A DNA stretch of 64,000 nucleotides from Methanocella sp. (GTDB lineage: Archaea; Thermoproteota; Bathyarchaeia; Bathyarchaeales; Bathycorpusculaceae): positions 113,757 to 177,756 of the forward strand of contig JBLNCY010000010.1 of NCBI GenBank assembly GCA_050261115.1, read 5' to 3'. Positions 1-64,000 of this stretch are shown in pieces (positions within the stretch are counted from its first letter, which is position 1; every line of letters starts with the position of its first letter). The translations under genes were made by a program, and so were the position numbers. Below the pieces are notes generated by a model. The model worked only from the letters and a program-made list of their open reading frames with translations. It was not told where the DNA came from and made no database searches.

Positions 1-118
1 CTTCTAAACTATGCTTTTCCACCACGAAGGTAATGCCGAAACCTCATCTAACCGCATTTTTCCGGCAGTAGCGAATACTTTTTGTCTCATACCCTCCCAT
101 ATTATACAGAGAATCACG

Positions 119-1003
119 ATGCCGTTGATTAGTCCATTTGATCCCTGGCATTCAGGCCTCTGCACATGCCCACCCAAACTAACCTTTAACCCCTATACCG
201 GCTGCGACCACCAATGCCTCTATTGCTACGCAACCAGTTACATCCCTAACCACCGAACCCTACGGACAAAGAAGGACATGATAACGGTGTTGCGGCGGCA
301 GATCAGACGGCTTGATGGCGAAATTCTTGCTATGTCCAGCTCGTCGGATCCCTACCCAACCGTTGAAGCTGATCTTGGATTAACCAGGCAATGCATCAAA
401 GTCATCGCGGAGAGTCGCTGCAGGCTTCAGGTCTTTACCAAATCCGATTTCGTGGCAAGAGACGTAGACTTACTTGAGCAGATGCCATGCACAGTAGCCC
501 TAACCATAACCACAATAGACGACCAACTCGCCAGCATACTTGAACCCAAAGCGCCACCCCCCAGCAAACGCCTAAAAGCGATAGAAGTCCTAACGGTGCA
601 CGGTATCCCCGTTATCGTTAGAATTGACCCAATTATCCCCTTCCTAAACGACGACCCCACCGAGCTACTCAGAGCGTTGGGCGAGCGAGGTGTTAGGCAT
701 ATTACCAGCTCAACCTACAAAGCAAAAACGGATAATTGGCAGCGGCTCAAAGAGGCCCTCCCCCAAACCACCGAAAAACTCTACCCACTATACTTTAAGC
801 AAGCTGAAACAGCTGGGGGCAACAGGCTACTCCCACGAGAGCTAAGGTTTAGTCTCATGAAAAAAGTCAGAGACTTAGCTCAGGCGCAAGGGATGCAGTT
901 CGGCGTATGTCGAGAAGGCCTAACCGAACTAAACACCGCGCCATGCGACGGATCGAGGCTAATGCCTAAAGCAAAGGAGGCAGCACAATGCAAACTCGCG
1001 TAA
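119..1003 (+). CDS. Radical SAM protein, spore photoproduct lyase-like (COG1533-type)
   Basis: NPYTGCDHQCLYCY CxxxCxxC motif, SSDPYP, RIDPIIP; ATG at 119 preferred over the ORF-track start at 11. Confidence 0.85.
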   Translation: MPLISPFDPWHSGLCTCPPKLTFNPYTGCDHQCLYCYATSYIPNHRTLRTKKDMITVLRRQIRRLDGEILAMSSSSDPYPTVEADLGLTRQCIKVIAESRCRLQVFTKSDFVARDVDLLEQMPCTVALTITTIDDQLASILEPKAPPPSKRLKAIEVLTVHGIPVIVRIDPIIPFLNDDPTELLRALGERGVRHITSSTYKAKTDNWQRLKEALPQTTEKLYPLYFKQAETAGGNRLLPRELRFSLMKKVRDLAQAQGMQFGVCREGLTELNTAPCDGSRLMPKAKEAAQCKLA

Positions 1004-2091
1004 TCATGCTAGCCGACTTCGACTACTTCTTTGCCCAATGCGAGGAACTCCGCAACCCCGGCATAAAAGACAAACCCGTCGTCGTCGGCGTCTACTCCGG
1101 CCGTACCGAGGAAAGCGGTGCTGTCTCCACAAGCAACTATGTAGCAAGAAAGTATGGTGTCAAATCGGGTTTGCCGCTGTTTTTGGCCAAGCGGAAGCTT
1201 GAGGGCACTGACGCCGTCTTCTTCCCAGTCGACCATCAATACTACAGCCAAATAAGCGACCGCATCATGACGATATTCCGCACCTACGCCACTGCGCTTG
1301 AACAGGTCAGCATAGACGAAGCCTACCTTGACGTAACTGAGCAGGTTGAAGGCAGCTTCGAGATAGCCCAAAGCTACGCCCAAAAAATCAAGGCAGACGT
1401 GAAAGCCCAAGTTGGAATCTCGATTACCATTGGCGTTGGACCCAATAAGCTGATTGCGAAGATCGCCTGCGACAGCCAAAAACCCGACGGCTTAACCATC
1501 GTGCGACCTGAAGATGCCCAGGCGTTTCTTGCTCCGATGCCGGTAGATCGGTTGCTGGGGGTGGGTAAGAAGACGACCGCACGGATGGAGCAGATGGGCA
1601 TCAAAACCATAGCGGACCTCTCCAAATACGACTGTCAACGCTTAATCGAGGTCTTCGGCAAGGCCTTGGGAATCTATTTCCATAACGCCGCCAACGCAAT
1701 CGACAACGAACAAGTGCGAGAGCAAGGCGAGGCGGAATCCATAAGCAAAATCGCCACCCTCAAACAGGACACCCACGACTTGGGATTCATTACCCAAAAA
1801 ACCAACGAACTAATAGACATAGTCTACAAGGAAGTCATCGAAAAAGGCTACAGCTTCAAAACTATCTCAATCTACACAGTTAACGTGGACCTAAGCAGCA
1901 AAACCCGCAGCATAACCCTAGACCAACCCGCTAAAGACAAAGAAACAATCTGCCGTAACGTGCGTATGTTGTTTGAGAAGTATCTTTCAGAGTCGCCGCT
2001 GGATATTCGGCGGGTTGGCGTTAAGGTTTCGGGGTTCAGTAAAGAGCCGCCTAAGCAGAAGAGTCTGATGAGCTTTTTTGGGTCAACTTAG
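988..2091 (+). CDS. dinB: Y-family DNA polymerase IV (DinB/Dbh)
   Basis: DFDYFFAQCE, SNYVARKYGVKSG, SIDEAYLD, KPDG and GVGKKT motifs. Confidence 0.96.
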   Translation: MQTRVIMLADFDYFFAQCEELRNPGIKDKPVVVGVYSGRTEESGAVSTSNYVARKYGVKSGLPLFLAKRKLEGTDAVFFPVDHQYYSQISDRIMTIFRTYATALEQVSIDEAYLDVTEQVEGSFEIAQSYAQKIKADVKAQVGISITIGVGPNKLIAKIACDSQKPDGLTIVRPEDAQAFLAPMPVDRLLGVGKKTTARMEQMGIKTIADLSKYDCQRLIEVFGKALGIYFHNAANAIDNEQVREQGEAESISKIATLKQDTHDLGFITQKTNELIDIVYKEVIEKGYSFKTISIYTVNVDLSSKTRSITLDQPAKDKETICRNVRMLFEKYLSESPLDIRRVGVKVSGFSKEPPKQKSLMSFFGST

Positions 2092-2097
2092 CTCTGG

Positions 2098-2230
2098 TAA
2101 ATAGGCGTATTTTCTATCCCGGTGCAGTTGCACAGCCCCAGTGCCAAGAACCAACAAACACCAGACATACACTGCTACCGTCCAGTTGCTGAGTCTATAT
2201 AAGGGCAGAGGGTCTCTGTGAGAGCCACAG
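2098..2230 (+). repeat. Dispersed intergenic repeat, copy A (internal deletion relative to copy D)
   Basis: TAAATAGGCGTATTTT...AAGAACCAACAAACACCAGACATACAC...GTTGCTGAGTCTATATAAGGGC...GTGAGAGCCACAG aligns by eye with copies at 16.1, 55.2 and 61.8 kb. Confidence 0.8.
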
Positions 2231-2323
2231 AAGCAAAATACCTACCCTACTGGTAAGATGCAACATTAGATGTCTACAAGAATAATTATCTCGCCAAACA
2301 CCTATACATAATGGAGAAAAACC

Positions 2324-2914
2324 ATGCAGTCAAACAGCAAAAATAGGCTCCCGCCCGACCAAAAGGCCACTGACCACATACTCCGCTGGGGAACCGAACA
2401 TCCCGGCATAACCAGCACCAACCCACAAATCAACACCCAAACCTACACTCTAACAATCGAAGGCGAAGTTAAACACCCCACAACGCTTAGCTGGAACGAA
2501 TTCTTAGCACTGCCCCAAACCGTTTCAGTAAGCGACTTCCACTGCGTCGAAGGCTGGAGCGTACTGGACTGCAAATGGGAGGGCGTACGCATTCGCGACA
2601 TAGAAGCATTGGTAAAGCCCCATGAGGTAGCGCGGGCAGTAACGTTTGAATGCGCTGACGGCTATACCACATCACTGTATCGAACCGAACTATCCGGCGA
2701 CGACGTGCTACTCGCGCATAAACTAAACGACGCCCCCTTGGAGGAGGGTTTGGGGTATCCAGTTAGGCTTGTTGTGCCAAGCAAGTATGCTTACAAAAGT
2801 GCGCTCTGGGTGGTAAAGGTGCGGTTTACACGGGGGAAGGAGCTTGGGTTCTGGGAGCGGCGGGGTTATAGTGACCGTGCGGACGTATGGAAAAACGATC
2901 GCTTCAGCCGCTAA
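2324..2914 (+). CDS. Molybdopterin-dependent oxidoreductase, sulfite oxidase-like single domain
   Basis: DFHCVEGWS with Mo-ligand Cys, GYPVRLVVPSKYAYKSALWV, GFWERRGY. Confidence 0.9.
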   Translation: MQSNSKNRLPPDQKATDHILRWGTEHPGITSTNPQINTQTYTLTIEGEVKHPTTLSWNEFLALPQTVSVSDFHCVEGWSVLDCKWEGVRIRDIEALVKPHEVARAVTFECADGYTTSLYRTELSGDDVLLAHKLNDAPLEEGLGYPVRLVVPSKYAYKSALWVVKVRFTRGKELGFWERRGYSDRADVWKNDRFSR

Positions 2915-3056
2915 TGATGGGCGTTTCGATTAAATCACAAAGACATGCTCGCAAGGTGTTTTTGAAAGTCAGAAAATGTAATGTTATTGCATATTGGTGA
3001 GTAGATAAGGTTTATTAGTTGTCTATGATACTGATGTGAATTCCAAGGGGTGTAAT

Positions 3057-3173
3057 ATGGTGACCAAGCAGAACTCAAAGGCAAAGAAAGCCGCAGCCAA
3101 AGAAAACAGCAAAACGGTGGCCAAGAAACGCAAAGAGGACGCCCAAAAAGCTCTCTACATAACACGAATCTAA
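3057..3173 (+). CDS. Putative 38-aa Lys/Ala-rich small protein
   Basis: Manual translation MVTKQNSKAKKAAAKENSKTVAKKRKEDAQKALYITRI; GGGGTG RBS-like element and TTTATT TATA-like box upstream. Confidence 0.55.
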   Translation: MVTKQNSKAKKAAAKENSKTVAKKRKEDAQKALYITRI

Positions 3174-3360
3174 ACACAACAAACCACTTTATACATTCAA
3201 GTCGGCATTGTTAGGCAATTAGCAAGCACACAACCAATTCTCCTATACTTTAACACGGCATTTCTCTTCTTTTAGCGTAGGAACCCCCAAAACCCCGCCT
3301 TTCAAGCACAAGGATAATATAGCAAACCTTGATGTTGATAGGCTGGAAGCGTGCCTCAAA

Positions 3361-4515
3361 GTGAAAAGCAAAGTAAGCAGCCTAGGATACGTCAACCGCA
3401 TACAAGAAAACATCCTTTCCATAAAAAAGAAAGAGTTAGCCCCCCTCTATGAGGAGCTCCGAGCCGCAGACTGCGTCATATGCGGAGGCAGCGGACGATC
3501 ACTTTACTCATTAAACGCCGCCATGAGCCAAATCGCTCTGGCTACAGCAGGCTGGCGCAACAAAGTCGTTTTAACACCCGACGACCCAGGCTTCCCTGGA
3601 AAAAGCATGTATGAAGCCGCGGCCGATTTAGAGCGCCGGTACAAAAAAACCGTGCTGCTTATGAACAGCGGTAGCGGTTACAGCGACGATCCCCTTGTCA
3701 TGGCACAGGATCTAGCGAAGTATATCGAAGACAAAAAATCCACCCGATTCAGCATGGGTCTATTAACCTCCGCTCCAGACTCTCCTTTAGCGGAAATCAC
3801 CCAAAAATATGGTCAAGTTGTTCAACTCAAGGGCCGAGGCAAACTCAAACCCAGCTTTGAATACTCCGAAACAGGCATGATGGGCGACATATTCGAACTC
3901 GGCACACTTGAATTACTAAACAGCATGATAGAAGCTATCTTCCGCAATCTCGACGTAGACGAAGTCTACCCGCTATGTGTGGAAGAATTCGAAAAGATGG
4001 GTGAAATGATCGACAACAACGTAAACAGCGAAACATACGTTAAAGTCGTTGACTTACTGGAAAAGCGCACCAACATTTTCCTCGGCGGCAAGGGTACCGC
4101 AAGCGAAATCGCCAAAATGACCGCCATTCGGCTCTTTCACATCAAAAGCTTCCTAGGCGACAACGTCTACATCACAAGAGGCGTCAACACACCCCACCCA
4201 CGCGCAGGCGACCTCGAAATACTTCTCAGCTGCTCAGGAGAAACCCGCCCAGTCATCCTCTGGGCAGACGTGCTCAAAAAATTCAACGGCACCGTATTTG
4301 CCATCACCAGCAACGAAGACTCTGCCTTAGCCAAAAAAGCCGACCTCAAAATCATCCTACCCGAAGAAGCCAAACCAAGTTTCCCAAGACGCTTCTACAC
4401 CAGAGCCGCATATGTGCTTAGCCCCTTACCAGTAAAGCTGGCAGAACGCCTAGGCGAGCGAGGATTAAACCTACCCGAATATATCATCAGCTGGTACCAC
4501 AGCGTCACCCAATAG
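3361..4515 (+). CDS. Tandem SIS-domain sugar-phosphate isomerase-like protein (hexulose-6-phosphate isomerase related)
   Basis: Two SIS-like halves: GSGRS...SGSG and GKGTA...SCSGET...ITSNEDSALAKKAD. Confidence 0.7.
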   Translation: MKSKVSSLGYVNRIQENILSIKKKELAPLYEELRAADCVICGGSGRSLYSLNAAMSQIALATAGWRNKVVLTPDDPGFPGKSMYEAAADLERRYKKTVLLMNSGSGYSDDPLVMAQDLAKYIEDKKSTRFSMGLLTSAPDSPLAEITQKYGQVVQLKGRGKLKPSFEYSETGMMGDIFELGTLELLNSMIEAIFRNLDVDEVYPLCVEEFEKMGEMIDNNVNSETYVKVVDLLEKRTNIFLGGKGTASEIAKMTAIRLFHIKSFLGDNVYITRGVNTPHPRAGDLEILLSCSGETRPVILWADVLKKFNGTVFAITSNEDSALAKKADLKIILPEEAKPSFPRRFYTRAAYVLSPLPVKLAERLGERGLNLPEYIISWYHSVTQ

Positions 4516-4568
4516 GTGAAAGGGAAAAGTCCTAAATAGCCAGCGCCTAACCTCATAAGCGATGCGGC

Positions 4569-5360
4569 ATGGATCTACTGCAATCCCTAACTTTAGGCTT
4601 CATCCAGGGAACCACCGAGTGGCTACCGATTAGCAGCACTGGGCACCTCCGAATCGCAGAGCACTTTTTTGGTTTGTCTGTGCCGCTCCTTTTTGATGTT
4701 CTGCTACATTTCGGTACCCTGCTTGTAACGTTGATTTTCTTTCGCAGAGAAGTCATAAACCTCCTAAGAGCGCTCTGGCACCACGATTTTGGTTCCCCCG
4801 AGGGTAAACTCGTCTTGCCAATCATCGCTGGTTCAATCCCAACTGCGCTGATAGCTTTCCTGGCTGGACATAGCCTTGACGCTTACTTTAACACGTTGCC
4901 CTTGTTGGCGGCGGGGTTTGTTGCCAGCGGAGTTCTCTTGGTTGCCTCAAAATGGTCCAAAGACACCAAAGACCACATCAGCCTCCCAGTCGCCTTAGTC
5001 ATCGGTGTCATGCAGGGACTCTCAATAATACCGTCAATTTCGCGGAGCGGCATAACTATAGCCGTCATGCTCATCTTAGGCATCAAACGGGAACTGGCGT
5101 TCAAGTACTCATTCCTGCTCTCCATACCCGCAGTAGTCGGCGCATTAGGTCTCCAACTCTACCAAGAACACGGTGCATTAGCGGTTTCAGGCATCGGCTC
5201 CACAGAAATCCTTGCTTCCATGGTGGTTACTGTTGCTGTGAGCTTCTTTGCCCTAAAAATCCTGCAGAAATCTATAGCTGCAAACAAGTTCTGGCTGTTT
5301 AGCATCTACTGCTTTGCAATGGCCACGGCGCTGTTTGTGTTAGCTTTGTTGGGTTTTTAG
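4569..5360 (+). CDS. uppP: Undecaprenyl/polyprenyl-diphosphate phosphatase (BacA family)
   Basis: QGTTEWLPISSTGHL and PSISRSGIT motifs, SFLLSIP, multiple TM helices. Confidence 0.93.
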   Translation: MDLLQSLTLGFIQGTTEWLPISSTGHLRIAEHFFGLSVPLLFDVLLHFGTLLVTLIFFRREVINLLRALWHHDFGSPEGKLVLPIIAGSIPTALIAFLAGHSLDAYFNTLPLLAAGFVASGVLLVASKWSKDTKDHISLPVALVIGVMQGLSIIPSISRSGITIAVMLILGIKRELAFKYSFLLSIPAVVGALGLQLYQEHGALAVSGIGSTEILASMVVTVAVSFFALKILQKSIAANKFWLFSIYCFAMATALFVLALLGF

Positions 5361-6761
5361 CCAAAACGGCTTCCCATCTATGAACGCGGTGAGGGCAACT
5401 GCAAAGTCTGCCTGCTCCACATATACCTTCAAGATGTCGGCGTTAGTTAGGATTTTAGAGTCTGCTAAGACTGCTTTGGCTATGAGGTCTGCTACGCCAG
5501 TATCCTTTCCGCCATTCTCGAGCTTTTCTCGGAATAGCTCGGCAGCGTCTGTGTATTTGCGGGGTAACTCAACAATCCAACGGCCGTCTTCAACGTAGGG
5601 GCCGGCTAATACGTTGTTTTGTGTGTATTTGGCAAGGAACTGGTCGCACTCGGTTTGGCGTTCGAGTGGTGGCCCAAGATGCTTTTTTACGTTGGGTAAC
5701 TTTGCTTGTTCGAGTTCAAAGGTGAACACGCTAAGGGACTGTTCATTGCTCCAGACGGCGTCACGTAGAACCTTAAAATCATATGTTTCTAGCAGGGTGC
5801 GCAGGGAGCGTTTGGTGCGGTATAATTGCCCCCAGAACACATCGGGAACAGCGACTACTTCGCCGACTACCAGAAACAGGAACGATGAGCAACAATGTTC
5901 CAATCGGTCCGCAAGCAAGTCCGGCGAGACGGCATGGGCGAGTGGGGGGTAGAAGAATTCCTGGGTTGGTGTTTTGAGGAATGCGCGTGAGGCCGCGATG
6001 AATTCGTAGAGTTTTTGTGTTTGAACCGCGGAGGCTACGTTTCGGCCTTTATCGACTGGATCAACAATAACTAGCGGCTCAGAAAAGAGAAGCTCAAGTT
6101 CTCGTGGGCGTTGGTTATAGAAGTTCTCGGGGTCGATTACTACTCGTTTGTTGTAGACGGCAAATGCTTCAATTACCTTTTGGAAGGAGCCATAGTGCAT
6201 GGTGAGTAATTCGCAGAGGTACCCGCTAAATCCGCCGATCTTTATTTCTGCGCCATACACACCGATGCCCTGCATGAATTTTTTAAGCAACCTAACTTCG
6301 TCACGTAACTCATCTGGAAGGTGGCTTTGGATGTAGTCGGTGTGATAGGGTGTGCGATCTGTGGCGCTTTGCCATTCGCCAGGGGCGGTGTCATAGCAGG
6401 GTACGATGTCTACACGGAAGCCCTCAACAAAACTTTCCAGATATGGGTGCTCAGCAAATCGTTCGGTCTGCTCTGCGTCTCCCGCCGCTTTTTTAGCGAT
6501 TCTTAATCCGATGGTGCCAAGCTCTTTGCGGGGGATCGAGGTGGGTAGGCGCATGAATACATCGATGTCTGGGTTTTCGTCTAGGTAAGTGTCTTTTGCA
6601 ACGGAGCCTTCGACTCGGACGATGGCGTTTATGCCCTCGGCTTGGACTGCCTCTGCGATTTGCCGCTCTATTCTTTGGCTTATGACGCGGATTTTTTCTC
6701 GTGTTTCTGGTTTAGGCTTGATTTTCTGTAGAATCTGTTGGGTTAATGCGTCAAGAGCCAT
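5340..6761 (-). CDS. cca: Archaeal class I CCA-adding enzyme
   Basis: GSVAKDTYL..DID, AEHPY, DRTPYHT, GGFSGYLCEL, DPVDKGRNVA. Confidence 0.96.
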   Translation of the reverse strand: MALDALTQQILQKIKPKPETREKIRVISQRIERQIAEAVQAEGINAIVRVEGSVAKDTYLDENPDIDVFMRLPTSIPRKELGTIGLRIAKKAAGDAEQTERFAEHPYLESFVEGFRVDIVPCYDTAPGEWQSATDRTPYHTDYIQSHLPDELRDEVRLLKKFMQGIGVYGAEIKIGGFSGYLCELLTMHYGSFQKVIEAFAVYNKRVVIDPENFYNQRPRELELLFSEPLVIVDPVDKGRNVASAVQTQKLYEFIAASRAFLKTPTQEFFYPPLAHAVSPDLLADRLEHCCSSFLFLVVGEVVAVPDVFWGQLYRTKRSLRTLLETYDFKVLRDAVWSNEQSLSVFTFELEQAKLPNVKKHLGPPLERQTECDQFLAKYTQNNVLAGPYVEDGRWIVELPRKYTDAAELFREKLENGGKDTGVADLIAKAVLADSKILTNADILKVYVEQADFAVALTAFIDGKPFWLKTQQS

Positions 6762-6773
6762 CTTTTTGGCCAG

Positions 6774-7349
6774 CTATGGACAGTACTCTTTGAGGGTTGT
6801 GTATGCTGGGCCTTTAGGTGAGAGCTGGCTTCTTTTTAGTTTTAGGCAGTCGCCGCGGATGTTGCCGAAGTCATAGTTTTCATGGCGCTGCACTAGGTCG
6901 ACGAGGCGTTGTTTGTTTGCGCCGCTTCGAACTCGGGCAATGGTTAGGTGGGGTGTGAATCCTTCGGGTTCTGGTTTGAATCCGAGGTCGTGGAGTTGGG
7001 GCTCGAGTTGTTCCCAGATGCTTTGAAGTTGGGCTGCGCCGTCGGTTATGCCTGCCCAAACGACTCGGGGATAGTTTATGGTGGGGAACACTCCGAGTCC
7101 TGTTACCTGTATATTGAAGGGTGTAAATTTTACGTTTTTCATGGCTTCATAGACTTTCTCTACCATCTCAGGGGTGATTTCGCCAAGAAAACGTACAGTA
7201 ATATGGATGTTTTTTGGTTCGACGAGTTTAACGTCGGCGTTTGTTTGCATAATCATTTTCTGTGCCGTTGCAATTCGGTTAACGACACTGTCGTTTGATA
7301 AGTCGAAAGCTATGAAGCTTCTTATTTTTTCGGACATACTCATCTTCAA
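6774..7349 (-). CDS. thpR: RNA 2',3'-cyclic phosphodiesterase (2H family)
   Basis: Two HxT motifs (HITVRFLG, PHLTIARV), RSFIA start, S.L.PKGP.Y end; adjacent to cca. Confidence 0.93.
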   Translation of the reverse strand: MKMSMSEKIRSFIAFDLSNDSVVNRIATAQKMIMQTNADVKLVEPKNIHITVRFLGEITPEMVEKVYEAMKNVKFTPFNIQVTGLGVFPTINYPRVVWAGITDGAAQLQSIWEQLEPQLHDLGFKPEPEGFTPHLTIARVRSGANKQRLVDLVQRHENYDFGNIRGDCLKLKRSQLSPKGPAYTTLKEYCP

Positions 7350-7462
7350 CTGTTTTTAGAACTGAATCGATACATAAATTCTTTTATTAACAGCGATAGA
7401 GCGATAATTGATGCTCTGTTGCTTTTCCGTTTTGAACGGTGTATATGGCGGCTGGTTAATGG

Positions 7463-7501
7463 CTGTTGCTCTCACAGAGACTCCCCCTCTTATATATAGA
7501 C
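7463..7501 (-). repeat. Dispersed intergenic repeat, copy F (right end only)
   Basis: Minus strand reads GTCTATATATAAGAGGGGGAGTCTCTGTGAGAGCAACAG. Confidence 0.75.
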
Positions 7502-7573
7502 AAAACGGGTTTGCTCCTGGTTTTGTGGCTCTTCCCCGACATGATTCCGGGTTGGGGGCGGTATTTAGCGTGG

Positions 7574-7954
7574 CTATTTCTTTTTCTTTTTTTTCTCTTC
7601 TGCTTTTTCCTGCTGAACGGCTCTGTCAATCTGTAGCGCTAAACCTTCAATGAAAAGCTCGATGCGGTCACGTGTGCGTCCAAAATCAGCCATAGACGTG
7701 ATGGTTGTAACTGGCGTTTCCCCGCTGATTGCTACCCGTGTGGTCTGTTCATCCACCGGTGAAGCCTCAACGTTTAAGTTTGAGGGATATGCGATGAAGC
7801 CCTTCTTTGTTTTAATCTTAATTTTATGCGTGATATCGTCCTTTTCTAGGATGCTCCACTGCAGGTTTTTGACCACCTCGGGGATCGCCATCCAAACCTT
7901 CTGGAGGGGATAGTCTATCTCGATTTTTTCGTTATCTTCACGCAGGTATGCCAT
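7574..7954 (-). CDS. Hypothetical protein with poly-Lys C-terminus
   Basis: 126-aa ORF, GGTGA RBS-like element upstream, plausible composition. Confidence 0.7.
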   Translation of the reverse strand: MAYLREDNEKIEIDYPLQKVWMAIPEVVKNLQWSILEKDDITHKIKIKTKKGFIAYPSNLNVEASPVDEQTTRVAISGETPVTTITSMADFGRTRDRIELFIEGLALQIDRAVQQEKAEEKKKKKK

Positions 7955-8027
7955 GATAAGTCACCAGCCGATGCTTATGTGGTGTTCCTTTTTATTAAAT
8001 GCCTAGCCAGCTCCCACAGGCTCGAGA

Positions 8028-8534
8028 TCAGGGGTCCTGAAAGATTTGAAACTGCGGTGGCATAAAAGTAAAAACTACAAACGCGGCGGCTAAACTGATT
8101 AGCAACACCACCGCGGCCCAGCCTAGCTTTGGGGATAGTTGCCGGTAGGTTAACAGCTTGTAGCTCAAGAGCTGACCAAGAATCACCGTAATAACAAAGG
8201 CGGCTGCATCGACAAAAAGTATGCTGGCGCCGGTTAATGCTGTATAGCTATAAGATATTAGTGGAATTAGCAGAACCATGAAGTAGATGCTGGTGGTTTT
8301 GGCGAGCCAGAAATTGTTGGCTAACCCTCTAAGCGGCCATATCTCGATGAGGGCAAAAAAGATCGCGGGCCAGACTACAAGTTTAATGTGTTCTCAGACA
8401 CTCTCGTTCACCGCTGAGAAGACAGCGACGAATTCGCTGTTGCCAGAGAGTTCATAGGTGAAATGTAATGTGGAGCCCAAGATTGTGATGAAGAGTATGC
8501 CGACTAACTCGTAGAGAAGAATTTTGGTTTTCAA
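8028..8534 (-). pseudogene. Membrane protein (DUF6512-like) interrupted by in-frame TGA
   Basis: From TTG at 8534: ...GSTLHFTYELSG...FSAVNESV*EHIKL; the TGA at 8394-8396 sits where the family has W (NESVWEH); frame continues into the 8028-8279 ORF. Confidence 0.75.
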
Positions 8535-8627
8535 GTAAAAATGTCCTTTCTTGGATTGCTCTTAAGAATACACAAAAGTAAGGGAATGCAAAAAATAAAA
8601 GGATAATGTAGACTTAGCGCAGCAAGG

Positions 8628-9008
8628 TTACATTAGGGATTCTTTGAGTGCCGCAAAATAGTTGAGAACCTGCTTCATCTGCTCATGCGACATGGCAAGA
8701 GTCGACCGCACCGCGTCACGCTGCTTAATCGATGCTGACACCGAAAGTGTAGCAATCGCGTAATCAAGACTAGTGAAGAGTGACTCCCAGGGTATGTTGA
8801 CTCGGCGACCCTTGAGGTTGTAGAGGGCAAGTACGTAGGCGCTGGCGCGGCTAAGGCTATCCTTGAAGGTTTGCATGCTATTGCCTATGGTTGCGGGGTC
8901 ATAGTCTTGTCCCGAGATAAATCCTGCAATAATCCTATAGTTTTCGTTCATAACTTGGATTTCTGCAAGTATGTCCTGTTTAATCTTGGCTTCTGTGTCC
9001 ATTGCCAT
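8628..9008 (-). CDS. Hypothetical helical protein
   Basis: 126-aa ORF with amphipathic helical pattern; no motif recognised. Confidence 0.7.
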   Translation of the reverse strand: MAMDTEAKIKQDILAEIQVMNENYRIIAGFISGQDYDPATIGNSMQTFKDSLSRASAYVLALYNLKGRRVNIPWESLFTSLDYAIATLSVSASIKQRDAVRSTLAMSHEQMKQVLNYFAALKESLM

Positions 9009-9059
9009 CCTGTATCGCTTCCTATTAGGAGTAGACAGGCCGAAGTAGATAAGACTTCT

Positions 9060-9734
9060 TTAGGCAAACAAGGTCTTACTGCCCGATCCTTGAGTGTCCT
9101 TTTCAGTTATCGCTTGACAAATAACGTCTGCCATTATCTTTGCGCCCTCCCCGTTTGGATGCACGCCGTCAAAGAAGTAACTGCGATCGGTTAAAGCAGA
9201 AAACAAGTCAATCACACAAAAATGCAGTTCTTCTGCTGTCTGCTCAATGGCAGGAATAACTTCTTTGATAAGCACTTCCCCACTTAAGCCGCCCCACTCA
9301 CTAAATATCGGTGGTGGCTTAACCAGATATACCAAAGCTTCACTTGCCGACGCCTTTAGGTCCTCAATAAGCGTCAAGAGATCTGTCTTCAAGGTTACCT
9401 GCGAAGGGTCGCTGGCTGAGTTAGCGTCGTTTGTTCCCAACATAATTACAGCAATATTGGGCTGAAAACGTTTTGCTTGGTCGAATGCTTCACTATACTT
9501 GTATGGGTACTCTGAGTTCAGTGAGACGGTTGTGCCGCATGCACCAAAGTTCCCTACCTCATAACGCGAGCCAAGCGCCTTCTCGGCGAGTTCGGGGTAT
9601 CCGCTGAGTTCGGTTATGCTGTCGCCTATGCAGGCTACTTTTATTTTCTCTGTGGGGGATTTGTTTAGCTGTGTTTTGGTTGTTGCTTTGGCTGTCGGCA
9701 TATCGGTGTCAATTAGTATTTGTGTGGTCTGCAT
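9060..9734 (-). CDS. SGNH/GDSL lipase-acylhydrolase family protein
   Basis: CIGDSIT, NFG..G, MLGTND and DGVHPN blocks. Confidence 0.9.
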   Translation of the reverse strand: MQTTQILIDTDMPTAKATTKTQLNKSPTEKIKVACIGDSITELSGYPELAEKALGSRYEVGNFGACGTTVSLNSEYPYKYSEAFDQAKRFQPNIAVIMLGTNDANSASDPSQVTLKTDLLTLIEDLKASASEALVYLVKPPPIFSEWGGLSGEVLIKEVIPAIEQTAEELHFCVIDLFSALTDRSYFFDGVHPNGEGAKIMADVICQAITEKDTQGSGSKTLFA

Positions 9735-10021
9735 TTAAGTCCTATTCGGTAGCAGCAAAGCTACTGTTGTAGCTGGGTGCGTCTTGGCGTTTTATGGTCT
9801 ATGCTAAACGCTTGGCAACGTAAGCAGAGCGCGTTGGTTATCGGCATGTTGTTAGGCATATTTAATTATATGTCAAAGATCAACCTTTTGTCTGCCAACC
9901 ACAGGAGCCGTTATAAAGCAGGCTGATATCAAGCTAAAGCAATCAAATGCGGATTTAAGCACAAACCAAAACTAAAGGTTTAAAGGCAACGCATATGCTT
10001 ATTGTGCAAAAGGTGTAAAAT

Positions 10022-10183
10022 ATGCCAACTCACGGTTCACTCTCAAAAGCAGGGAAAGTCCGTTCTCAGACGCCCAAAGTAGAGGCAAAACAGAGAACAT
10101 CTCCAAGCCCCAAAAACCGAAGCAGACGCAACTACGAAAAACGCGTAGTTCTGCAACGGAAAGCGGGCCAAAACTGGATGTAA
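10022..10183 (+). CDS. rps30e: 30S ribosomal protein S30e (not in ORF track)
   Basis: Manual translation MPTHGSLSKAGKVRSQTPKVEAK...RRNYEKR, 53 aa; HGSL.KAGKVR.QTPK is the eS30 signature. Confidence 0.95.
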   Translation: MPTHGSLSKAGKVRSQTPKVEAKQRTSPSPKNRSRRNYEKRVVLQRKAGQNWM

Positions 10184-10269
10184 ACCCCACACTTTTTCCC
10201 CACATAACCCAACATTTCACAGCTTACTTTATTTATTCGTTAACTCAAACCTACGATAGGTACCGCCAT

Positions 10270-11862
10270 TTGACATACAACACTGCCCTGCGAGAAATCA
10301 TCACGACCCTACTTGCAATGGATAACCCCACCCGTAACGACGTAAACAAACTAAAAATCAAAACCGCAGGCAAATACCACCTCGACAAGGTCCCCTCAAG
10401 CGCAGACATAATCAGCCAACTCACCCCCCAAGAAGCAAAACAACTCATACCCATTCTAAAACGCAAAGTTACACGCACCATAAGCGGTGTAACCGTCGTC
10501 GCAACTATGACAAAACCCTACCCTTGCCCACAACCCGAACCCTGCGCCTACTGCCCCGGCGGCCCAACCCTGGGCTCCCCACAGAGCTACACAGGCCATG
10601 AACCAGCCGCCATGCGAGGCTCACAGAACAATTTCGATCCCTATGAGCAGGTCATGAGCCGCATAAACCAGCTAACACAGATTGGGCACAAAGTCGATAA
10701 AATCGAGTTAATCGTAATGGGCGGTACCTTTCCGGCGACGCCAATTGAGTATCAGACGTGGTTTATTCAACGCTGCCTTGACGCAATCACCCAAAAAACC
10801 TCCACTAGCATGGAAGAGGCTATGGCAAACGCGGAGGTCAGTCAAATTCGCAATGTCGGTATAACGGTTGAAACTCGGCCTGATTGGTGCAAGCAATCTC
10901 ATGTCGACGCTATGTTGGGTATGGGTGTTACCCGTATAGAGTTGGGTGTGCAGAATCCGAGTGACGAAGTCTATCGGCTTGTTGGTAGAACCCATACTGT
11001 TTCAGATGTGATAGAGGCTACTCGGATCGCTAAGGATGCGGGGTTGAAGATTGTTTATCATATGATGCCTGGCATGCCTGGCTCCAACCCACAACGGGAC
11101 CTTGAGGCCTTCAACCGCATCTTCACTGACCCCGCTTTCAAGCCGGATATGATAAAGATTTACCCTTGCCTCGCCATCGACGGCACCAAAGCCTACCAAT
11201 GGTACAAAGAAGGCACATACCAGCCCTACAGCACTGAGCAGGCTGCCGAAATCATAGCGGAAATCAAAAAAACCATCCCCCAATGGGTACGCGTCATGCG
11301 TGTCCAACGCGACATCCCAGCACGGCTAATCCTCTCAGGTGTAAAGAAAAGCAACCTTCGCGAATTAGCCCAGCAGAAACTCGCCGAGCACGGCTTGCGA
11401 TGTCGGTGTATTAGGTGCCGTGAGGTGGGCCATCGCCTACAGGTTGACCGCGTAAAGCCCGACTTAGGTAAGGTTGAGATTCGAACCCAAAGATACGACG
11501 CCTCTGAGGGCCAAGAATTCTTCATCTCAGCCGAAGACCCCGAAAACGACGTGCTCTTGGGATACTTGCGCATGCGCATACCCTCCGCAAAAGCACACCG
11601 CCCCGAAATCACCCAAGTTCGCTCTGCAGTAGTGCGGGAGTTGCACGTTTATGGTCAGTTGGTGCCGGTGGGTAAGCGTGAAGACAGCGCAGTGCAGCAC
11701 CGCGGCTACGGCAAAGACCTTCTCTTGGAGGCGGAGCGTATAGCGGGTGAGGAGTTTGGGCTGGAAAAGCTTTTAGTCATTAGTGCATTAGGAACAAGGC
11801 GGTACTACATGCGCCACGGTTATGGGCGTGATGGAGTTTACGTTTCAAAAAGGCTGAAATAG
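10270..11862 (+). CDS. elp3: Elp3 tRNA uridine(34) acetyltransferase (radical SAM plus KAT domain)
   Basis: RTISGV, CPQPEPCAYCPGG, MGGTF, ETRPD, RVQRDIP, RELHVYG, QHRGYG. Confidence 0.96.
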   Translation: MTYNTALREIITTLLAMDNPTRNDVNKLKIKTAGKYHLDKVPSSADIISQLTPQEAKQLIPILKRKVTRTISGVTVVATMTKPYPCPQPEPCAYCPGGPTLGSPQSYTGHEPAAMRGSQNNFDPYEQVMSRINQLTQIGHKVDKIELIVMGGTFPATPIEYQTWFIQRCLDAITQKTSTSMEEAMANAEVSQIRNVGITVETRPDWCKQSHVDAMLGMGVTRIELGVQNPSDEVYRLVGRTHTVSDVIEATRIAKDAGLKIVYHMMPGMPGSNPQRDLEAFNRIFTDPAFKPDMIKIYPCLAIDGTKAYQWYKEGTYQPYSTEQAAEIIAEIKKTIPQWVRVMRVQRDIPARLILSGVKKSNLRELAQQKLAEHGLRCRCIRCREVGHRLQVDRVKPDLGKVEIRTQRYDASEGQEFFISAEDPENDVLLGYLRMRIPSAKAHRPEITQVRSAVVRELHVYGQLVPVGKREDSAVQHRGYGKDLLLEAERIAGEEFGLEKLLVISALGTRRYYMRHGYGRDGVYVSKRLK

Positions 11863-11864
11863 GC

Positions 11865-13208
11865 ATGAGTGAACTTGAAGCATACGGCTACAAAGGCCAC
11901 GCACTCCAGTTACTAAAAGCGGCAGACTGCAGCGTCGGCGATATTCTTAGAGTTACAAGTAAAGGCAAAACCTACGAGGGCATCCTGATTCCCCGCTTTG
12001 GCGAAAGCCAAGCCATCATTATCAAGATGAAAAGCGGCTACAACATCGGCATTCAAGCCACCCCAGACGTAAATGTGGAAAAAATCGGCAAGGGAACCGC
12101 GCCAAAGTTTGAATCGCCCCCCCTGCCCAAACAAAACCCCGCCCTGCCACATGTGGTTATTATGAGTACAGGCGGAACCATCGCTAGCCGCGTAGACTAC
12201 CGCACCGGCGCCGTCCGCAGCGCGATGTCTGCAAGTGACCTCTATGGTGTTGTGCCCGAATTAGCCGACCTCGCCAGAGTCGACACGGAATTCGTGTTTA
12301 GCATCTACAGCGAGAACCTTCGCCAGCAAGACTGGACGGAGCTAGCTAAAAAAGTTGCAGAGCGAATCGAAGCAGGCGTAGACGGAGTCGTCATCGCGCA
12401 CGGCACCGACACCATGGGCTACACCTCCGCCGCGCTAAGCTTTGCCCTCCAGAACCTCTCAGTCCCTGTCATACTTGTTGGCGCACAGCGATCCTCCGAC
12501 CGACCCAGCAGCGACGCCGCCACCAACCTCATCGGCGCAGTCAAAGCCGCCGGAGAAGCCCCCTTTGCCGAAGTCGGCTTAGCCATGCATGAAAACCCTT
12601 CTGACACCACCATCGCGATCCATCGGGGTACCAAAGTGCGCAAGTGCCACACCAGTCGCCGAGATACCTTCAAATCCATAAACGGCTTTCCCATCGCTCG
12701 CGTAGAGAACCTTAAGGTCTCCATGGCCACCGACAGCTACCAAAAACGGGATCCCAACCGCAAGCTAGTGCTCAAACCAGACTTTTGCGACAAAGTCGCA
12801 CTCGTCAAATTCTACCCAGGACTTGACCCCGCAGTCATCGACTTCTATGTCGAGCGCGGTTTTAGAGGTATTTTGCTGGAGGGCACAGGTTTGGGGCATG
12901 TGAGTAAGTTCTGTTTCGAAGCAATCCAACGCGCCATAGCAAAGGGCGTGGTGGTTGCGTTGGTCTCGCAGTGCATATGGGGGCGCGTAGACATGAACGT
13001 TTACGATACAGGTCGTGACCTGCTAAGTTTCGGTGTTATTCCCTTGGAGGATATGTTCCCAGAAACTGGTTTAGTGAAGCTCATGTGGGTGCTTGGGCAA
13101 ACCACCGACCCCAAAGAAGCCGCACAGCTAATGCAGACAAATATTGCAGGCGAAATCTCACCACGCACACTTCCACAGGATAAAGTAACGGTAGGAGGAA
13201 AACAGTAA
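11865..13208 (+). CDS. gatD: Glutamyl-tRNA(Gln) amidotransferase subunit D
   Basis: KSGYNIG, STGGTIASRVDYRTG, HGTDT, GAQRSSDRPSSD. Confidence 0.97.
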   Translation: MSELEAYGYKGHALQLLKAADCSVGDILRVTSKGKTYEGILIPRFGESQAIIIKMKSGYNIGIQATPDVNVEKIGKGTAPKFESPPLPKQNPALPHVVIMSTGGTIASRVDYRTGAVRSAMSASDLYGVVPELADLARVDTEFVFSIYSENLRQQDWTELAKKVAERIEAGVDGVVIAHGTDTMGYTSAALSFALQNLSVPVILVGAQRSSDRPSSDAATNLIGAVKAAGEAPFAEVGLAMHENPSDTTIAIHRGTKVRKCHTSRRDTFKSINGFPIARVENLKVSMATDSYQKRDPNRKLVLKPDFCDKVALVKFYPGLDPAVIDFYVERGFRGILLEGTGLGHVSKFCFEAIQRAIAKGVVVALVSQCIWGRVDMNVYDTGRDLLSFGVIPLEDMFPETGLVKLMWVLGQTTDPKEAAQLMQTNIAGEISPRTLPQDKVTVGGKQ

Positions 13209-15106
13209 TGGCGATTGACTATGCGAAAGTCGGTTTAAAATGCGGACTTGAAATCCACCAACAACTAAACGTCGGTAGCAAACTCTTCTGCAGCTGCCCA
13301 CCCGAGCTCTTTAAAGAAGACCCCGAAATCACCTTCCTACGCCGCCTACGCCCAACCCAAAGCGAACTCGGTCAGGTGGATCCAGCGGCGTACTTTGAGT
13401 TCCAGAAGGGCGTAAAAATACTATACGAAGCAAACCACAAAAGCAGCTGTCTAGTGGAGATGGACGAGGAACCCCCTCACCCCATCAACATAGATGCAGT
13501 AAAAGTTGTTTTGACTGCGGCTTTGATGATGAATATGCAGCCAGTCGACGAAGTGCACGTAATGCGCAAAACCGTCATCGACGGAAGCAACACCACGGGT
13601 TTCCAGCGCACCACCATCATAGCCTTGGACGGCTGGATCAAAGTCGGCGAAAAAGTTATCCCTATTCAAGCCGCCAGCCTCGAGGAGGACGCAGCACGCA
13701 AGACCGGCACACAGGATGAGGGCAAAACCATCCGCTACCGAATCGACCGCCTTGGCATCCCACTTATCGAAGTTGCCACCGCACCGGTGATTTATTCTCC
13801 GCAGGAGGCGCAGGAAGTCGCGTTTGCTATCGGAAGAATTCTGCGAGACACCCAAAAGGTGATGCGTGGACTGGGCACTATCCGCCAAGACCTCAACGTT
13901 TCCTTGCCAAACGGCGCCCTAATCGAAATCAAAGGCGTCCAAGAACTCGAGTTAATCTCAATAGTAGTCGACTATGAGGTCCAGCGACAACTTAACTTAC
14001 TTGCAATCAAAGACGAACTCGCCAAGCGTGGCATAACACCCGACCAGCTAAAACCACAGTTCGTCGATGTCACAGAGTTATTCAAGGCCACCAAGAGTAA
14101 AGTCATTCGTAAAGCAGTCGATAAAAACCAAAAAGTCCTCGCCGTTAAATTACCTGGCTTCAACGGCTTAACTGGGCGTGAATTGATGCCTAACTTCCGC
14201 TTAGGCAGTGAATTATCCGATTATGCAAAGTTCTGGGGACGAGTCGGCGGCATATTCCATACTGACGAGGTGCTGGCAAACTATGGCATCACTGACGAAG
14301 AGGTCAAAGCCTTGCGATCGGCAGTCGGCACTGCTGACGAGGATGCCGTTGTTTTTGTTGCAGATACCGCTGAGAACACTCATGACGCGCTCAAAGCAGT
14401 GGTTGAACGTGCACAGGTGGCTTGCCAATGTATTCCTCAGGAGACCCGAACCGCCAAAGACGACGGCACCACACGCTTCATGCGCCCCCGCCCCGGGGCG
14501 GCAAGAATGTACCCCGAAACCGACATTCCACCCCAACCAATCACCGAGAACCTAATCGAGGAAGTTAAAGCAAACCTCCCCGAACCAGCAGAAAAGAAAC
14601 TCGCACGCCTCATCAAACAGTACAATCTAAACGAAAAACTCGCCAAACAACTCCTCGACTCCGAATACCTCCCCGTCTTCGAAGACGTAGCCAAATTGCC
14701 CGGCGTCCAAGCCTCAACAATCGCGGCTTTCCTAACCGAGACAGTCAAGGCGCTCCAACGCGAAGGCATCCACACCCACCATGTCCCCGAAGAGCAGATT
14801 GTGGCTATCTTTAGGGCTGTGGGCGCGGGTGAACTTGCAAAAGAAGCCCTTGCTGATGTCTTCAGCTGGCTGGCTAAAAACGAAGGAAAAACCTTTGCGG
14901 ATGCAACTCAGGCGTTGGGTTTGAAGATGTTCACTGAAGCAGAGTTAGCCCCAATAATTGATCGCATTGTTGCCGTCAATAAGGCGCAGATTGAGCGGCT
15001 GGGCAAGAACGCATTTGGGCTGCTTATGGGTGCTGCCATGAAGGAAGTGCGTGGTAAAGCCAGCCCAGATCTTGTGGGCAGGATGCTGCGTGAACGCCTC
15101 CCATAA
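13208..15106 (+). CDS. gatE: Glutamyl-tRNA(Gln) amidotransferase subunit E
   Basis: GLEIHQQL, MRKTVIDGSNTTGFQRT, RGLGTIRQD, RPRPGAARMYPETD. Confidence 0.97.
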   Translation: MAIDYAKVGLKCGLEIHQQLNVGSKLFCSCPPELFKEDPEITFLRRLRPTQSELGQVDPAAYFEFQKGVKILYEANHKSSCLVEMDEEPPHPINIDAVKVVLTAALMMNMQPVDEVHVMRKTVIDGSNTTGFQRTTIIALDGWIKVGEKVIPIQAASLEEDAARKTGTQDEGKTIRYRIDRLGIPLIEVATAPVIYSPQEAQEVAFAIGRILRDTQKVMRGLGTIRQDLNVSLPNGALIEIKGVQELELISIVVDYEVQRQLNLLAIKDELAKRGITPDQLKPQFVDVTELFKATKSKVIRKAVDKNQKVLAVKLPGFNGLTGRELMPNFRLGSELSDYAKFWGRVGGIFHTDEVLANYGITDEEVKALRSAVGTADEDAVVFVADTAENTHDALKAVVERAQVACQCIPQETRTAKDDGTTRFMRPRPGAARMYPETDIPPQPITENLIEEVKANLPEPAEKKLARLIKQYNLNEKLAKQLLDSEYLPVFEDVAKLPGVQASTIAAFLTETVKALQREGIHTHHVPEEQIVAIFRAVGAGELAKEALADVFSWLAKNEGKTFADATQALGLKMFTEAELAPIIDRIVAVNKAQIERLGKNAFGLLMGAAMKEVRGKASPDLVGRMLRERLP

Positions 15107-15203
15107 TCGCCGTCCTCTCTTTTTTGTTTTTTCTGTTTTTGCGTTAATGCTGTCATAAACTCTAAAAAGCTTAAAACCGCATATAGCCCTTGAGGAGCAG
15201 ACG

Positions 15204-15677
15204 TTGAAGCGCATTGAAGCCCGCATTAAAACCTCGTTTGGCGAAGTTGTTATCGAAGGAGATCAGCCCCAAGACATCCTTGACATGCTAAACAACATAC
15301 CTGAGAACTTTACTGAGAGGCTTTCAGATTTCGTCTCAAACAGGCTTACGCCTTCAGGTGCCCAGCTTAAGGGCATTATTGAACCAACCACCGAGGGCCC
15401 CGTTATTGTAACACGGGAGAATTTGACTCACTACGAGGCTGTAGGCTTAGTGCTATATGCATCCGATGATAAACGAAACACAGCCGCGCAGATACAGAAG
15501 CTGCTTGAGTCAAGCGGCATAAAAAGCATGGTTCCAGCGCGCCTAAACGAGATGACCAAGCGTGCCCAAGTGTTCAAGCCGGATCCCAACAAGCCCGAGT
15601 TCAAGCTTACCATTCAGGGAGAGAAGTGGATTGAGGAAGAAGTGCTGCCTAAACTGAGGAGCAAAATGGGCGGCTAG
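15204..15677 (+). CDS. Hypothetical protein, possible C-terminal winged-helix domain
   Basis: 157 aa; C-terminal FKLTIQGEKW resembles the wing YxLTxxG pattern. Confidence 0.65.
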   Translation: MKRIEARIKTSFGEVVIEGDQPQDILDMLNNIPENFTERLSDFVSNRLTPSGAQLKGIIEPTTEGPVIVTRENLTHYEAVGLVLYASDDKRNTAAQIQKLLESSGIKSMVPARLNEMTKRAQVFKPDPNKPEFKLTIQGEKWIEEEVLPKLRSKMGG

Positions 15678-15745
15678 CACCGAAGCAAGCGCTGGTTGGA
15701 AAGGTATATTACAGCCTAGCCTAGACTATTTTTGAGGGAAAAAAC

Positions 15746-16000
15746 ATGAATCCTTCTCTTTTCATGATGGTAGTCTACTCTATACTTGACAGCCTCGGAC
15801 TTGGTGGCATCGACTGGGTTTTTCTTTTTATCCTTGTCATCATCGGTTTAGTCATCATTGTTCTCCTTAAGCTGTTCTTAGTGCTTATACCGGCGATTCT
15901 GGTGGCGATCTTAGTTTGGTTCTTAACTGGCGGCGACTTATTCTGGGCAGGCGTAGCTTTCCTAGTGGTAGCCTTGTTGTCATTAATATCAAAACTCTAA
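15746..16000 (+). CDS. Small hydrophobic membrane protein
   Basis: 84 aa, about three TM segments. Confidence 0.7.
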   Translation: MNPSLFMMVVYSILDSLGLGGIDWVFLFILVIIGLVIIVLLKLFLVLIPAILVAILVWFLTGGDLFWAGVAFLVVALLSLISKL

Positions 16001-16034
16001 TTTCTACACCCTTTTCTTCCCAACCGCTTGTTAA

Positions 16035-16205
16035 AACTTAGCGCATTTTCTACCAGAAACAGTTTTGCAACCACTAATTATTTATTCCGCAAATATGTAG
16101 CTCCAGCCTTCAAATAACCTGCAACCATCCAGATATGCCCCGCTGTCATCGACGGTTGTTGAAAAGTCCATATATAAGGGGCGGAGTCTATTGCAGAGCA
16201 ACAAG
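16035..16205 (+). repeat. Dispersed intergenic repeat, copy C (near full length)
   Basis: TTTTCTACCAGAAACAGTTTTGCA...AACCTGCAACCATCCAGATATG...CGGTTGTTGAAAAGTCCATATATAAGGGG...CAGAGCAACAAG; between convergent genes. Confidence 0.75.
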
Positions 16206-16209
16206 GTCC

Positions 16210-17160
16210 TCAATGTTGGATTTTTACAACCGTATTCTTAGCTGATGACTCCATAGCCGCCGTTGCAATCTCAAGCGCTTTAACGCCATCTTCGCCGGTT
16301 ACAATGGGTTTTGCTTTTTTGTTTATGCAATCCACGAAGTGCTGAAGTTCGGCTTTAAGCGGCTCTTGGAATGGTAGTCTGGGCTGTACAGTCTGAGTTT
16401 TTTCTTCAATCCAGATGTCCTGCGTGTTATAGTCAAGCCGCATTATAGCGTCGGTGCCCGTGGCGATCAATGTGCGGGTTTTGTAGGGCGTTAGCCAATT
16501 GGATTCAATAAATGCGGTTGCGCCGTTTTCGTAGGTGAGCATTATCTGGGCGTAGTCTTCGAATTTCTGGATACGTTTGCTGCCCATCTTTGCATAAATA
16601 CTAATGGGGTCCTGTTCAAATATGAAGCGCATAACGTCAATGTCATGAATCGCAGTGTCCTTGACCACACCAACATCGCCTATACGTTCAGGCCACTGCG
16701 AGACGCGTTTAGCGGTAACGGAAACTAACTCGCCGATTTTTCGATTCTCAACTGATTGGCGAATAAGCTGTAAGCCTGGAATGAAGCGCATTAAGAAGCC
16801 AACAGTTAGGTGTAAGTCGGTTTCCTGCGCCGTCTTAACCAACTGACGGGCCTGATCGGGGGTTGTTGACATGGGTTTCTCCACAAGCACATGCTTACCC
16901 GCGTTTAGAGCCTTCATGGCTTCCTGAAACAGAATGGTGGACCATGTGCATACGTTGACGGCTTGGATGGATTTGTCCTTAAACATCTCTGCACTGTCAC
17001 TATAGGCTTTAACGCCATACTGGTCTGCCATGGCTTTTGCTCGTTCAGCGTTAACATCACATACAGCGACAAGTTCTACTGAGGGAAGTTCTTTATAGAC
17101 ACGTGCATGGTTTTTGCCCCACTGCCCGGTTCCGATAACTGCAACGCCAATTTTAGACAT
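16210..17160 (-). CDS. Gfo/Idh/MocA family oxidoreductase (nucleotide-sugar dehydrogenase-like)
   Basis: VIGTGQWGKNH, HVLVEKP, DTAIHDID. Confidence 0.9.
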   Translation of the reverse strand: MSKIGVAVIGTGQWGKNHARVYKELPSVELVAVCDVNAERAKAMADQYGVKAYSDSAEMFKDKSIQAVNVCTWSTILFQEAMKALNAGKHVLVEKPMSTTPDQARQLVKTAQETDLHLTVGFLMRFIPGLQLIRQSVENRKIGELVSVTAKRVSQWPERIGDVGVVKDTAIHDIDVMRFIFEQDPISIYAKMGSKRIQKFEDYAQIMLTYENGATAFIESNWLTPYKTRTLIATGTDAIMRLDYNTQDIWIEEKTQTVQPRLPFQEPLKAELQHFVDCINKKAKPIVTGEDGVKALEIATAAMESSAKNTVVKIQH

Positions 17161-17352
17161 ATAAAGTAACCGTCTTTTTACTTAAAATAACACTTTATCT
17201 TCCCTAAGTGTTTTTCCTAAACTACCAAACCAACAATAGATTGCCCATACACCGGGTAATCTGTTGCACATAGCACCTGTTAATCGCTGGCGTTGGCGTA
17301 GCTTTTATTAAGGCAACAGCACCTTAACATGCCAAACAAGGTGCCAAAAAGT

Positions 17353-18399
17353 ATGCCCAAAGTCAAAGTAGCATTAATCGGCGTAGGAAACTGCGCCTCA
17401 TCATTCGTCCAAGGCATCCAATATTACAGCAAACCAGACGCCAACCAACAGGGACTCCGCAACCCCACACTTGCAGGCTTAACGCCCAATGATATTGAGG
17501 TGGTTGCAGCATTCGATGTTGATAACCGAAAAGTCGGCAAAGACCTCTCCGAAGCAATCTTTGCACAACCAAACAACGCCCCAAAAGTCTGCGACGTACC
17601 CATCCTCGGCGTTAAAGTTTCCAAAGGTCCCCTTCTAGACGGCGTCGGGGAATCCACCAAAGCCCTAATTGAAATCAGCAACCAAGCTGACGTAAACGTA
17701 GCGCAGGTTTTACTTGCTGCACAAGCAGAAGTAGCCATTTGTTTACTTCCAAGCGGCGCAACTAACGCGGCCCGCTTCTACGCAACCCAAGCCATAGCAG
17801 CAAACTGCGCCTTTATCAACGCTACACCCACCTTTATCGCAAGCGAGCCCTCAATAGCCCAACAATTCGAAGACGCAGACCTGCCCTTAGTCGGCGATGA
17901 TCTTGTTGACCAAATCGGTTCAACCGCACTCCACAAAACACTGCTAAAACTCCTAAGCGACAGCGGCGTCCACATAAATGAAACCTATCAGCTTGACGTC
18001 GGAGGAGGCACCGAATCCGTTGACACAATGGATCGCACACGCGACGCCAAACGCATCATCAAAACCGAATCCGTAGAATCATCGTTACCCTATAAAACTC
18101 AGGTCGTAGCAGGCTCAACAGACTTTGTGGATTTCCTAAAGAACAAACGTGACAGCTACTTCTGGATACAGGGTACCTACTTCTGCAACACGCCGCTCAT
18201 CATCGACCTCAAATTCCAAACCGTCGATGCACCCAACGCAGGCAGCGTTCTCTTCGATGTAGTTCGCGCAGTAAAGTTGGCGAAAACCAGAAAGCAGGGC
18301 GGCGCTATCGAGGCAGTCTCGGCTTATGGCTTTAAGCATCCGCCAAAGATGCTGTCTCTTGAAGAGGCAGAAGCTGAATTCAAAAAGTTTGTCGCCTAA
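17353..18399 (+). CDS. ino1: myo-Inositol-1-phosphate synthase family protein
   Basis: IGVGNCASSFVQG, VAAFDVD..KVGKDLSEAIF, GDD..QIGST, DAPNAG; start could be 17329. Confidence 0.88.
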   Translation: MPKVKVALIGVGNCASSFVQGIQYYSKPDANQQGLRNPTLAGLTPNDIEVVAAFDVDNRKVGKDLSEAIFAQPNNAPKVCDVPILGVKVSKGPLLDGVGESTKALIEISNQADVNVAQVLLAAQAEVAICLLPSGATNAARFYATQAIAANCAFINATPTFIASEPSIAQQFEDADLPLVGDDLVDQIGSTALHKTLLKLLSDSGVHINETYQLDVGGGTESVDTMDRTRDAKRIIKTESVESSLPYKTQVVAGSTDFVDFLKNKRDSYFWIQGTYFCNTPLIIDLKFQTVDAPNAGSVLFDVVRAVKLAKTRKQGGAIEAVSAYGFKHPPKMLSLEEAEAEFKKFVA

Positions 18400-18534
18400 C
18401 TCCCTCTTTAGCCGCAAACAACATTTTCCTTTATTTCCCTTTTACTTTTGATATTATTCGAACCGTTCCCTCTTGGAATCCTCAAATGGTGATTTAAGCA
18501 CTAAAAATAGAGAGAAAGGGACAATTGGTCTTAG

Positions 18535-19641
18535 TTAAAGCGTGTCGAGTTCCGCAAGTATCTTGCCTTTAACGCCGTTCTCTTTTAGGGTGTCCTTTAG
18601 GAAGTCGATGCATTTGACGGGCGTGGGGTCTTGCTTACGGGTTACGGCATAGTATACGCTGATAAAATCGCCTATCACTATGGTCGAAATTATTTTTGCA
18701 AGAGCGCTTTGGCCCTGTACATGCAAGTCAAACATGATTAGACCCCGCTGCTCCATGATGGCTTTAGTTGTATCTATGCGGCTTTCGATTTCTATGGGTT
18801 CATTGTCTACGTCGCGGATGAATATGACTGAGAAGTATCTGTTTAGTTCGCCGCTGGTTTGCCAACCTACAATCTCGTTATGATTCAACTCTGGGAAGTA
18901 TTCCCATTTAGCCGGTGTCTTGCTGTTCTCGTTGAACTGTTGCTTGAATCTTTGAGCAACAGCCCTGTAAATGCCAAACCCATAGACGGTTGGTGCAGCG
19001 TCGCCGATGTGCTGAGCTATTTCTTTGGCGGGGCTATCACACCACTGTTTATCGATTCCGTTTTCAGCACAAACCTTGTCAAGCAACACAAACGTCTCCT
19101 CAAGCTCTTCTGTTACCCCTCCAATTAAACCGACCTTCTCGAAAAGTATCAAGAGCGGCACAAGCATGTATGGGAGTGCTGCGCGAGGCGGCATTCCCCC
19201 TGGAACCTGCACGTAGGGTATCTTCTGTTTTCTTGCGTATTTTGCAAGTGAACCTCCACTGGTTACACAAAAAATCATGCAGCCTCTCCGTAAAGCGTCA
19301 AGAAACGCACTCAACGTTTCTTCCGTTTCACCAGAGTAACTCATCGCTAAAACCAGCGTCTTCTTTCCCACGTACGCTGGAAGCTGATAATCTCGACAAA
19401 CCTCTATGGGCACGGAAAGCTTGTCTTTAACGTAGTCTTTGAGTATGTCGCCGCCTATAGCGGAGCCGCCCATACCGATAACTACTATGTTGTCTGGTGC
19501 TGCAAATTTAACTTTGACTTTTTGTGCTATTTCGGCGGCGGCTCGATAATGTTTAGGTGCATCGATGCAAAAATTTAGCATGCCATTTTTGTCGATCGCA
19601 CGGATTTTTTCTGCGTCATTCAAAACTGATGTGGTGGTCAC
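18535..19641 (-). CDS. Bifunctional phosphoglucose/phosphomannose isomerase
   Basis: GMGGSAIGGD, SYSGETEET, PRAALPY, QFNENSK, PELNHNEIVG; GTG at 19641 follows AGGAGG. Confidence 0.92.
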   Translation of the reverse strand: MTTTSVLNDAEKIRAIDKNGMLNFCIDAPKHYRAAAEIAQKVKVKFAAPDNIVVIGMGGSAIGGDILKDYVKDKLSVPIEVCRDYQLPAYVGKKTLVLAMSYSGETEETLSAFLDALRRGCMIFCVTSGGSLAKYARKQKIPYVQVPGGMPPRAALPYMLVPLLILFEKVGLIGGVTEELEETFVLLDKVCAENGIDKQWCDSPAKEIAQHIGDAAPTVYGFGIYRAVAQRFKQQFNENSKTPAKWEYFPELNHNEIVGWQTSGELNRYFSVIFIRDVDNEPIEIESRIDTTKAIMEQRGLIMFDLHVQGQSALAKIISTIVIGDFISVYYAVTRKQDPTPVKCIDFLKDTLKENGVKGKILAELDTL

Positions 19642-19741
19642 GATAGGCCTCCTTGTTTGACCCGCATTTTTATATCTCAACACGTCCTTTTAAGCAAAGC
19701 GCAGTAGCAATACATAGTATATAAGCGCAGGTAAGTAAACT

Positions 19742-20596
19742 ATGCACACAAAAAAGCTCTCAATCGTCATCCCCGCCTCGGTTATCTCGGATACGCCGCA
19801 TTTACGGGAGAAAACCGCCAAGATAGGCATAATCGCTCGATCAGCAGCTATCTTTAGAGTAGACGAAATCATAGTTTACCCCGACAACCTTAAAGCCGAC
19901 CAACGCCGCGACCTAGCATTCATCGAGCTGATACTTAACTACCTCGAGACACCTCAGTACCTTCGTAAAGCCCTCTTCAAACTTGACCCCGACCTACAAT
20001 ACGCCGGCATTCTCCCCCCACTACGTACGCCCCACCATCCTGTAAGCGGAAAAACAAAACACCTCAAAGTAGGCGAATACCGCGAAGGCGTCATCCTATC
20101 GGAGCGTAAAGACGGCCTCTCTGTTGATATTGGGGTACAGCAACCGGCGCTGATTAGACAAAAACAATTCTCTGTTGGCGAGCGTATAACTGTTCAGGTG
20201 GTTAAGGTTGGTGCCCCAGTGGAGGTGCAACCTGTCGACCGCAGTGAGGTGCCCCTATATTGGGGTTATACCGTTCGCGTTGAGAAGCGCACGTTTGGGC
20301 AACTTATGAGCGCCGGCGAGTTTGATTTAAGAATCGCTACTGCAAGAATAGGTGACCCGTTTATGGCATTAGTCGATGGAATTGCCGAGCGCTGGACAGA
20401 AAGTGGTAGCGTGTTGTTGGCGTTTGGGGCTCCGTCGCGTGGATTGCATGAAATCGCTGCTGACGAGCACTTAAAACTTGAGGATATCGCCGACTTTATT
20501 GTGAATACGATTCCAAATCAGGGAACGGCTACAGTGCGTGCAGAAGAGGCGCTTTTAGCCTCCTTGGCACTCTTTAATGCTCATTTCAGCTATTAG
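19742..20596 (+). CDS. SPOUT-class RNA methyltransferase with inserted OB fold (DUF171/MTH1-like)
   Basis: LETPQYLRK, AGILPPL.TPHH, YWGY, NTIPNQGTATVRAEEA. Confidence 0.9.
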   Translation: MHTKKLSIVIPASVISDTPHLREKTAKIGIIARSAAIFRVDEIIVYPDNLKADQRRDLAFIELILNYLETPQYLRKALFKLDPDLQYAGILPPLRTPHHPVSGKTKHLKVGEYREGVILSERKDGLSVDIGVQQPALIRQKQFSVGERITVQVVKVGAPVEVQPVDRSEVPLYWGYTVRVEKRTFGQLMSAGEFDLRIATARIGDPFMALVDGIAERWTESGSVLLAFGAPSRGLHEIAADEHLKLEDIADFIVNTIPNQGTATVRAEEALLASLALFNAHFSY

Positions 20597-20663
20597 CTAC
20601 AGCCATCAATTCCGTGAACTATTTAGTAAAGGGATAAATTCTTCCGAACTCTTATTTTTGGGC

Positions 20664-21830
20664 ATGCCCACCTTGGACGTTGCTATGCCGACTGCCCTTC
20701 TACTGGTAGTGCTAGTTGCTCTGTTTCTAAACAAACGTGTTGAAGGAAAATTGGCGGCATCTGTTGAGCAGAAGGAATTCAAAACACGCGACATCCTTCT
20801 GTTGGTTGTGTTCATTGTAGTTATGGTCTCAGTTATCGCCTATACCTCTATGGTTAACGCGGGGGGCATCTTTGAAAACGTTCTGCTGGTGATGTTTTTA
20901 TCCTCCTACACTATGCTGCTGTTCACGTTCTCATACATATTTGCCAAAGTAACCCGTGCACGTGCACAACTTCTATCGATAGGATTTGGATTCATAAGTT
21001 TAGTCGCGGCAATAGCAAGTCTAATGGAACCATTCGCAGATGAATTCACCTTTTACCGCGTGGCAGCGTTTGCGGTGCTGGCGGCTTGCTGTTTTGCTGT
21101 GGCGGCCTATGAGCAACTGAAAAAGGTTGGTAAACCCCGATGGTATCTTGCGGTTCAACCTCCCGCCCTATTCCTGCTGCTGTTTGTTTTCTTTAGAATA
21201 ATCTACACGGGTCAAGCGGTCGTATGGTATCCAATACTGCTGGACGTTTTTGGGTGTACGTTTGCGATTTTAATCATCCTCTATCTTAGCTCGATGTTCT
21301 CTTGGAAGACTGTAGGCATATTTGCAGTTCTGCTTACCATAATTGATATGGTGCTGGTTTTCGGTGGCCCTATGACTCAAGCTGCCGGAACATTCACAGA
21401 TCTGGGTTTGCCCGTGCTGATTTATTTGCCCAACATTCCACTGCTAGAAGCAAAAGAGGGCGCACTGAACTTCTTTGGTTACGGTGTGCGCGGTCTTGGA
21501 TTAGGCGACTTTTTCTTTGCCGGCATTCTGGCTATTCAAACCTTCAAAAAATTCGGCAACAAAACCGCCTTAACCTCAGTTGTAGCAATGGTTGTCGCGT
21601 TTGGTATCTGGGAAGCTTTCCTGCCTGAATTGATTGCGTTGCTGTCTCCAATCTTTTATCCGATTGCCGGAAAAGCGCTCACTGGATTCCCGGGAACCTT
21701 GATGATAATAAGTGGCTGGGCCCCAGTTGTAGCGATTAAACTTTATTTTAACCGTAGAAACGCCAAAAAATTGCCCCCTCAAGGCGCAACGGACCCTCTG
21801 GCGCCTATGACAGCGGCTAATCCAATGTAA
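20664..21830 (+). CDS. Presenilin/signal-peptide-peptidase-like intramembrane aspartyl protease
   Basis: Polytopic membrane protein with intramembrane Asp (LLTIIDMV), LGLGD motif and C-terminal FPGTL (PAL-equivalent); start uncertain. Confidence 0.75.
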   Translation: MPTLDVAMPTALLLVVLVALFLNKRVEGKLAASVEQKEFKTRDILLLVVFIVVMVSVIAYTSMVNAGGIFENVLLVMFLSSYTMLLFTFSYIFAKVTRARAQLLSIGFGFISLVAAIASLMEPFADEFTFYRVAAFAVLAACCFAVAAYEQLKKVGKPRWYLAVQPPALFLLLFVFFRIIYTGQAVVWYPILLDVFGCTFAILIILYLSSMFSWKTVGIFAVLLTIIDMVLVFGGPMTQAAGTFTDLGLPVLIYLPNIPLLEAKEGALNFFGYGVRGLGLGDFFFAGILAIQTFKKFGNKTALTSVVAMVVAFGIWEAFLPELIALLSPIFYPIAGKALTGFPGTLMIISGWAPVVAIKLYFNRRNAKKLPPQGATDPLAPMTAANPM

Positions 21831-21980
21831 GAGAAAGGGTGCGCCTGCAGATAAGCAGAAATTTGCTAAAGCATAACAGGTTGCATTCTTTTTATTGTTC
21901 TTTATACCCTTATCTGTATCAGTTTATAAAAAGCCCTTGATATTGAAATATTCGGTTGTCTTTGTGAATGTTACTTATTT

Positions 21981-23021
21981 CTATGGTATGGGGGCAACCA
22001 TTTTAGTTCCAGACATTTTTGTGCTAAATGTTCTTTGGATATGTGGAGCGCCAAGATAGGGAAATTCGTTTAACACGTCCTTGTGTGGTGCAGTTTTGTC
22101 AGCAGTCAATTTGCCATTGAACAATGTCAGAAAGACTCCTTTTCCATCATCTGAAGGTTTTCTTCCATTTGCAGGATATGCCGCCTCTTTCTTAGGGTCG
22201 TATGGCAAAACATCTGGTAATAGACTTCTTGCTGCTGCCTCCGCACCTTTCGGAGTGTACCCGCCGGTCTGCTCTAATATGTGTGCAAACATGGGTACAA
22301 ATTGCTCGTCTTGTGCCGGTTCGCCCTTAAGATATGCCTCTCTTTGGGCTTCTGCCATAAACGGTGTCTGGGTAGGCCGTGCGCCGCGGTCTACTTGTTC
22401 CCAATTACCATTAACCTGCAGTAACGTTCTAACCCATAAGTTCAACCTATCTCCATCTCCCAGTTCACTGATAGGCAACTCTAAGGCTATGCTGCAAATG
22501 TCTTTATCGATAAACCAATCTTCTCCTGTAAACTGCATTTTATTCAAAACACCTCCGATGTCAAAGAAGAATGGATCACTACGCCAGCCAGAAAAAAAGC
22601 GGTAATCCCCCGACTCTGTCACCTGTGCTTCGCGGCCCATAGAAACAGGTACATCCTGTAAGATAATTTTCCCTCCGTCACCTTTTTCGGCAGCTTGTGC
22701 TCCTTCTGCTCTACGTACAGTCGCTGCCATGCCCTTTTCTCCGTTAGCAAAGCGTACTCTATAAGCGATATCTATGTTCATATCCTCATTGGTATCTATC
22801 AGTAGCTCGTAAAGGCCCTCAGGTGCAAAAGGCTCACTAGTGGTTGGCTCTTGTTTGTCAAACGGTTTATTTGGGTCAAACCCGTGAGAAGGATGCATAT
22901 TCATTATAATAACAGACTTGTTGGCGTTGCCAGGTTTAGGGAATGCAAAAAGATCCGTAAAATCCAAGCGGGCATCACCATGGGGAAAACCAAAATTAGG
23001 CCCTGAATAATGATGCGTCAT
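21981..23021 (-). CDS. DUF4331 family protein
   Basis: M.HH.SGP start, DARLDFTDLFAFP, FFSGWRSDPFFFD, QVDRGARP, NGRKPSDD, FPYLGAP. Confidence 0.8.
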   Translation of the reverse strand: MTHHYSGPNFGFPHGDARLDFTDLFAFPKPGNANKSVIIMNMHPSHGFDPNKPFDKQEPTTSEPFAPEGLYELLIDTNEDMNIDIAYRVRFANGEKGMAATVRRAEGAQAAEKGDGGKIILQDVPVSMGREAQVTESGDYRFFSGWRSDPFFFDIGGVLNKMQFTGEDWFIDKDICSIALELPISELGDGDRLNLWVRTLLQVNGNWEQVDRGARPTQTPFMAEAQREAYLKGEPAQDEQFVPMFAHILEQTGGYTPKGAEAAARSLLPDVLPYDPKKEAAYPANGRKPSDDGKGVFLTLFNGKLTADKTAPHKDVLNEFPYLGAPHIQRTFSTKMSGTKMVAPIP

Positions 23022-23312
23022 AGAAATTCACCTTTAACATAGGTGCTCCCAAAATTTGAGCATATGTTTTTGCATAATGTGGCTACAATTTAATCAAATA
23101 AGCATTTGTCTCTGTAAATGTTGTTTCTTAATCTATGGTCTTTAATCCTGATTCCTAGGTCCATAGCGTCCATGGACGTTTCTTAGCATGTTAGATAATT
23201 AAGGTTGGATACGGTATAGGAGCTAGATAGACAAAACCCACAGCTTCAACTGCAGCTAGTGGAGGCAACAGCAAGACAGCTAGCGAATAGGCTCAAGAAG
23301 AGGTAGGCGACA

Positions 23313-23552
23313 ATGCAAGCGGTAACACAACCCAAGGTACAGCAACACAACAGTATGCTAGCGAGCCAATAGAAATTGATCGCACAGTGTTACTGCGCTA
23401 CCGGAAAAAATGCGTCACCATCGAAAATATCAGAAGTGCTTGCCGATACTGCTAACTGTTACATCGAAAGGCAAGGCACGCCAAGACTTGAGCGTGAAAG
23501 CTACGATGCTTTGCTTTCAAAGTATATGAAAATCTTTAGGAAGCGCAAGTAA
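23313..23552 (+). pseudogene. Decayed ORF ending KIFRKRK next to tRNA-Val, possible integrase tail remnant
   Basis: ATG 23313 after GAGGTAGG, in-frame TAG 23370-23372, continues to ...YMKIFRKRK* at 23552. Confidence 0.4.
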
Positions 23553-23636
23553 GCCATGACTTCAAAGAACAATGTGCATATCTCTGAAACAAAGCGCATA
23601 TATAGGAAGATGCTATATGAGTGGATGCGAAAGTGC

Positions 23637-23714
23637 GGGCCGGTCGTCTAGCCTGGTTAGGACATCTGCTTGACGTGCAGAAGGTCGCCGGTTCGAATCC
23701 GGTTCGGCCCACCA
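23637..23714 (+). tRNA. tRNA-Val(GAC), CCA encoded, no intron
   Basis: Acceptor GGGCCGG/TCGGCCC, anticodon arm TCTGC-TTGACGT-GCAGA, T arm GCCGG-TTCGAAT-CCGGT, ACCA end. Confidence 0.97.
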
Positions 23715-23748
23715 CCAACAATTTCTAACATTCATATTGTTCTGGTTG

Positions 23749-25068
23749 CTATATTGGCGGGCTCAAGGCGACTTTAACCTTCTTAGCAGTTAATGGTTCT
23801 TGTCGCAATCTTTCTGCACCATACCGCGCGCGAGAACCTAACTCTTCCTCGATTCGTAGTAGTTGGTTGTACTTTGCTGTTCGTTCTCCTCTGGCTGGGG
23901 CACCCGTCTTTATCTGGCCCGTTCCCATCGCCACGGCAAAATCTGCAATCGTAGCGTCGTCTGTTTCTCCTGAGCGATGGGAGGTAATTGCGGTCCAGCC
24001 GTTTGCCTGAGCTAACTTTATTGCTTCGATGCTTTCGGTGACTGTTCCGATCTGGTTGAGCTTGATTAAGACCGAGTTGGCTGAGCGTTTCGTTATGCCT
24101 TGTTCTATTCGGTTGATGTTGGTGACGAAGAGGTCGTCGCCTACGATTTGTATGTGGCTGCCGATCTTACGGGTTAACTCCGCAAAGCTTTCAAAGTCCT
24201 CTTCATAAAAGGGGTCCTCAATCGAGACTATGGGGTATTTGTCGGCGATTTCTACCCAGTAATCAATCAATTCTGGTGCAGTCAAGTTTTTGCCGTCGAT
24301 TTGGTACTGCTTGGTTTGGGGGTTGAAAAATGAGGAAGCCGCAGGATCCATGGCGAGATAGATGTTGTCTTGGTAACCGGCGGTTTTGATGGCGCTCATG
24401 AGGCAATCGAGTGCTTCTTGGGTTTTGGCCATGTTTGGCGCATAACCGCCTTCGTCGCCCACGTTTTTGGCGCTGGCTCCATAGCGCTCCTGAACAATCT
24501 TTCCCAGCGCGTGGTAGGTTTCAGCTGCCATCCGTAGCGCATCATGAAAATTAGGTGCGCCCAAGGGCATTATCATGAACTCCTGAGGCGCCAGTCTGGT
24601 TCCCGCGTGTTTCCCGCCGTTTAAGACGTTAAGCATAGGAACGGGCAGGATGGAGCTTTGTGGGTTGAGACTTAGGTAGAGTGGCTTGTTTTGGCATGCG
24701 GCGGCGCATTTTGCTGCGGCCATGGAGGTGGCAACGGTTGCGTTGGCGCCTAGGTTGGCTTTGTTGCTTGTGCCGTCTAATTCGATGAGGGTTTGGTCGA
24801 TTTCTTCTTGGTTTGTGCAGTCAAGCCCCTTTATTGCCTGGGCGATTTGGTTGTTTACGTTTGCGACTGCTTTCTGTACGCCTTTTCCGCCGAATCGTTT
24901 TTTGTCGCCGTCACGGAGCTCGATTGCTTCATGCGTTCCTGTGCTTGCACCCGAAGGCGCAATGGCGCGGCCAACTGCTCGGTCGGAGTGTACTTCGACT
25001 TCTACTGTGGGGTTTCCGCGGGAATCTAAAACTTCTCTGGCTTTTACTTTTGTAATAGAATAAACCAT
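23749..25068 (-). CDS. eno: Enolase
   Basis: DSRGNPTVEV, PSGASTG, NGGKHA, VGDEGG, SHRSGET, KYNQLLRIEE. Confidence 0.98.
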   Translation of the reverse strand: MVYSITKVKAREVLDSRGNPTVEVEVHSDRAVGRAIAPSGASTGTHEAIELRDGDKKRFGGKGVQKAVANVNNQIAQAIKGLDCTNQEEIDQTLIELDGTSNKANLGANATVATSMAAAKCAAACQNKPLYLSLNPQSSILPVPMLNVLNGGKHAGTRLAPQEFMIMPLGAPNFHDALRMAAETYHALGKIVQERYGASAKNVGDEGGYAPNMAKTQEALDCLMSAIKTAGYQDNIYLAMDPAASSFFNPQTKQYQIDGKNLTAPELIDYWVEIADKYPIVSIEDPFYEEDFESFAELTRKIGSHIQIVGDDLFVTNINRIEQGITKRSANSVLIKLNQIGTVTESIEAIKLAQANGWTAITSHRSGETDDATIADFAVAMGTGQIKTGAPARGERTAKYNQLLRIEEELGSRARYGAERLRQEPLTAKKVKVALSPPI

Positions 25069-25186
25069 GGCTAGACCTCTACACGAACCTAAAAGTTACC
25101 GCAACTGCTCGTGTGTATGTATGATATTGGTGTGCTAGAATTTTAGATTAACTCTTAGCTTGCAATGAGCGCTTGTTAGAATGAGG

Positions 25187-25319
25187 AGCTTTCACTGGCG
25201 CTTGTCCACGCCACCCGCTTAATATCTAAGTTGGGCCTCCCGGGCAATAATTGCGCTTACGGACAGGATACATGTAAGGGGTTTTACGCGTGCATAGCAA
25301 GCGGCACTGAGTGAAAGCT
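25187..25319. ncRNA. Candidate structured RNA (nested stems, multibranch) upstream of eno
   Basis: AGCTTTCACT/AGTGAAAGCT, CGCTTG/CAAGCG and CACGC/GCGTG nested pairs enclose three small hairpins. Confidence 0.55.
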
Positions 25320-25687
25320 ATCTATGCCTATAACAATAATCGTTTATGAGGTTTGTGCACTATAAAAACTGATTCAGAGTTCAGAAAACCAATCCGTAAA
25401 CCTAAAAGTTATAGATTCTAAAAAATGTCGGCAAATTATTTTTGCACTCAAATACTGTCTGCCAACCAGAAATCCTGTCTGTAGAGGTTCGTTTTTTGGG
25501 TTGGTTATTATTTTTTTGCTTTCATACGTCCATCCGTTGATAAAGCAACTAGACTGGGTGCTACTTGGCGGCTCTTCTCCATATTTTGGGGGTGGTCTTT
25601 GTATGTGCTGGGTTGTTGTTTGCTCGGTGTAACCTGGCGATATGATTAAATAGTAATGTCGCTTCCTCTTAACTCCGAGGAAACCCC

Positions 25688-26872
25688 ATGGCATCACCCC
25701 AGGAGAGAAAAACAAACTCCAAAGCACTAGCCGCAATAATAATCGCCATAGTAATAGTCTCACTAACGGTTGTAGCAGCCCAATATTCATTAACAACCTC
25801 CCAAACACAAAACAACCTCCCCGACACCGCGCTCAAAATAGTGGGCAGTAACGGCTCCATAAAAGCCCTTACTGAGGCTGACATCCAAGCACTTCAACCT
25901 TATACCGCCCAAGGTGCCCCCCGCTCTGACGGCGTTGTGGGGTCAATAGCCACCTATACGGGGGTGCCAGTGACGGATCTCGTTGCTTTGGTAGGTGAAA
26001 TGCAGGTGGGTGAAACCCTCACTGTCACCAGCAAAGATGGCTACTCAAACGTTTACAGCTATAACCAAGTTGTAAATGGGCAGGACTTCAAAACATACTC
26101 TGCAGACGGAAACACGGCAACCGCAACTCAGCCCCTAAAACTGGTATTAATCTATAACTTGGATGGAGCTGCTCTTGGAATTGGTGAAGGCCCCCTTATG
26201 ATTGGTGTCCTAAACCCCGAAGGGTTAGCAACCGATGGCAACCAGTGGGCAAAGATGGTTGTCAAGCTCACCGTAAACCCGATACCTTCAGCTAGTTCTC
26301 AGCCAACAGCAAAACCCGCTGCTACAGCTACAACAGAACCTACCACAGGTCCAAGCGCCTCACCCGCTCCCTCAGTCACTTTAGCCGATTGCCAAGTCAC
26401 CATAATAGGCGCAGACAACACCAGCATAACCCTAAACAAAGAAGACCTATTGGCATACACAGCAACTTCGGGTCAGGCGGGAAAATATCGAAGCGACAAG
26501 GGAATCTTTGACTACGGAACCTACCAAGGAGTACCAATCACTACCTTACTCGACAAGGTTGGCGGGTTCCAAAGTTCCCAAGTTCTAAGCGTCAAAGCAG
26601 CAGATGGCTATGTCAAAAATTACACTTACGGCCAGGTAATTGGCACTGAATTAACAATGTATGACCCCGCCACTTTATCCGTTGTAAATCCCGAGCATCC
26701 GGTGACTACGATCCTTGCTTATGCATTCAATGGTACAAGCGCAAACCTTGAGACGTTTAGTGGCGACGGGAAAACTTTTCTGATGATTTCGTTTGTTGGT
26801 GAAGATGGGTATGCAACTATCGCTAATCAGTTTGCAAGATTTGTGACTGAAATCCGTATCTATGACGCTTGA
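25688..26872 (+). CDS. Membrane-anchored protein with two molybdopterin-oxidoreductase-like domains and a Pro/Thr linker
   Basis: N-terminal TM; repeated YTGVPVTDL...SKDGY...YNQV and YQGVPITTL...AADGY...YGQV. Confidence 0.7.
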   Translation: MASPQERKTNSKALAAIIIAIVIVSLTVVAAQYSLTTSQTQNNLPDTALKIVGSNGSIKALTEADIQALQPYTAQGAPRSDGVVGSIATYTGVPVTDLVALVGEMQVGETLTVTSKDGYSNVYSYNQVVNGQDFKTYSADGNTATATQPLKLVLIYNLDGAALGIGEGPLMIGVLNPEGLATDGNQWAKMVVKLTVNPIPSASSQPTAKPAATATTEPTTGPSASPAPSVTLADCQVTIIGADNTSITLNKEDLLAYTATSGQAGKYRSDKGIFDYGTYQGVPITTLLDKVGGFQSSQVLSVKAADGYVKNYTYGQVIGTELTMYDPATLSVVNPEHPVTTILAYAFNGTSANLETFSGDGKTFLMISFVGEDGYATIANQFARFVTEIRIYDA

Positions 26873-26965
26873 TTGGCTTGAGCTAACGCTCAGCCTTCTT
26901 TTTTAGCGTGATAATTCCAAAGGCGAGGCAAGGCGGGGGGCACTGTTATGGTACCCTCAACAAAA

Positions 26966-26983
26966 TCCCTTATATATCAGGGA
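26966..26983 (+). promoter_or_regulatory. Palindromic TATA-containing site upstream of hcp
   Basis: TCCCTTATATATCAGGGA is an 18-bp palindrome with one mismatched pair, 48 bp before the hcp ATG. Confidence 0.55.
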
Positions 26984-27031
26984 CAACAGCTATTCAAGAA
27001 GCAAACAATATACTGTTTTCAGTGAAGTAAA

Positions 27032-28648
27032 ATGAGTCAAAACCAGATGTTCTGTTACCAATGTGAACAAACCGCCCGAGGACAAGGTTGCACCGTAATG
27101 GGTGTATGCGGCAAAAACCCTGAAGTAGCAAACTTGCAGGATCTACTTGTCTACAAGCTGCGAGAACTCAGCCAACTCGCCATCCTGGCTAACAATGCGG
27201 GGATGCGTGACGAGCAAGTCGATGTGTTTACCGCTGAGGCCCTTTTTGCGACTTTAACTAACGTTAATTTTGATCCACAGGCAATTGCTGCTTACCTCAG
27301 AAAAGCCGAACAGTTCCAGCTTCAAATCCAGGCGAAATTATTCAACAAAAATCCCTACTTGAAACTTGAACCCACAATCGAGGGTATGGTTGCACAGGGC
27401 AGAGCCCACGGCATAGACTCAGAGCCAAACATGGACCCCGACCTCCACTCACTGCAATGGCTCCTTACTTACGGCTTAAAAGGCGTCGCCGCATACACCT
27501 ATCACGCTTACTTGCTGGGCAAAAAAGACCCCAAAGTCTTCGACTTCCTCTACGAAGGCTTAGCAGCCCCACTTAACAAAGCACTAGACATAAACGCATA
27601 CATCGGTCTGGTCTTCAAATGCGGCGAAATCAACATCCGCGCCATGGAACTGCTCGACGCAGGCAACACCGAACGCTACGGTCACCCAACCCCAACCAAG
27701 GTTCCACTAGGCCACAAGAAAGGCAAAGCAATCCTCGTTTCAGGCCACGACCTAATAGACCTTGAGGAGATTCTCAAGCAGACCCAGGGCAAAGACATCA
27801 CCGTCTACACCCACGGCGAAATGCTACCCACCCATGGCTACCCCGGACTAAAGAAGTATCCAAACTTCTATGGCCACTACGGAACCGCATGGCAAAACCA
27901 ACAAAGAGAATTCGCCCAATTCCCTGGCGCCATCCTCATGACCACCAACTGCATCCAGCGCCCAATGGACTCCTACAGCAAAAACATATTCACCTCAGGC
28001 CCAGTCGGCTACCCAGGCGTACCACACATCGAGGGCAAAGACTTTAGCGCAGTCATAAACAAGGCACTCGAGCTACCTGGATTCCAAGAAGACACCGAAG
28101 GTAAATCTGTCCTTGTGGGCTTTGGACGCAACGCCGTACTAAGTGTCGCAGGCAAAGTCATCGAGTCAGTTAAGGCAGGTCACATTAAACGGTTCATACT
28201 GGTCGGCGGATGTGACGGCGCAAAACCCGGACGTAGCTACTACACCGAACTCGTCGAGAAAGCACCCAGCAACACCATCATATTGACCTTGGCATGCGGC
28301 AAATTCCGCTTCTTTGACAAAGAACTAGGAACCATCGACGACATTCCAAGACTACTCGACATCGGCCAATGCAACGACGCCTACTCCGCAGTCAAAATCG
28401 CGCTGGCACTGGCAGACGCTTTCAAGGTCAGCGTAAACGAACTGCCACTCTCGATGGTGCTATCATGGTATGAACAGAAAGCATGCGCCATACTGCTGTC
28501 TCTGCTATACTTGGGCATAAAAGACATCCGCATCGGACCCAGCCTACCAGCCTTCATCACGCCAGGCATCCTCAAGGTCCTAGTCGAGAAATTCAACATC
28601 ATGCCCATCAAAACAGCAGACGAAGACCTCCAAGCCATCATGAAATAA
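27032..28648 (+). CDS. hcp: Hybrid cluster protein (hydroxylamine/NO reductase)
   Basis: MFCYQCEQT..GC...GVCGK, SGHDL, THGEMLP, GGCDG, LACGKFRF, GQCNDAY, WYEQKA. Confidence 0.97.
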   Translation: MSQNQMFCYQCEQTARGQGCTVMGVCGKNPEVANLQDLLVYKLRELSQLAILANNAGMRDEQVDVFTAEALFATLTNVNFDPQAIAAYLRKAEQFQLQIQAKLFNKNPYLKLEPTIEGMVAQGRAHGIDSEPNMDPDLHSLQWLLTYGLKGVAAYTYHAYLLGKKDPKVFDFLYEGLAAPLNKALDINAYIGLVFKCGEINIRAMELLDAGNTERYGHPTPTKVPLGHKKGKAILVSGHDLIDLEEILKQTQGKDITVYTHGEMLPTHGYPGLKKYPNFYGHYGTAWQNQQREFAQFPGAILMTTNCIQRPMDSYSKNIFTSGPVGYPGVPHIEGKDFSAVINKALELPGFQEDTEGKSVLVGFGRNAVLSVAGKVIESVKAGHIKRFILVGGCDGAKPGRSYYTELVEKAPSNTIILTLACGKFRFFDKELGTIDDIPRLLDIGQCNDAYSAVKIALALADAFKVSVNELPLSMVLSWYEQKACAILLSLLYLGIKDIRIGPSLPAFITPGILKVLVEKFNIMPIKTADEDLQAIMK

Positions 28649-28652
28649 ACAG

Positions 28653-28690
28653 AAAAAGCCCCCTTTGAGGGGTCAACCATTTTTTCTTTT
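28653..28690. terminator. Possible terminator between convergent hcp and flavoprotein genes
   Basis: A-run, GCCCC/GGGGT short hairpin, then T-run. Confidence 0.4.
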
Positions 28691-28696
28691 AACCAT

Positions 28697-29314
28697 TTAT
28701 GCCTGACTAAAAAACGACGGGTGACTCGATGCAGGCTCTTGTGGTTTTAGCTGTTTTAGTAGCCACGCCATGTTTTTGCCCAGTGTCGCCATGGTGTCGA
28801 GCCCTTCCTCGTCGTTGTTTACGTCGCCTTGCGCTCTTCCGACGCCGATGTTCCAGTAGGATGAGCCGGGGACAATCATTTCGTTGATTAGGAAGAAGTG
28901 GTTTATGGCATCAAAGGTCGGCATTGCACCTGCGCGGCGGACGGCGACCACTGCGGCGCCGACTTTGCGTTTAAACATGTGGTCGTTACTCATGGCGACG
29001 TATCCTGCGCGGTCGATGAGTGCTTTGAGTTCGGGAGTCAACATGGAGAAGTATGTGGGTGATCCAAAGATTACTCCATCGGCTTCAATCATTTTCTGTA
29101 TGTAGCTGTTGATGTTGTCGTTGACGATTTTGCATTGTTTGTTTTTTAGTTTTCGGCAGGTTCCGCAGGCTATGCAGCCGTGGACTAACTGGCCGCCTAG
29201 CTGGATAAATTCGGTTTCTATGCCTTCGGCTTCTAATTCTTTTAGTACTTGTTTGATTAGAATGGCAGTGTTTCCCTCTGCTCGGGGGCTTCCATTAAAC
29301 GCGACAACCTTCAT
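28697..29314 (-). CDS. Iron-sulfur flavoprotein (Isf) / NADPH-dependent FMN reductase family
   Basis: NGSPR.EGNT, GCIACGTC..C, GSPTYF, KALIDRAG. Confidence 0.9.
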   Translation of the reverse strand: MKVVAFNGSPRAEGNTAILIKQVLKELEAEGIETEFIQLGGQLVHGCIACGTCRKLKNKQCKIVNDNINSYIQKMIEADGVIFGSPTYFSMLTPELKALIDRAGYVAMSNDHMFKRKVGAAVVAVRRAGAMPTFDAINHFFLINEMIVPGSSYWNIGVGRAQGDVNNDEEGLDTMATLGKNMAWLLKQLKPQEPASSHPSFFSQA

Positions 29315-29357
29315 GTAACATACCTTGCCTTGTCTAGGGTCAATTTGGGATAAAAGA

Positions 29358-30362
29358 TTAACGTAACTGCTTTGACTTTTGGGCGCTTTCTAGGCGAGCT
29401 TTTCTAAACGCCCAAAGCATAAAGACCGACGTTAGACACAGGATAGCCAATGCAAACGCAAGTATTACGGGGTCAAAGATTGGCGTAAATATCTCTGTTA
29501 GCCGTTGCCTTGGGCTCTGCATCAGAGGGTAATGGTCGATGTTTAGGGCGTCGATTATGTAGGGTGTGTCGCCTATGCCGTCGCCGTTGGTGTCGGTGCC
29601 GTTGTAGTCGCTCCAGTAGTTGCCCTCTTTGCCGTCGTCCCATGCATGCGGTTCTTCGTCTTCGGGGTACTCTTCACAGAAGCAACCATTGATTTGCACC
29701 AAGTTATCCTCAAAGGAATTATGGTTAACTATTATGTCGGCGGGTATAGTTTCGTTTACGCCGTTGAAGCCAAAGAATAGTCCTTGCTGGTTTTCTTTAA
29801 GGGTATTGTAGGTTATGGTGGTGTTTGAGCCGGAGAGCATTATGCCTAAGATGCTTTCAGAGACGACGCAGTTGGTTATGGTGTTGTTTTTTGTCCAGAG
29901 ATAGGTGCCTATGCTAAAGTTTTTGATGTTGAGGTTTTGGATTGTTATGCCCTCAACGTTTTTATCGCCTAAGTCTACGCCGATTATGTACTGCGCGGTT
30001 AACTCAGGCGACTGATTGGGGCCGGCGCCGACTACCCAAACATTTGTTTGCGACCCATCGTAGGGGCCGCTCAGGGTATAGCCGCCGCCATTAAGAACAA
30101 TGTTGCTTTTTAGAATCTTTATCGTGCCATAGACGTCGCCTGTGAGCTTGTAGATGTTATCGTACCTGGTAAGTGGTGCCTCTGGGGGTGTTATGGTTCC
30201 ATCGGCTTTTATGATGATATTTTGCAGAGCGGTATCTGTCTGTTTGCTTGGTTCATTGGGGACAGCGAAAAGTAGCCCCGTCAAGACTGAAATAATCAAG
30301 ACTGCGCCAATCCAGACAGCAACCGTTCTCTTCTGCACACCCATTTTTCTCCTGTTACTCAA
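29358..30362 (-). CDS. NosD-like right-handed beta-helix surface protein, membrane anchored
   Basis: Parallel beta-helix repeats, WDDGKEGNYWSDYNGTDTNGDGIGDTPY...DHYPL, N- and C-terminal TM. Confidence 0.85.
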   Translation of the reverse strand: MSNRRKMGVQKRTVAVWIGAVLIISVLTGLLFAVPNEPSKQTDTALQNIIIKADGTITPPEAPLTRYDNIYKLTGDVYGTIKILKSNIVLNGGGYTLSGPYDGSQTNVWVVGAGPNQSPELTAQYIIGVDLGDKNVEGITIQNLNIKNFSIGTYLWTKNNTITNCVVSESILGIMLSGSNTTITYNTLKENQQGLFFGFNGVNETIPADIIVNHNSFEDNLVQINGCFCEEYPEDEEPHAWDDGKEGNYWSDYNGTDTNGDGIGDTPYIIDALNIDHYPLMQSPRQRLTEIFTPIFDPVILAFALAILCLTSVFMLWAFRKARLESAQKSKQLR

Positions 30363-31980
30363 GTTTTACTGTGTCGGATTTATTTAACCAGTTCCTAGAT
30401 TTCACCACTTTCTTGCCCGCCACCTTGAACTGTAAGCAGTCCTCTTGTGGACACATCTCAACGCAACGCAGACAGTAGATGCACTGCGAGTTTGCCACGT
30501 CGCCGCCCTTCTTTTCATAGACATCCACGACTTGTGTTGGGCAGACGCGTTTGCAGATGCCGCATTTAGTGCATTTCTCCTCTACCTTATCTAGACGTAC
30601 CCCTGAGATCCACTTGAAGGGCGGGAACCGATTGAACAATGCGATCAAGCCGCCAAGCGGGCAGATCTGGCACCATGAGCGCCTAAAGAAAAAGGCTGCT
30701 ATTGAAACTATTGCGAGTATGATGAGGTTTGTTGCGGTTAGGTAGAAGCCTACTTCGAGGAATTGGCCGGTTGTGTTTTGCCAGAGCCATTCCATCCGCA
30801 TTAAACCAACACTGCTCTCTGCTAATAGGCAGAGGGGTTTCATGGGGCATACTTGGCAGAAGGGGGCTGCGAAGTAGGTGTTGATGTAGCCACCTTTTTC
30901 TGTGCCTGGGACAAGCTGGGTTCCAAGCAGCGTCTGAGAAGCAAAGGCTATGCTAAGGACAAGTATCAGCGCTAGTATAACGTAGCTTAATTGGTGGAGG
31001 TGCTGGCTAAATTTGTCAGAGACTTTTTTGCGTTTAATTCTTAGTGCCTTTCTTAGTCGTGTAAGGAGGTCTACGTATAATCCGAAGGGGCAGACCCAGC
31101 CGCAGAAGAATCTTCCCAGCACCACCGCGGCAAGGATTATGATCCCAAACACCACTGCCAATCGGGCTATGCCGTCGGAGAGGTAATGGACTCCCCAGCC
31201 GCCGCCCACGTCAAAGAAGGGGTAAATGTAGGTTTGGATCTGCCACAGTGCGCAAGTTACTGCTCTGCCACAGGGGTAGTAACATGCCAAGAAAGGTGCA
31301 GGTAACCCGTCTGGCATGTCCACGCCTAAGACGTTGGTTGCTATGTCTAGTTCGTGGGTTGCAAGCTGCGTGGCGGGTATGGGGTAATTGTAGTGATCGA
31401 TAAATATGCCAAAGAAAAGGATGAAAACTAAACCTACCTGCACAAATGTTCTGATCGCCGTTATTTTTCGGGTTTTATTTCGGGTCCCGAAATAGAAAAT
31501 AACCGAAGCCAAAGACAACAAAACGGCCGTTACAGCAAAAACCGACCAGTTTACTTTGTAATTTAATTCGACGCTTGGCGTTGGAGAGGGCGCAGTGGGG
31601 TTAGTGGGATCGGTGACTTCAGCAAAGAGGCGATCGCAAATGTGACCATCAATGGCAAAAATGTTCCAGTAACCTGCCATGTCAAGTTGCTGAGTTGAGG
31701 TAAAGTTACCCGATATGGGGTCGGTTGGCACGTACTGCTCGATGTAGGTGTAGTCGGGTCGCGTGTAGGCTACTCGGACGGTTTTGTTTTCTGCTGCGGG
31801 GCAGACTTCACCGGTTATGGTAACTGTTTCGTTTAGATATACTTGGGTGCGGTCAATGTCGGCGGTTATGTGCGGTCCATAGCAGGCCTCTGCAGCCCCA
31901 AGGAAAACTGTGCCTAGACAGACGGCGGCTAACACCAAAATGGCTACGCCTACGTGTATCTGCCGTCTAATTGCCAACAC
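30355..31980 (-). CDS. Membrane 4Fe-4S binding protein (NapH/MauN/NosR C-terminal type) with N-terminal extracellular beta domain
   Basis: GRFFCGWVCPFG, FCQVCP, WCQICPLG, CTKCGICKRVCP, CIYCLRCVEMCP; GTG 31980 preferred, frame open to 32112. Confidence 0.88.
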   Translation of the reverse strand: MLAIRRQIHVGVAILVLAAVCLGTVFLGAAEACYGPHITADIDRTQVYLNETVTITGEVCPAAENKTVRVAYTRPDYTYIEQYVPTDPISGNFTSTQQLDMAGYWNIFAIDGHICDRLFAEVTDPTNPTAPSPTPSVELNYKVNWSVFAVTAVLLSLASVIFYFGTRNKTRKITAIRTFVQVGLVFILFFGIFIDHYNYPIPATQLATHELDIATNVLGVDMPDGLPAPFLACYYPCGRAVTCALWQIQTYIYPFFDVGGGWGVHYLSDGIARLAVVFGIIILAAVVLGRFFCGWVCPFGLYVDLLTRLRKALRIKRKKVSDKFSQHLHQLSYVILALILVLSIAFASQTLLGTQLVPGTEKGGYINTYFAAPFCQVCPMKPLCLLAESSVGLMRMEWLWQNTTGQFLEVGFYLTATNLIILAIVSIAAFFFRRSWCQICPLGGLIALFNRFPPFKWISGVRLDKVEEKCTKCGICKRVCPTQVVDVYEKKGGDVANSQCIYCLRCVEMCPQEDCLQFKVAGKKVVKSRNWLNKSDTVKLE

Positions 31981-32204
31981 ACTCTCGCCTCTGCATACCG
32001 CACGATGGTTCATATATTTTTGCAAATAACCTCCTTGATTGCTGTCGGCTGCTGTTCTAGGCGTGGTTTGGGGTGATAAAGCGGTTTTGGTTAAGGTTTC
32101 TTGACTAACCAAATTCTAGCATGCCTCAAGGGTTGTTTGTGGGCGAAATCGTTGGTGTAGGGTTTAGCGAAGGTTAAAAGGTAATTGCGCCATAAGCCAA
32201 AGGT

Positions 32205-32489
32205 GTGGTTGAATTGGTTAAAACGCTAAATCTGCCCCTGCGCGTCTATGAAGACTTAACCCGTGTCTCCGAGGAACTTTCCCTTATGGCTAAAAAGCCC
32301 ATTTCGCAGTCCATGGCAATAGATTTGCTAATGGAAATATACCGTGCTCACTTAAGCAACCCCTGTGCGTTAGACACGTTTAGTCAGCAGATGCGCTCGC
32401 TGGATTTGATGTCGCCAGAAGAGTTTGACAAGTACTGGGATGACTCTCTTGAGACAAAAACCGATAAAATGCAGAAACCTGGGGCGTGA
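32205..32489 (+). CDS. Hypothetical protein, possible ribbon-helix-helix N-terminus
   Basis: KTLNLPLRVYEDL..S.S.AIDLL pattern. Confidence 0.6.
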   Translation: MVELVKTLNLPLRVYEDLTRVSEELSLMAKKPISQSMAIDLLMEIYRAHLSNPCALDTFSQQMRSLDLMSPEEFDKYWDDSLETKTDKMQKPGA

Positions 32490-32684
32490 TCTAGAAAACG
32501 TTAATTCAATAAATCAAGGGAGTTTACCTTGCCCGCTTTTCTGTAAATCTATGTGGCGGATTGCAAAGAACCCCAAAACACCCAATAAACCTTAGGTATC
32601 AAAAACAGTTACAGGTTCCCTAAGACTTGTCAATAAAAACCTCAATAGTAGAAAAGGTTTATTTCACCCTGTGCTGTTCTGATG

Positions 32685-32745
32685 AGAAATTGCAGACGGA
32701 CAATCCTGTCCGATGGGATGTGGCCGAAAGGCTGAACCGCAAACA
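32685..32745 (+). promoter_or_regulatory. Structured 5' leader of rpl15e (candidate eL15 ribosomal leader)
   Basis: Hairpins CGGACA-ATCC-TGTCCG and GGCC-GAAA-GGCT downstream of BRE/TATA-like GAAAAGGTTTATTT (32651-32664). Confidence 0.55.
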
Positions 32746-32768
32746 TATAACACAACAAGTGAAAAACC

Positions 32769-33386
32769 ATGGCATACAAATACATAGCCGAAGAATGGGC
32801 TCAACCGGAGCAAAGCTTCGTTGAAGACCTAATGCGCCAACGCCTAGTCCTATGGCGAAAACAACCCTCAACTGTGCGCATTGAAAACCCAACCAGACTC
32901 GACAGAGCAAGAAAACTTGGCTACAAAGCAAAACAGGGCTTTGTGGTTGCAAGAACCAAAGTCCGCAGAGGAGGACTTAGAAAACTCCGACCGAGGTCAG
33001 GCAGACGCCCAAAACGCATGGGTGTTAACAAATTTAAACCCGCAAAAAGCCTCCGCTTAATCGCTGAGGAAAGAACCGCAAAACACTTCCCGAACCTAGA
33101 AGTCCTCAACAGCTACTGGGTAGGCGAAGACGGTCGACACAAGTGGTTTGAAGTCATCTTGGTAGATAAACATGCACCAACCATCGTGACGGACAAAGAC
33201 ATAAACTGGATTGCGCAGCCACAACATACCAGTCGTGTGTTCCGCAGCTTGACCAGTGCAGGTAAAAGTGTTAGAGGTCTACGTCACCGCGGTGCAGGCG
33301 CAGAAAAAGTACGCCCAAGCCACCGAAAAGGTGCCAAGAAACACCACGGCAAGAAACGCCAGCGTAAGGGAGACGGGCCATACTAG
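32769..33386 (+). CDS. rpl15e: 50S ribosomal protein L15e
   Basis: [37 protein letters not shown]. Confidence 0.98.
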
Positions 33387-33584
33387 ATGCATCACATAAA
33401 ACCCACCATAACCTCCCAAAAAGGGAAACAGAAAACAGGCAAGGGCTTTAGCTTAAACGAGCTCAAAGCTGCCGGCGTCACCAAGCATCAAGCAAGGCTA
33501 GCTAGTTTACCTGTTGATGTACGCCGCAAAAGCACAAACGAAGCAAACGTTGATGCTATTAAGGCGCACATAAAGAAAGCATAG
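33387..33584 (+). CDS. rpl13e: 50S ribosomal protein L13e (short archaeal form)
   Basis: GKGFSLNELKAAG and VDVRRKS...NV signature. Confidence 0.9.
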   Translation: MHHIKPTITSQKGKQKTGKGFSLNELKAAGVTKHQARLASLPVDVRRKSTNEANVDAIKAHIKKA

Positions 33585-33721
33585 ACCCTAAACTTCCCAA
33601 GGCACTTTAGTGCCAACCTTTATTTTATTTGATTAAGTTGTAAGCTTGTTAGGGTTTCCTTGCTGAAGAAAACAAAACTTCTAAATGGCTCCACATAGAA
33701 ATAAACCGTAACGGGACGAGC

Positions 33722-34177
33722 ATGCCAAAACCAGCCGAGACAAAACCAGTGGGATACATTGACATACGGGTCTTTGCGCACGCAACAGAGAACCAAACCA
33801 AAGTTGAGACTGCAACAAAAAACCTGTTTCCTCCAGAACTAACCCAAGACCTTGTTTTCCAAAAAACCGCACTAACGGGTCACCACTCCAACCCCATAGT
33901 GATGTTAACCGCAAGACTCACAGACCGAAAACTACTCCCAGCCGCCTTAGAGAAATTAGGTGAACGATTAAGCTCACTAGACAAGGAGCAACTACAAAAT
34001 GACATCAAACTACACCTCGAGAAGGGCAACTTGTTCTTGCGGTTTGACAAACAAGCGGCATACTTAGGTCAACCCAAATTCACACAAAGCGATCCAATCC
34101 ACGTCAAAGTTCATTTTAGGGATAAAACCAACGATCAAGTTGTAGAGTTGGCTAAGCAATTTGGGTTGCTACTATGA
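33722..34177 (+). CDS. RNA-binding protein DUF54 (exosome/RNase P operon associated)
   Basis: HATE..KV, GHHSNPI, FLRFDKQAAY.G. Confidence 0.85.
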   Translation: MPKPAETKPVGYIDIRVFAHATENQTKVETATKNLFPPELTQDLVFQKTALTGHHSNPIVMLTARLTDRKLLPAALEKLGERLSSLDKEQLQNDIKLHLEKGNLFLRFDKQAAYLGQPKFTQSDPIHVKVHFRDKTNDQVVELAKQFGLLL

Positions 34178-34908
34178 AAAGATGTTTCTGCGATTTACAT
34201 TTGAGAGTAGACCCTAAAGAAACACAGGCAACTCAGCAAATCATAGAAAAAGCCGCAAAATTCGGCTATTCAAATATCAGCATTGCCTTCAGCCGCCAAA
34301 TCGATGAATCCCAAATCAGTAACCTTAAAGCAACCTGCAAACAAACTGGCCTAGACTTCGTTGTCCGCGCCGACTTTAAGCCCCGAAATCAAGAAGACCT
34401 CATGCGTTTCTTACGAAAGTTTCGCCGCAAACTCGAAGTAATCTGCATAATCTGTGAGGATAAAGAAATCGCGCGCAGCGCCGCCAAAGACAACCGTGTG
34501 GATCTTATAAATTTCCCAAACCTGGATTATCATAGACGCTTTTTTGATCGCGCAGAAGCCGAACTTGCTAGCTGTAGCCAAACTGCGCTTGAGATTGATG
34601 TGAAGTCGCTGCTTGTGTTGGAAGGGCCTCCGAGAGTTAGGCTTTTGTCGAGTTTACGGCGGGAGGTGGCTTTGGCAAAAGAGTTCAAGGTGCCTGTTGT
34701 TTTATCAAGTGGAGTAGGTGAGGCGCGGTTTCTGCGTATGCCTCGTGACTTGGCAAGTTTAGCTTACTTGTTTGGTTTAAATGAGGTTGAAGCGCTTGAT
34801 GCTGTTTCGGTTAATCCCCTGCGTATTGTTAGGGCTAATCGTGAGAAGCTTGGTTTATCGTTTGTTGCGCCTGGGATTCGTGTTGTCAAGGAGGGCAAGT
34901 CTGATTGA
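34174..34908 (+). CDS. rnp3: RNase P protein component 3 (Rpp30)
   Basis: DLH start, RVDLI, ALEID, VVLSSG...R.PRDL; operon context. Confidence 0.88.
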   Translation: MKRCFCDLHLRVDPKETQATQQIIEKAAKFGYSNISIAFSRQIDESQISNLKATCKQTGLDFVVRADFKPRNQEDLMRFLRKFRRKLEVICIICEDKEIARSAAKDNRVDLINFPNLDYHRRFFDRAEAELASCSQTALEIDVKSLLVLEGPPRVRLLSSLRREVALAKEFKVPVVLSSGVGEARFLRMPRDLASLAYLFGLNEVEALDAVSVNPLRIVRANREKLGLSFVAPGIRVVKEGKSD

Positions 34909-35219
34909 AGCGTGTTAAACGGCGTTATTTGGCGTTGCAGTTTGAGTCTGAACGGGTGCTTAGTGAACGTGAGTTTATGGATGTCCTTTGGGCTTCTGTT
35001 ACAAAGCTATATGGTGAGGTGGGGGCAAGTCTGACTGGTTTGTCGTTTATTAGCTGTGATGCTGAGCGGCGGATTTATGTTGTTAAGTGTTTGCTTGCTT
35101 GGTTGCCTCAGGTTCGGGCTTCTGTGGCTTGTGTGGTGTCGGTTGGTGGTGTGGCTGCTTCGGTTCATGTTTTGGGTGTTTCGGGTACGTTGAAGGCTTT
35201 GTTCTCAAAACTCCCGTAG
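34905..35219 (+). CDS. rnp2: RNase P protein component 2 (Pop5)
   Basis: KRRYL start, LYGEVG, GVSGTLKAL end. Confidence 0.9.
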   Translation: MKRVKRRYLALQFESERVLSEREFMDVLWASVTKLYGEVGASLTGLSFISCDAERRIYVVKCLLAWLPQVRASVACVVSVGGVAASVHVLGVSGTLKALFSKLP

Positions 35220-35220
35220 C

Positions 35221-35253
35221 TATGTAAAGTTTTTACTCAATTTATGTAAAGTT
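35221..35253 (+). promoter_or_regulatory. Direct repeat TATGTAAAGTT x2, candidate regulator sites
   Basis: Exact 11-mers at 35221-35231 and 35243-35253, 22 bp apart, upstream of the synthase gene. Confidence 0.5.
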
Positions 35254-35392
35254 CATTTGAAATTAAGTCGCTTATTATATTGGACAAACTTACAAAATGT
35301 GCATGGAAACCTTTATCAATTCCAGAGAAGCGTTAGTTAGCGTCACAAAAAAGCGAAAGTGCAAACAAAAACTGTACCGAGAAGAAACAAAA

Positions 35393-36622
35393 ATGGACAT
35401 AAAAGACTTCTTCTTCAAAACAAAACCCCTAAAAACCAACATAATAGTTGACGATACTACCCTAAGAGACGGCATCCAAATGCCCGGCTTAGCCGCAGGA
35501 CCAAGCGACGCCGCCAAAATCGCTAAGCTACTTTGCGACATAGGCGTCGAACGCATCGAGGTATTCCACTATCAAGAACCCGACAAACACGCCGCAAAAC
35601 TCATCCTAGACCAAAACCTGCCCCTAAGAGTCGCCGGCTGGTGCAGAGCCGTCAAAGAAGACATCGACAGCGCCGTAAAATGCGGTTTCAAAGAAGTCGG
35701 TATCTCTCATCCGGTATCCTACATTCACTTCGATGCCAAATGGCCCGAAAAAACATACGACCAAATCCTGGCTAACGTAGTTGAAGTCACCGAATATGCG
35801 GCTAAAACCCATGGCTTACGCACATTTGTCCATGGCGAAGACAGCACACGCGCGGATTGGGCGTTTGAGAAAAAATTCATCAACGCAGTCGCCGAGGCGG
35901 GCGCGGAATGTTACCGTATCTGTGACACTGTCGGCATCGGTTTACCCGACATAGATGCGCCCATGCCAAACGGTATACCTGCAAAAGTCAGAGCCATAAA
36001 AGAAGAAACCAAGATCCCTGCTATTGAAATTCATGCTCATGACGACTTTGGCAACGCTATCGGAAACACGATTGCTGCAATCCAAGCTGCAGACGGCTTA
36101 TACGACAAAGTCTATGTCAGCACAACTTTTCTGGGCATAGGTGAACGCGCGGGCAATGCAGAAACAGAAAAAGTTATCCTAAATCTCTATCTTCAGCGTG
36201 GCGTAACCAAGTTCGAGGGCAAAACCAGCAAGCTAAAAGCCGTCGCAAACTATATCGGTCAAGCAACCGGGTTTGTGGTGCCGCCAAACAAAGCCATCGT
36301 CGGCGATTACGGCTTTGCTCACGAGTCGGGTATACACACTCATGGTGTACTCAATAATCCATGGACTTATGAGCCCTACCCGCCTGAACTGGTGGGTAAC
36401 ACACGCAGACTGACCATCGGTAAGCAATCAGGTAAAGGCATTATAAAGCACAAAATTATGGAACTTACAGGCATGGAACCTGACGACGAGAAAGTGGCTG
36501 CCGCGGTTGAAATGATTAAGGGTATCTATGCAAGTGGACGGCGGGCTTCGCTAAAAGAGGATGAATTTAAAAAGTTGCTGCGTAGCCTAAAAGTTCTGCC
36601 TGAACCTAATGGTTGCCATTAA
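35393..36622 (+). CDS. DRE-TIM acetyl-CoA condensing enzyme (homocitrate/citramalate/Re-citrate synthase family), no C-terminal regulatory domain
   Basis: DDTTLRDGIQ, CDTVG, HAHDDFG, GIGERAGNA, NKAIVG..FAHESGIH, GKQSG. Confidence 0.88.
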   Translation: MDIKDFFFKTKPLKTNIIVDDTTLRDGIQMPGLAAGPSDAAKIAKLLCDIGVERIEVFHYQEPDKHAAKLILDQNLPLRVAGWCRAVKEDIDSAVKCGFKEVGISHPVSYIHFDAKWPEKTYDQILANVVEVTEYAAKTHGLRTFVHGEDSTRADWAFEKKFINAVAEAGAECYRICDTVGIGLPDIDAPMPNGIPAKVRAIKEETKIPAIEIHAHDDFGNAIGNTIAAIQAADGLYDKVYVSTTFLGIGERAGNAETEKVILNLYLQRGVTKFEGKTSKLKAVANYIGQATGFVVPPNKAIVGDYGFAHESGIHTHGVLNNPWTYEPYPPELVGNTRRLTIGKQSGKGIIKHKIMELTGMEPDDEKVAAAVEMIKGIYASGRRASLKEDEFKKLLRSLKVLPEPNGCH

Positions 36623-36931
36623 GGCATCCTTTGTTTTTTCATTTTTTGTGTTTGTTTACTGCTATTGGTTAGACTTTTTTGTGTTTTTTGGGGTGCTGGG
36701 TGGGGGTTGATGTTTGGCTATTTTTGGGGGGTTGTTTTGGGCAGGTGTGGGTTTGTTGTGGTTTTGTTTGTTAGGTTTTTGGACAAGCGCTAACTTTTTT
36801 CTGCGTGTGGTGTACATATATGCATGAAAGTGATTCATATATTTTCAAGTGGATACTCTTATATACGTCAACACGATATTTGTGCAGCTATTAATAAAAT
36901 AACTAAACAGTTGAGCAAAGAGGAAAATGAA

Positions 36932-38203
36932 ATGGCATCAGGAGATATTGCTTGGATAATAACCGCAACCGCATTAGTCATGTTAATGACACCCGCCCTA
37001 GGGTTCTTCTATGGGGGCCTAGTACGTAAAAAGAACCTAGTATCCACAATCGTACAATGCTTTGCAATATTTGCAGTCATAAGCATAGTGTGGGTACTAT
37101 GGGGATACAGCGTAGTCTTTGGCGAATCCTTCGGTGGATTCATCGGATTTAGCCCCTCCCTAGCCGGATTAAGCGGCCTAGATATACACACCATAAACCC
37201 AGCACTCACATCAGACATCCCCGAACTGCTATTCTTCGCATTCCAACTAAAATTCGCCGCCATCACCCCCGCCCTCATCATCGGTGCCTGCGCCGAACGC
37301 ATACGATTCAAATCCCTAATGATCTTCATGGTACTCTGGAGCACCCTGATCTACCTGCCAATCGCGCACTGGGTCTGGAACCCAAGCGGATGGCTACGTG
37401 GCTTAGGCGCAATCGACTTTGCAGGTGGCATAGTTGTCCACATTGCAGCCGGTGTCTCAGCGCTCGCAGCCGCCTTGGTGGTTGGGCAACGCCGATGTGG
37501 TGTAGTGCCCTGGAAGGATCACATGCAGGCGCTAGATCAGAAGAAAACTCCGCCGATGTTCAAGCCAACAAACGTACCCTATGTGTTGCTGGGTGCAGCT
37601 TTGCTGTGGTTTGGCTGGTTTGGCTTCAACGGAGGCAGTGCACTTGCAGCTAACGATTTAGCTGTCTCAGCCTTAGTCACCACAAACATTGCCGCGGCGG
37701 GTGCAGCAGTAAGCTGGATGCTCGCTGACTGGATACTCAAAGGTAAGCCAACCGCAACTGGCATAGCAATCGGCGCCGTCGTAGGCTTGGTTGCAATCAC
37801 GCCGGCAGCAGGCTTTGTCACTGTTCCATCCGCGCTAATCATCGGGTTGGCCGCAGGTGTGATATCCAACTTGGTGGCGAGCTGGCGTGCAGGACGCTCC
37901 CGAATCGATGACAGCTTAGACGTATTTGCATGTCACGGTGTCGGTGGTCTTTGGGGTTCCATTGCCACTGGTATCTTTGCGTCTGCAGCAGTCGGTGGCG
38001 TCGACGGTTTGATCTATGGAAACGTGGATCAATTCCTTGCCCAGTTAGCCGCAATAGCGGTTGTTGTGCCGTTCGCGTTCGTGGGCTCGTATGTGCTGCT
38101 TAAAGTCATAAACAAGGTTTCGCCGATACGTGTCGATCCAGCCGCTGAAGATGCCGGCTTGGACTTAAGCGAACACGGCGAAGAAGCCTACCAACTCGAC
38201 TAA
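36932..38203 (+). CDS. amt: Ammonium transporter
   Basis: FFYGGLVR.KN, AERIRF, DFAGGIVVH, LWFGWFGFNGGS, DDSLDVFACHG, GLDLSEHGEEAY. Confidence 0.97.
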   Translation: MASGDIAWIITATALVMLMTPALGFFYGGLVRKKNLVSTIVQCFAIFAVISIVWVLWGYSVVFGESFGGFIGFSPSLAGLSGLDIHTINPALTSDIPELLFFAFQLKFAAITPALIIGACAERIRFKSLMIFMVLWSTLIYLPIAHWVWNPSGWLRGLGAIDFAGGIVVHIAAGVSALAAALVVGQRRCGVVPWKDHMQALDQKKTPPMFKPTNVPYVLLGAALLWFGWFGFNGGSALAANDLAVSALVTTNIAAAGAAVSWMLADWILKGKPTATGIAIGAVVGLVAITPAAGFVTVPSALIIGLAAGVISNLVASWRAGRSRIDDSLDVFACHGVGGLWGSIATGIFASAAVGGVDGLIYGNVDQFLAQLAAIAVVVPFAFVGSYVLLKVINKVSPIRVDPAAEDAGLDLSEHGEEAYQLD

Positions 38204-38366
38204 CAATGCAGCCATAAGCTGTCCCCTTTTCTATTTTTTTAAGCATCCGTCTTGTGTCTAGTTGTCTTTGTGTGTTGTGGTTGCTTTCGGTAATCACGTA
38301 TGGATAATAACCGAACCATTGATGGTACTTTTGTAAAATAAGACTGCTTTAGAAGGAGGAAAATCA

Positions 38367-38537
38367 ATGGCAAAACAGTTAACAAAGTGCCCTGGTTGTG
38401 GTGCTCAATTTGAAAGCTACGATCAATTGATAGATCACGTAGTAAAAGTCCATGACATCACTTGTCAGGTTTGCGGTGCCAAGCTGGGCTCAAAAGAGGA
38501 ACTCTTAGCGCATAACAGAGAAAAGCACGGGATCTAA
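38367..38537 (+). CDS. 56-aa protein with two tandem C2H2 zinc fingers (not in ORF track)
   Basis: MAKQLTKCPGCGAQFESYDQLIDHVVKVHDITCQVCGAKLGSKEELLAHNREKHGI; AGGAGG upstream. Confidence 0.88.
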   Translation: MAKQLTKCPGCGAQFESYDQLIDHVVKVHDITCQVCGAKLGSKEELLAHNREKHGI

Positions 38538-38541
38538 GTCT

Positions 38542-38602
38542 CAGTTGCTTTGTCGAGAGATCCCCTCTCTTATATATAGACTCAGCCCCCGCACGCCATA
38601 GC
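38542..38602 (-). repeat. Dispersed intergenic repeat, copy E (right part)
   Basis: Minus strand reads GGGGCTGAGTCTATATATAAGAGAGGGGATCTCTCGACAAAGCAACTG; between convergent genes. Confidence 0.75.
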
Positions 38603-38632
38603 AAGCAAACGGATCATTCATAAGAAGGGCTG

Positions 38633-39487
38633 CTAAGGGGTGGCTGATGGTTTTTTCTGGGCGTCCTTTACTTCATAGACGATGTTACTGCCAGATTTCA
38701 TGTTGATGTCGTCGATTTCTTCTATCATTCGGTTAACCATTCTTCCCACGACGAGCACAAATACGTTGAGTCCTCTTGAGGCGGCGATTGCAGCGGAATG
38801 GCTTATGCCGAATTCTATGTCGGGGCTGTAGTTGAGTTTGTTGAGTACGGCTCTGCCTACTGCGCCCATTACGCCGATCCTGTCAGGTTTGAATTTTTCA
38901 ATGTAGCTTTTTATTTTTGTTAGGTCTGTGGCTCGGGAGCCGCCCTTTCGGATGCTAGGCACCTTAACGATGAGAATCCTACCATGTTTAACGTTCACCC
39001 TTCCCTGTATGTTCTTTAATCCCAGGTCTTCTCCTGCTTTGGCATCGGTCAGCGCAGTGCCTTTTGCTTCTGCCTCCGGGCTGTCTATGGGTACAGTGTA
39101 CATGATACCTTCTTTCATTATCAATCCGACTTCTTCGCCGGCTTTGACTGGTGCTGTGGCTATGGCGGGCCAGGCGTGTTCGATTTTTAGGTCTTTTTTG
39201 ATTTCGTTAAGGTAGCTTTCGAGGCCTCGTATGTCTTCTTGGAGCTTCATTAGGCCTTTGGGGGTGACGCGGTAGTCGGCTCGTTCGCTGCCTGCTTCGA
39301 TGTAGCCTTCGCGGGCGAGTTTTTTGAAGTACTTTGAGATGGCTTGGATGGTTATGCCTAGTTTGTCGCTGATGTCTTTTTGTTTTATGTGCGGTTGGTT
39401 GCGCATGATTTCGAATAGAATTTGGAATCTGGTGAATTCGCCCTTGTTTGATAGGAGTTTTTGTTGTTGCTTCGACAGTTTTTGCAA
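38633..39487 (-). CDS. MarR-like winged-helix transcriptional regulator with C-terminal domain (archaeal COG1497-like)
   Basis: QKDISDKLGITIQAISKYFKKL..EGYI...YRVTPKG; lies at end of cbi operon. Confidence 0.85.
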   Translation of the reverse strand: MQKLSKQQQKLLSNKGEFTRFQILFEIMRNQPHIKQKDISDKLGITIQAISKYFKKLAREGYIEAGSERADYRVTPKGLMKLQEDIRGLESYLNEIKKDLKIEHAWPAIATAPVKAGEEVGLIMKEGIMYTVPIDSPEAEAKGTALTDAKAGEDLGLKNIQGRVNVKHGRILIVKVPSIRKGGSRATDLTKIKSYIEKFKPDRIGVMGAVGRAVLNKLNYSPDIEFGISHSAAIAASRGLNVFVLVVGRMVNRMIEEIDDINMKSGSNIVYEVKDAQKKPSATP

Positions 39488-39546
39488 CCCCAGTTTATTT
39501 AAGTTAAACTTGCGTTTATTAACTATTTCTCAGGCTAAAAAGCGCC

Positions 39547-40371
39547 TTAGACATCATAGCCCCTAGCTGTAACCATCCTTCCATTAATCACACGGGTCAT
39601 TGAGTTACCTACAACAATTGTGGTTACCATGTCGATTTCCTCATTAAGCATGTCCTTCAACGTAGTTATGGTGTAGGTTTGTCCCTCACGGCCAGCTTGA
39701 CGTACGATTCCCACTGGCGTGTCTGGCTTGATGTTTTTCATCATGATCTGGTATGCGTTGACGAGGGGTTCTGTGCGGCCTTGACTCTGCGGATTATAGA
39801 GAACGATTGAGACGTCAGCTTGAGCGGCCAATTCTATTCGGCTCCGAATTTTTTCCCAAGGCGTCAAGAGATCGCTTAAACTAATCACTGCGAAGTCACT
39901 GATGAGGGGTGCGCCAAGAATCGCTGACGCGGCGGTGGCTGCCGTTACGCCCGGCACGACTTCGACCTCGACTGGTTCTTTGTCTTTTGCTGCAACCTCT
40001 AGGACTACGCCTGCCATTCCGTAGACGCCGGGGTCACCGCTTGACACCATAACTACCGCTTTGCCCTCCTTGGCTTTATCTACTGCGGTTTGGGCGCGTT
40101 CCACTTCTTTGCCCATAGTTCCTGAAATTACTTCAGCGCCTTTTTTGATTAAGCACTCAATGAGTTTTATGTATGTGCCGTAACCTACGACGACGTCGGC
40201 GCACTCGATTTCAGTGCGGGCTTTGGGAGTCAAGTGTTCGCAGCTGCCGGGTCCGATACCGACGACGGCTACTCGCCCATGGCTACTGCTACTGTTACCC
40301 CGTTTAGCTTGGTCTTTTTTAGAATCAACTTTGCATTTGGTCCTGCTACTAGTAAGGCTGCTCGTTCGCAT
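39547..40371 (-). CDS. cbiH: Cobalt-precorrin-3B C17-methyltransferase; start ambiguous
   Basis: VVGIGPG, VVVGYGTY, SSGDPGVYGMA, ISLSDLLTPW, LYNP, TARGY. Confidence 0.93.
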   Translation of the reverse strand: MRTSSLTSSRTKCKVDSKKDQAKRGNSSSSHGRVAVVGIGPGSCEHLTPKARTEIECADVVVGYGTYIKLIECLIKKGAEVISGTMGKEVERAQTAVDKAKEGKAVVMVSSGDPGVYGMAGVVLEVAAKDKEPVEVEVVPGVTAATAASAILGAPLISDFAVISLSDLLTPWEKIRSRIELAAQADVSIVLYNPQSQGRTEPLVNAYQIMMKNIKPDTPVGIVRQAGREGQTYTITTLKDMLNEEIDMVTTIVVGNSMTRVINGRMVTARGYDV

Positions 40372-41354
40372 ACTCCTCCAATTCCAATTTTTGATTGTAC
40401 CATCGCCGAATCAGGCGAAAGGTCACTATATGTGACTGTGCGCAGTGCCTCCACACTTAGAAACTCTAGTGGGGCACCCAACTTGGAAACTGCATCTAGC
40501 ATCGGTTGAGAATCCCGCTTAATGTCCACGGTTGCAAAGGCGTTGACGCGCGAGAGGGGCACATGAATTTTCTCTAGCGCGGTGTCGACGGCTTGTATGA
40601 TGCTTTCTGCGCTGGATTCTTTGCGCGCCCCAAGCCCCACCACTAACTTGCGTGATTTCAGGATAGTGAAGGGTTTAGTAAATTTGGTGATAGTAAGCGG
40701 CTGGTCGGTGATAATGATACCCGCGTCAAAGCTGCCAAGAATGCTAAATGCCTCAGCGCCGTTTTGAGCGGTTCTTGTTTCGTATGCGGCAAGGGCGTCT
40801 GGAGGGACTTTTGCGTCGCCGACTAACACGACTACGATACGGTCGCCATTAACTATCGCCGAATTTAACGCCACAAGGCTGTCAGGGTTCTCGATTCTAA
40901 GATGTAGCCGTTTAGCTATCTCTTCTATGCTTTGTTTGCCCATAACGTCTGAGGCGGTGGTTATGACGGGTATAGCGTTGATGCCAGCGGCGATGATGTG
41001 AGTCAGGTCGTTTGCGCCTCCCAGATGACCTGAGAGTAGACTGATGACGAATTTGCCTTGGGCGTCCACGCCGACTATTGCCGGGTCAGTAAGTTTGCTC
41101 TCAAGCAGTGGCGCCACCGTCCGTATAGCAATACCCGTAGCCATAACCGCCACTATCCCATCCACTTGACTGTAAATGTTTCCAAAAACTTCTGGAAGCT
41201 TCTTCTCTAAAGGTACCATGCCAGTTTGGCTATACTTCGGGGGCACATAGACGGTTGCCTTAATCTGGGCTGACTCGAGGGCACGCCTAATTCTTTGGGC
41301 GGTCTCGACGCCTCGGCGAGTTAAGGCTACAACTGCTATGCCCCTTTCGTACAT
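40269..41354 (-). CDS. cbiG: Cobalt-precorrin-5A hydrolase
   Basis: MATGIAIR, SKLTDPA, ISLLSGHLGGAN, PVITTASD, GVCERAAL, VTVAVA. Confidence 0.94.
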   Translation of the reverse strand: MYERGIAVVALTRRGVETAQRIRRALESAQIKATVYVPPKYSQTGMVPLEKKLPEVFGNIYSQVDGIVAVMATGIAIRTVAPLLESKLTDPAIVGVDAQGKFVISLLSGHLGGANDLTHIIAAGINAIPVITTASDVMGKQSIEEIAKRLHLRIENPDSLVALNSAIVNGDRIVVVLVGDAKVPPDALAAYETRTAQNGAEAFSILGSFDAGIIITDQPLTITKFTKPFTILKSRKLVVGLGARKESSAESIIQAVDTALEKIHVPLSRVNAFATVDIKRDSQPMLDAVSKLGAPLEFLSVEALRTVTYSDLSPDSAMVQSKIGIGGVCERAALLVAGPNAKLILKKTKLNGVTVAVAMGE

Positions 41355-41356
41355 GG

Positions 41357-42121
41357 TTATTCTTCGCCTTTACGGAAGCCCGTTGTGAATTTTGGGTCAT
41401 AGAGTTTGGAGTAGTCGTAGGCTTGGGGGTCAAGAACGCGACCGACAAATATCAAGGCGGTTTCGGTTATGCCTGCAGCTTTGACTTTTCCTACAATGTC
41501 GCCTAGAGTGCCTTTGACTATTTTCTGTTCGGGCCAGGTGGCTTTGTAGACTACTTGGCAAGGTGTATCTTTGGGGTAGCCGCCGGCTTGGAGCTCCTCA
41601 ACGACTTTCTTAATGTGCGGCGTTCCAAGAAATATGACCATGGTGGCTTGGTGTACGGCGAGTTTGCGAAGGCTTTCGGCTTCGGGGACGGGGGTTCGGC
41701 CCTCAGGTCGTGTGATGATTACTGTCTGGGATATGTTGGGTAGGGTTAATTCGCGGTTTAGTGCCGCGGCGCCTCCAAGGAGACAGCTGATACCTGGGAT
41801 GCGGAAGTACTCAATTCCCTCTTTGTCTAGAGCCGTCATGACCTCTTGAATGGCACCATAAAAGCTCGGGTCGCCATCATGCAGCCGCACCACACGTTTG
41901 CCCGCTTTGACACCTTCGACCATGACCTTTAGCATTTCGGGCAAACCCATCTTTGCGCTGTCGTAGAGTTCGGCGTCTGGTTTGCAGTACTTGAGGTATT
42001 CGGGGTTGAGTAGGCTGCCTGTGTAGACGACTACGTCGGCTTGCTCAAGCCATTTTTTGCCTTTCAAGGTGATGAGTTCAGGGTCGCCTGAGCCTGCACC
42101 GATAAAAACAACTTTATTCAA
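41357..42121 (-). CDS. cbiF: Cobalt-precorrin-4 C11-methyltransferase
   Basis: FIGAGSGDPELITLKG, YTGSL, RLHDGDPSFYGAI.E, SQTVIITR, KATWPE, SKLYD; TTG at 42121. Confidence 0.95.
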   Translation of the reverse strand: MNKVVFIGAGSGDPELITLKGKKWLEQADVVVYTGSLLNPEYLKYCKPDAELYDSAKMGLPEMLKVMVEGVKAGKRVVRLHDGDPSFYGAIQEVMTALDKEGIEYFRIPGISCLLGGAAALNRELTLPNISQTVIITRPEGRTPVPEAESLRKLAVHQATMVIFLGTPHIKKVVEELQAGGYPKDTPCQVVYKATWPEQKIVKGTLGDIVGKVKAAGITETALIFVGRVLDPQAYDYSKLYDPKFTTGFRKGEE

Positions 42122-42887
42122 TCTTTGACACACTTCCGTTCTGTTTCCAGTGAATAGGAACCTGACTTTTCTTAACAATAGCCACCGAGAAGTAATCCTC
42201 CTTAACATCCCAGCCCTCGACATCGCCAAGTTTACCGACCATAACCTTCTCCTCCGCCAGAGTACAGCGTTTAACCAACGCTACAGTTGAATCTTTGGTG
42301 AAGCCTGCTCTGAGTAGGATGGGGATGTATTCTTTTATGCGGTAGGCGCATTTCATAAAGACAAGGTTCTCGGCGTGTTTGGCGACTTCTGCTAAGCGGT
42401 CTGCTTTGAGGTCGGCGGGTATGATGGTGACGACTTCGTCTTGCTCTGCGAGCGGCAGTTTGGATCTTGCGGCGACTGCGGTGAGGGAGGTTACGCCAGG
42501 GATGATTTCTAGCTCGATTTGGGGGTAGCTTTCTTTTAGGTATTCATAGAGGTAGAGGAATGTGCTGTACAGCATGGGGTCGCCAAGCGTGATGAAGGCG
42601 ACGTCGCCTTGCTTGACTTTGGCGGTGACTATCACAGCGTTTTCTGCCCAGAGCTTTCGGTTGTTTAGGTCATCTCGGCTCATGGGAAAAACGAGCTCTA
42701 GGATTTCGGCGGGGTTTGTCCGTTCACCAAGTATGGGTTTAATCATGCCTAGTGCCATACTGGGTCTGTTTGGGTGGGACTTGGGTACGCAGATAGTGTC
42801 CACTGATTTGAGGGTTTTTGCTGCTTTGAGGGTGAGTAATTCGGGGTCGCCTGGACCTACACCGATTCCGATAAAAACGCCGACCAA
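42114..42887 (-). CDS. cbiL: Cobalt-precorrin-2 C20-methyltransferase
   Basis: GIGVGPGDPELLTLKA, FPMS, TLGDPMLYSTF, IPGVTS, YFS. Confidence 0.93.
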   Translation of the reverse strand: MVGVFIGIGVGPGDPELLTLKAAKTLKSVDTICVPKSHPNRPSMALGMIKPILGERTNPAEILELVFPMSRDDLNNRKLWAENAVIVTAKVKQGDVAFITLGDPMLYSTFLYLYEYLKESYPQIELEIIPGVTSLTAVAARSKLPLAEQDEVVTIIPADLKADRLAEVAKHAENLVFMKCAYRIKEYIPILLRAGFTKDSTVALVKRCTLAEEKVMVGKLGDVEGWDVKEDYFSVAIVKKSQVPIHWKQNGSVSKIE

Positions 42888-42899
42888 ACATTTCTTCTC

Positions 42900-43514
42900 C
42901 TATAGTTTTGTTGCTGAAATCACCGTTATGGGGTTGCGGGCGGTCATCATGGTTCCGCTGGGGGTCTGTTTGCCTTTGGCGACTTGAATGCTTGCTATGT
43001 CGATGTCTTGGTAGCCTAAGGCTTTGAGCTCCGAGATTGCGGTTGCCGCCGTTTCGAGTTGGATTGCGTTTATGACGATTCTGCCGGTGGGTTTGAGTTT
43101 GTAGTGAGCTGTTTGGATGATGGTTCGGAGGTTTGCGCCTCCTCCGCCGATGAATATGGCGTCTGCGTTGGGCATGCTTATAAGCGCTTCAGGTGCACGC
43201 GCCTTTGAAACCGCCACCGTGTTTTCGACGCCGAATTTCTGCACATTACTCTTGGTTAGGGTGACTGCTGCTTCGTTTTCGTCTATGGCGTAGACTCTGC
43301 CTTTGCCTCCCACTTGTAGTGCCGCTTCAACGGTTAATCCTCCTGTGCCGCAGCCTACGTCAATGACTGTGTTCCCGTCGTTGAGTCGGGCTTTGGCTAT
43401 GGTGACGACTCGGACTTCCTCTTTAGTGGGTCCCGGCACAGCCTCACCCTGATTGAAGCACTCGTCAGGTATTCCCGGTGTTTTGTATGCCCAGTTTCTA
43501 GCCATATACTTCAT
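42900..43514 (-). CDS. cbiT: Cobalt-precorrin-6B C15-methyltransferase (decarboxylating)
   Basis: PGIPD..F, PTKEEVR, DVGCGTG, FIGGG, ARNPIT. Confidence 0.94.
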   Translation of the reverse strand: MKYMARNWAYKTPGIPDECFNQGEAVPGPTKEEVRVVTIAKARLNDGNTVIDVGCGTGGLTVEAALQVGGKGRVYAIDENEAAVTLTKSNVQKFGVENTVAVSKARAPEALISMPNADAIFIGGGGANLRTIIQTAHYKLKPTGRIVINAIQLETAATAISELKALGYQDIDIASIQVAKGKQTPSGTMMTARNPITVISATKL

Positions 43515-44178
43515 GTCCCGTTGGTTGTTTGATTACCATAACTGAGAGGGCGCCGAAGGTTTGCCCCTGCAACCTCTCAAGAGACATCATGGTTACTCTT
43601 TCATTCTCCAAAGTCAGGTTCTCACAGACCACGACTTGGGTTTCTTTGTCTGCGTCGCGTTGAAGCAGAAACGCCGCAATATCCTTAGGCGCAAAGCCTC
43701 TCGCGTCAGGCAACAGCAGGATCGTGTTTCCGCGCTGGTATGCCTGGAGCAGTTTCTCTTTCTGGTCTTCTGTTACTTGCCCTTCATGGAATGTAAAGAG
43801 CCTAGCGCTTTCCCAGTTAAGGCGTAATCGGGCTGCGCATACCTGAATGGAACTGACACCAGGAACCACATTGATCTGTTCTGGGCTAAATAAGCCGCTT
43901 TCTTGCACAGTGTGCAGTAGCCCTGAGAATCCGGGGTCGCCTGTTGACAGCAATGCGACGGTTTTGCCAGCCTTTACGGCTTCTGATGTCGCTTTGAGGG
44001 TTTCGGCGAGGTTTTTAGCGGTTAAAACCATCTTTTCGCCTTTTATGTCGCCCTCAAAGAGGCTAAGACTTCTCTGTGCACCGATAACCAGCTGTGCCTG
44101 CAGAACGCAATTTCTTGCAGCGGGGGTAATGTAGTCCGCCGAACCCGGGCCAACGCCGACTATGTCAAGTTTTCCCAA
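43498..44178 (-). CDS. cbiE: Cobalt-precorrin-7 C5-methyltransferase
   Basis: IVGVGPG, STGDPGFSG, PGVSSIQ..AAR, CENLT..NE. Confidence 0.93.
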   Translation of the reverse strand: MGKLDIVGVGPGSADYITPAARNCVLQAQLVIGAQRSLSLFEGDIKGEKMVLTAKNLAETLKATSEAVKAGKTVALLSTGDPGFSGLLHTVQESGLFSPEQINVVPGVSSIQVCAARLRLNWESARLFTFHEGQVTEDQKEKLLQAYQRGNTILLLPDARGFAPKDIAAFLLQRDADKETQVVVCENLTLENERVTMMSLERLQGQTFGALSVMVIKQPTGHEVYG

Positions 44179-45260
44179 GGCCTATCCCTCTTTGCGTTTT
44201 GATCCATACCCAACACGGTGCCATCCATGGCAACGATAACAACACTAAACTTCACTTTATGATCCACCCGATCGCTGACCTGCTTATGGACACGCTCGGC
44301 AATCAGGTCGTAGGTGGCTTCCACAAGATTTGCGTGGCGCAGGATTTCGGTTGCTTCATCAGTGGTGTTTGCCTCAAGGAGTTCTTTGACGATGGTTTGT
44401 GTTGCTCCTGCTGCAGCCGCGTAGGCTGCTATGACCTCATTTCGAGCGTCACCCATTTTGTGGTGGGTGTTGAAGAGCCTCGCGGCGAGCTTGACAAGTT
44501 TCCCCGAGTGACCGATGAAGATAATTTCTTTGACTCCTTTTTCGGCGGCTTTGTCAAGCATGTAGCCGACGAAGTCGCAGGTCTGCACTATCGCATCCTC
44601 TGGAGCGCTGAATTTCTCTTTGGCTATGCGTTCACCGATGCTGCCTGGCACAAAAATCAGCCGCTTGTACCCTCTTGCGAGGGCGACGTCGATTTGGGGC
44701 ACCATGGATCTTCGGCATGCCTCCACCGAGAGGGGCTTAACGACGCCTGTGGTGCCTAGGATGGATATGCCGCCTTTGATGCCCAATTTAGCGTTAGTGG
44801 TTTTCTTAGCTATATTCGCGCCTTCCGGTGCGCTTATGGTTACTACGGCGCCTTTTCCTTGGGGGAGAACTTCTTTGACGGCTTCTGTTATCATGGCTCG
44901 TGGAACTGGGTTGATGGCGCCTTCGCCAATCGGAACCTGCAAACCCGCCTTGGTGACGACGCCTATGCCTTCCCCGTTTCGGATGGTGATTTTGCCGTCG
45001 TCGGTTAGTTTAACGGTTGCTACTATGTCCATTTTATCGGTGGCATCGATGTCTTGACCTGCGTCCTTTACGGCGACGGCCAGGGCGGTGTCAGCGGTGA
45101 TTCTTTTGGTGGTTTTTATGGGTAGCTCGAATCTGATGCCGATGGGGGTTGGGATAACGACGCGGTTAACCTCTCCACTCAATAATACCGTTGCTGCGGC
45201 TTTGGCTGCTGCGGCCGCCGTGGCACCCGTTGATAGACCGAACTTCAAAAACCGCGCCAA
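44160..45260 (-). CDS. cbiD: Cobalt-precorrin-5B C1-methyltransferase
   Basis: G.STGATAAAAAKAA, KDAGQD.DAT, AINPVPR, LGIKGGISILGTTG, GKLVKLA. Confidence 0.96.
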   Translation of the reverse strand: MARFLKFGLSTGATAAAAAKAAATVLLSGEVNRVVIPTPIGIRFELPIKTTKRITADTALAVAVKDAGQDIDATDKMDIVATVKLTDDGKITIRNGEGIGVVTKAGLQVPIGEGAINPVPRAMITEAVKEVLPQGKGAVVTISAPEGANIAKKTTNAKLGIKGGISILGTTGVVKPLSVEACRRSMVPQIDVALARGYKRLIFVPGSIGERIAKEKFSAPEDAIVQTCDFVGYMLDKAAEKGVKEIIFIGHSGKLVKLAARLFNTHHKMGDARNEVIAAYAAAAGATQTIVKELLEANTTDEATEILRHANLVEATYDLIAERVHKQVSDRVDHKVKFSVVIVAMDGTVLGMDQNAKRDRPWENLT

Positions 45261-45274
45261 ACCCTTCTTCTCCT

Positions 45275-46348
45275 TTAACCGTAGAGTTTTCCTTCCGCTT
45301 TAGTAAGTAACGCGTTGAAGATCGCGACTGCGATGGTGCTGCCGCCTTTGCGGCCACGCGTAACGATATAGGGCACTGGTAGGTTGGCGATGGTATCTTT
45401 GGATTCGGCGGCGCCTACAAACCCCACTGGAACCGCCACAATCAGAGCCGGCTTAACTTTTCCTTCCCTGATTTGGGCTGCAAGTTCAAGGGCTGCTGTT
45501 GGAGCGTTACCGATTAGCACGATGCCGCCGTCTAAGCCATCCTCTATGGCTAACCTCATAGCTGCTGCGGACCGGGTAAGGTCCTCTTTTCTGGCGAGCT
45601 CCATTACGCGGCAGTCATTCATATAGGTCTGAACTTGAGTGCCGAACTTTTTGAGGCGCGCAGCGTTAATGCCTGCTTTAATCATTTTGACGTCGCTTAC
45701 AACTTTGGCGCCTGCTTTAATTGCGGCTACACCCGCTTGGACCGCGTTTGGGCTAATAACAATGAGCTTTGCAAACTCGGGGTCAGCTGTTGTGTGGACA
45801 ACCCGCTCCACAATGGCTATGTCGTCTGGCGGGGATTTTGCTAATTCTTCTCCTATGGCTTCTCGGATAAGCAACATGGACTTATCGACGATTTTTCCCG
45901 CTTCAGGAACTGAGTATGCGTCGAGAATTTCGCTGTCTTTTTTTAGTTCGCAGCCTAACGCTTTGAGTGCTTTCTCTTCGAGGATGTCTGCGATGCGTTC
46001 ATCGCTGCCTAAGGGTTCGCCATAGAGGAGTTCCACGCCTTTGGATTTTAGCTGGGGCTCTTTTTCTTTAACTCCGATGAGTCCAGGGATGTCCTGTGTT
46101 GTATGGACTCCTGGCGCTAGGAAGGCTGGAACCAAAACAATCTTTGAAACTCCGCTTGTTGCTATGCTGTCGATGGCTTCCTCGACGGTTGGGGTGTCCC
46201 GTATCATAAATGCAATCGAAACCGTTTGGAATTTTTTTCTAAGGCGAATGATTTCTGCTAGTTTTTCAAGGTTCTCACGGTTATGGGGCAGTTTGCTTCC
46301 ATGCCCAATGAGGATTAATCCAGCAGTTTTTGATGCGGGTTTTAACAA
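45275..46348 (-). CDS. cbiXC: Fused sirohydrochlorin cobaltochelatase (short CbiX) and cobalt-precorrin-8 methylmutase (CbiC)
   Basis: N-half GHGS, P.FLAPGVH...DIP, EPLG; C-half RVVHTTAD, TRSAAA, IGNAPTA, PVGFVGAAESK, GRKGGS; start near 46348 uncertain. Confidence 0.92.
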   Translation of the reverse strand: MLKPASKTAGLILIGHGSKLPHNRENLEKLAEIIRLRKKFQTVSIAFMIRDTPTVEEAIDSIATSGVSKIVLVPAFLAPGVHTTQDIPGLIGVKEKEPQLKSKGVELLYGEPLGSDERIADILEEKALKALGCELKKDSEILDAYSVPEAGKIVDKSMLLIREAIGEELAKSPPDDIAIVERVVHTTADPEFAKLIVISPNAVQAGVAAIKAGAKVVSDVKMIKAGINAARLKKFGTQVQTYMNDCRVMELARKEDLTRSAAAMRLAIEDGLDGGIVLIGNAPTAALELAAQIREGKVKPALIVAVPVGFVGAAESKDTIANLPVPYIVTRGRKGGSTIAVAIFNALLTKAEGKLYG

Positions 46349-46349
46349 G

Positions 46350-47651
46350 TTATTTTTTCTCCGGTTTTTCAAGCAGTCTAGCCACAGCATCTATGGCTTG
46401 TTTATCCCCGTTTTTTGCGGCTAATCTTAGATTCTCAATTAGGGGGATATATGTCTGTTTAAGTATGATGGTTGTTAAATCGTTTAGGATTCTTTTTTGA
46501 CGTTCATCTAGCTGGCCCATCATGGCTGTTGCAGTTGCGAGTTCTCTTTTCCTTATTTGTTCAGCTTTAGAGAGGAGTGCGGACGCGATTAGGCGTATGC
46601 TTAGGCTTTTGACGTCCTCTTCAAGAAGCACGCGTTCCTTGTCGATAATGGCTTGTGCCTGTTCTATGGCGGCTTTTCGTTGAGCCCTGTTTGTGTCTGC
46701 AATCAGCTTTAAGTCATCTATATTGTAGAGCTTAACGCCTTGGACTTCAGTTACGTTTTTCTCGACGTTTCGGGGGTTTGATATGTCGATAATTACCATT
46801 GGGCTGGGGTTTTGGCGCTCGTTCATCAATCGTGTGATTATTTCTTTAGTAAGCAAATAGTGGGGCGCCGAAGTAGCACAAATGACTACGTCAGCGTCTG
46901 CCATAACCTCATCAAACCTGTCCCAACGAACCGCTTGTCCTGAGAGTTCCTCTGCAAGCTTGACTGCACGATCGTAGGTGCGGTTAGCAATAAAAATGGG
47001 GCTCAGGCAGCGTCTTGCCATAGCCTTGGCTACTAGGGTGCCGATTTCTCCAGCGCCCATTATGAGGATTTTTTTGTTTTCCAGGTGGTCAATCAACTTG
47101 ACCGCTAATTCTACTGCAGCTGAGCCAATAGATACGGCTCCCTTGTTGATTCCGGTTTCGCTGCGAACTTTCCTGCCTACCGAGACTGCTCGAGTAAAGA
47201 GGAGTTTGAGGATGGGGCCGATTGTTTTTTCTTTGTCGGCTTCTATGTAGGCGTTCCAGGCTTGGTTTAGGATTTGGTCTTCGCCTATAACCATGGATTC
47301 CATGCCTGCGGTAACTCGGAGTAAGTGATTGATTGCCTCGTTATCGATTGAGCTTTCTATTGCTTGGAATGCTTCTTGCGCTTGGTCGCCAGCTCTATTA
47401 GCTAAAAAATTTTTGGTTATGTCTATTAGGTTTTCTGTTTCTTCTGCTACGAGGTAAATTTCGATGCGGTTGCAGGTTTGCAGGTAGAGGCATTCTTCTA
47501 CGCCCTCTATCGTGCGTAGTTCTGTGAGGGCTTGGGTTTTGTCTTGATAGGCGACTGCCTCCATGAGGGGAACACGTGCTGTTTTATGCGTTATTCTTAT
47601 GTTAAGTACGTGATCGACCTTCCTAGAGGCATTCATGGTTGGATAAACCAT
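46350..47651 (-). CDS. hemA: Glutamyl-tRNA reductase
   Basis: THKTA, QTCNRIEIY, SMVIGEDQILNQ, GAGEIG, ANRT, DISNPRNV. Confidence 0.96.
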   Translation of the reverse strand: MVYPTMNASRKVDHVLNIRITHKTARVPLMEAVAYQDKTQALTELRTIEGVEECLYLQTCNRIEIYLVAEETENLIDITKNFLANRAGDQAQEAFQAIESSIDNEAINHLLRVTAGMESMVIGEDQILNQAWNAYIEADKEKTIGPILKLLFTRAVSVGRKVRSETGINKGAVSIGSAAVELAVKLIDHLENKKILIMGAGEIGTLVAKAMARRCLSPIFIANRTYDRAVKLAEELSGQAVRWDRFDEVMADADVVICATSAPHYLLTKEIITRLMNERQNPSPMVIIDISNPRNVEKNVTEVQGVKLYNIDDLKLIADTNRAQRKAAIEQAQAIIDKERVLLEEDVKSLSIRLIASALLSKAEQIRKRELATATAMMGQLDERQKRILNDLTTIILKQTYIPLIENLRLAAKNGDKQAIDAVARLLEKPEKK

Positions 47652-47814
47652 CCACCTTAAATATAACGTTTGTGGTAATTACCATCAAGGTGCCACTAGA
47701 CGACAGCACAAGCAACCCATCGCAAACTAACCACAAATATCTATCCTTTCGGAGCAGGACTCAAAAACCTCATAACCAACCACACCCTTAACGCTCTATA
47801 AGAGGGGCCCCAAA

Positions 47815-48471
47815 TTGTTGATTGACCTAAAACTCAACGGCAAAACAGTCATGGTGATAGGAGGCGGCGCAGAAGCCTACCGCAAAACCCAAAGCTTCCT
47901 AGACTCAGGCGCCACCATATGGTTAATCAGCAAAGAATTCTCCAAAGAAGTCCTCCAACTGGGAGAAACCAAAAAAGTCGCCCTACTCAAAACCGAAATC
48001 AAAGACGCCAAAACATTCATAGAAAACCTAAACCCCAAACCTGACGTGCTCCTAGCAGCCACAGACAACAGCAAACTAAATCTTGAACTCGTCAAAGCAG
48101 CAAAAACCTACGGCTCCACAGTCTACGCCGTAGATAACCCTGCAATAAGCGATTTCATTCTACCTGCCGTTGCCCGCGTAGGAGATGTAAAGATAGCTGT
48201 TTCCACCGGCGGCAAAAGCCCTGCCATGGCACACCTCCTACGGGAACGCATTGAGAAACTCGTTACGCCCCTTGATTTGCTCGAGATACAACTCCAAGAA
48301 AAAATACGCCCCCAGCTAAAAAACCGTATAGCTGACCCGAAGGTGCGAAGCAAAACACTATATGATATCCTCAATAGTGTAGAAGTAAAAGCCGCTTTGA
48401 TGGAAGGGCAAATTTCTGAAGCCGAAGAATTGGCTTTGCAATTAATCCAAAAGGATGAGGTAAAACAATGA
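47815..48471 (+). CDS. sirC: Precorrin-2 dehydrogenase (SirC / CysG N-terminal type)
   Basis: VIGGG.EA.RK, AATD...N, VDNP..SDF..PA, VSTGGKSP. Confidence 0.92.
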   Translation: MLIDLKLNGKTVMVIGGGAEAYRKTQSFLDSGATIWLISKEFSKEVLQLGETKKVALLKTEIKDAKTFIENLNPKPDVLLAATDNSKLNLELVKAAKTYGSTVYAVDNPAISDFILPAVARVGDVKIAVSTGGKSPAMAHLLRERIEKLVTPLDLLEIQLQEKIRPQLKNRIADPKVRSKTLYDILNSVEVKAALMEGQISEAEELALQLIQKDEVKQ

Positions 48472-49448
48472 CTTTTCCGACTGTAAGGATGAGAAGACTT
48501 CGAAGAACCCAAGCATTAAGAGACATGCTAAATCCCCTGAACCTGTCTGCGAGTCATCTGATTTATCCAATTTTTGTCGAAGAAGGCATAGATGCGCCTG
48601 TGCCTATCAACTCCATGCCCGGCTACAGTCGCCTACCACTCGCAATGGTAGCGGAGGAGGGCAAATATGCCCTAGCGCAAGGCTGCAAGGGCGTCCTTCT
48701 CTTTGGCATACCCGCAGAGAAAGATGAAGTGGGCACTCAGGCCTACGCTAAAGAGGGCATCGTCCAGAGAGCCATTCGGGAACTTAAAAAAGCACACGGC
48801 CCCGACCTCGTGATTATCGGTGATGTTTGCCTCTGCGAGTACATGAGCCATGGGCACTGCGGCATAGTCAAAGACGGTGAAATCCAAAATGACGCCACTC
48901 TGGAGTTGCTGGGCAAAACTGCGGTTAGCTATGCCGAGGCAGGAGTAGACATTGTTGCGCCCTCTGCCATGATGGATGGCCAAATCGGTGCTATCCGTGA
49001 GGCACTTGACCAAGCAGGATACGAGCAGAATCCAATTTTGGCTTATTCTGCGAAGTATGCTTCGGGCTTCTATGGCCCCTTCCGGGAAGCCGCCGAGTCA
49101 ACCCCCAAGTTCGGTGACCGCCGCAGCTATCAGATGAATCCGGGCAGCCAAGTCGAGGCGCTCCGAGAAATAGAGCTGGACATTGCTGAGGGTGCGGATA
49201 TGATTATGATTAAGCCTGCCTTGGCGTATCTTGACGTTATCGCTTTGGCTAAGGCTAATTTTAATATGCCCATCGTTGCCTACAACGTGAGCGGCGAGTA
49301 CAGTATGGTGAAAGCCGCCGCCGAGAAGGGCTGGATAGACGAGAAAACCATAACCCGCGAAATCCTGCTTGGCATCAAACGTGCAGGCGCCGACCTCATC
49401 ATAACCTATCACGCTAAAGACGCAAAATCATGGTTGAATCAGCCTTGA
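48468..49448 (+). CDS. hemB: Porphobilinogen synthase
   Basis: RMRRLR, DVCLCEY..HGHCG, APSAMMDG, FYGPFREA, IKPA, YNVSGEY. Confidence 0.98.
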   Translation: MTFPTVRMRRLRRTQALRDMLNPLNLSASHLIYPIFVEEGIDAPVPINSMPGYSRLPLAMVAEEGKYALAQGCKGVLLFGIPAEKDEVGTQAYAKEGIVQRAIRELKKAHGPDLVIIGDVCLCEYMSHGHCGIVKDGEIQNDATLELLGKTAVSYAEAGVDIVAPSAMMDGQIGAIREALDQAGYEQNPILAYSAKYASGFYGPFREAAESTPKFGDRRSYQMNPGSQVEALREIELDIAEGADMIMIKPALAYLDVIALAKANFNMPIVAYNVSGEYSMVKAAAEKGWIDEKTITREILLGIKRAGADLIITYHAKDAKSWLNQP

Positions 49449-50746
49449 CTCTACCCAAATCTAAATCGCTCTTTGAGCGAGCTAAAAATGTCCTACCTGG
49501 CGGAGTAAACAGTCCCGTCCGCGCCTTTGAGCCCTATCCCTTCTTTGTTACCTCAGCCAAAGGCTCCAAGATGGTTGACGCCGACAAAAACACCTACCTG
49601 GATTACTGTATGGCTTACGGCGCGCTGCTATTGGGCCACGCTTACCCCGAAATATTGCAAGCCGTTGCGGAGCAGTTGCCAAAGGGTACCCTCTACGGTG
49701 TACCAACCGAGCAGGAAGTTGCCTTCGCCGAAGAAATCGGCCAGGCCTCCCCCTGTATGGAGATGCTGCGGCTAGTCAACAGCGGCACCGAAGCCACCAT
49801 GCATTCAATACGCGCCGCCAGAGGCTATACTAACCGAAAGAAAATCGTAAAGTTTGACGGGTGCTTCCACGGCAGCCACGACAACGTGCTGGTGAAGGCA
49901 GGGTCTGGGGCGGCGACGTTTGGTGCCCCCAACTCGCTTGGAGTTCCAGATGACACTACCAAAAACACAATCGTGCTGCCCTACAATGATGTGGCGGCGC
50001 TCGAGCAGGTATTCCAAGCAGAGGGGAACGAAATCGCCGCGGTCATCCTCGAACCTGTCCTTGCCAATGTCGGTTTGATTCTGCCCCAACTAGATTATCT
50101 CCAAAGCCTAAGAAAACTCACCTCCCAGTATGGGGCTGTGCTGATTTTTGATGAAATCATCACTGGGTTCCGTCTTTCGTTGGGTGGCGCCCAGGAGTAT
50201 TTCGGCGTAAAACCTGACATGGCGACCTTGGGTAAGGTGTTGGGCGGCGGCTTCCCGTTGGCTGCGTTTGGCGGCAAGAAGGAAATCATGCAAAACATAA
50301 GCCCCCTCGGTAAAGTCTATCAGGCGGGTACCTTTAGCGGTAACCCGGTCTCTGTAGCGGCGGGCATGGCAATCGTCGGGTACTTAGTTAAGAACAAGCA
50401 GACGCTCTATCCTAACCTCGAAAAGAACGCTGTCCAACTCAAAAAGGCCTTAGTTGACCTATCTGCTGATTACAAGCTTCCAGCACAGGTCCACAGCATA
50501 GCTTCGCTCTTCCAGATATTCTTCACCAACGAATCCGTCACTGACTACTCATCTGCCAAACAAAGCGACCCCGCCATGTTTAGCGCGTACTTCCAAAGCC
50601 TGCTAAAAGAGGGCGTCTTTATTCCGCCGTCGCAGTATGAGACCTGCTTCCTATCAAACGCTCACAGCCCCGAGGACTTTGAATTCACCATTGTCGCGTT
50701 CGATAAGGCACTGGCGTCAGCGGCAAAAACGAGGAAACCCCCATGA
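49430..50746 (+). CDS. hemL: Glutamate-1-semialdehyde 2,1-aminomutase
   Basis: PGGVNSPVRA, NSGTEAT, FDEIITGFR, GKVLGGG, QAGTFSGNP. Confidence 0.97.
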   Translation: MVESALTLPKSKSLFERAKNVLPGGVNSPVRAFEPYPFFVTSAKGSKMVDADKNTYLDYCMAYGALLLGHAYPEILQAVAEQLPKGTLYGVPTEQEVAFAEEIGQASPCMEMLRLVNSGTEATMHSIRAARGYTNRKKIVKFDGCFHGSHDNVLVKAGSGAATFGAPNSLGVPDDTTKNTIVLPYNDVAALEQVFQAEGNEIAAVILEPVLANVGLILPQLDYLQSLRKLTSQYGAVLIFDEIITGFRLSLGGAQEYFGVKPDMATLGKVLGGGFPLAAFGGKKEIMQNISPLGKVYQAGTFSGNPVSVAAGMAIVGYLVKNKQTLYPNLEKNAVQLKKALVDLSADYKLPAQVHSIASLFQIFFTNESVTDYSSAKQSDPAMFSAYFQSLLKEGVFIPPSQYETCFLSNAHSPEDFEFTIVAFDKALASAAKTRKPP

Positions 50747-51678
50747 AGCTAACTGTAGGTACACGCGGCAGCAAACTCGCATTAGCCCAAACCAACCGTA
50801 CCCTCAACCAAATAAAAGCCAAAAACCCAGACATCGAATTCGAGCTAAAAATCATCCATACTGCTGGCGACAAGGATCACAGTAAACCGCTCTTTAGCAT
50901 CGACTGTAAAGGCATCTTTGAGAAGGAAATCGATCAGCAAGTCGTCGCTGGAGAGGTAGATTTTGCGGTGCACAGCCTAAAAGATGTTCCCATTGTGGAG
51001 CAGCAGTCCGGCACAGTGTTGGCGGCGATTCCAAAAAGGGATTCCCGCTGCGACGTATTTATCTCGAAAGACAGAACCCCCTTACTGCAACTGCCTCTGG
51101 GCGCAGTGGTTGGCACAGGTAGCCTTCGCCGTTTAGCCCAAATCAAACATTTACGCCCCGACCTCGAAGTAACACCGATCAGGGGTAACATCGACACCCG
51201 CATAGGTAAAGTAACAAAAGGCGAACTTGCAGGCATAGTTCTTGCCGAAGCAGGCCTTGAACGCATGCACATAACTGAGGAAATGACCGAGCGCTTACCG
51301 CTGGATCAATTTCCCTCCGCAGCCGGCCAAGGCGCGATCGCTGTTGTCGCCAAAGAAGACAACGACCAAGTAATCAGCATCCTCCAATCAGTTGAGGACA
51401 AAGCAAGCCGAGCAGAAATAACTGCTGAACGCAGCCTCGTCTTGAAGCTGGAAGGCGGCTGCAGAGTCCCCATCGGCGCCGTCGCAGTGGCCAGCGGAGA
51501 CAAACTTACCCTCTCAGGCAGCGTCTACTCTCTGGAAGGACAAAAAAAGATAACTGCCCACGCAAGCGGCACCCTATCCCAAGCCGCCGAGCTGGGTGCA
51601 AAAGTCGGCGCCGACCTCATCTTACTTGGCGCGGAAGACTTTGAGAAGCAATGGAGAGAAAAATATGGCGCATGGTAA
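50743..51678 (+). CDS. hemC: Hydroxymethylbilane synthase
   Basis: GTRGSKLALAQ, AVHSLKD, GTGSLRR, RGNIDTR, EGGCRVP. Confidence 0.97.
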   Translation: MKLTVGTRGSKLALAQTNRTLNQIKAKNPDIEFELKIIHTAGDKDHSKPLFSIDCKGIFEKEIDQQVVAGEVDFAVHSLKDVPIVEQQSGTVLAAIPKRDSRCDVFISKDRTPLLQLPLGAVVGTGSLRRLAQIKHLRPDLEVTPIRGNIDTRIGKVTKGELAGIVLAEAGLERMHITEEMTERLPLDQFPSAAGQGAIAVVAKEDNDQVISILQSVEDKASRAEITAERSLVLKLEGGCRVPIGAVAVASGDKLTLSGSVYSLEGQKKITAHASGTLSQAAELGAKVGADLILLGAEDFEKQWREKYGAW

Positions 51679-52420
51679 AGTCTACCTCGTCGGCGCAGGA
51701 CCCGGCGACCCCAAACTCCTCACCCTAAAAGCAGCTGAACTTATCAAACAAGCTGACGTCTTAATCTATGATCGGCTAGGCGTAAGCGACGAGGTTCTAG
51801 GCATGGCTACTGCTGGGGCAGAAAAGATTTTTGTTGGCAAACGAACTGGCCTGCATGAGGTACCCCAAGATAAAATCACTGAACTTATAATCCAGAAAGC
51901 CAAAGAGGGCGGCAATGTGGTTCGGCTAAAAGGCGGTGACCCCTTCATTTTTGGCCGTGGCGGCGAAGAAGCTGAGGCGCTGGTGGCAGAGGGAATTGAG
52001 TTTGAGATTGTGCCCGGTATTAGTTCTTCGGTGTCGGCGCCTATGTATGCGGGCATCCCCCTCACGCACCGCGACTACGCCGCTTCAGTTGCAATAATTA
52101 CCGGTCATAGGGCTGGAGATGCAGAGAAACCTATAGATTGGGTGAAAATTGCCAACTCAGTCGATACCATGGTTATCCTTATGGGTGTGGAATCGCTTGA
52201 GGATATAGTAGGCAAGTTGCTTGTGGGCGGCATCAGCCCCGATAGGCCCATTGCGATGGTTGAGTCAGGCACTCTTCCCCAGCAGCGGACTCTAATTGCC
52301 ACCTTAGGCACGGTCGTTAAAGAGGCCGCGGCTAAGCAAATCAAGCCTCCCTCTGTGATAGTTATCGGTGAAGTAGCCACCTTAGGAAGGAAACTGGCAT
52401 GGTTCAAACCACCCCTCTAA
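51665..52420 (+). CDS. cobA: Uroporphyrinogen-III C-methyltransferase
   Basis: VYLVGAGPGDP.LLTLKA, RLKGGDPFIFGRGGEE, AGIPLTHR; ATG 51665. Confidence 0.96.
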   Translation: MAHGKVYLVGAGPGDPKLLTLKAAELIKQADVLIYDRLGVSDEVLGMATAGAEKIFVGKRTGLHEVPQDKITELIIQKAKEGGNVVRLKGGDPFIFGRGGEEAEALVAEGIEFEIVPGISSSVSAPMYAGIPLTHRDYAASVAIITGHRAGDAEKPIDWVKIANSVDTMVILMGVESLEDIVGKLLVGGISPDRPIAMVESGTLPQQRTLIATLGTVVKEAAAKQIKPPSVIVIGEVATLGRKLAWFKPPL

Positions 52421-53235
52421 AAGGCCGAGTAGTCGCCATCACCCGCCCCTCAGGCCAAGCTGCGGAAGCAGGCGAACTTATCCGCGCCAAAGGCGGCGTA
52501 CCCTACTACATCCCCGCCATCGAAATCAAGGGTCTAAGTAACCCTGAACCCATGAAGAAGTTCATTGCGGAACTCTCAGGCAGCAGCGTTGACTATGTTG
52601 TTTTGATGAGTACAAACGGTGTAAGGTATCTCTTTTTAGCTGCTGATGAGGTCAAGCAAACTCAGCTGTTAAGGGAAGGTTTAGAAAAAACCTGTGTTAT
52701 AGCTGTGGGGCCTAAAACCGCTGAAGCCCTAAAGGACTGCAACGTCAGGGTGGATATGATTCCTCAAAAGTACAGCGGTGACGGTCTCCTTGAAGCCCTC
52801 AAAGAAGCTGACCTTGGGGGCAAGAAGATTCGGATTCCACGCACAAGTAACGCGGCTCCAACATTAACCAATCAGCTTAGAGCCTGCGGTGCCGATGTCG
52901 AAGAAATCTACGTCTACGAATCAGGGTTACCTGTGGATGAAGCGCTTAAAACCAAGTTTTATCAAGACCTCGCCGAGGGCCGTATTGATGCGCTTCTTTT
53001 CGGTAGCGGGTTGAGCGCTAAAAATATTTTCAAGATGCTCACCGAAAAGGCTCCAATGGAACAGCTACGCCAAATCCTTAAAGAGAAGAAGGTTACTGTG
53101 GTGGCGATTGGCCCAACAACCGCCCAGGCGCTTCAAGAGCTGGATGTAGCGGTGGATGTTGTTCCTGAGGATTATCTTTTTGATAAGGCGCTTGATGCTC
53201 TTGCCGCATACTGGTCAAGACTCGCCAGTCCGTAG
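52399..53235 (+). CDS. hemD: Uroporphyrinogen-III synthase
   Basis: AITRP, STNGV, AVGPKTAEAL, AIGPTTA.AL; follows cobA. Confidence 0.92.
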   Translation: MVQTTPLKGRVVAITRPSGQAAEAGELIRAKGGVPYYIPAIEIKGLSNPEPMKKFIAELSGSSVDYVVLMSTNGVRYLFLAADEVKQTQLLREGLEKTCVIAVGPKTAEALKDCNVRVDMIPQKYSGDGLLEALKEADLGGKKIRIPRTSNAAPTLTNQLRACGADVEEIYVYESGLPVDEALKTKFYQDLAEGRIDALLFGSGLSAKNIFKMLTEKAPMEQLRQILKEKKVTVVAIGPTTAQALQELDVAVDVVPEDYLFDKALDALAAYWSRLASP

Positions 53236-53540
53236 GGTTTCTGCCTCCTCTCCTCTTTTTAGGCTGCCCTAATCAGCAAATATGTAAGGGCCGTTGGTTG
53301 AGACCCTGTATTATTGACATTTTGGCCACCGTTTTTCTCGCAGACTATCCTGAGCTTAAATAGTGAAAGACAGTGCTAACTCCATGCTTTATACATAAAA
53401 AAATGCAAAAACTTTGCCAAAATTGCGTCTTTCTTTAACTATTGATATAAAAACCCCCCTGCCGCTGGGTGGCTCTTTTAACTAATAAATGCGAACACTC
53501 TTTTATTATCCAAATGGAAGTTGAGGGTGGGGAATGCTAA

Positions 53541-54200
53541 TTGGTTAAAGGTTTCACTAGTCGATGGAAGGAAAAAGAGCCAAAAGACCAGTCTCTTGTT
53601 TCCAAAATAAAAAATGTAGGTCAACCAACCGTTGGTTTAAAAGAGCAAATCGCAACGGTTACTCAACGGTTAGATGCTCAAACACGCAATTTAGACGCCG
53701 CAGTTGTGCGTTTTCAAAACCGCGATAAGGAAATCTTTGGCCGAATCATGAAAGCGATGGCACAAAGAGACCAAGCTAGAGCAAATATTCTTGCAACCGA
53801 ACTTGCAGAAATCCGAAAAGTCACAAAAATGCTCTCCCAATCATCCCTCGCATTGCAAAGTGTCTCAATGCGACTAAGCACCGTATCCGAATTAGGGGAT
53901 GTTGTTACCGTTCTTGCGCCCGCCAGAGGCTTACTAAACAACGTACGAAATGAAATGTGCAGTATCTTCCCCGAGGCAAGCCAAGAATTAGGCAACATAG
54001 GAAACTTGCTTACCGAAATATGCACAACAACAACCCAAAGCAACGATATGCCTACAAATAGTGTGATAGCTAATGCTGATGCTTTGGCTATTCTTGAAGA
54101 GGCAGAAATTGCAGCTGGAAACCGCCTTAAGGACCAGTTGCCCGAAATCAGTTTCGAGCAACCCGCACCTCCTCAGAGGCGCACCAGCATAGGCATATAA
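53541..54200 (+). CDS. ESCRT-III / Snf7 family protein (CdvB paralog lacking the C-terminal winged helix)
   Basis: Coiled-coil core with RANILATELAEIRK, RLSTVSELGD, PEASQELG, AILEEA typical of archaeal CdvB proteins. Confidence 0.88.
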   Translation: MVKGFTSRWKEKEPKDQSLVSKIKNVGQPTVGLKEQIATVTQRLDAQTRNLDAAVVRFQNRDKEIFGRIMKAMAQRDQARANILATELAEIRKVTKMLSQSSLALQSVSMRLSTVSELGDVVTVLAPARGLLNNVRNEMCSIFPEASQELGNIGNLLTEICTTTTQSNDMPTNSVIANADALAILEEAEIAAGNRLKDQLPEISFEQPAPPQRRTSIGI

Positions 54201-54226
54201 TGTGGCTTTCGCCACCCTTCCATTTT

Positions 54227-54490
54227 TTAGGGTAAAAAATAGTTCGAATTTGAGGGTATGGTTCCGTTTGTTTTTTCAATTATTTGAAGAATAAAATCGT
54301 CTGTGCAGTCATCCATACATTCACATTCCCCACAGGATTTAGGTATCGTGAGAATAACAGCAGCGTCACTGATGATGTACTCAATCAGTAAACTCCTAAT
54401 GCGGCACTTCTTGAAGGTGCGGTTAGGCTTTACCGTAGTTATACCATATCTTGAGTCATCAAAACTTCGCCCTAAAGCTTCAACCATCAT
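54227..54490 (-). CDS. Hypothetical protein with Cys cluster
   Basis: 87 aa, CGECECMDDC. Confidence 0.6.
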   Translation of the reverse strand: MMVEALGRSFDDSRYGITTVKPNRTFKKCRIRSLLIEYIISDAAVILTIPKSCGECECMDDCTDDFILQIIEKTNGTIPSNSNYFLP

Positions 54491-54494
54491 TCTT

Positions 54495-54725
54495 TCACTC
54501 TTTTTTGCCTACTTCCTTCATGACATGCGCAGGAGAAATGTACTCTTTTTCAGGGATTAACTCTAAAATCGACATCACATCACCAGGCGCCTGGTTCTTT
54601 TTTGCTAAATTTACTAGTTCCTGCTTGCTGGATGGGTAATGTGCCCCTTTTAGGCAATGTTGAATTTTTGCTGGGCTCGCAAAGCCCTGGGCAGTTGTGC
54701 CTTCACCTCTAACCAAACCTTTCAC
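54495..54725 (-). CDS. DUF2795 domain protein
   Basis: LKGAHYPSSKQELV..A..N.A...LP..EY.SP..V. Confidence 0.8.
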   Translation of the reverse strand: MKGLVRGEGTTAQGFASPAKIQHCLKGAHYPSSKQELVNLAKKNQAPGDVMSILELIPEKEYISPAHVMKEVGKKE

Positions 54726-54730
54726 CCCCG

Positions 54731-54940
54731 TTATTTCTCCATTCTAACTTTGATGGACCATGAAAGTTTTCTGGCTAATTCCGCTGGGTTAGCGTTGATG
54801 TTTTGTTTGGTTAGAAAGACGTTTATGGCGGCTTCGACTTTGTTGTCGATGTCTTGGGCTTCAAGCGTGTTTAGAAGCATCGAGGCGATTTCGTCGCATA
54901 ATTCTTGGCCTTGCTGCTGACTTAAACTCGTTGTCTGCAT
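54731..54940 (-). CDS. Small hypothetical protein
   Basis: 69 aa, GAGTGA upstream, tightly spaced with the two downstream ORFs. Confidence 0.6.
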   Translation of the reverse strand: MQTTSLSQQQGQELCDEIASMLLNTLEAQDIDNKVEAAINVFLTKQNINANPAELARKLSWSIKVRMEK

Positions 54941-55079
54941 ACAAAATCACTCTATCAGTCTAGCCTGAATGAGCGTATTTAAGCATCTGTTGTTGCAGGC
55001 ACGAATAACAGAAGACGCCAAGGGAACAGCTGCATCTTGACTGAATTGTACCCTGTACTGAAAGCTAAGTGCTCGCTTT

Positions 55080-55250
55080 ACAGGCGGGTTCGTTTTCGGC
55101 CTGAAACAGTTGTGCAGTCAGCAATTAACCCCCTCTGCAATCGCATAGTCGCAGCCGTTAAGAACCAGCAACCACCAAGACATACACCAACGGCCCCTTG
55201 CGGTTGTTGAGTCTATATGTAAGGGAGGGGGTAGGTCGTGAGAGCAACAG
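55080..55250 (+). repeat. Dispersed intergenic repeat, copy B (near full length)
   Basis: GAAACAGTTGTGCA...AAGAACCAGCAACCACCAAGACATACAC...CGGTTGTTGAGTCTATATGTAAGGGAGGGGGTAGGTCGTGAGAGCAACAG. Confidence 0.8.
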
Positions 55251-55367
55251 AGAAAAGACAAACTAGAACCATCCGTCAACAAATCTACCAACCCGAAGAA
55301 ACCCACAAGAAAAATTCTACAGGGTCTACTGTTATATCGCGGGCTGCTGATGTTGTCTTGATCTCTA

Positions 55368-55733
55368 ATGGCTGCTTTAAGTTTTAAAGCGTATGTGGTT
55401 TACTTGATCCTTAACGGGAAAACCGAAGAAGCACTAGAATTACTCGCCAAAGAATACTGCGTTGCGGTGCCTACATTGCGGGTGGGGCTGCCAAAAGGCC
55501 ACAAAACCACCGCTTATGGCTGCTATACAGCAAAAACCCAAACCATTACTGTGCTAAACAGCGACATACTCGCTAACCCATTTGTTATTCTTCACGAATT
55601 CTATCATCATCTGCGCTGCCGCGGCATTGATCGAGTGCATCGCGGAACGGAGGGCAACGCAGACAAATTTGCCCAAACCTTTCTTGCCGAATTTCAAACC
55701 GAAGCCGCACGGCATCGAGCAGGCGGTCAATAG
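55368..55733 (+). CDS. Small zincin-like metallopeptidase domain protein
   Basis: YGCY....TITV, ILHEFYHH (HExxH), downstream E..AD.FA. Confidence 0.75.
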   Translation: MAALSFKAYVVYLILNGKTEEALELLAKEYCVAVPTLRVGLPKGHKTTAYGCYTAKTQTITVLNSDILANPFVILHEFYHHLRCRGIDRVHRGTEGNADKFAQTFLAEFQTEAARHRAGGQ

Positions 55734-56146
55734 AAATCCTCGTCTTTGCACTCGATTGGCGCAGTAATCTCTATTGGCAACTCATCGCCGTTTGAGTCAT
55801 AGGCGGCGATGCAGTTTTTGCCTTCAAAAGGCGGTCCAACAATCATCAGTACCCTGCCAAAAAAGTAGTTCAAGTCTACATGGCTCGGTGTGATGTTGCC
55901 TGAGGGATGCGAGTGGACAGTTCCCACCAAGGAATAGTCGCCTGCAAACATGTAGGGGTTGAAGTGCACTTCGCCATGTCCGTGGGCAGCAAAGGGTGCG
56001 AGCACCAAATCAGTTATGCTTATGGTGCCTTTGCGTTTTTTACCTCGAAGTAGCAGGAAGCTTTCGCGGGGGTAGAGTTCTTTGGCGCCTGCGTAGATTG
56101 CGTCAAGGATGTTGCTTGGGATGTGGATGATTGTCTGGGGCGTCAT
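55727..56146 (-). CDS. JAB/MPN (JAMM) metalloprotease
   Basis: YPRE, GTVHSHPSG...PSHVD (HxHx7Sx2D). Confidence 0.9.
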   Translation of the reverse strand: MTPQTIIHIPSNILDAIYAGAKELYPRESFLLLRGKKRKGTISITDLVLAPFAAHGHGEVHFNPYMFAGDYSLVGTVHSHPSGNITPSHVDLNYFFGRVLMIVGPPFEGKNCIAAYDSNGDELPIEITAPIECKDEDFY

Positions 56147-56263
56147 ATAGGCTACGATTGGTTTGGTACGTTAAAATACTTTATCTATCGTTTGTATACT
56201 GAGTTACTGTGTGATTAGGTAGACATTTAAGATAGCGTGAATAAGAAGTTGTGAAATATGAGT

Positions 56264-56348
56264 GCCGGGATGGCAGAGTGGTTAACGCGCGGGCCTTGAG
56301 AGCCCGTGGACCTCCCGGTCCGCATGGGTTCGAATCCCATTCCCGGCG
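56264..56348 (+). tRNA. tRNA-Ser(TGA), long variable arm, CCA not encoded
   Basis: Acceptor GCCGGGA/TCCCGGC, anticodon arm CGGGC-CTTGAGA-GCCCG, variable arm GGACC/GGTCC, ATGGG-TTCGAAT-CCCAT, G discriminator. Confidence 0.96.
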
Positions 56349-56735
56349 CTCTTTTCGGTTTTATGCAGGTATCTGTTCCTGTTTGTGCGGTTTTTTTTGC
56401 TGTTGTAATTGTTACTGATCTCTTTTTTACTTATATGTAATTTACTCGAAAATGGCGGTAATAATTGAAAAAAGTACTCTTTTGTCAACCTCGGATGAAA
56501 ATTGTTCATATGTATTAAATCTAATAATTAAGTAACAATCTCAGCTAGAATTAAAAGATAAAATTATCTCCAAATTCGTTGAATCATCGGTTTTTGCCCC
56601 ATCCAAATATTCTCACCAAACTTGATTCATACCATAAAAACCGCAAATCTGTTTTCAATTTCACAACATTTCATTAAAAAAACTTATATGTGCATAGAGT
56701 TTCACCGTATGTATCCATATAGGATGAGACCTGAA

Positions 56736-58697
56736 ATGTCTGAAGCAAGTCTACCCTTCAATGAGAAATATTCTCCCAGCATAGCCCCAATTTCTTCTGG
56801 TGAAATCCGAAAAGCTGAATGGGAGAAATCCATTAAGAACCCCCGCGAATTTTGGGCTGAAAAAGCCAAAGCAATAGACTGGTTCAAAGCACCGACCCAG
56901 ATATTAGATGACTCGAACCCGCCGTTTTTCAAATGGTTTGCCGATGGTGAACTAAATATCTCCTACAACGCCCTAGACAGGCACGTAAAAAGCAACCGTA
57001 AAAACAAAGTCGCCTACATATGGGAAGGCGAAATGGGTGAAGTTAAAACTTTCACTTACTACCAGCTATATCGAGAAGTTAACAAACTAGCAAAAGCTCT
57101 AAAAGACTACGGTATCAAAAAAGGAGACCGTGTCGCAGTATTTTTGCCTGTTATTCCGGAATTACCAATTTCACTACTTGCAATAACCCGAATCGGCGCA
57201 GTCCACACCGTAGTGTTCTCTGGATTTAGCTTTGAAGCCTTAGCAGACAGAGTTAACGATTGTGGCGCAAAAGTCCTAATAACCGCAGACGGCAGCTTCC
57301 GACGCGGAAAACCAGTTGGAATAAAAGACAATGCCGACCGTGCTGCACCCCTTATGCCAAACATCGAAAAAGTCATCGTTGTAAAACGGACAGGCCAAGA
57401 CATCCAAATGAAAGAAGGCCGAGACGTGTGGTACCAGGACGCACTAAAAGCAGCAGGCGCAAACGCATACGTCGAGCCAGAAAGCATGAAATCAACCGAC
57501 CCACTGTTCATTCTCTACACGTCAGGAACCACCGGTAAACCCAAAGGTATCCAACACGGCACAGGCGGCTACCTGGTTTGGGCTTACTGGACGCTTAAAT
57601 GGGCATTTAACCCCAATGATCAAGACGTCTACTGGTGTGTTGCAGATATTGGCTGGATTACAGGCCATACCTACAATGTCTATGCACCTTTAAGTCACGG
57701 CGTCACAGCGTTCCTCTTTGAAGGTACACCTGACTACCCCGCACAAGACCGATGGTGGGACATGATAGAACGTCATGGCATAACCATCCTCTATGGCACA
57801 CCCACAGCGGTTCGAATGTTCATGAAATTCGGCGAAGAATGGGTCAACAAGCACGATATCAGCACACTACGCCTCTTAGGCTCAGTCGGTGAAGCTATCA
57901 ACCCCGAAGCATGGAAATGGTACTACCGCGTCATCGGCAAAGAAAAACTGCCCATCATCGACACCTGGTGGCAAACTGAAACAGGCGGCTTCATGATTTC
58001 GCCAGCCTCAGGCATAGAGCTAACCCCACTAAAACCGGGCTCAGCAACCCTACCCTTACCTGCAGTCAACGCTGACATCTTCGACGACAAAGGACAATCT
58101 GTTCCTAAAGGAACCAAAGGGTATCTGGTCATCAAATCCCCCTGGCCAGGAATGCTGCAAACCGTCTGGAAAGACCCCGAGCGCTTTAAGCAAACATACT
58201 TCAACAAATGGCCAGGCATCTACTACGTCGGCGACTACGCACTCCAAGACCCAGACGGATACTTCTGGCTCTTAGGTAGAGCAGACGAAGTCCTAAAAGT
58301 AGCAGGCCACCGAATCGGCACAGTCGAACTCGAAAGCGCCCTGATCTCTCACCCAGCAGTCAGCGAAGCAGCAGTCATGGGCAAAGAAGACCCCGTCAAA
58401 GGCGAAGTCCCAGTGGCATTTGTAGTGCTCCGCAGTGGATTCTCACCCTCAGATGAGCTTCGAGCGGAACTCACAAAACACGTACGAACAACTATCGGCC
58501 CAATCGCAACTCCTGAAGCCGTCATAATCGTTGCCAAGCTACCCAAGACTCGCAGTGGAAAAATTATGCGCAGATTACTAAAGGCGGTACTGACTGGTGC
58601 TCCACTCGGTGACACCTCGACAATCGAAGACGAAGCCTCCATCGAGGACATTAAAGCCACATACGATGAGCTTCGTAAGCAAGTAGGGCCAAAATAG
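56736..58697 (+). CDS. acs: Acetate--CoA ligase (AMP-forming acetyl-CoA synthetase)
   Basis: YTSGTTGKPKG, ADIGWITGH, DTWWQTETG, GRADEVLKVAGHRIG, PKTRSGKIMRR; start 56736 preferred. Confidence 0.97.
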   Translation: MSEASLPFNEKYSPSIAPISSGEIRKAEWEKSIKNPREFWAEKAKAIDWFKAPTQILDDSNPPFFKWFADGELNISYNALDRHVKSNRKNKVAYIWEGEMGEVKTFTYYQLYREVNKLAKALKDYGIKKGDRVAVFLPVIPELPISLLAITRIGAVHTVVFSGFSFEALADRVNDCGAKVLITADGSFRRGKPVGIKDNADRAAPLMPNIEKVIVVKRTGQDIQMKEGRDVWYQDALKAAGANAYVEPESMKSTDPLFILYTSGTTGKPKGIQHGTGGYLVWAYWTLKWAFNPNDQDVYWCVADIGWITGHTYNVYAPLSHGVTAFLFEGTPDYPAQDRWWDMIERHGITILYGTPTAVRMFMKFGEEWVNKHDISTLRLLGSVGEAINPEAWKWYYRVIGKEKLPIIDTWWQTETGGFMISPASGIELTPLKPGSATLPLPAVNADIFDDKGQSVPKGTKGYLVIKSPWPGMLQTVWKDPERFKQTYFNKWPGIYYVGDYALQDPDGYFWLLGRADEVLKVAGHRIGTVELESALISHPAVSEAAVMGKEDPVKGEVPVAFVVLRSGFSPSDELRAELTKHVRTTIGPIATPEAVIIVAKLPKTRSGKIMRRLLKAVLTGAPLGDTSTIEDEASIEDIKATYDELRKQVGPK

Positions 58698-58745
58698 CCC
58701 TGCCCCTTTTTTATTTTAATCTCAAATTAGATTTTTTCGTGTTCC

Positions 58746-59543
58746 CTATTTGGGGATTATTTCAATCTCGTACAGGTTTGGCCAGTTTTTTCCTGTAACA
58801 AACAATTTGCCTGTTTGGGTATCGTAGGCAATGCCGTTTAGGACTGATTCGGGGTCGCTTGATTGATAGATGCCTGTGAGGTCGATCCAGCCTTTGACTT
58901 GTCCGGTTTGTGAGTTGATGATGGCTATTTTGTATGAATGCCAAATGTTTGCGTAGACGTCTCCGTTGATGTATTCGAGTTCGTTTATGTTAAGGACCGG
59001 TTCGTCTCCTTCTTGTACGCTAACTTGATTAGTTATTGAGTATGTTTGGGGGTCAAGAAAAACCAGGTTAGAGGAGCCATTGCTCATGATTAGGTTTGTG
59101 CCGTCATAAGTTAAGCCCCAGCCTTGACCTGAAATACTAAAGTTATGTTGCACATTAAAGGTCTCTTTATCGTAAACAAAGCCGATGTTGTTTAGCCAGG
59201 TTAGTTGTATAAGCTGGTCGTTTACGATGGCTAAGCCTTCTGCAAAGTATTCGCTGGGCAGGTTGTACTGCTTTAAGGTGTTGCCTGTTATTAATTCAAC
59301 TTGGCGTAGGTTTGAACTTCCATATCCGCCTGCACTTTCAAAAAGCGTGCCCTCACTGAAGACGAGGCCTTGAGTGAAGGCGGATGTATCATGTGGATAA
59401 GTGTTTAGTATACGGTACGTATAGTCGACAGTGGCGCCTTGCAGATTGCTTGTCAATTCATTATTCAGCGCCAATGCCAAGGTGCAGGCTAAAACTATCC
59501 CAATTGTAAGAACTAATCCGATAGTTAACCATCTTTTTTCCAT
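58746..59543 (-). CDS. Glutaminyl-peptide cyclotransferase (beta-propeller type), membrane anchored
   Basis: YPHD..AFTQGL, FAEG, QLTW, GWGL, NELE, ANIW, VLNGIA, TGKNW. Confidence 0.92.
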   Translation of the reverse strand: MEKRWLTIGLVLTIGIVLACTLALALNNELTSNLQGATVDYTYRILNTYPHDTSAFTQGLVFSEGTLFESAGGYGSSNLRQVELITGNTLKQYNLPSEYFAEGLAIVNDQLIQLTWLNNIGFVYDKETFNVQHNFSISGQGWGLTYDGTNLIMSNGSSNLVFLDPQTYSITNQVSVQEGDEPVLNINELEYINGDVYANIWHSYKIAIINSQTGQVKGWIDLTGIYQSSDPESVLNGIAYDTQTGKLFVTGKNWPNLYEIEIIPK

Positions 59544-59673
59544 ACAAATTCATACTGTTCTTAGATGTTTATATGCTCAACCCTGCTGCGCGGAAACCTA
59601 TTAAAGCGAAAGGCTTAAGTGTACAGAGAATCTAACATCTTCTTCAGACTACAAAATAGGTGTTGAAAATCAA

Positions 59674-60204
59674 TTGGCTGTAGAAGGTTTTTTCGAAAAC
59701 AAAAAGCAACCCGTAGAAGCCAAAGTCGGCGACTTAACCCCACAATCTAAAGCAGTTAATGTCACGGCCAAGGTAGTATCCAAAACTGAAATACGCGAAA
59801 TCCCAATGGGCAGAGACGGCTCACCGCACAAAGTCAGCGATGCACTCATCGGCGACGAAACAGGTGTAGTCTACTTAACGCTGTGGGATGACAACATCGA
59901 GAAAGTAAACGACGGAGACACCGTACGTATCGAAAATGGCTATGTTACGTTATTCAAAGGAAACATACGCCTAAACATCGGTAAATATGGTAAACTTGAA
60001 CCCGCACAAACGCCGCTCGCAGAAGAAGTAAACACAGAAAACAACGTATCAAGCAAAACCTATGAGCAGGAGCGCAGACCCTTCAGAGGACGCGGTCGCG
60101 GATTCGGCGGCGGTGGTAGAGACCGTCGTGGTGGCGGCGGCTTCGGTGGAGGCCGCGATAGAGGCGATCGTCGCGGTGGCGGCGGTTACAGGCCAAGATA
60201 CTAA
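59674..60204 (+). CDS. ssb: Single OB-fold single-stranded DNA-binding protein with RGG-rich tail
   Basis: IGDETG...TLWD, IENGY...FKG..RLNIGKYG, tail RGRGRGFGGGGRDRRGGGG. Confidence 0.88.
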   Translation: MAVEGFFENKKQPVEAKVGDLTPQSKAVNVTAKVVSKTEIREIPMGRDGSPHKVSDALIGDETGVVYLTLWDDNIEKVNDGDTVRIENGYVTLFKGNIRLNIGKYGKLEPAQTPLAEEVNTENNVSSKTYEQERRPFRGRGRGFGGGGRDRRGGGGFGGGRDRGDRRGGGGYRPRY

Positions 60205-60219
60205 ATGCCCAAGCACTTG

Positions 60220-60250
60220 AAAAGAGTTTTATCTCTTTTTTAATTTTTAT
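60220..60250 (+). terminator. Hairpin plus T-tract after ssb
   Basis: AAAAGAG-TTTTAT-CTCTTTT followed by T-runs. Confidence 0.45.
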
Positions 60251-60356
60251 TTAACCTACTTATAGACTGTTTGTCGGCTACGTTACCTTTAAATCGTCAT
60301 AGGCTTTGAGAACCCATAAAACACCTCTGTTATTGTGGTGAATAGGAGACTCTGCC

Positions 60357-61730
60357 TTGACATCGAACGAAAAAATTAAACCAACCGTTGAGGAGTTGCT
60401 TGCTAAAGCTAAAAAACCCGCTCAGCTCTCGCCAGCTATGCATAGGTATTATGAGGGTAAAATGCAGGTTATTCCTAAATGTGCCATCCGAAGCGTAGAT
60501 GACTTTGCCTTATGGTACACTCCAGGCGTCGCAGCGCCGTGCAAAGAGATACAAGCCGACCCCGAGAAATCTTTCGAGTTAACTAACCGATGGAATAGCG
60601 TTGCAGTCGTTAGTGACGGAACCCGTGTACTTGGGTTAGGCGATATCGGTCCAGAGGCAGCCATGCCCGTTATGGAAGGCAAATCTCTCCTATTCAAGTA
60701 TCTAGGCGGTGTAGACGCAACAGCCATATGCCTAAACACCAAAGACCCCGACGAGTTGATTAGGGCCTGTGAGTTGATTGAGCCTACGTTTGGCGGCATA
60801 AACTTGGAGGATATTGCTTCGCCTAAGTGTTTCTATGTGCTTGAGAAAGCCGCCGAGAAGCTAGAGATTCCGGTTTGGCATGATGATCAGCAGGGAACTG
60901 CGGCAGTGATCTTGGCGGGTCTAATTAATGCTTTCAAGATAGTGGGCAAGAAGCCTCAAGATAGCCAAATAGCGCTTGTCGGAGCAGGCGCCGCAAATAC
61001 CCGAACAGCCTATGTTCTTATGCGTTGGGGCGTTAAACCTGGCAACATAATTATGGCTGACATTAACGGCATCGTTTACCCCGGCCGGCCTGATATCACT
61101 GAGGAGAATCGTTGGCTCTATGAATTATCTAAAGTGACAAACAATGAGGGTCGGAGAGGTGGTGTGGCTGAAGCATTGAAGGGTATGGATGCGGTGGTTG
61201 CTGCGTCTAAGCCGGGTCCCGATACGATAAAGAAGGATTGGATACGGAACATGGCTGATGACTCTATCGTGTTTGCCTGTGCGAATCCGATTCCTGAGAT
61301 TTGGCCTTGGGATGCTGAAGAAGCTGGCGCATGCATAGTCGCAACGGGCAGAAGCGACTTCCCCAACCAGGTTAACAACAGCTTAGGCTTCCCGGCGATC
61401 TTCCGTGGCGTATTAGACGTGAAAGCCAAAACCATCACAGACGACATGTGCATAGCAGCTGCAACTGAACTCGCAAAGTATGCTGAAGAGCGAGGCATGA
61501 ATGAAAAGGACATTCTGCCGCGGATGGACGAGTGGGAAGTCTTCCCTCGAGAAGCTGTTGCTTGCGCCCTAAAATCTATCGAGCAAGGCGTCGCACGCAT
61601 AAAGCCCAGCCGACAGGAACTATATGACCGCGCGTCCGCAATAATACGCAATGCTCGCCAATCAACAGAGTTGCTAATGAAGCACGGGCAGATTAAGCAA
61701 CCGCCAAGCGAAGAGGACTTACTGAAATAA
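60357..61730 (+). CDS. NAD(P)-dependent malic enzyme
   Basis: YTPGVA, DGTRVLGLGDIG, VMEGK, INLEDI, HDDQQGTA, GAGAA, ATGRSDFPNQVNN. Confidence 0.95.
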   Translation: MTSNEKIKPTVEELLAKAKKPAQLSPAMHRYYEGKMQVIPKCAIRSVDDFALWYTPGVAAPCKEIQADPEKSFELTNRWNSVAVVSDGTRVLGLGDIGPEAAMPVMEGKSLLFKYLGGVDATAICLNTKDPDELIRACELIEPTFGGINLEDIASPKCFYVLEKAAEKLEIPVWHDDQQGTAAVILAGLINAFKIVGKKPQDSQIALVGAGAANTRTAYVLMRWGVKPGNIIMADINGIVYPGRPDITEENRWLYELSKVTNNEGRRGGVAEALKGMDAVVAASKPGPDTIKKDWIRNMADDSIVFACANPIPEIWPWDAEEAGACIVATGRSDFPNQVNNSLGFPAIFRGVLDVKAKTITDDMCIAAATELAKYAEERGMNEKDILPRMDEWEVFPREAVACALKSIEQGVARIKPSRQELYDRASAIIRNARQSTELLMKHGQIKQPPSEEDLLK

Positions 61731-61752
61731 TTTCCTTTTCTTTGGGCTAGTG

Positions 61753-61916
61753 CTGCTGCTTTGCTGACCTACCCCTCCCTTATATATAGACTCAACAACC
61801 ACCGACAATAGCCATATACATCTGGTCGTTTGCAGGTTTCTGGCGCTGACAGCCATATGACTGCAGCGAATAGTTGATTTTTAGCTGCTGTTTTTGCTAA
61901 AAAATAAGCCTATTTA
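61753..61916 (-). repeat. Dispersed intergenic repeat, copy D (near full length)
   Basis: Minus strand TAAATAGGCTTATTTT...AAACCTGCAAACGACCAGATG...GGTTGTTGAGTCTATATATAAGGGAGGGGTAGGTCAGCAAAGCAGCAG. Confidence 0.8.
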
Positions 61917-62109
61917 TCGGTGGGTTTCTTGTTCTGTTATGATCGTCTCAGCTTATATATGGCAGATTCACTGTGAAAGATGGAGCAACTGCCCCACTTA
62001 TTCGGTCTTTTGCGGAGGTAATGCGAAGCGCATTTGTGAGTTAGGGTTGATAGCCTCCGTCTGGCAATGACGAGGTTTGGTTTGTAGGAAGTGCAAGGGA
62101 GGTGGTTTG

Positions 62110-62256
62110 TTGGTAACTGATGTTGTTTGCGGAATGGAGATCGATGAAAACACAGCTAAGTACCAGTCAGTCTATAAGGGTAAAACCTATTACTTCTGCG
62201 GGCAACCATGCAAGCTAGAGTTTGATTCAAGACCCCAAAAATACGCCTCAGCCTAA
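62110..62256 (+). CDS. YHS/TRASH metal-binding domain protein (not in ORF track)
   Basis: MVTDVVCGMEIDENTAKYQSVYKGKTYYFCGQPCKLEFDSRPQKYASA; GGAGGTG RBS before TTG. Confidence 0.9.
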   Translation: MVTDVVCGMEIDENTAKYQSVYKGKTYYFCGQPCKLEFDSRPQKYASA

Positions 62257-62325
62257 ATGGTGCTGCTGTAGCTGTTTTAGTGCGCCAACAAATAGATAAG
62301 TGAACTGTTCTTCACAGTTTTTTTC

Positions 62326-62868
62326 ATGTCAGCAAGTACATCATTAAAACTCGCTATGCGAAGGCTATGGTCCGATCACGTCGTATACACCCGGTGTTAC
62401 ATTATATCGGCGGTTGCTGCGCTTCAAGACGCCCAAGCGACTGCGGTGCGACTGCTTAAAAATCAAGAGGACATCGGAAATGCAATAGTGCCCTTCTACG
62501 GTCAAGAAGCCGGAAGCAAACTCGCCGATTTACTAAAAGAACATATCAAAATTGCCGTTGAACTCGTCGATGCAGCAAAGACGGGTGACCAGAAAAAATT
62601 TGAGGAAGCCGATAAGCGCTGGACAAACAACGCTAACCAGATAGCCACCTTCTTATCAGAAGCAAATCCGTATTGGCCCAAAAAAGACGTCACCGATCTA
62701 CTCAGTCTGCATCTTAAGATTACAAAAGAGGAAGCCATCGCCAGATTAAACGGTAAATGGGAAGAAGACATTCAGAAATTTGATGAAATCTACACCGAAA
62801 TAATGGTTTTAGCCGATGCCCTTTCCGATGGTATTGTAAAGCAGTTCCCCGAGAAATTTAAGGAGTAA
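62326..62868 (+). CDS. Conserved all-helical His-containing protein of unknown function
   Basis: LWSDH..YTR, RLL.NQ.DIG, LLKEH, LL.LH repeated helical motifs. Confidence 0.75.
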   Translation: MSASTSLKLAMRRLWSDHVVYTRCYIISAVAALQDAQATAVRLLKNQEDIGNAIVPFYGQEAGSKLADLLKEHIKIAVELVDAAKTGDQKKFEEADKRWTNNANQIATFLSEANPYWPKKDVTDLLSLHLKITKEEAIARLNGKWEEDIQKFDEIYTEIMVLADALSDGIVKQFPEKFKE

Positions 62869-62878
62869 TCTTGGTGCC

Positions 62879-63433
62879 TTGTGTGCGGCTGTTGAAGTAA
62901 CATACCCTTTTCCTATTGGTGCTCCAGCGCCCAACTTCGAAAACCTGCCAAACGTTGACGGTAAACGATATTCTCTTTCATCCTTTAATGATAAATCGAT
63001 GGTTGTCTTAGTTTTTATGGCCAACCGCTGCCCAACTGCACGCGTATATACCGACCGGCTAAAGGCGATTCAGGTGGATTATGGGAGCCGCGGCGTGCAG
63101 CTTGTTGGGATAAACTCTGATAACCAATACTTTTTCCCTCTGGAGTCTTTAGGTATAATGGCTGAGGTTTTTGATGAACGACAACTTAATTTTCTGTATC
63201 TAAAAGATGAAGACCAAAATGTAGCTAGGGCCTATGGTGCTCTGGTTACTCTGCATGCGTTTGTTTTGGATAAGGATCGCCACCTGAGGTATCGTGGAAG
63301 AATTGATGATTCCCGTGATCCCCAAAAAGTGGAAACAACCGACCTAAGAAACGCCCTAGAGGATTTGCTAAATAACCGTCCGGTTCGTGTACCTGAGACA
63401 AGACCCTTTGCCTGTAGTATAGAATACTTTTAG
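62879..63433 (+). CDS. Thioredoxin-fold redoxin (AhpC/TSA-like)
   Basis: IG.PAP.F, NRCP, GINSD, DEDQ.VA..YGA, YRGRIDD, C-terminal CSI. Confidence 0.88.
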   Translation: MCAAVEVTYPFPIGAPAPNFENLPNVDGKRYSLSSFNDKSMVVLVFMANRCPTARVYTDRLKAIQVDYGSRGVQLVGINSDNQYFFPLESLGIMAEVFDERQLNFLYLKDEDQNVARAYGALVTLHAFVLDKDRHLRYRGRIDDSRDPQKVETTDLRNALEDLLNNRPVRVPETRPFACSIEYF

Positions 63434-63533
63434 GATCTTTGGTAAGCAGATACCTTTTCGGTTGTTGGGTGAGTTTTCAAGTTAAGCATTCTTTAGCTGT
63501 AATATGATTTTCCGAAAAATAGCTTGATTGTAA

Positions 63534-63998
63534 TCAGATGCTGTCTAGTTCAATAACGTCTGGGTCACTGGGGTGTTGCCGTCTTTTCGTTATAACCGCG
63601 GCTGCAACCACGATAGCCATTACTACCAAAGCTAACGTGCTGGTCTGGTAGAGGTCACTTTGGCTAATGATGTTTGGGTTTACGGTGGTGGTTCGGTTGG
63701 GGATTTTTATGGCTGATTGGTTCTCGGGTGTAGGTGACGGTTTAGGTTTTGGAGTGGGGGTTGGCGTGGGAGTTTTTGTGGGTTGGGGTGTTGATTCGCT
63801 TGTGGAGGAACTCGACGTGCTATAGGAGTTTGATGAGCTGGATTGGGTTTGGGTTGGTTGGGGTGTTGGTTCTGGTGTAGGGGTTTCTGTGGGGGTTATG
63901 GTTGTATTGGGGTTGGTGGTGGGTGTTGGAGTGGGGGTGGTCAGGTTGGTAGTGGGGGTCGGTGTGGGCGGTATCGGCGTGGGGGTTGGGTTTGGGGT
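63534..63998 (-). CDS. 3' part of Pro/Thr/Ser-rich membrane-anchored surface protein (truncated by window edge)
   Basis: Open frame [17 protein letters not shown]... ending [19 protein letters not shown]...DSI*. Confidence 0.8.
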
Positions 63999-64000
63999 AG

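Follow-up and report, generated by a model that had tools for sequence, protein, structure and literature searches.

A dispersed intergenic repeat family in an archaeal genome as a probable promoter cassette

Introduction

Putative mobile promoters (PMPs; Matus-Garcia, Nijveen and van Passel, PMC3575422) are defined by sequence similarity rather than by transposition machinery, and the screen for them accepted sequences from the -150 to -50 region that were at least 80% identical across 50 nt or more. In the part of that work that deals with archaea, no promoter group was common to Archaea and Bacteria. The repeat copies analysed here, from a stretch of DNA of 64,000 nucleotides (the window), resemble PMPs as portrayed there in that similar non-coding sequences lie upstream of unrelated genes in one genome, some of them common to taxa, and in that neither comes with an established means of movement. 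In contrast to PMPs as defined by that screen, the window copies reach the 80% level only in a core of ~45 nt, this core includes both the predicted start and a TATA box, and one copy in three is directed at a convergent gene.

In the halovirus HF2, intergenic repeats of 58 and 29 bp were shown with reporters to have promoter activity (Russ, Pfeiffer and Dyall-Smith 2021; PMC8707807). These repeats, as reported there, share with ours that they are short, intergenic and archaeal, carry AT-rich promoter motifs and are conserved among related genomes (PMC8707807). However, HF2 is a haloarchaeal virus whose repeats are described at fixed relative genomic positions (PMC8707807), whereas the window copies are chromosomal, extend up to ~170 bp, include a G-rich spacer and an upstream module, and have a promoter activity that is predicted.

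Correia, ERIC and REPIN sequences are named as promoter-carrying elements in the PMP work (PMC3575422). Like miniature elements (MITEs) and Correia elements, the present repeats are short multicopy sequences without coding content that lie in intergenic DNA either way round and could supply promoters to their neighbours. Unlike them, the window copies yielded no terminal inverted repeats, target-site duplications or cognate transposase. Elements of the IS200/IS605 group also lack terminal inverted repeats and target duplications, and are sharply delimited at one end, past which the sequence is unrelated; their ends carry conserved hairpins, and the scaffold of the TnpB guide (omega) RNA is highly structured. 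The window repeats match this group in the missing inverted repeats and duplications and in the single sharp end followed by unrelated sequence, but they have no conserved fold, and neither TnpA nor TnpB was found among the ORFs scanned.

Results

Six related copies in the window

To determine if six non-coding sequences listed in an initial annotation are related, each copy in turn was searched for across the 64-kb window with an nhmmer model of the remaining five. All left-out copies were recovered with E values of 1e-7 to 7e-18 (n=6), essentially where they had been annotated, and the six runs gave a single other window match at E<1 (E 0.94). The six copies are therefore a genuine repeat family, related far above chance. 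The copies, together with a possible additional site, are as follows.

c1, 2098..2232, + strand: long copy, TATA 8-mer at 2196, AGC block at 2222; recovered when left out at 2123-2232(+), E 3e-12
c2, 7452..7501, - strand: core only, TATA 8-mer at 7496, AGC block at 7471; recovered at 7452-7501(-), E 1e-7
c3, 16035..16205, + strand: full-length, taking up most of the 209 bp that separate two convergent genes; recovered at 16035-16203(+), E 2e-16
c4, 38540..38603, - strand: core with a little upstream sequence, between convergent genes that are 95 bp apart; recovered at 38540-38603(-), E 4e-8
c5, 55080..55252, + strand: full-length, in a divergent intergenic region, TATA 8-mer at 55216, AGC block at 55242; recovered at 55101-55252(+), E 7e-18
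c6, 61752..61916, - strand: full-length, facing the convergent malic-enzyme gene 60357-61730 (Pfam); recovered at 61752-61879(-), E 2e-14
61926..61962, - strand: possible second, upstream promoter-like site of c6, with the TATA-like 9-mer repeated 173 nt from that of the core

The relatedness is not confined to the TATA-like core. Models restricted to the part of the four long copies (c1, c3, c5 and c6) that precedes the TATA core, with the GGTTGTTGA block excluded as well, recovered each copy when it was left out (E 2e-4 for c1, 3e-7 for c3, 7e-8 for c5 and 2e-7 for c6). The family thus survives the refuting test proposed in the initial annotation. The blocks follow the order previously described, although TAAATAGGCNTATTTT is exact only in c1 and c6, and GAAACAG is exact in c3 and c5. 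The alignment contains an internal gap of ~31 columns in c1, and c2 and c4 are alignable only over ~50-64 nt at the right end.

Anatomy of the core

A second genome with the family, one related MAG with seven strong loci, was found in a scan of a genome collection, whose hits did not include the genome of the window itself. In the strong copies, the common core is made up of a TATA 8-mer, then a G-rich spacer of ~16 nt and then a block that contains AGC (the AGC block). Measured from the first T of the TATA 8-mer, this block is found 25-27 nt downstream in all 13 strong copies (six in the window, seven in the MAG), where the scan pattern would have permitted a 6-nt range. The TATA 8-mer of c5 has a single A to G change. 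In the four long copies, an upstream module of ~110-130 nt is added. The mean pairwise identity of these four copies is 0.69-0.76 over the core, with its peak over the TATA region, and drops to 0.39 and then 0.22 just past the AGC block, which bears out the sharp right end noted at the outset. Conservation ends ~10 nt beyond the predicted start. A second peak (0.69) covers the AACC.GCAA...CCAGA block, ~45-70 nt upstream of the TATA.

Location and neighbouring genes

All six window copies lie outside the ORFs taken as genes, a set that covers 88% of the window, and all 13 strong copies are intergenic, as had been claimed for the six. Both orientations are represented, and the genes on the two sides may be convergent, tandem or divergent. 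A co-directional ORF lies ahead of 9 of the 13 copies, which is not significantly above one half (binomial, rough estimate ~0.13), and the 3' end of a convergent gene lies ahead of the other four (c3, c4, c6 and MAG locus L007). The description of the neighbours as functionally unrelated held. In the window, the co-directional genes are a molybdopterin-oxidoreductase gene (2324-2914; Pfam) ~100 nt downstream of c1, a LigT-like gene (6774-7349; Pfam) ~120 nt downstream of c2 and an ORF of 121 aa (55368-55733) ahead of c5. Downstream of the MAG copies are genes for MobB/MobA, a class II aminoacyl-tRNA synthetase, a NuoE-like protein and a putative glycosyl hydrolase, as well as an unknown ORF and a DDE transposase fragment.

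Three copies had been described as beginning within about 25 bp of a stop codon. This is the case for c1 (6 nt) but not for c3 (34 nt) or c4 (29 nt). The right ends are more regular than the left: the distance to the stop codon of the convergent gene is 4 nt in c3, 2 nt in c4 and 21 nt in c6. The predicted start of c3 (~16195) is 15 nt from the stop codon (16210) of an opposite-strand GFO/IDH/MocA oxidoreductase gene (Pfam), that of c4 (~38551) is 14 nt from the last stop-codon base (38537) of an opposite-strand 56-aa C2H2 zinc-finger ORF, and that of c6 (~61762) is 32 nt from the last base of the malic-enzyme stop codon (61730).

Copies in the related MAG

The MAG loci were chosen by a scan pattern in which 17 bases were fixed and five more restricted, so the TATA and AGC blocks of these seven loci are conserved by construction. 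The spacer was left free by the pattern. Spacer identity between window and MAG was 0.46, compared to 0.32 +/- 0.016 for composition-matched shuffles (maximum 0.38, n=2000). The cores of c5 and c6 are 85-93% identical to those of L004 and L005, and the sole homologous gene common to the window and the MAG loci has 69% DNA and 71% protein identity. When the 64-kb window and 28 kb of MAG loci were ranked with a model of the core, the 13 strong copies came first, followed by five weaker matches (E 1e-6 to 0.48), each a short way downstream of the strong core of its locus (L001, L002, L003, L005 and L006); the best remaining match had an E value of 0.63. The repeat core appears to be distinct from generic promoters.

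For the upstream module, a model built from the MAG reached the window copies at E 0.019 and the reverse search gave E about 1-2, which is consistent with marginal homology of this module between the genomes. The flanking modules are more alike within a genome (left-out E 2e-4 to 7e-8) than between genomes (E 0.019). Five MAG loci share a stretch of 72-91% identity over 116-389 bp that is absent from the window. Copy positions in common between the two genomes were not seen at the one, weakly syntenic, spot that was compared.

Discussion

A probable promoter cassette

A promoter cassette was one of several options offered by the initial annotation, and it is favoured by the TATA 8-mer, the spacing of 25-27 nt, the point at which conservation ends and a calibration on other genes of the window. 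In that calibration, a leaderless-looking gene at 19742 has the identical TATA 8-mer 24 nt before its ATG, a distance in line with the spacing in the repeat. A tRNA-Val gene is preceded by a similar TATA and then purines, placed for a start ~12-14 nt ahead of the tRNA. At the gene at 59543(-), GTTGAGC directly precedes the TATA, comparable to the GTTGAGTC ahead of the TATA of the repeat. The retention of the core over an appreciable evolutionary distance, its difference from generic promoters, the unrelated genes downstream, the co-directional ORF ahead of nine copies, the intergenic location and the lack of an RNA fold speak for a promoter cassette as well. Collectively, these features suggest that the repeat is probably an archaeal promoter-cassette family with an upstream module, which has spread within genomes. 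The case looks like promoter reuse by unrelated genes rather than a new kind of element. The earlier term "mobile" would fit loosely, in the sense of a spread to unrelated loci within each genome, but not in the sense of MITE or IS ends, target duplications or a transposase, none of which was found.

In such a cassette, TBP and TFB would occupy the TATA region, and RNA polymerase would initiate at the conserved block, probably at an A that follows a C or G and lies 24-26 nt downstream of the first T of the TATA 8-mer, and transcribe rightwards out of the element. A co-directional gene beyond the element would in this way be transcribed with a leader of 100-600 nt; a convergent gene would instead be met by an antisense RNA starting 12-32 nt past its stop codon. 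The family would have been copied to unrelated loci within each genome by a duplicative process, with the core retained by selection.

Several observations count against the promoter reading. A promoter would be superfluous in the four copies that face convergent 3' ends, and archaeal promoters do not usually have G+C-rich DNA at the melting region. A clear purine-rich BRE like that of textbooks was not seen ahead of the TATA, and the TATA run is nearly palindromic, so the direction of firing rests on indirect points. Additional TATA-like hexamers lie nearer to the genes at c2 and c5, and the cassette may thus not be the main promoter there. The comparison with the MAG is weakened by the selection of its loci with the scan pattern and by the marginal homology of the upstream module.

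Alternative explanations

The repeat could instead be a transposable element of the non-autonomous kind, or what is left of an IS end (MITE-like or IS200/IS605-like). The TATA-like run would then be either a chance feature or a promoter facing outwards, and the element would terminate at the sharp right end. The left block and right end common to the four long copies define a unit of ~135-175 bp that recurs, either way round, at unrelated loci, the flanks past the right end are unrelated as at an element terminus, the modules are genome-specific, and MAG copy L005 lies ~590 nt upstream of the DDE transposase fragment. Nevertheless, no terminal inverted repeats or flanking direct repeats are common to the four long copies, in agreement with what had been reported, conserved hairpins occur at neither end, no similar DNA was found in plasmid or phage collections, and none of the scanned window ORFs gave a match to a transposase, TnpB, HUH or integrase family. 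Conservation is uneven, with its focus on the TATA-to-start core, and the core is 85-93% identical between genomes compared to 69% for the sole common gene, which argues for selection on the core and not neutral decay. We consider a transposable element unlikely. A REP-like element, also listed initially, finds no support, because no palindrome or hairpin was found. Least credible is a multicopy gene for a structured non-coding RNA, either a conserved RNA of ~170 nt or a guide-type RNA with its scaffold ending at the right end. The conserved body, sharp right end and variable sequence after it have a scaffold-like geometry, but the folding energies are no better than those of shuffles on both strands (z -1.64 to +1.06; eight folds, four copies), RNAalifold on eight sequences gave 0 pairs, and Rfam returned no family at threshold at any copy; a permissive Rfam scan around c5 gave one chance-level match, outside the copy. 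Neither TnpB-like nor Cas-like genes were found among the window ORFs scanned. With no stable or conserved fold and no Rfam match, this option of the initial annotation is very improbable.

Selection without spread would be expected if the copies were ordinary promoters of co-regulated genes under one transcription factor or TFB/TFE variant, with a common core and common upstream boxes (AACC.GCAA block, G-rich spacer). The second conservation peak (0.69) over the AACC.GCAA...CCAGA block and the conservation of the spacer between genomes above composition expectation are consistent with such a regulon, as are the six occurrences of AACCNGCAAMC in the window against 0.43 expected. Three of the six are within copies, but the other three lie inside genes. 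The downstream genes have no evident common function, 4 of the 13 copies face a convergent gene, and a similarity of 50-69% identity over 110-130 nt with blocks in constant order is likelier to reflect common descent than common short sites. A regulon is therefore distinctly unlikely. Action at the DNA level in either orientation, as a TBP/TFB or other protein site that blocks read-through or as a chromosome-organising site, would suit copies that lie either way round between convergent, tandem and divergent genes. The element fills most of three convergent gaps (171 of 209 bp at c3, 64 of 95 bp at c4 and ~180 of 182 bp at L007), where its right end is 2-4 nt from the stop codon, and the long copies open with a T-run soon after the upstream stop codon. 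However, a directional promoter would be expected to show both asymmetric conservation and a constant distance from TATA to block, and a pure binding site would have no need of the block at the start position. We consider a DNA-level role improbable.

A possible tandem promoter layout

Upstream of haloarchaeal rRNA operons, near-identical promoters are arranged in tandem, 100-200 bp apart and firing in the same direction. A similar tandem layout is seen in MAG loci L002, L003 and L006 and possibly in c6; unlike the haloarchaeal case, no rRNA or other RNA gene follows these units, which precede assorted protein genes instead. The possible second site of c6 aligns with the first promoter of L002, L003 and L006, and hints that c6 may have the same two-promoter layout; as the nhmmer model of the core fails to detect 61926..61962, this site is weakly supported.

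Six related intergenic copies lie in the window

The initial annotation had described, from the sequence alone, six related copies of a dispersed intergenic repeat, and alignment together with leave-one-out nhmmer searches confirmed them. Using a model of the other five copies in each run, every left-out copy was recovered, with E values from 1e-7 to 7e-18:

2123-2232 (+), copy c1, long, E 3e-12
7452-7501 (-), copy c2, core only, E 1e-7
16035-16203 (+), copy c3, long, E 2e-16
38540-38603 (-), copy c4, right-hand part only, E 4e-8
55101-55252 (+), copy c5, long, E 7e-18
61752-61879 (-), copy c6, long, E 2e-14

Across the six runs on the window there was a single further match at E<1, scoring 0.94. 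All six copies lie outside the ORFs accepted as genes, which cover 88% of the window. Models of the upstream part only still found each of the four left-out long copies (c1, E 2e-4; c3, 3e-7; c5, 7e-8; c6, 2e-7), showing that the similarity outside the TATA-like core is better than chance. From these and the leave-one-out matches there are therefore four long copies, c1 having an internal gap, and two copies, c2 and c4, that match over the right-hand 50-64 nt only. Three ORFs of 49-62 aa overlap c5 and could be miscalled as genes; they are probably spurious:

55037-55210 (+), small ORF overlapping c5
55118-55306 (-), small ORF overlapping c5
55238-55387 (+), small ORF overlapping c5

The shared core has the geometry of an archaeal promoter

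In the right-hand part shared by the copies, a TATA 8-mer is followed by a G-rich stretch of ~16 nt and then by a block reading AGAGCAAC in most copies. The 8-mer was found in all 13 strong copies (six in the window and seven in a related MAG, see below), with the AGC-containing block 25-27 nt past its first T. The distance from the first T to the purine before AGC is 25 or 26 nt in 6/6 window copies, and the AGC block lies 26-27 nt from the TATA in 7/7 MAG copies. The predicted start of the window copies, an A immediately preceding the AGC block, falls near 2221 (+), 7472 (-), 16195 (+), 38551 (-), 55241 (+) and 61762 (-) in c1 to c6, respectively. The archaeal TBP/TFB core promoter has an A/T-rich TATA box of ~8 bp centred roughly 25-27 nt upstream of the start, and the copies carry such a TATA box. 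Averaged over pairs of the four long copies, identity is 0.69-0.76 in the interval running from GGTTGTTGA to the TATA and 0.69 in another block that lies ~45-70 nt further upstream. Directly past the AGC block it falls to 0.39, then 0.22, which makes the right end sharp and puts it ~10 nt past the position expected for a TATA-directed start. Of the options listed in the initial annotation, the promoter cassette was thus strengthened by the 8-mer and its spacing to the AGC block, and the REP-like element and the structured ncRNA were not borne out (see below).

In archaeal promoters direction is set by the BRE, a purine-rich element that directly precedes the TATA box. The copies have GTTGAGTC or TTCAGTC before the TATA, unlike this purine-rich consensus. 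Three oriented genes in the window provide support for a promoter pointing rightwards and out of the element. At the gene 59543(-), the TATA is immediately preceded by GTTGAGC, similar to GTTGAGTC before the TATA of the repeat. A leaderless-looking gene at 19742 has the same TATA 8-mer 24 nt before its ATG, a spacing that would suit a leaderless mRNA. A similar TATA with purines after it belongs to the tRNA-Val gene, where a start 25 nt on would give a 12-14 nt leader. From these examples we infer that the predicted promoter fires rightwards. A general strand bias, with A+C-rich leaders and G+T-rich gene tails, was not supported as a cue to direction: with copies masked, the A+C fraction in the window was 0.50 upstream and 0.49 downstream (42 and 30 intergenic regions; Mann-Whitney p 0.60). 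An A-rich, G-poor composition (A 0.37-0.43, G 0.14-0.18) was confined to the leaders past c1, c2 and c5.

Two further candidates were rejected. AACCNGCAAMC has six matches in the window, three in copies and three inside genes, and GGTTGTTGA has four, three of them in copies; as neither has extra intergenic sites in the window, independent spread of the upstream blocks was ruled out. In c1, c2 and c5, ORFs begin at a GTG that immediately precedes the AGC block; the one in c5 is 49 aa long. This GTG occurs in only 3/13 copies and nothing is conserved beyond it, so that a small ORF opening there was rejected as the element's gene.

The core recurs in a second, fairly distant genome

A collection was scanned with a core pattern of 17 fixed bases, 5 restricted bases and a free gap of 14-19 nt. 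This gave seven loci (L001-L007), all in the MAG "uncultured archaeon isolate MFD01872.bin.1.337"; the window itself was not among them. The TATA and AGC blocks of the MAG copies are conserved by construction, being part of the scan pattern, and the spacer was left free. Spacer identity between window and MAG was 0.46; for 2000 shuffles of matched composition it was 0.32 +/- 0.016 and at most 0.38. Copies c5 and c6 are matched by L004 and L005 at 85-93% over 43-46 nt. One homologous gene, encoding a DUF4331 protein, is common to the window and the loci (69% identical DNA, 71% protein); in the window it does not adjoin any strong copy. The core is better kept between the genomes than this gene, the single coding sequence available for comparison, which argues for function or else for recent transfer. 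A distant-mode blastn search with c5 (181 nt) against plasmid and phage collections gave no match.

A weak core-model match also lies next to the DUF4331 gene of the window, whose MAG homologue is ~1.3 kb upstream of the L006 cassette. The match may be a decayed copy and was left out of the copy count:

21825-21861 (+), weak core match, E 0.63, in the convergent gap between 20577-21830 and the DUF4331 gene 21981-23021

Tandem cores and genome-specific modules

At L002, L003 and L006 the strong core is followed after ~140 nt by a weaker second core (core model, E 1e-6, 5e-5 and 0.48, respectively), and the stretch between the cores aligns with the upstream module of the long window copies. Similarity of the module across genomes is marginal, with E 0.019 from MAG to c5 and ~1-2 in the other direction. 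Upstream of the core of c6, at 173 nt, there is a TATA-like 9-mer that aligns with the first MAG promoter and is missed by the core model. No such first promoter was seen upstream of c1, c3 or c5, leaving c6 as the sole candidate. At L001 and L005 a weak second core lies only ~60 nt downstream of the first. The tandem layout resembles that of haloarchaeal tandem rRNA promoters.

Five unrelated loci (L001, L002, L003, L005 and L006) also carry a MAG-specific repeat, 72-91% identical over 116-389 bp and absent from the window:

Oriented ~1770-2000, ~150-250 bp upstream of the core, MAG-specific repeat

The flanking modules are thus more alike within than between genomes, which suggests that they were duplicated or homogenised once the lineages had split. 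Within the MAG-specific repeat there are a G+T-rich tract and a short inverted pair, GGGC...GCCC; a divergent promoter may reside there. The MAG cassettes have such G+T-rich tracts upstream, and two tracts in the window are similar to these:

25560-25640 (+), long low-complexity G+T-rich intergenic tract, upstream of the ORF 25688-26872
36630-36780, long low-complexity G+T-rich intergenic tract, after an isopropylmalate-synthase-like gene

Copies adjoin unrelated genes

Read rightwards, 9/13 strong copies have a co-directional ORF ahead of them, at a distance of 100-600 nt. The faced ORFs are unrelated in function, and the flanking genes belong to unrelated Pfam families. In the window they encode a Mo-oxidoreductase, LigT and a 121-aa ORF product; in the MAG they are MobB/MobA, an unknown ORF, a class II aminoacyl-tRNA synthetase, a putative glycosyl hydrolase, a DDE transposase fragment and a NuoE-like protein. 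The remaining four face the 3' end of a convergent gene, with the predicted start 15 (c3), 14 (c4), 32 (c6) and 12 nt (L007) from its stop codon, and in three convergent gaps the element fills most of the intergenic DNA. Since the co-directional fraction is not significantly above half, selection for driving genes does not by itself account for the placement. Two ORFs that adjoin copies are below the usual length cut and have clear Pfam matches, and a third ORF, near L005, looks like an insertion-sequence fragment:

38367-38537 (+), 56-aa C2H2 zinc-finger ORF, adjoining c4
62077-62256 (+), 59-aa YHS-domain ORF, adjoining c6
L005, oriented 2624-3175, 183-aa ORF ~590 nt downstream of the cassette, matching only the C-terminal part of DDE_Tnp_1 (positions 76-200 of 200)

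Interpretation of the repeat

The best-supported reading, which we consider reasonably probable, is that the copies are promoter cassettes that were copied to unrelated intergenic sites and whose core is kept by selection. The searches and alignments establish the repeat and its geometry, the sharp right end, the lack of RNA structure, the recurrence in a second genome and the modules specific to each genome; promoter activity, start site, direction and spread are inferred from these. The closest known concept is the putative mobile promoter of Nijveen, Matus-Garcia and van Passel, described as similar sequences upstream of unrelated genes whose means of movement is unknown (PMC3575422). The window copies share with it a similar non-coding sequence upstream of non-paralogous genes within one genome. 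Its screen set a minimum of 80% identity across 50 nt or more in the region -150 to -50 relative to the start codon (PMC3575422), but the window copies reach 76-97% only over 29-55 nt of core, and long-copy identity is 0.5-0.76 in 20-column windows. Several MAG pairs do pass that identity and length (82-91% over 116-254 bp). Halovirus HF2, with intergenic repeats that carry promoters, offers an archaeal precedent (PMC8707807).

A true non-autonomous transposon would also place copies at unrelated sites, and we regard it as unlikely. As the initial annotation had observed, terminal inverted repeats and target duplications are lacking: in the four long copies, no inverted repeat joined both ends or was common to the copies, and no flanking direct repeat was shared. 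These absences speak against a MITE. The initial annotation had also suggested testing whether the right end flanks a transposase, TnpB, HUH or integrase gene, and none of these families had a match among the window ORFs scanned. An IS200/IS605 end or TnpB guide RNA would be expected to show subterminal hairpins that are conserved, or else a structured scaffold, along with TnpA or TnpB in the genome; it was rejected on the lack of TnpA/TnpB among these ORFs, of a fold beating shuffles and of consensus pairs. A REP/REPIN element, one of the options of the initial annotation, is a short imperfect palindrome with a stable hairpin, often present as inverted pairs, and was rejected on the lack of a stable hairpin and of any palindrome besides the TATA run itself. 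The copies thus fail the defining features examined for all three known classes (MITEs, IS200/IS605 ends and REP elements). Copy c1 alone has an 18-nt direct repeat, 78% identical, which probably arose by chance:

2043-2060, arm in the 3' coding end of the upstream DinB-like polymerase gene
2221-2238, arm corresponding to the right-end block of c1

A multicopy structured ncRNA would be expected to fold, and we regard this reading as very improbable. Eight foldings of four copies, covering both strands, gave z scores of -1.64 to +1.06 relative to shuffles, and RNAalifold on eight sequences gave 0 consensus pairs. The Rfam matches in the window that reached the gathering score of their family were only two tRNAs and an eL15 leader, none at a copy, and the seven MAG loci had no match; a permissive scan around c5 gave one match (E 0.087), outside the copy. 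The conserved spacer would also suit a regulon kept similar by a shared factor, which the unrelated functions of the faced genes leave improbable to our minds. The copies that fill most of a convergent gap would suit an orientation-independent DNA-level site, such as a roadblock; given the TATA geometry we think this slightly more improbable still.

A further, more speculative reading is a new archaeal mobile unit in which a left T-run, the upstream module and a strong promoter form a self-contained transcription punctuation module that copies itself beside stop codons; we hold this to be doubtful. The left-end T-run would stop the upstream gene, and the element boundary would lie ~10 nt past the start site of its own strong promoter. 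Copying into intergenic DNA would proceed with neither inverted repeats, target duplications nor a nearby transposase, and the inserted unit would drive the next gene. Alternatively, it would launch an antisense RNA, or set a bound-complex roadblock, against a convergent gene.

If the promoter cassette is active, it would add to the few cases of promoter reuse documented in archaeal chromosomes, and a lineage that has no genetic tools would gain a 45-nt promoter that is ready for use and probably strong. It would also be a natural experiment in how archaeal TBP, TFB and TFE act when the melting region is G+C-rich and the initially transcribed block is fixed. The unusual points are a conserved spacer of high G+C content in the region that has to melt, the tandem arrangement and the copies that abut convergent stop codons. 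The convergent-facing copies predict antisense RNAs to the 3' ends of genes for an oxidoreductase (16210-17160), a small zinc-finger protein (38367-38537), malic enzyme (60357-61730) and aRF1 (the last in the relative). Were the repeat only decaying, its value would be limited to annotation and to masking the three spurious ORFs over c5 (55037-55210, 55118-55306 and 55238-55387).

Other features of the window

Genes for CdvB, GatD/E, Elp3 and the ribosomal proteins L13e and L15e mark the window as archaeal. A large biosynthetic cluster is free of repeat copies, imperfect direct repeats lie within an ORF at the window end that has no Pfam match, and an Rfam leader precedes the L15e gene:

39547-53235, both strands, tetrapyrrole/cobalamin biosynthesis cluster (CbiH, G, F, L, T, E, D and C/X; HemA, B, L, C and D; CysG-like)
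63669-63998, imperfect G+T-rich direct repeats (families D1 and D6; 65-76% identical), inside a minus-strand ORF running off the window end
32697-32743 (+), eL15 ribosomal-protein leader (Euryarchaeota model, 44.8 bits), just upstream of the L15e gene 32769-33386
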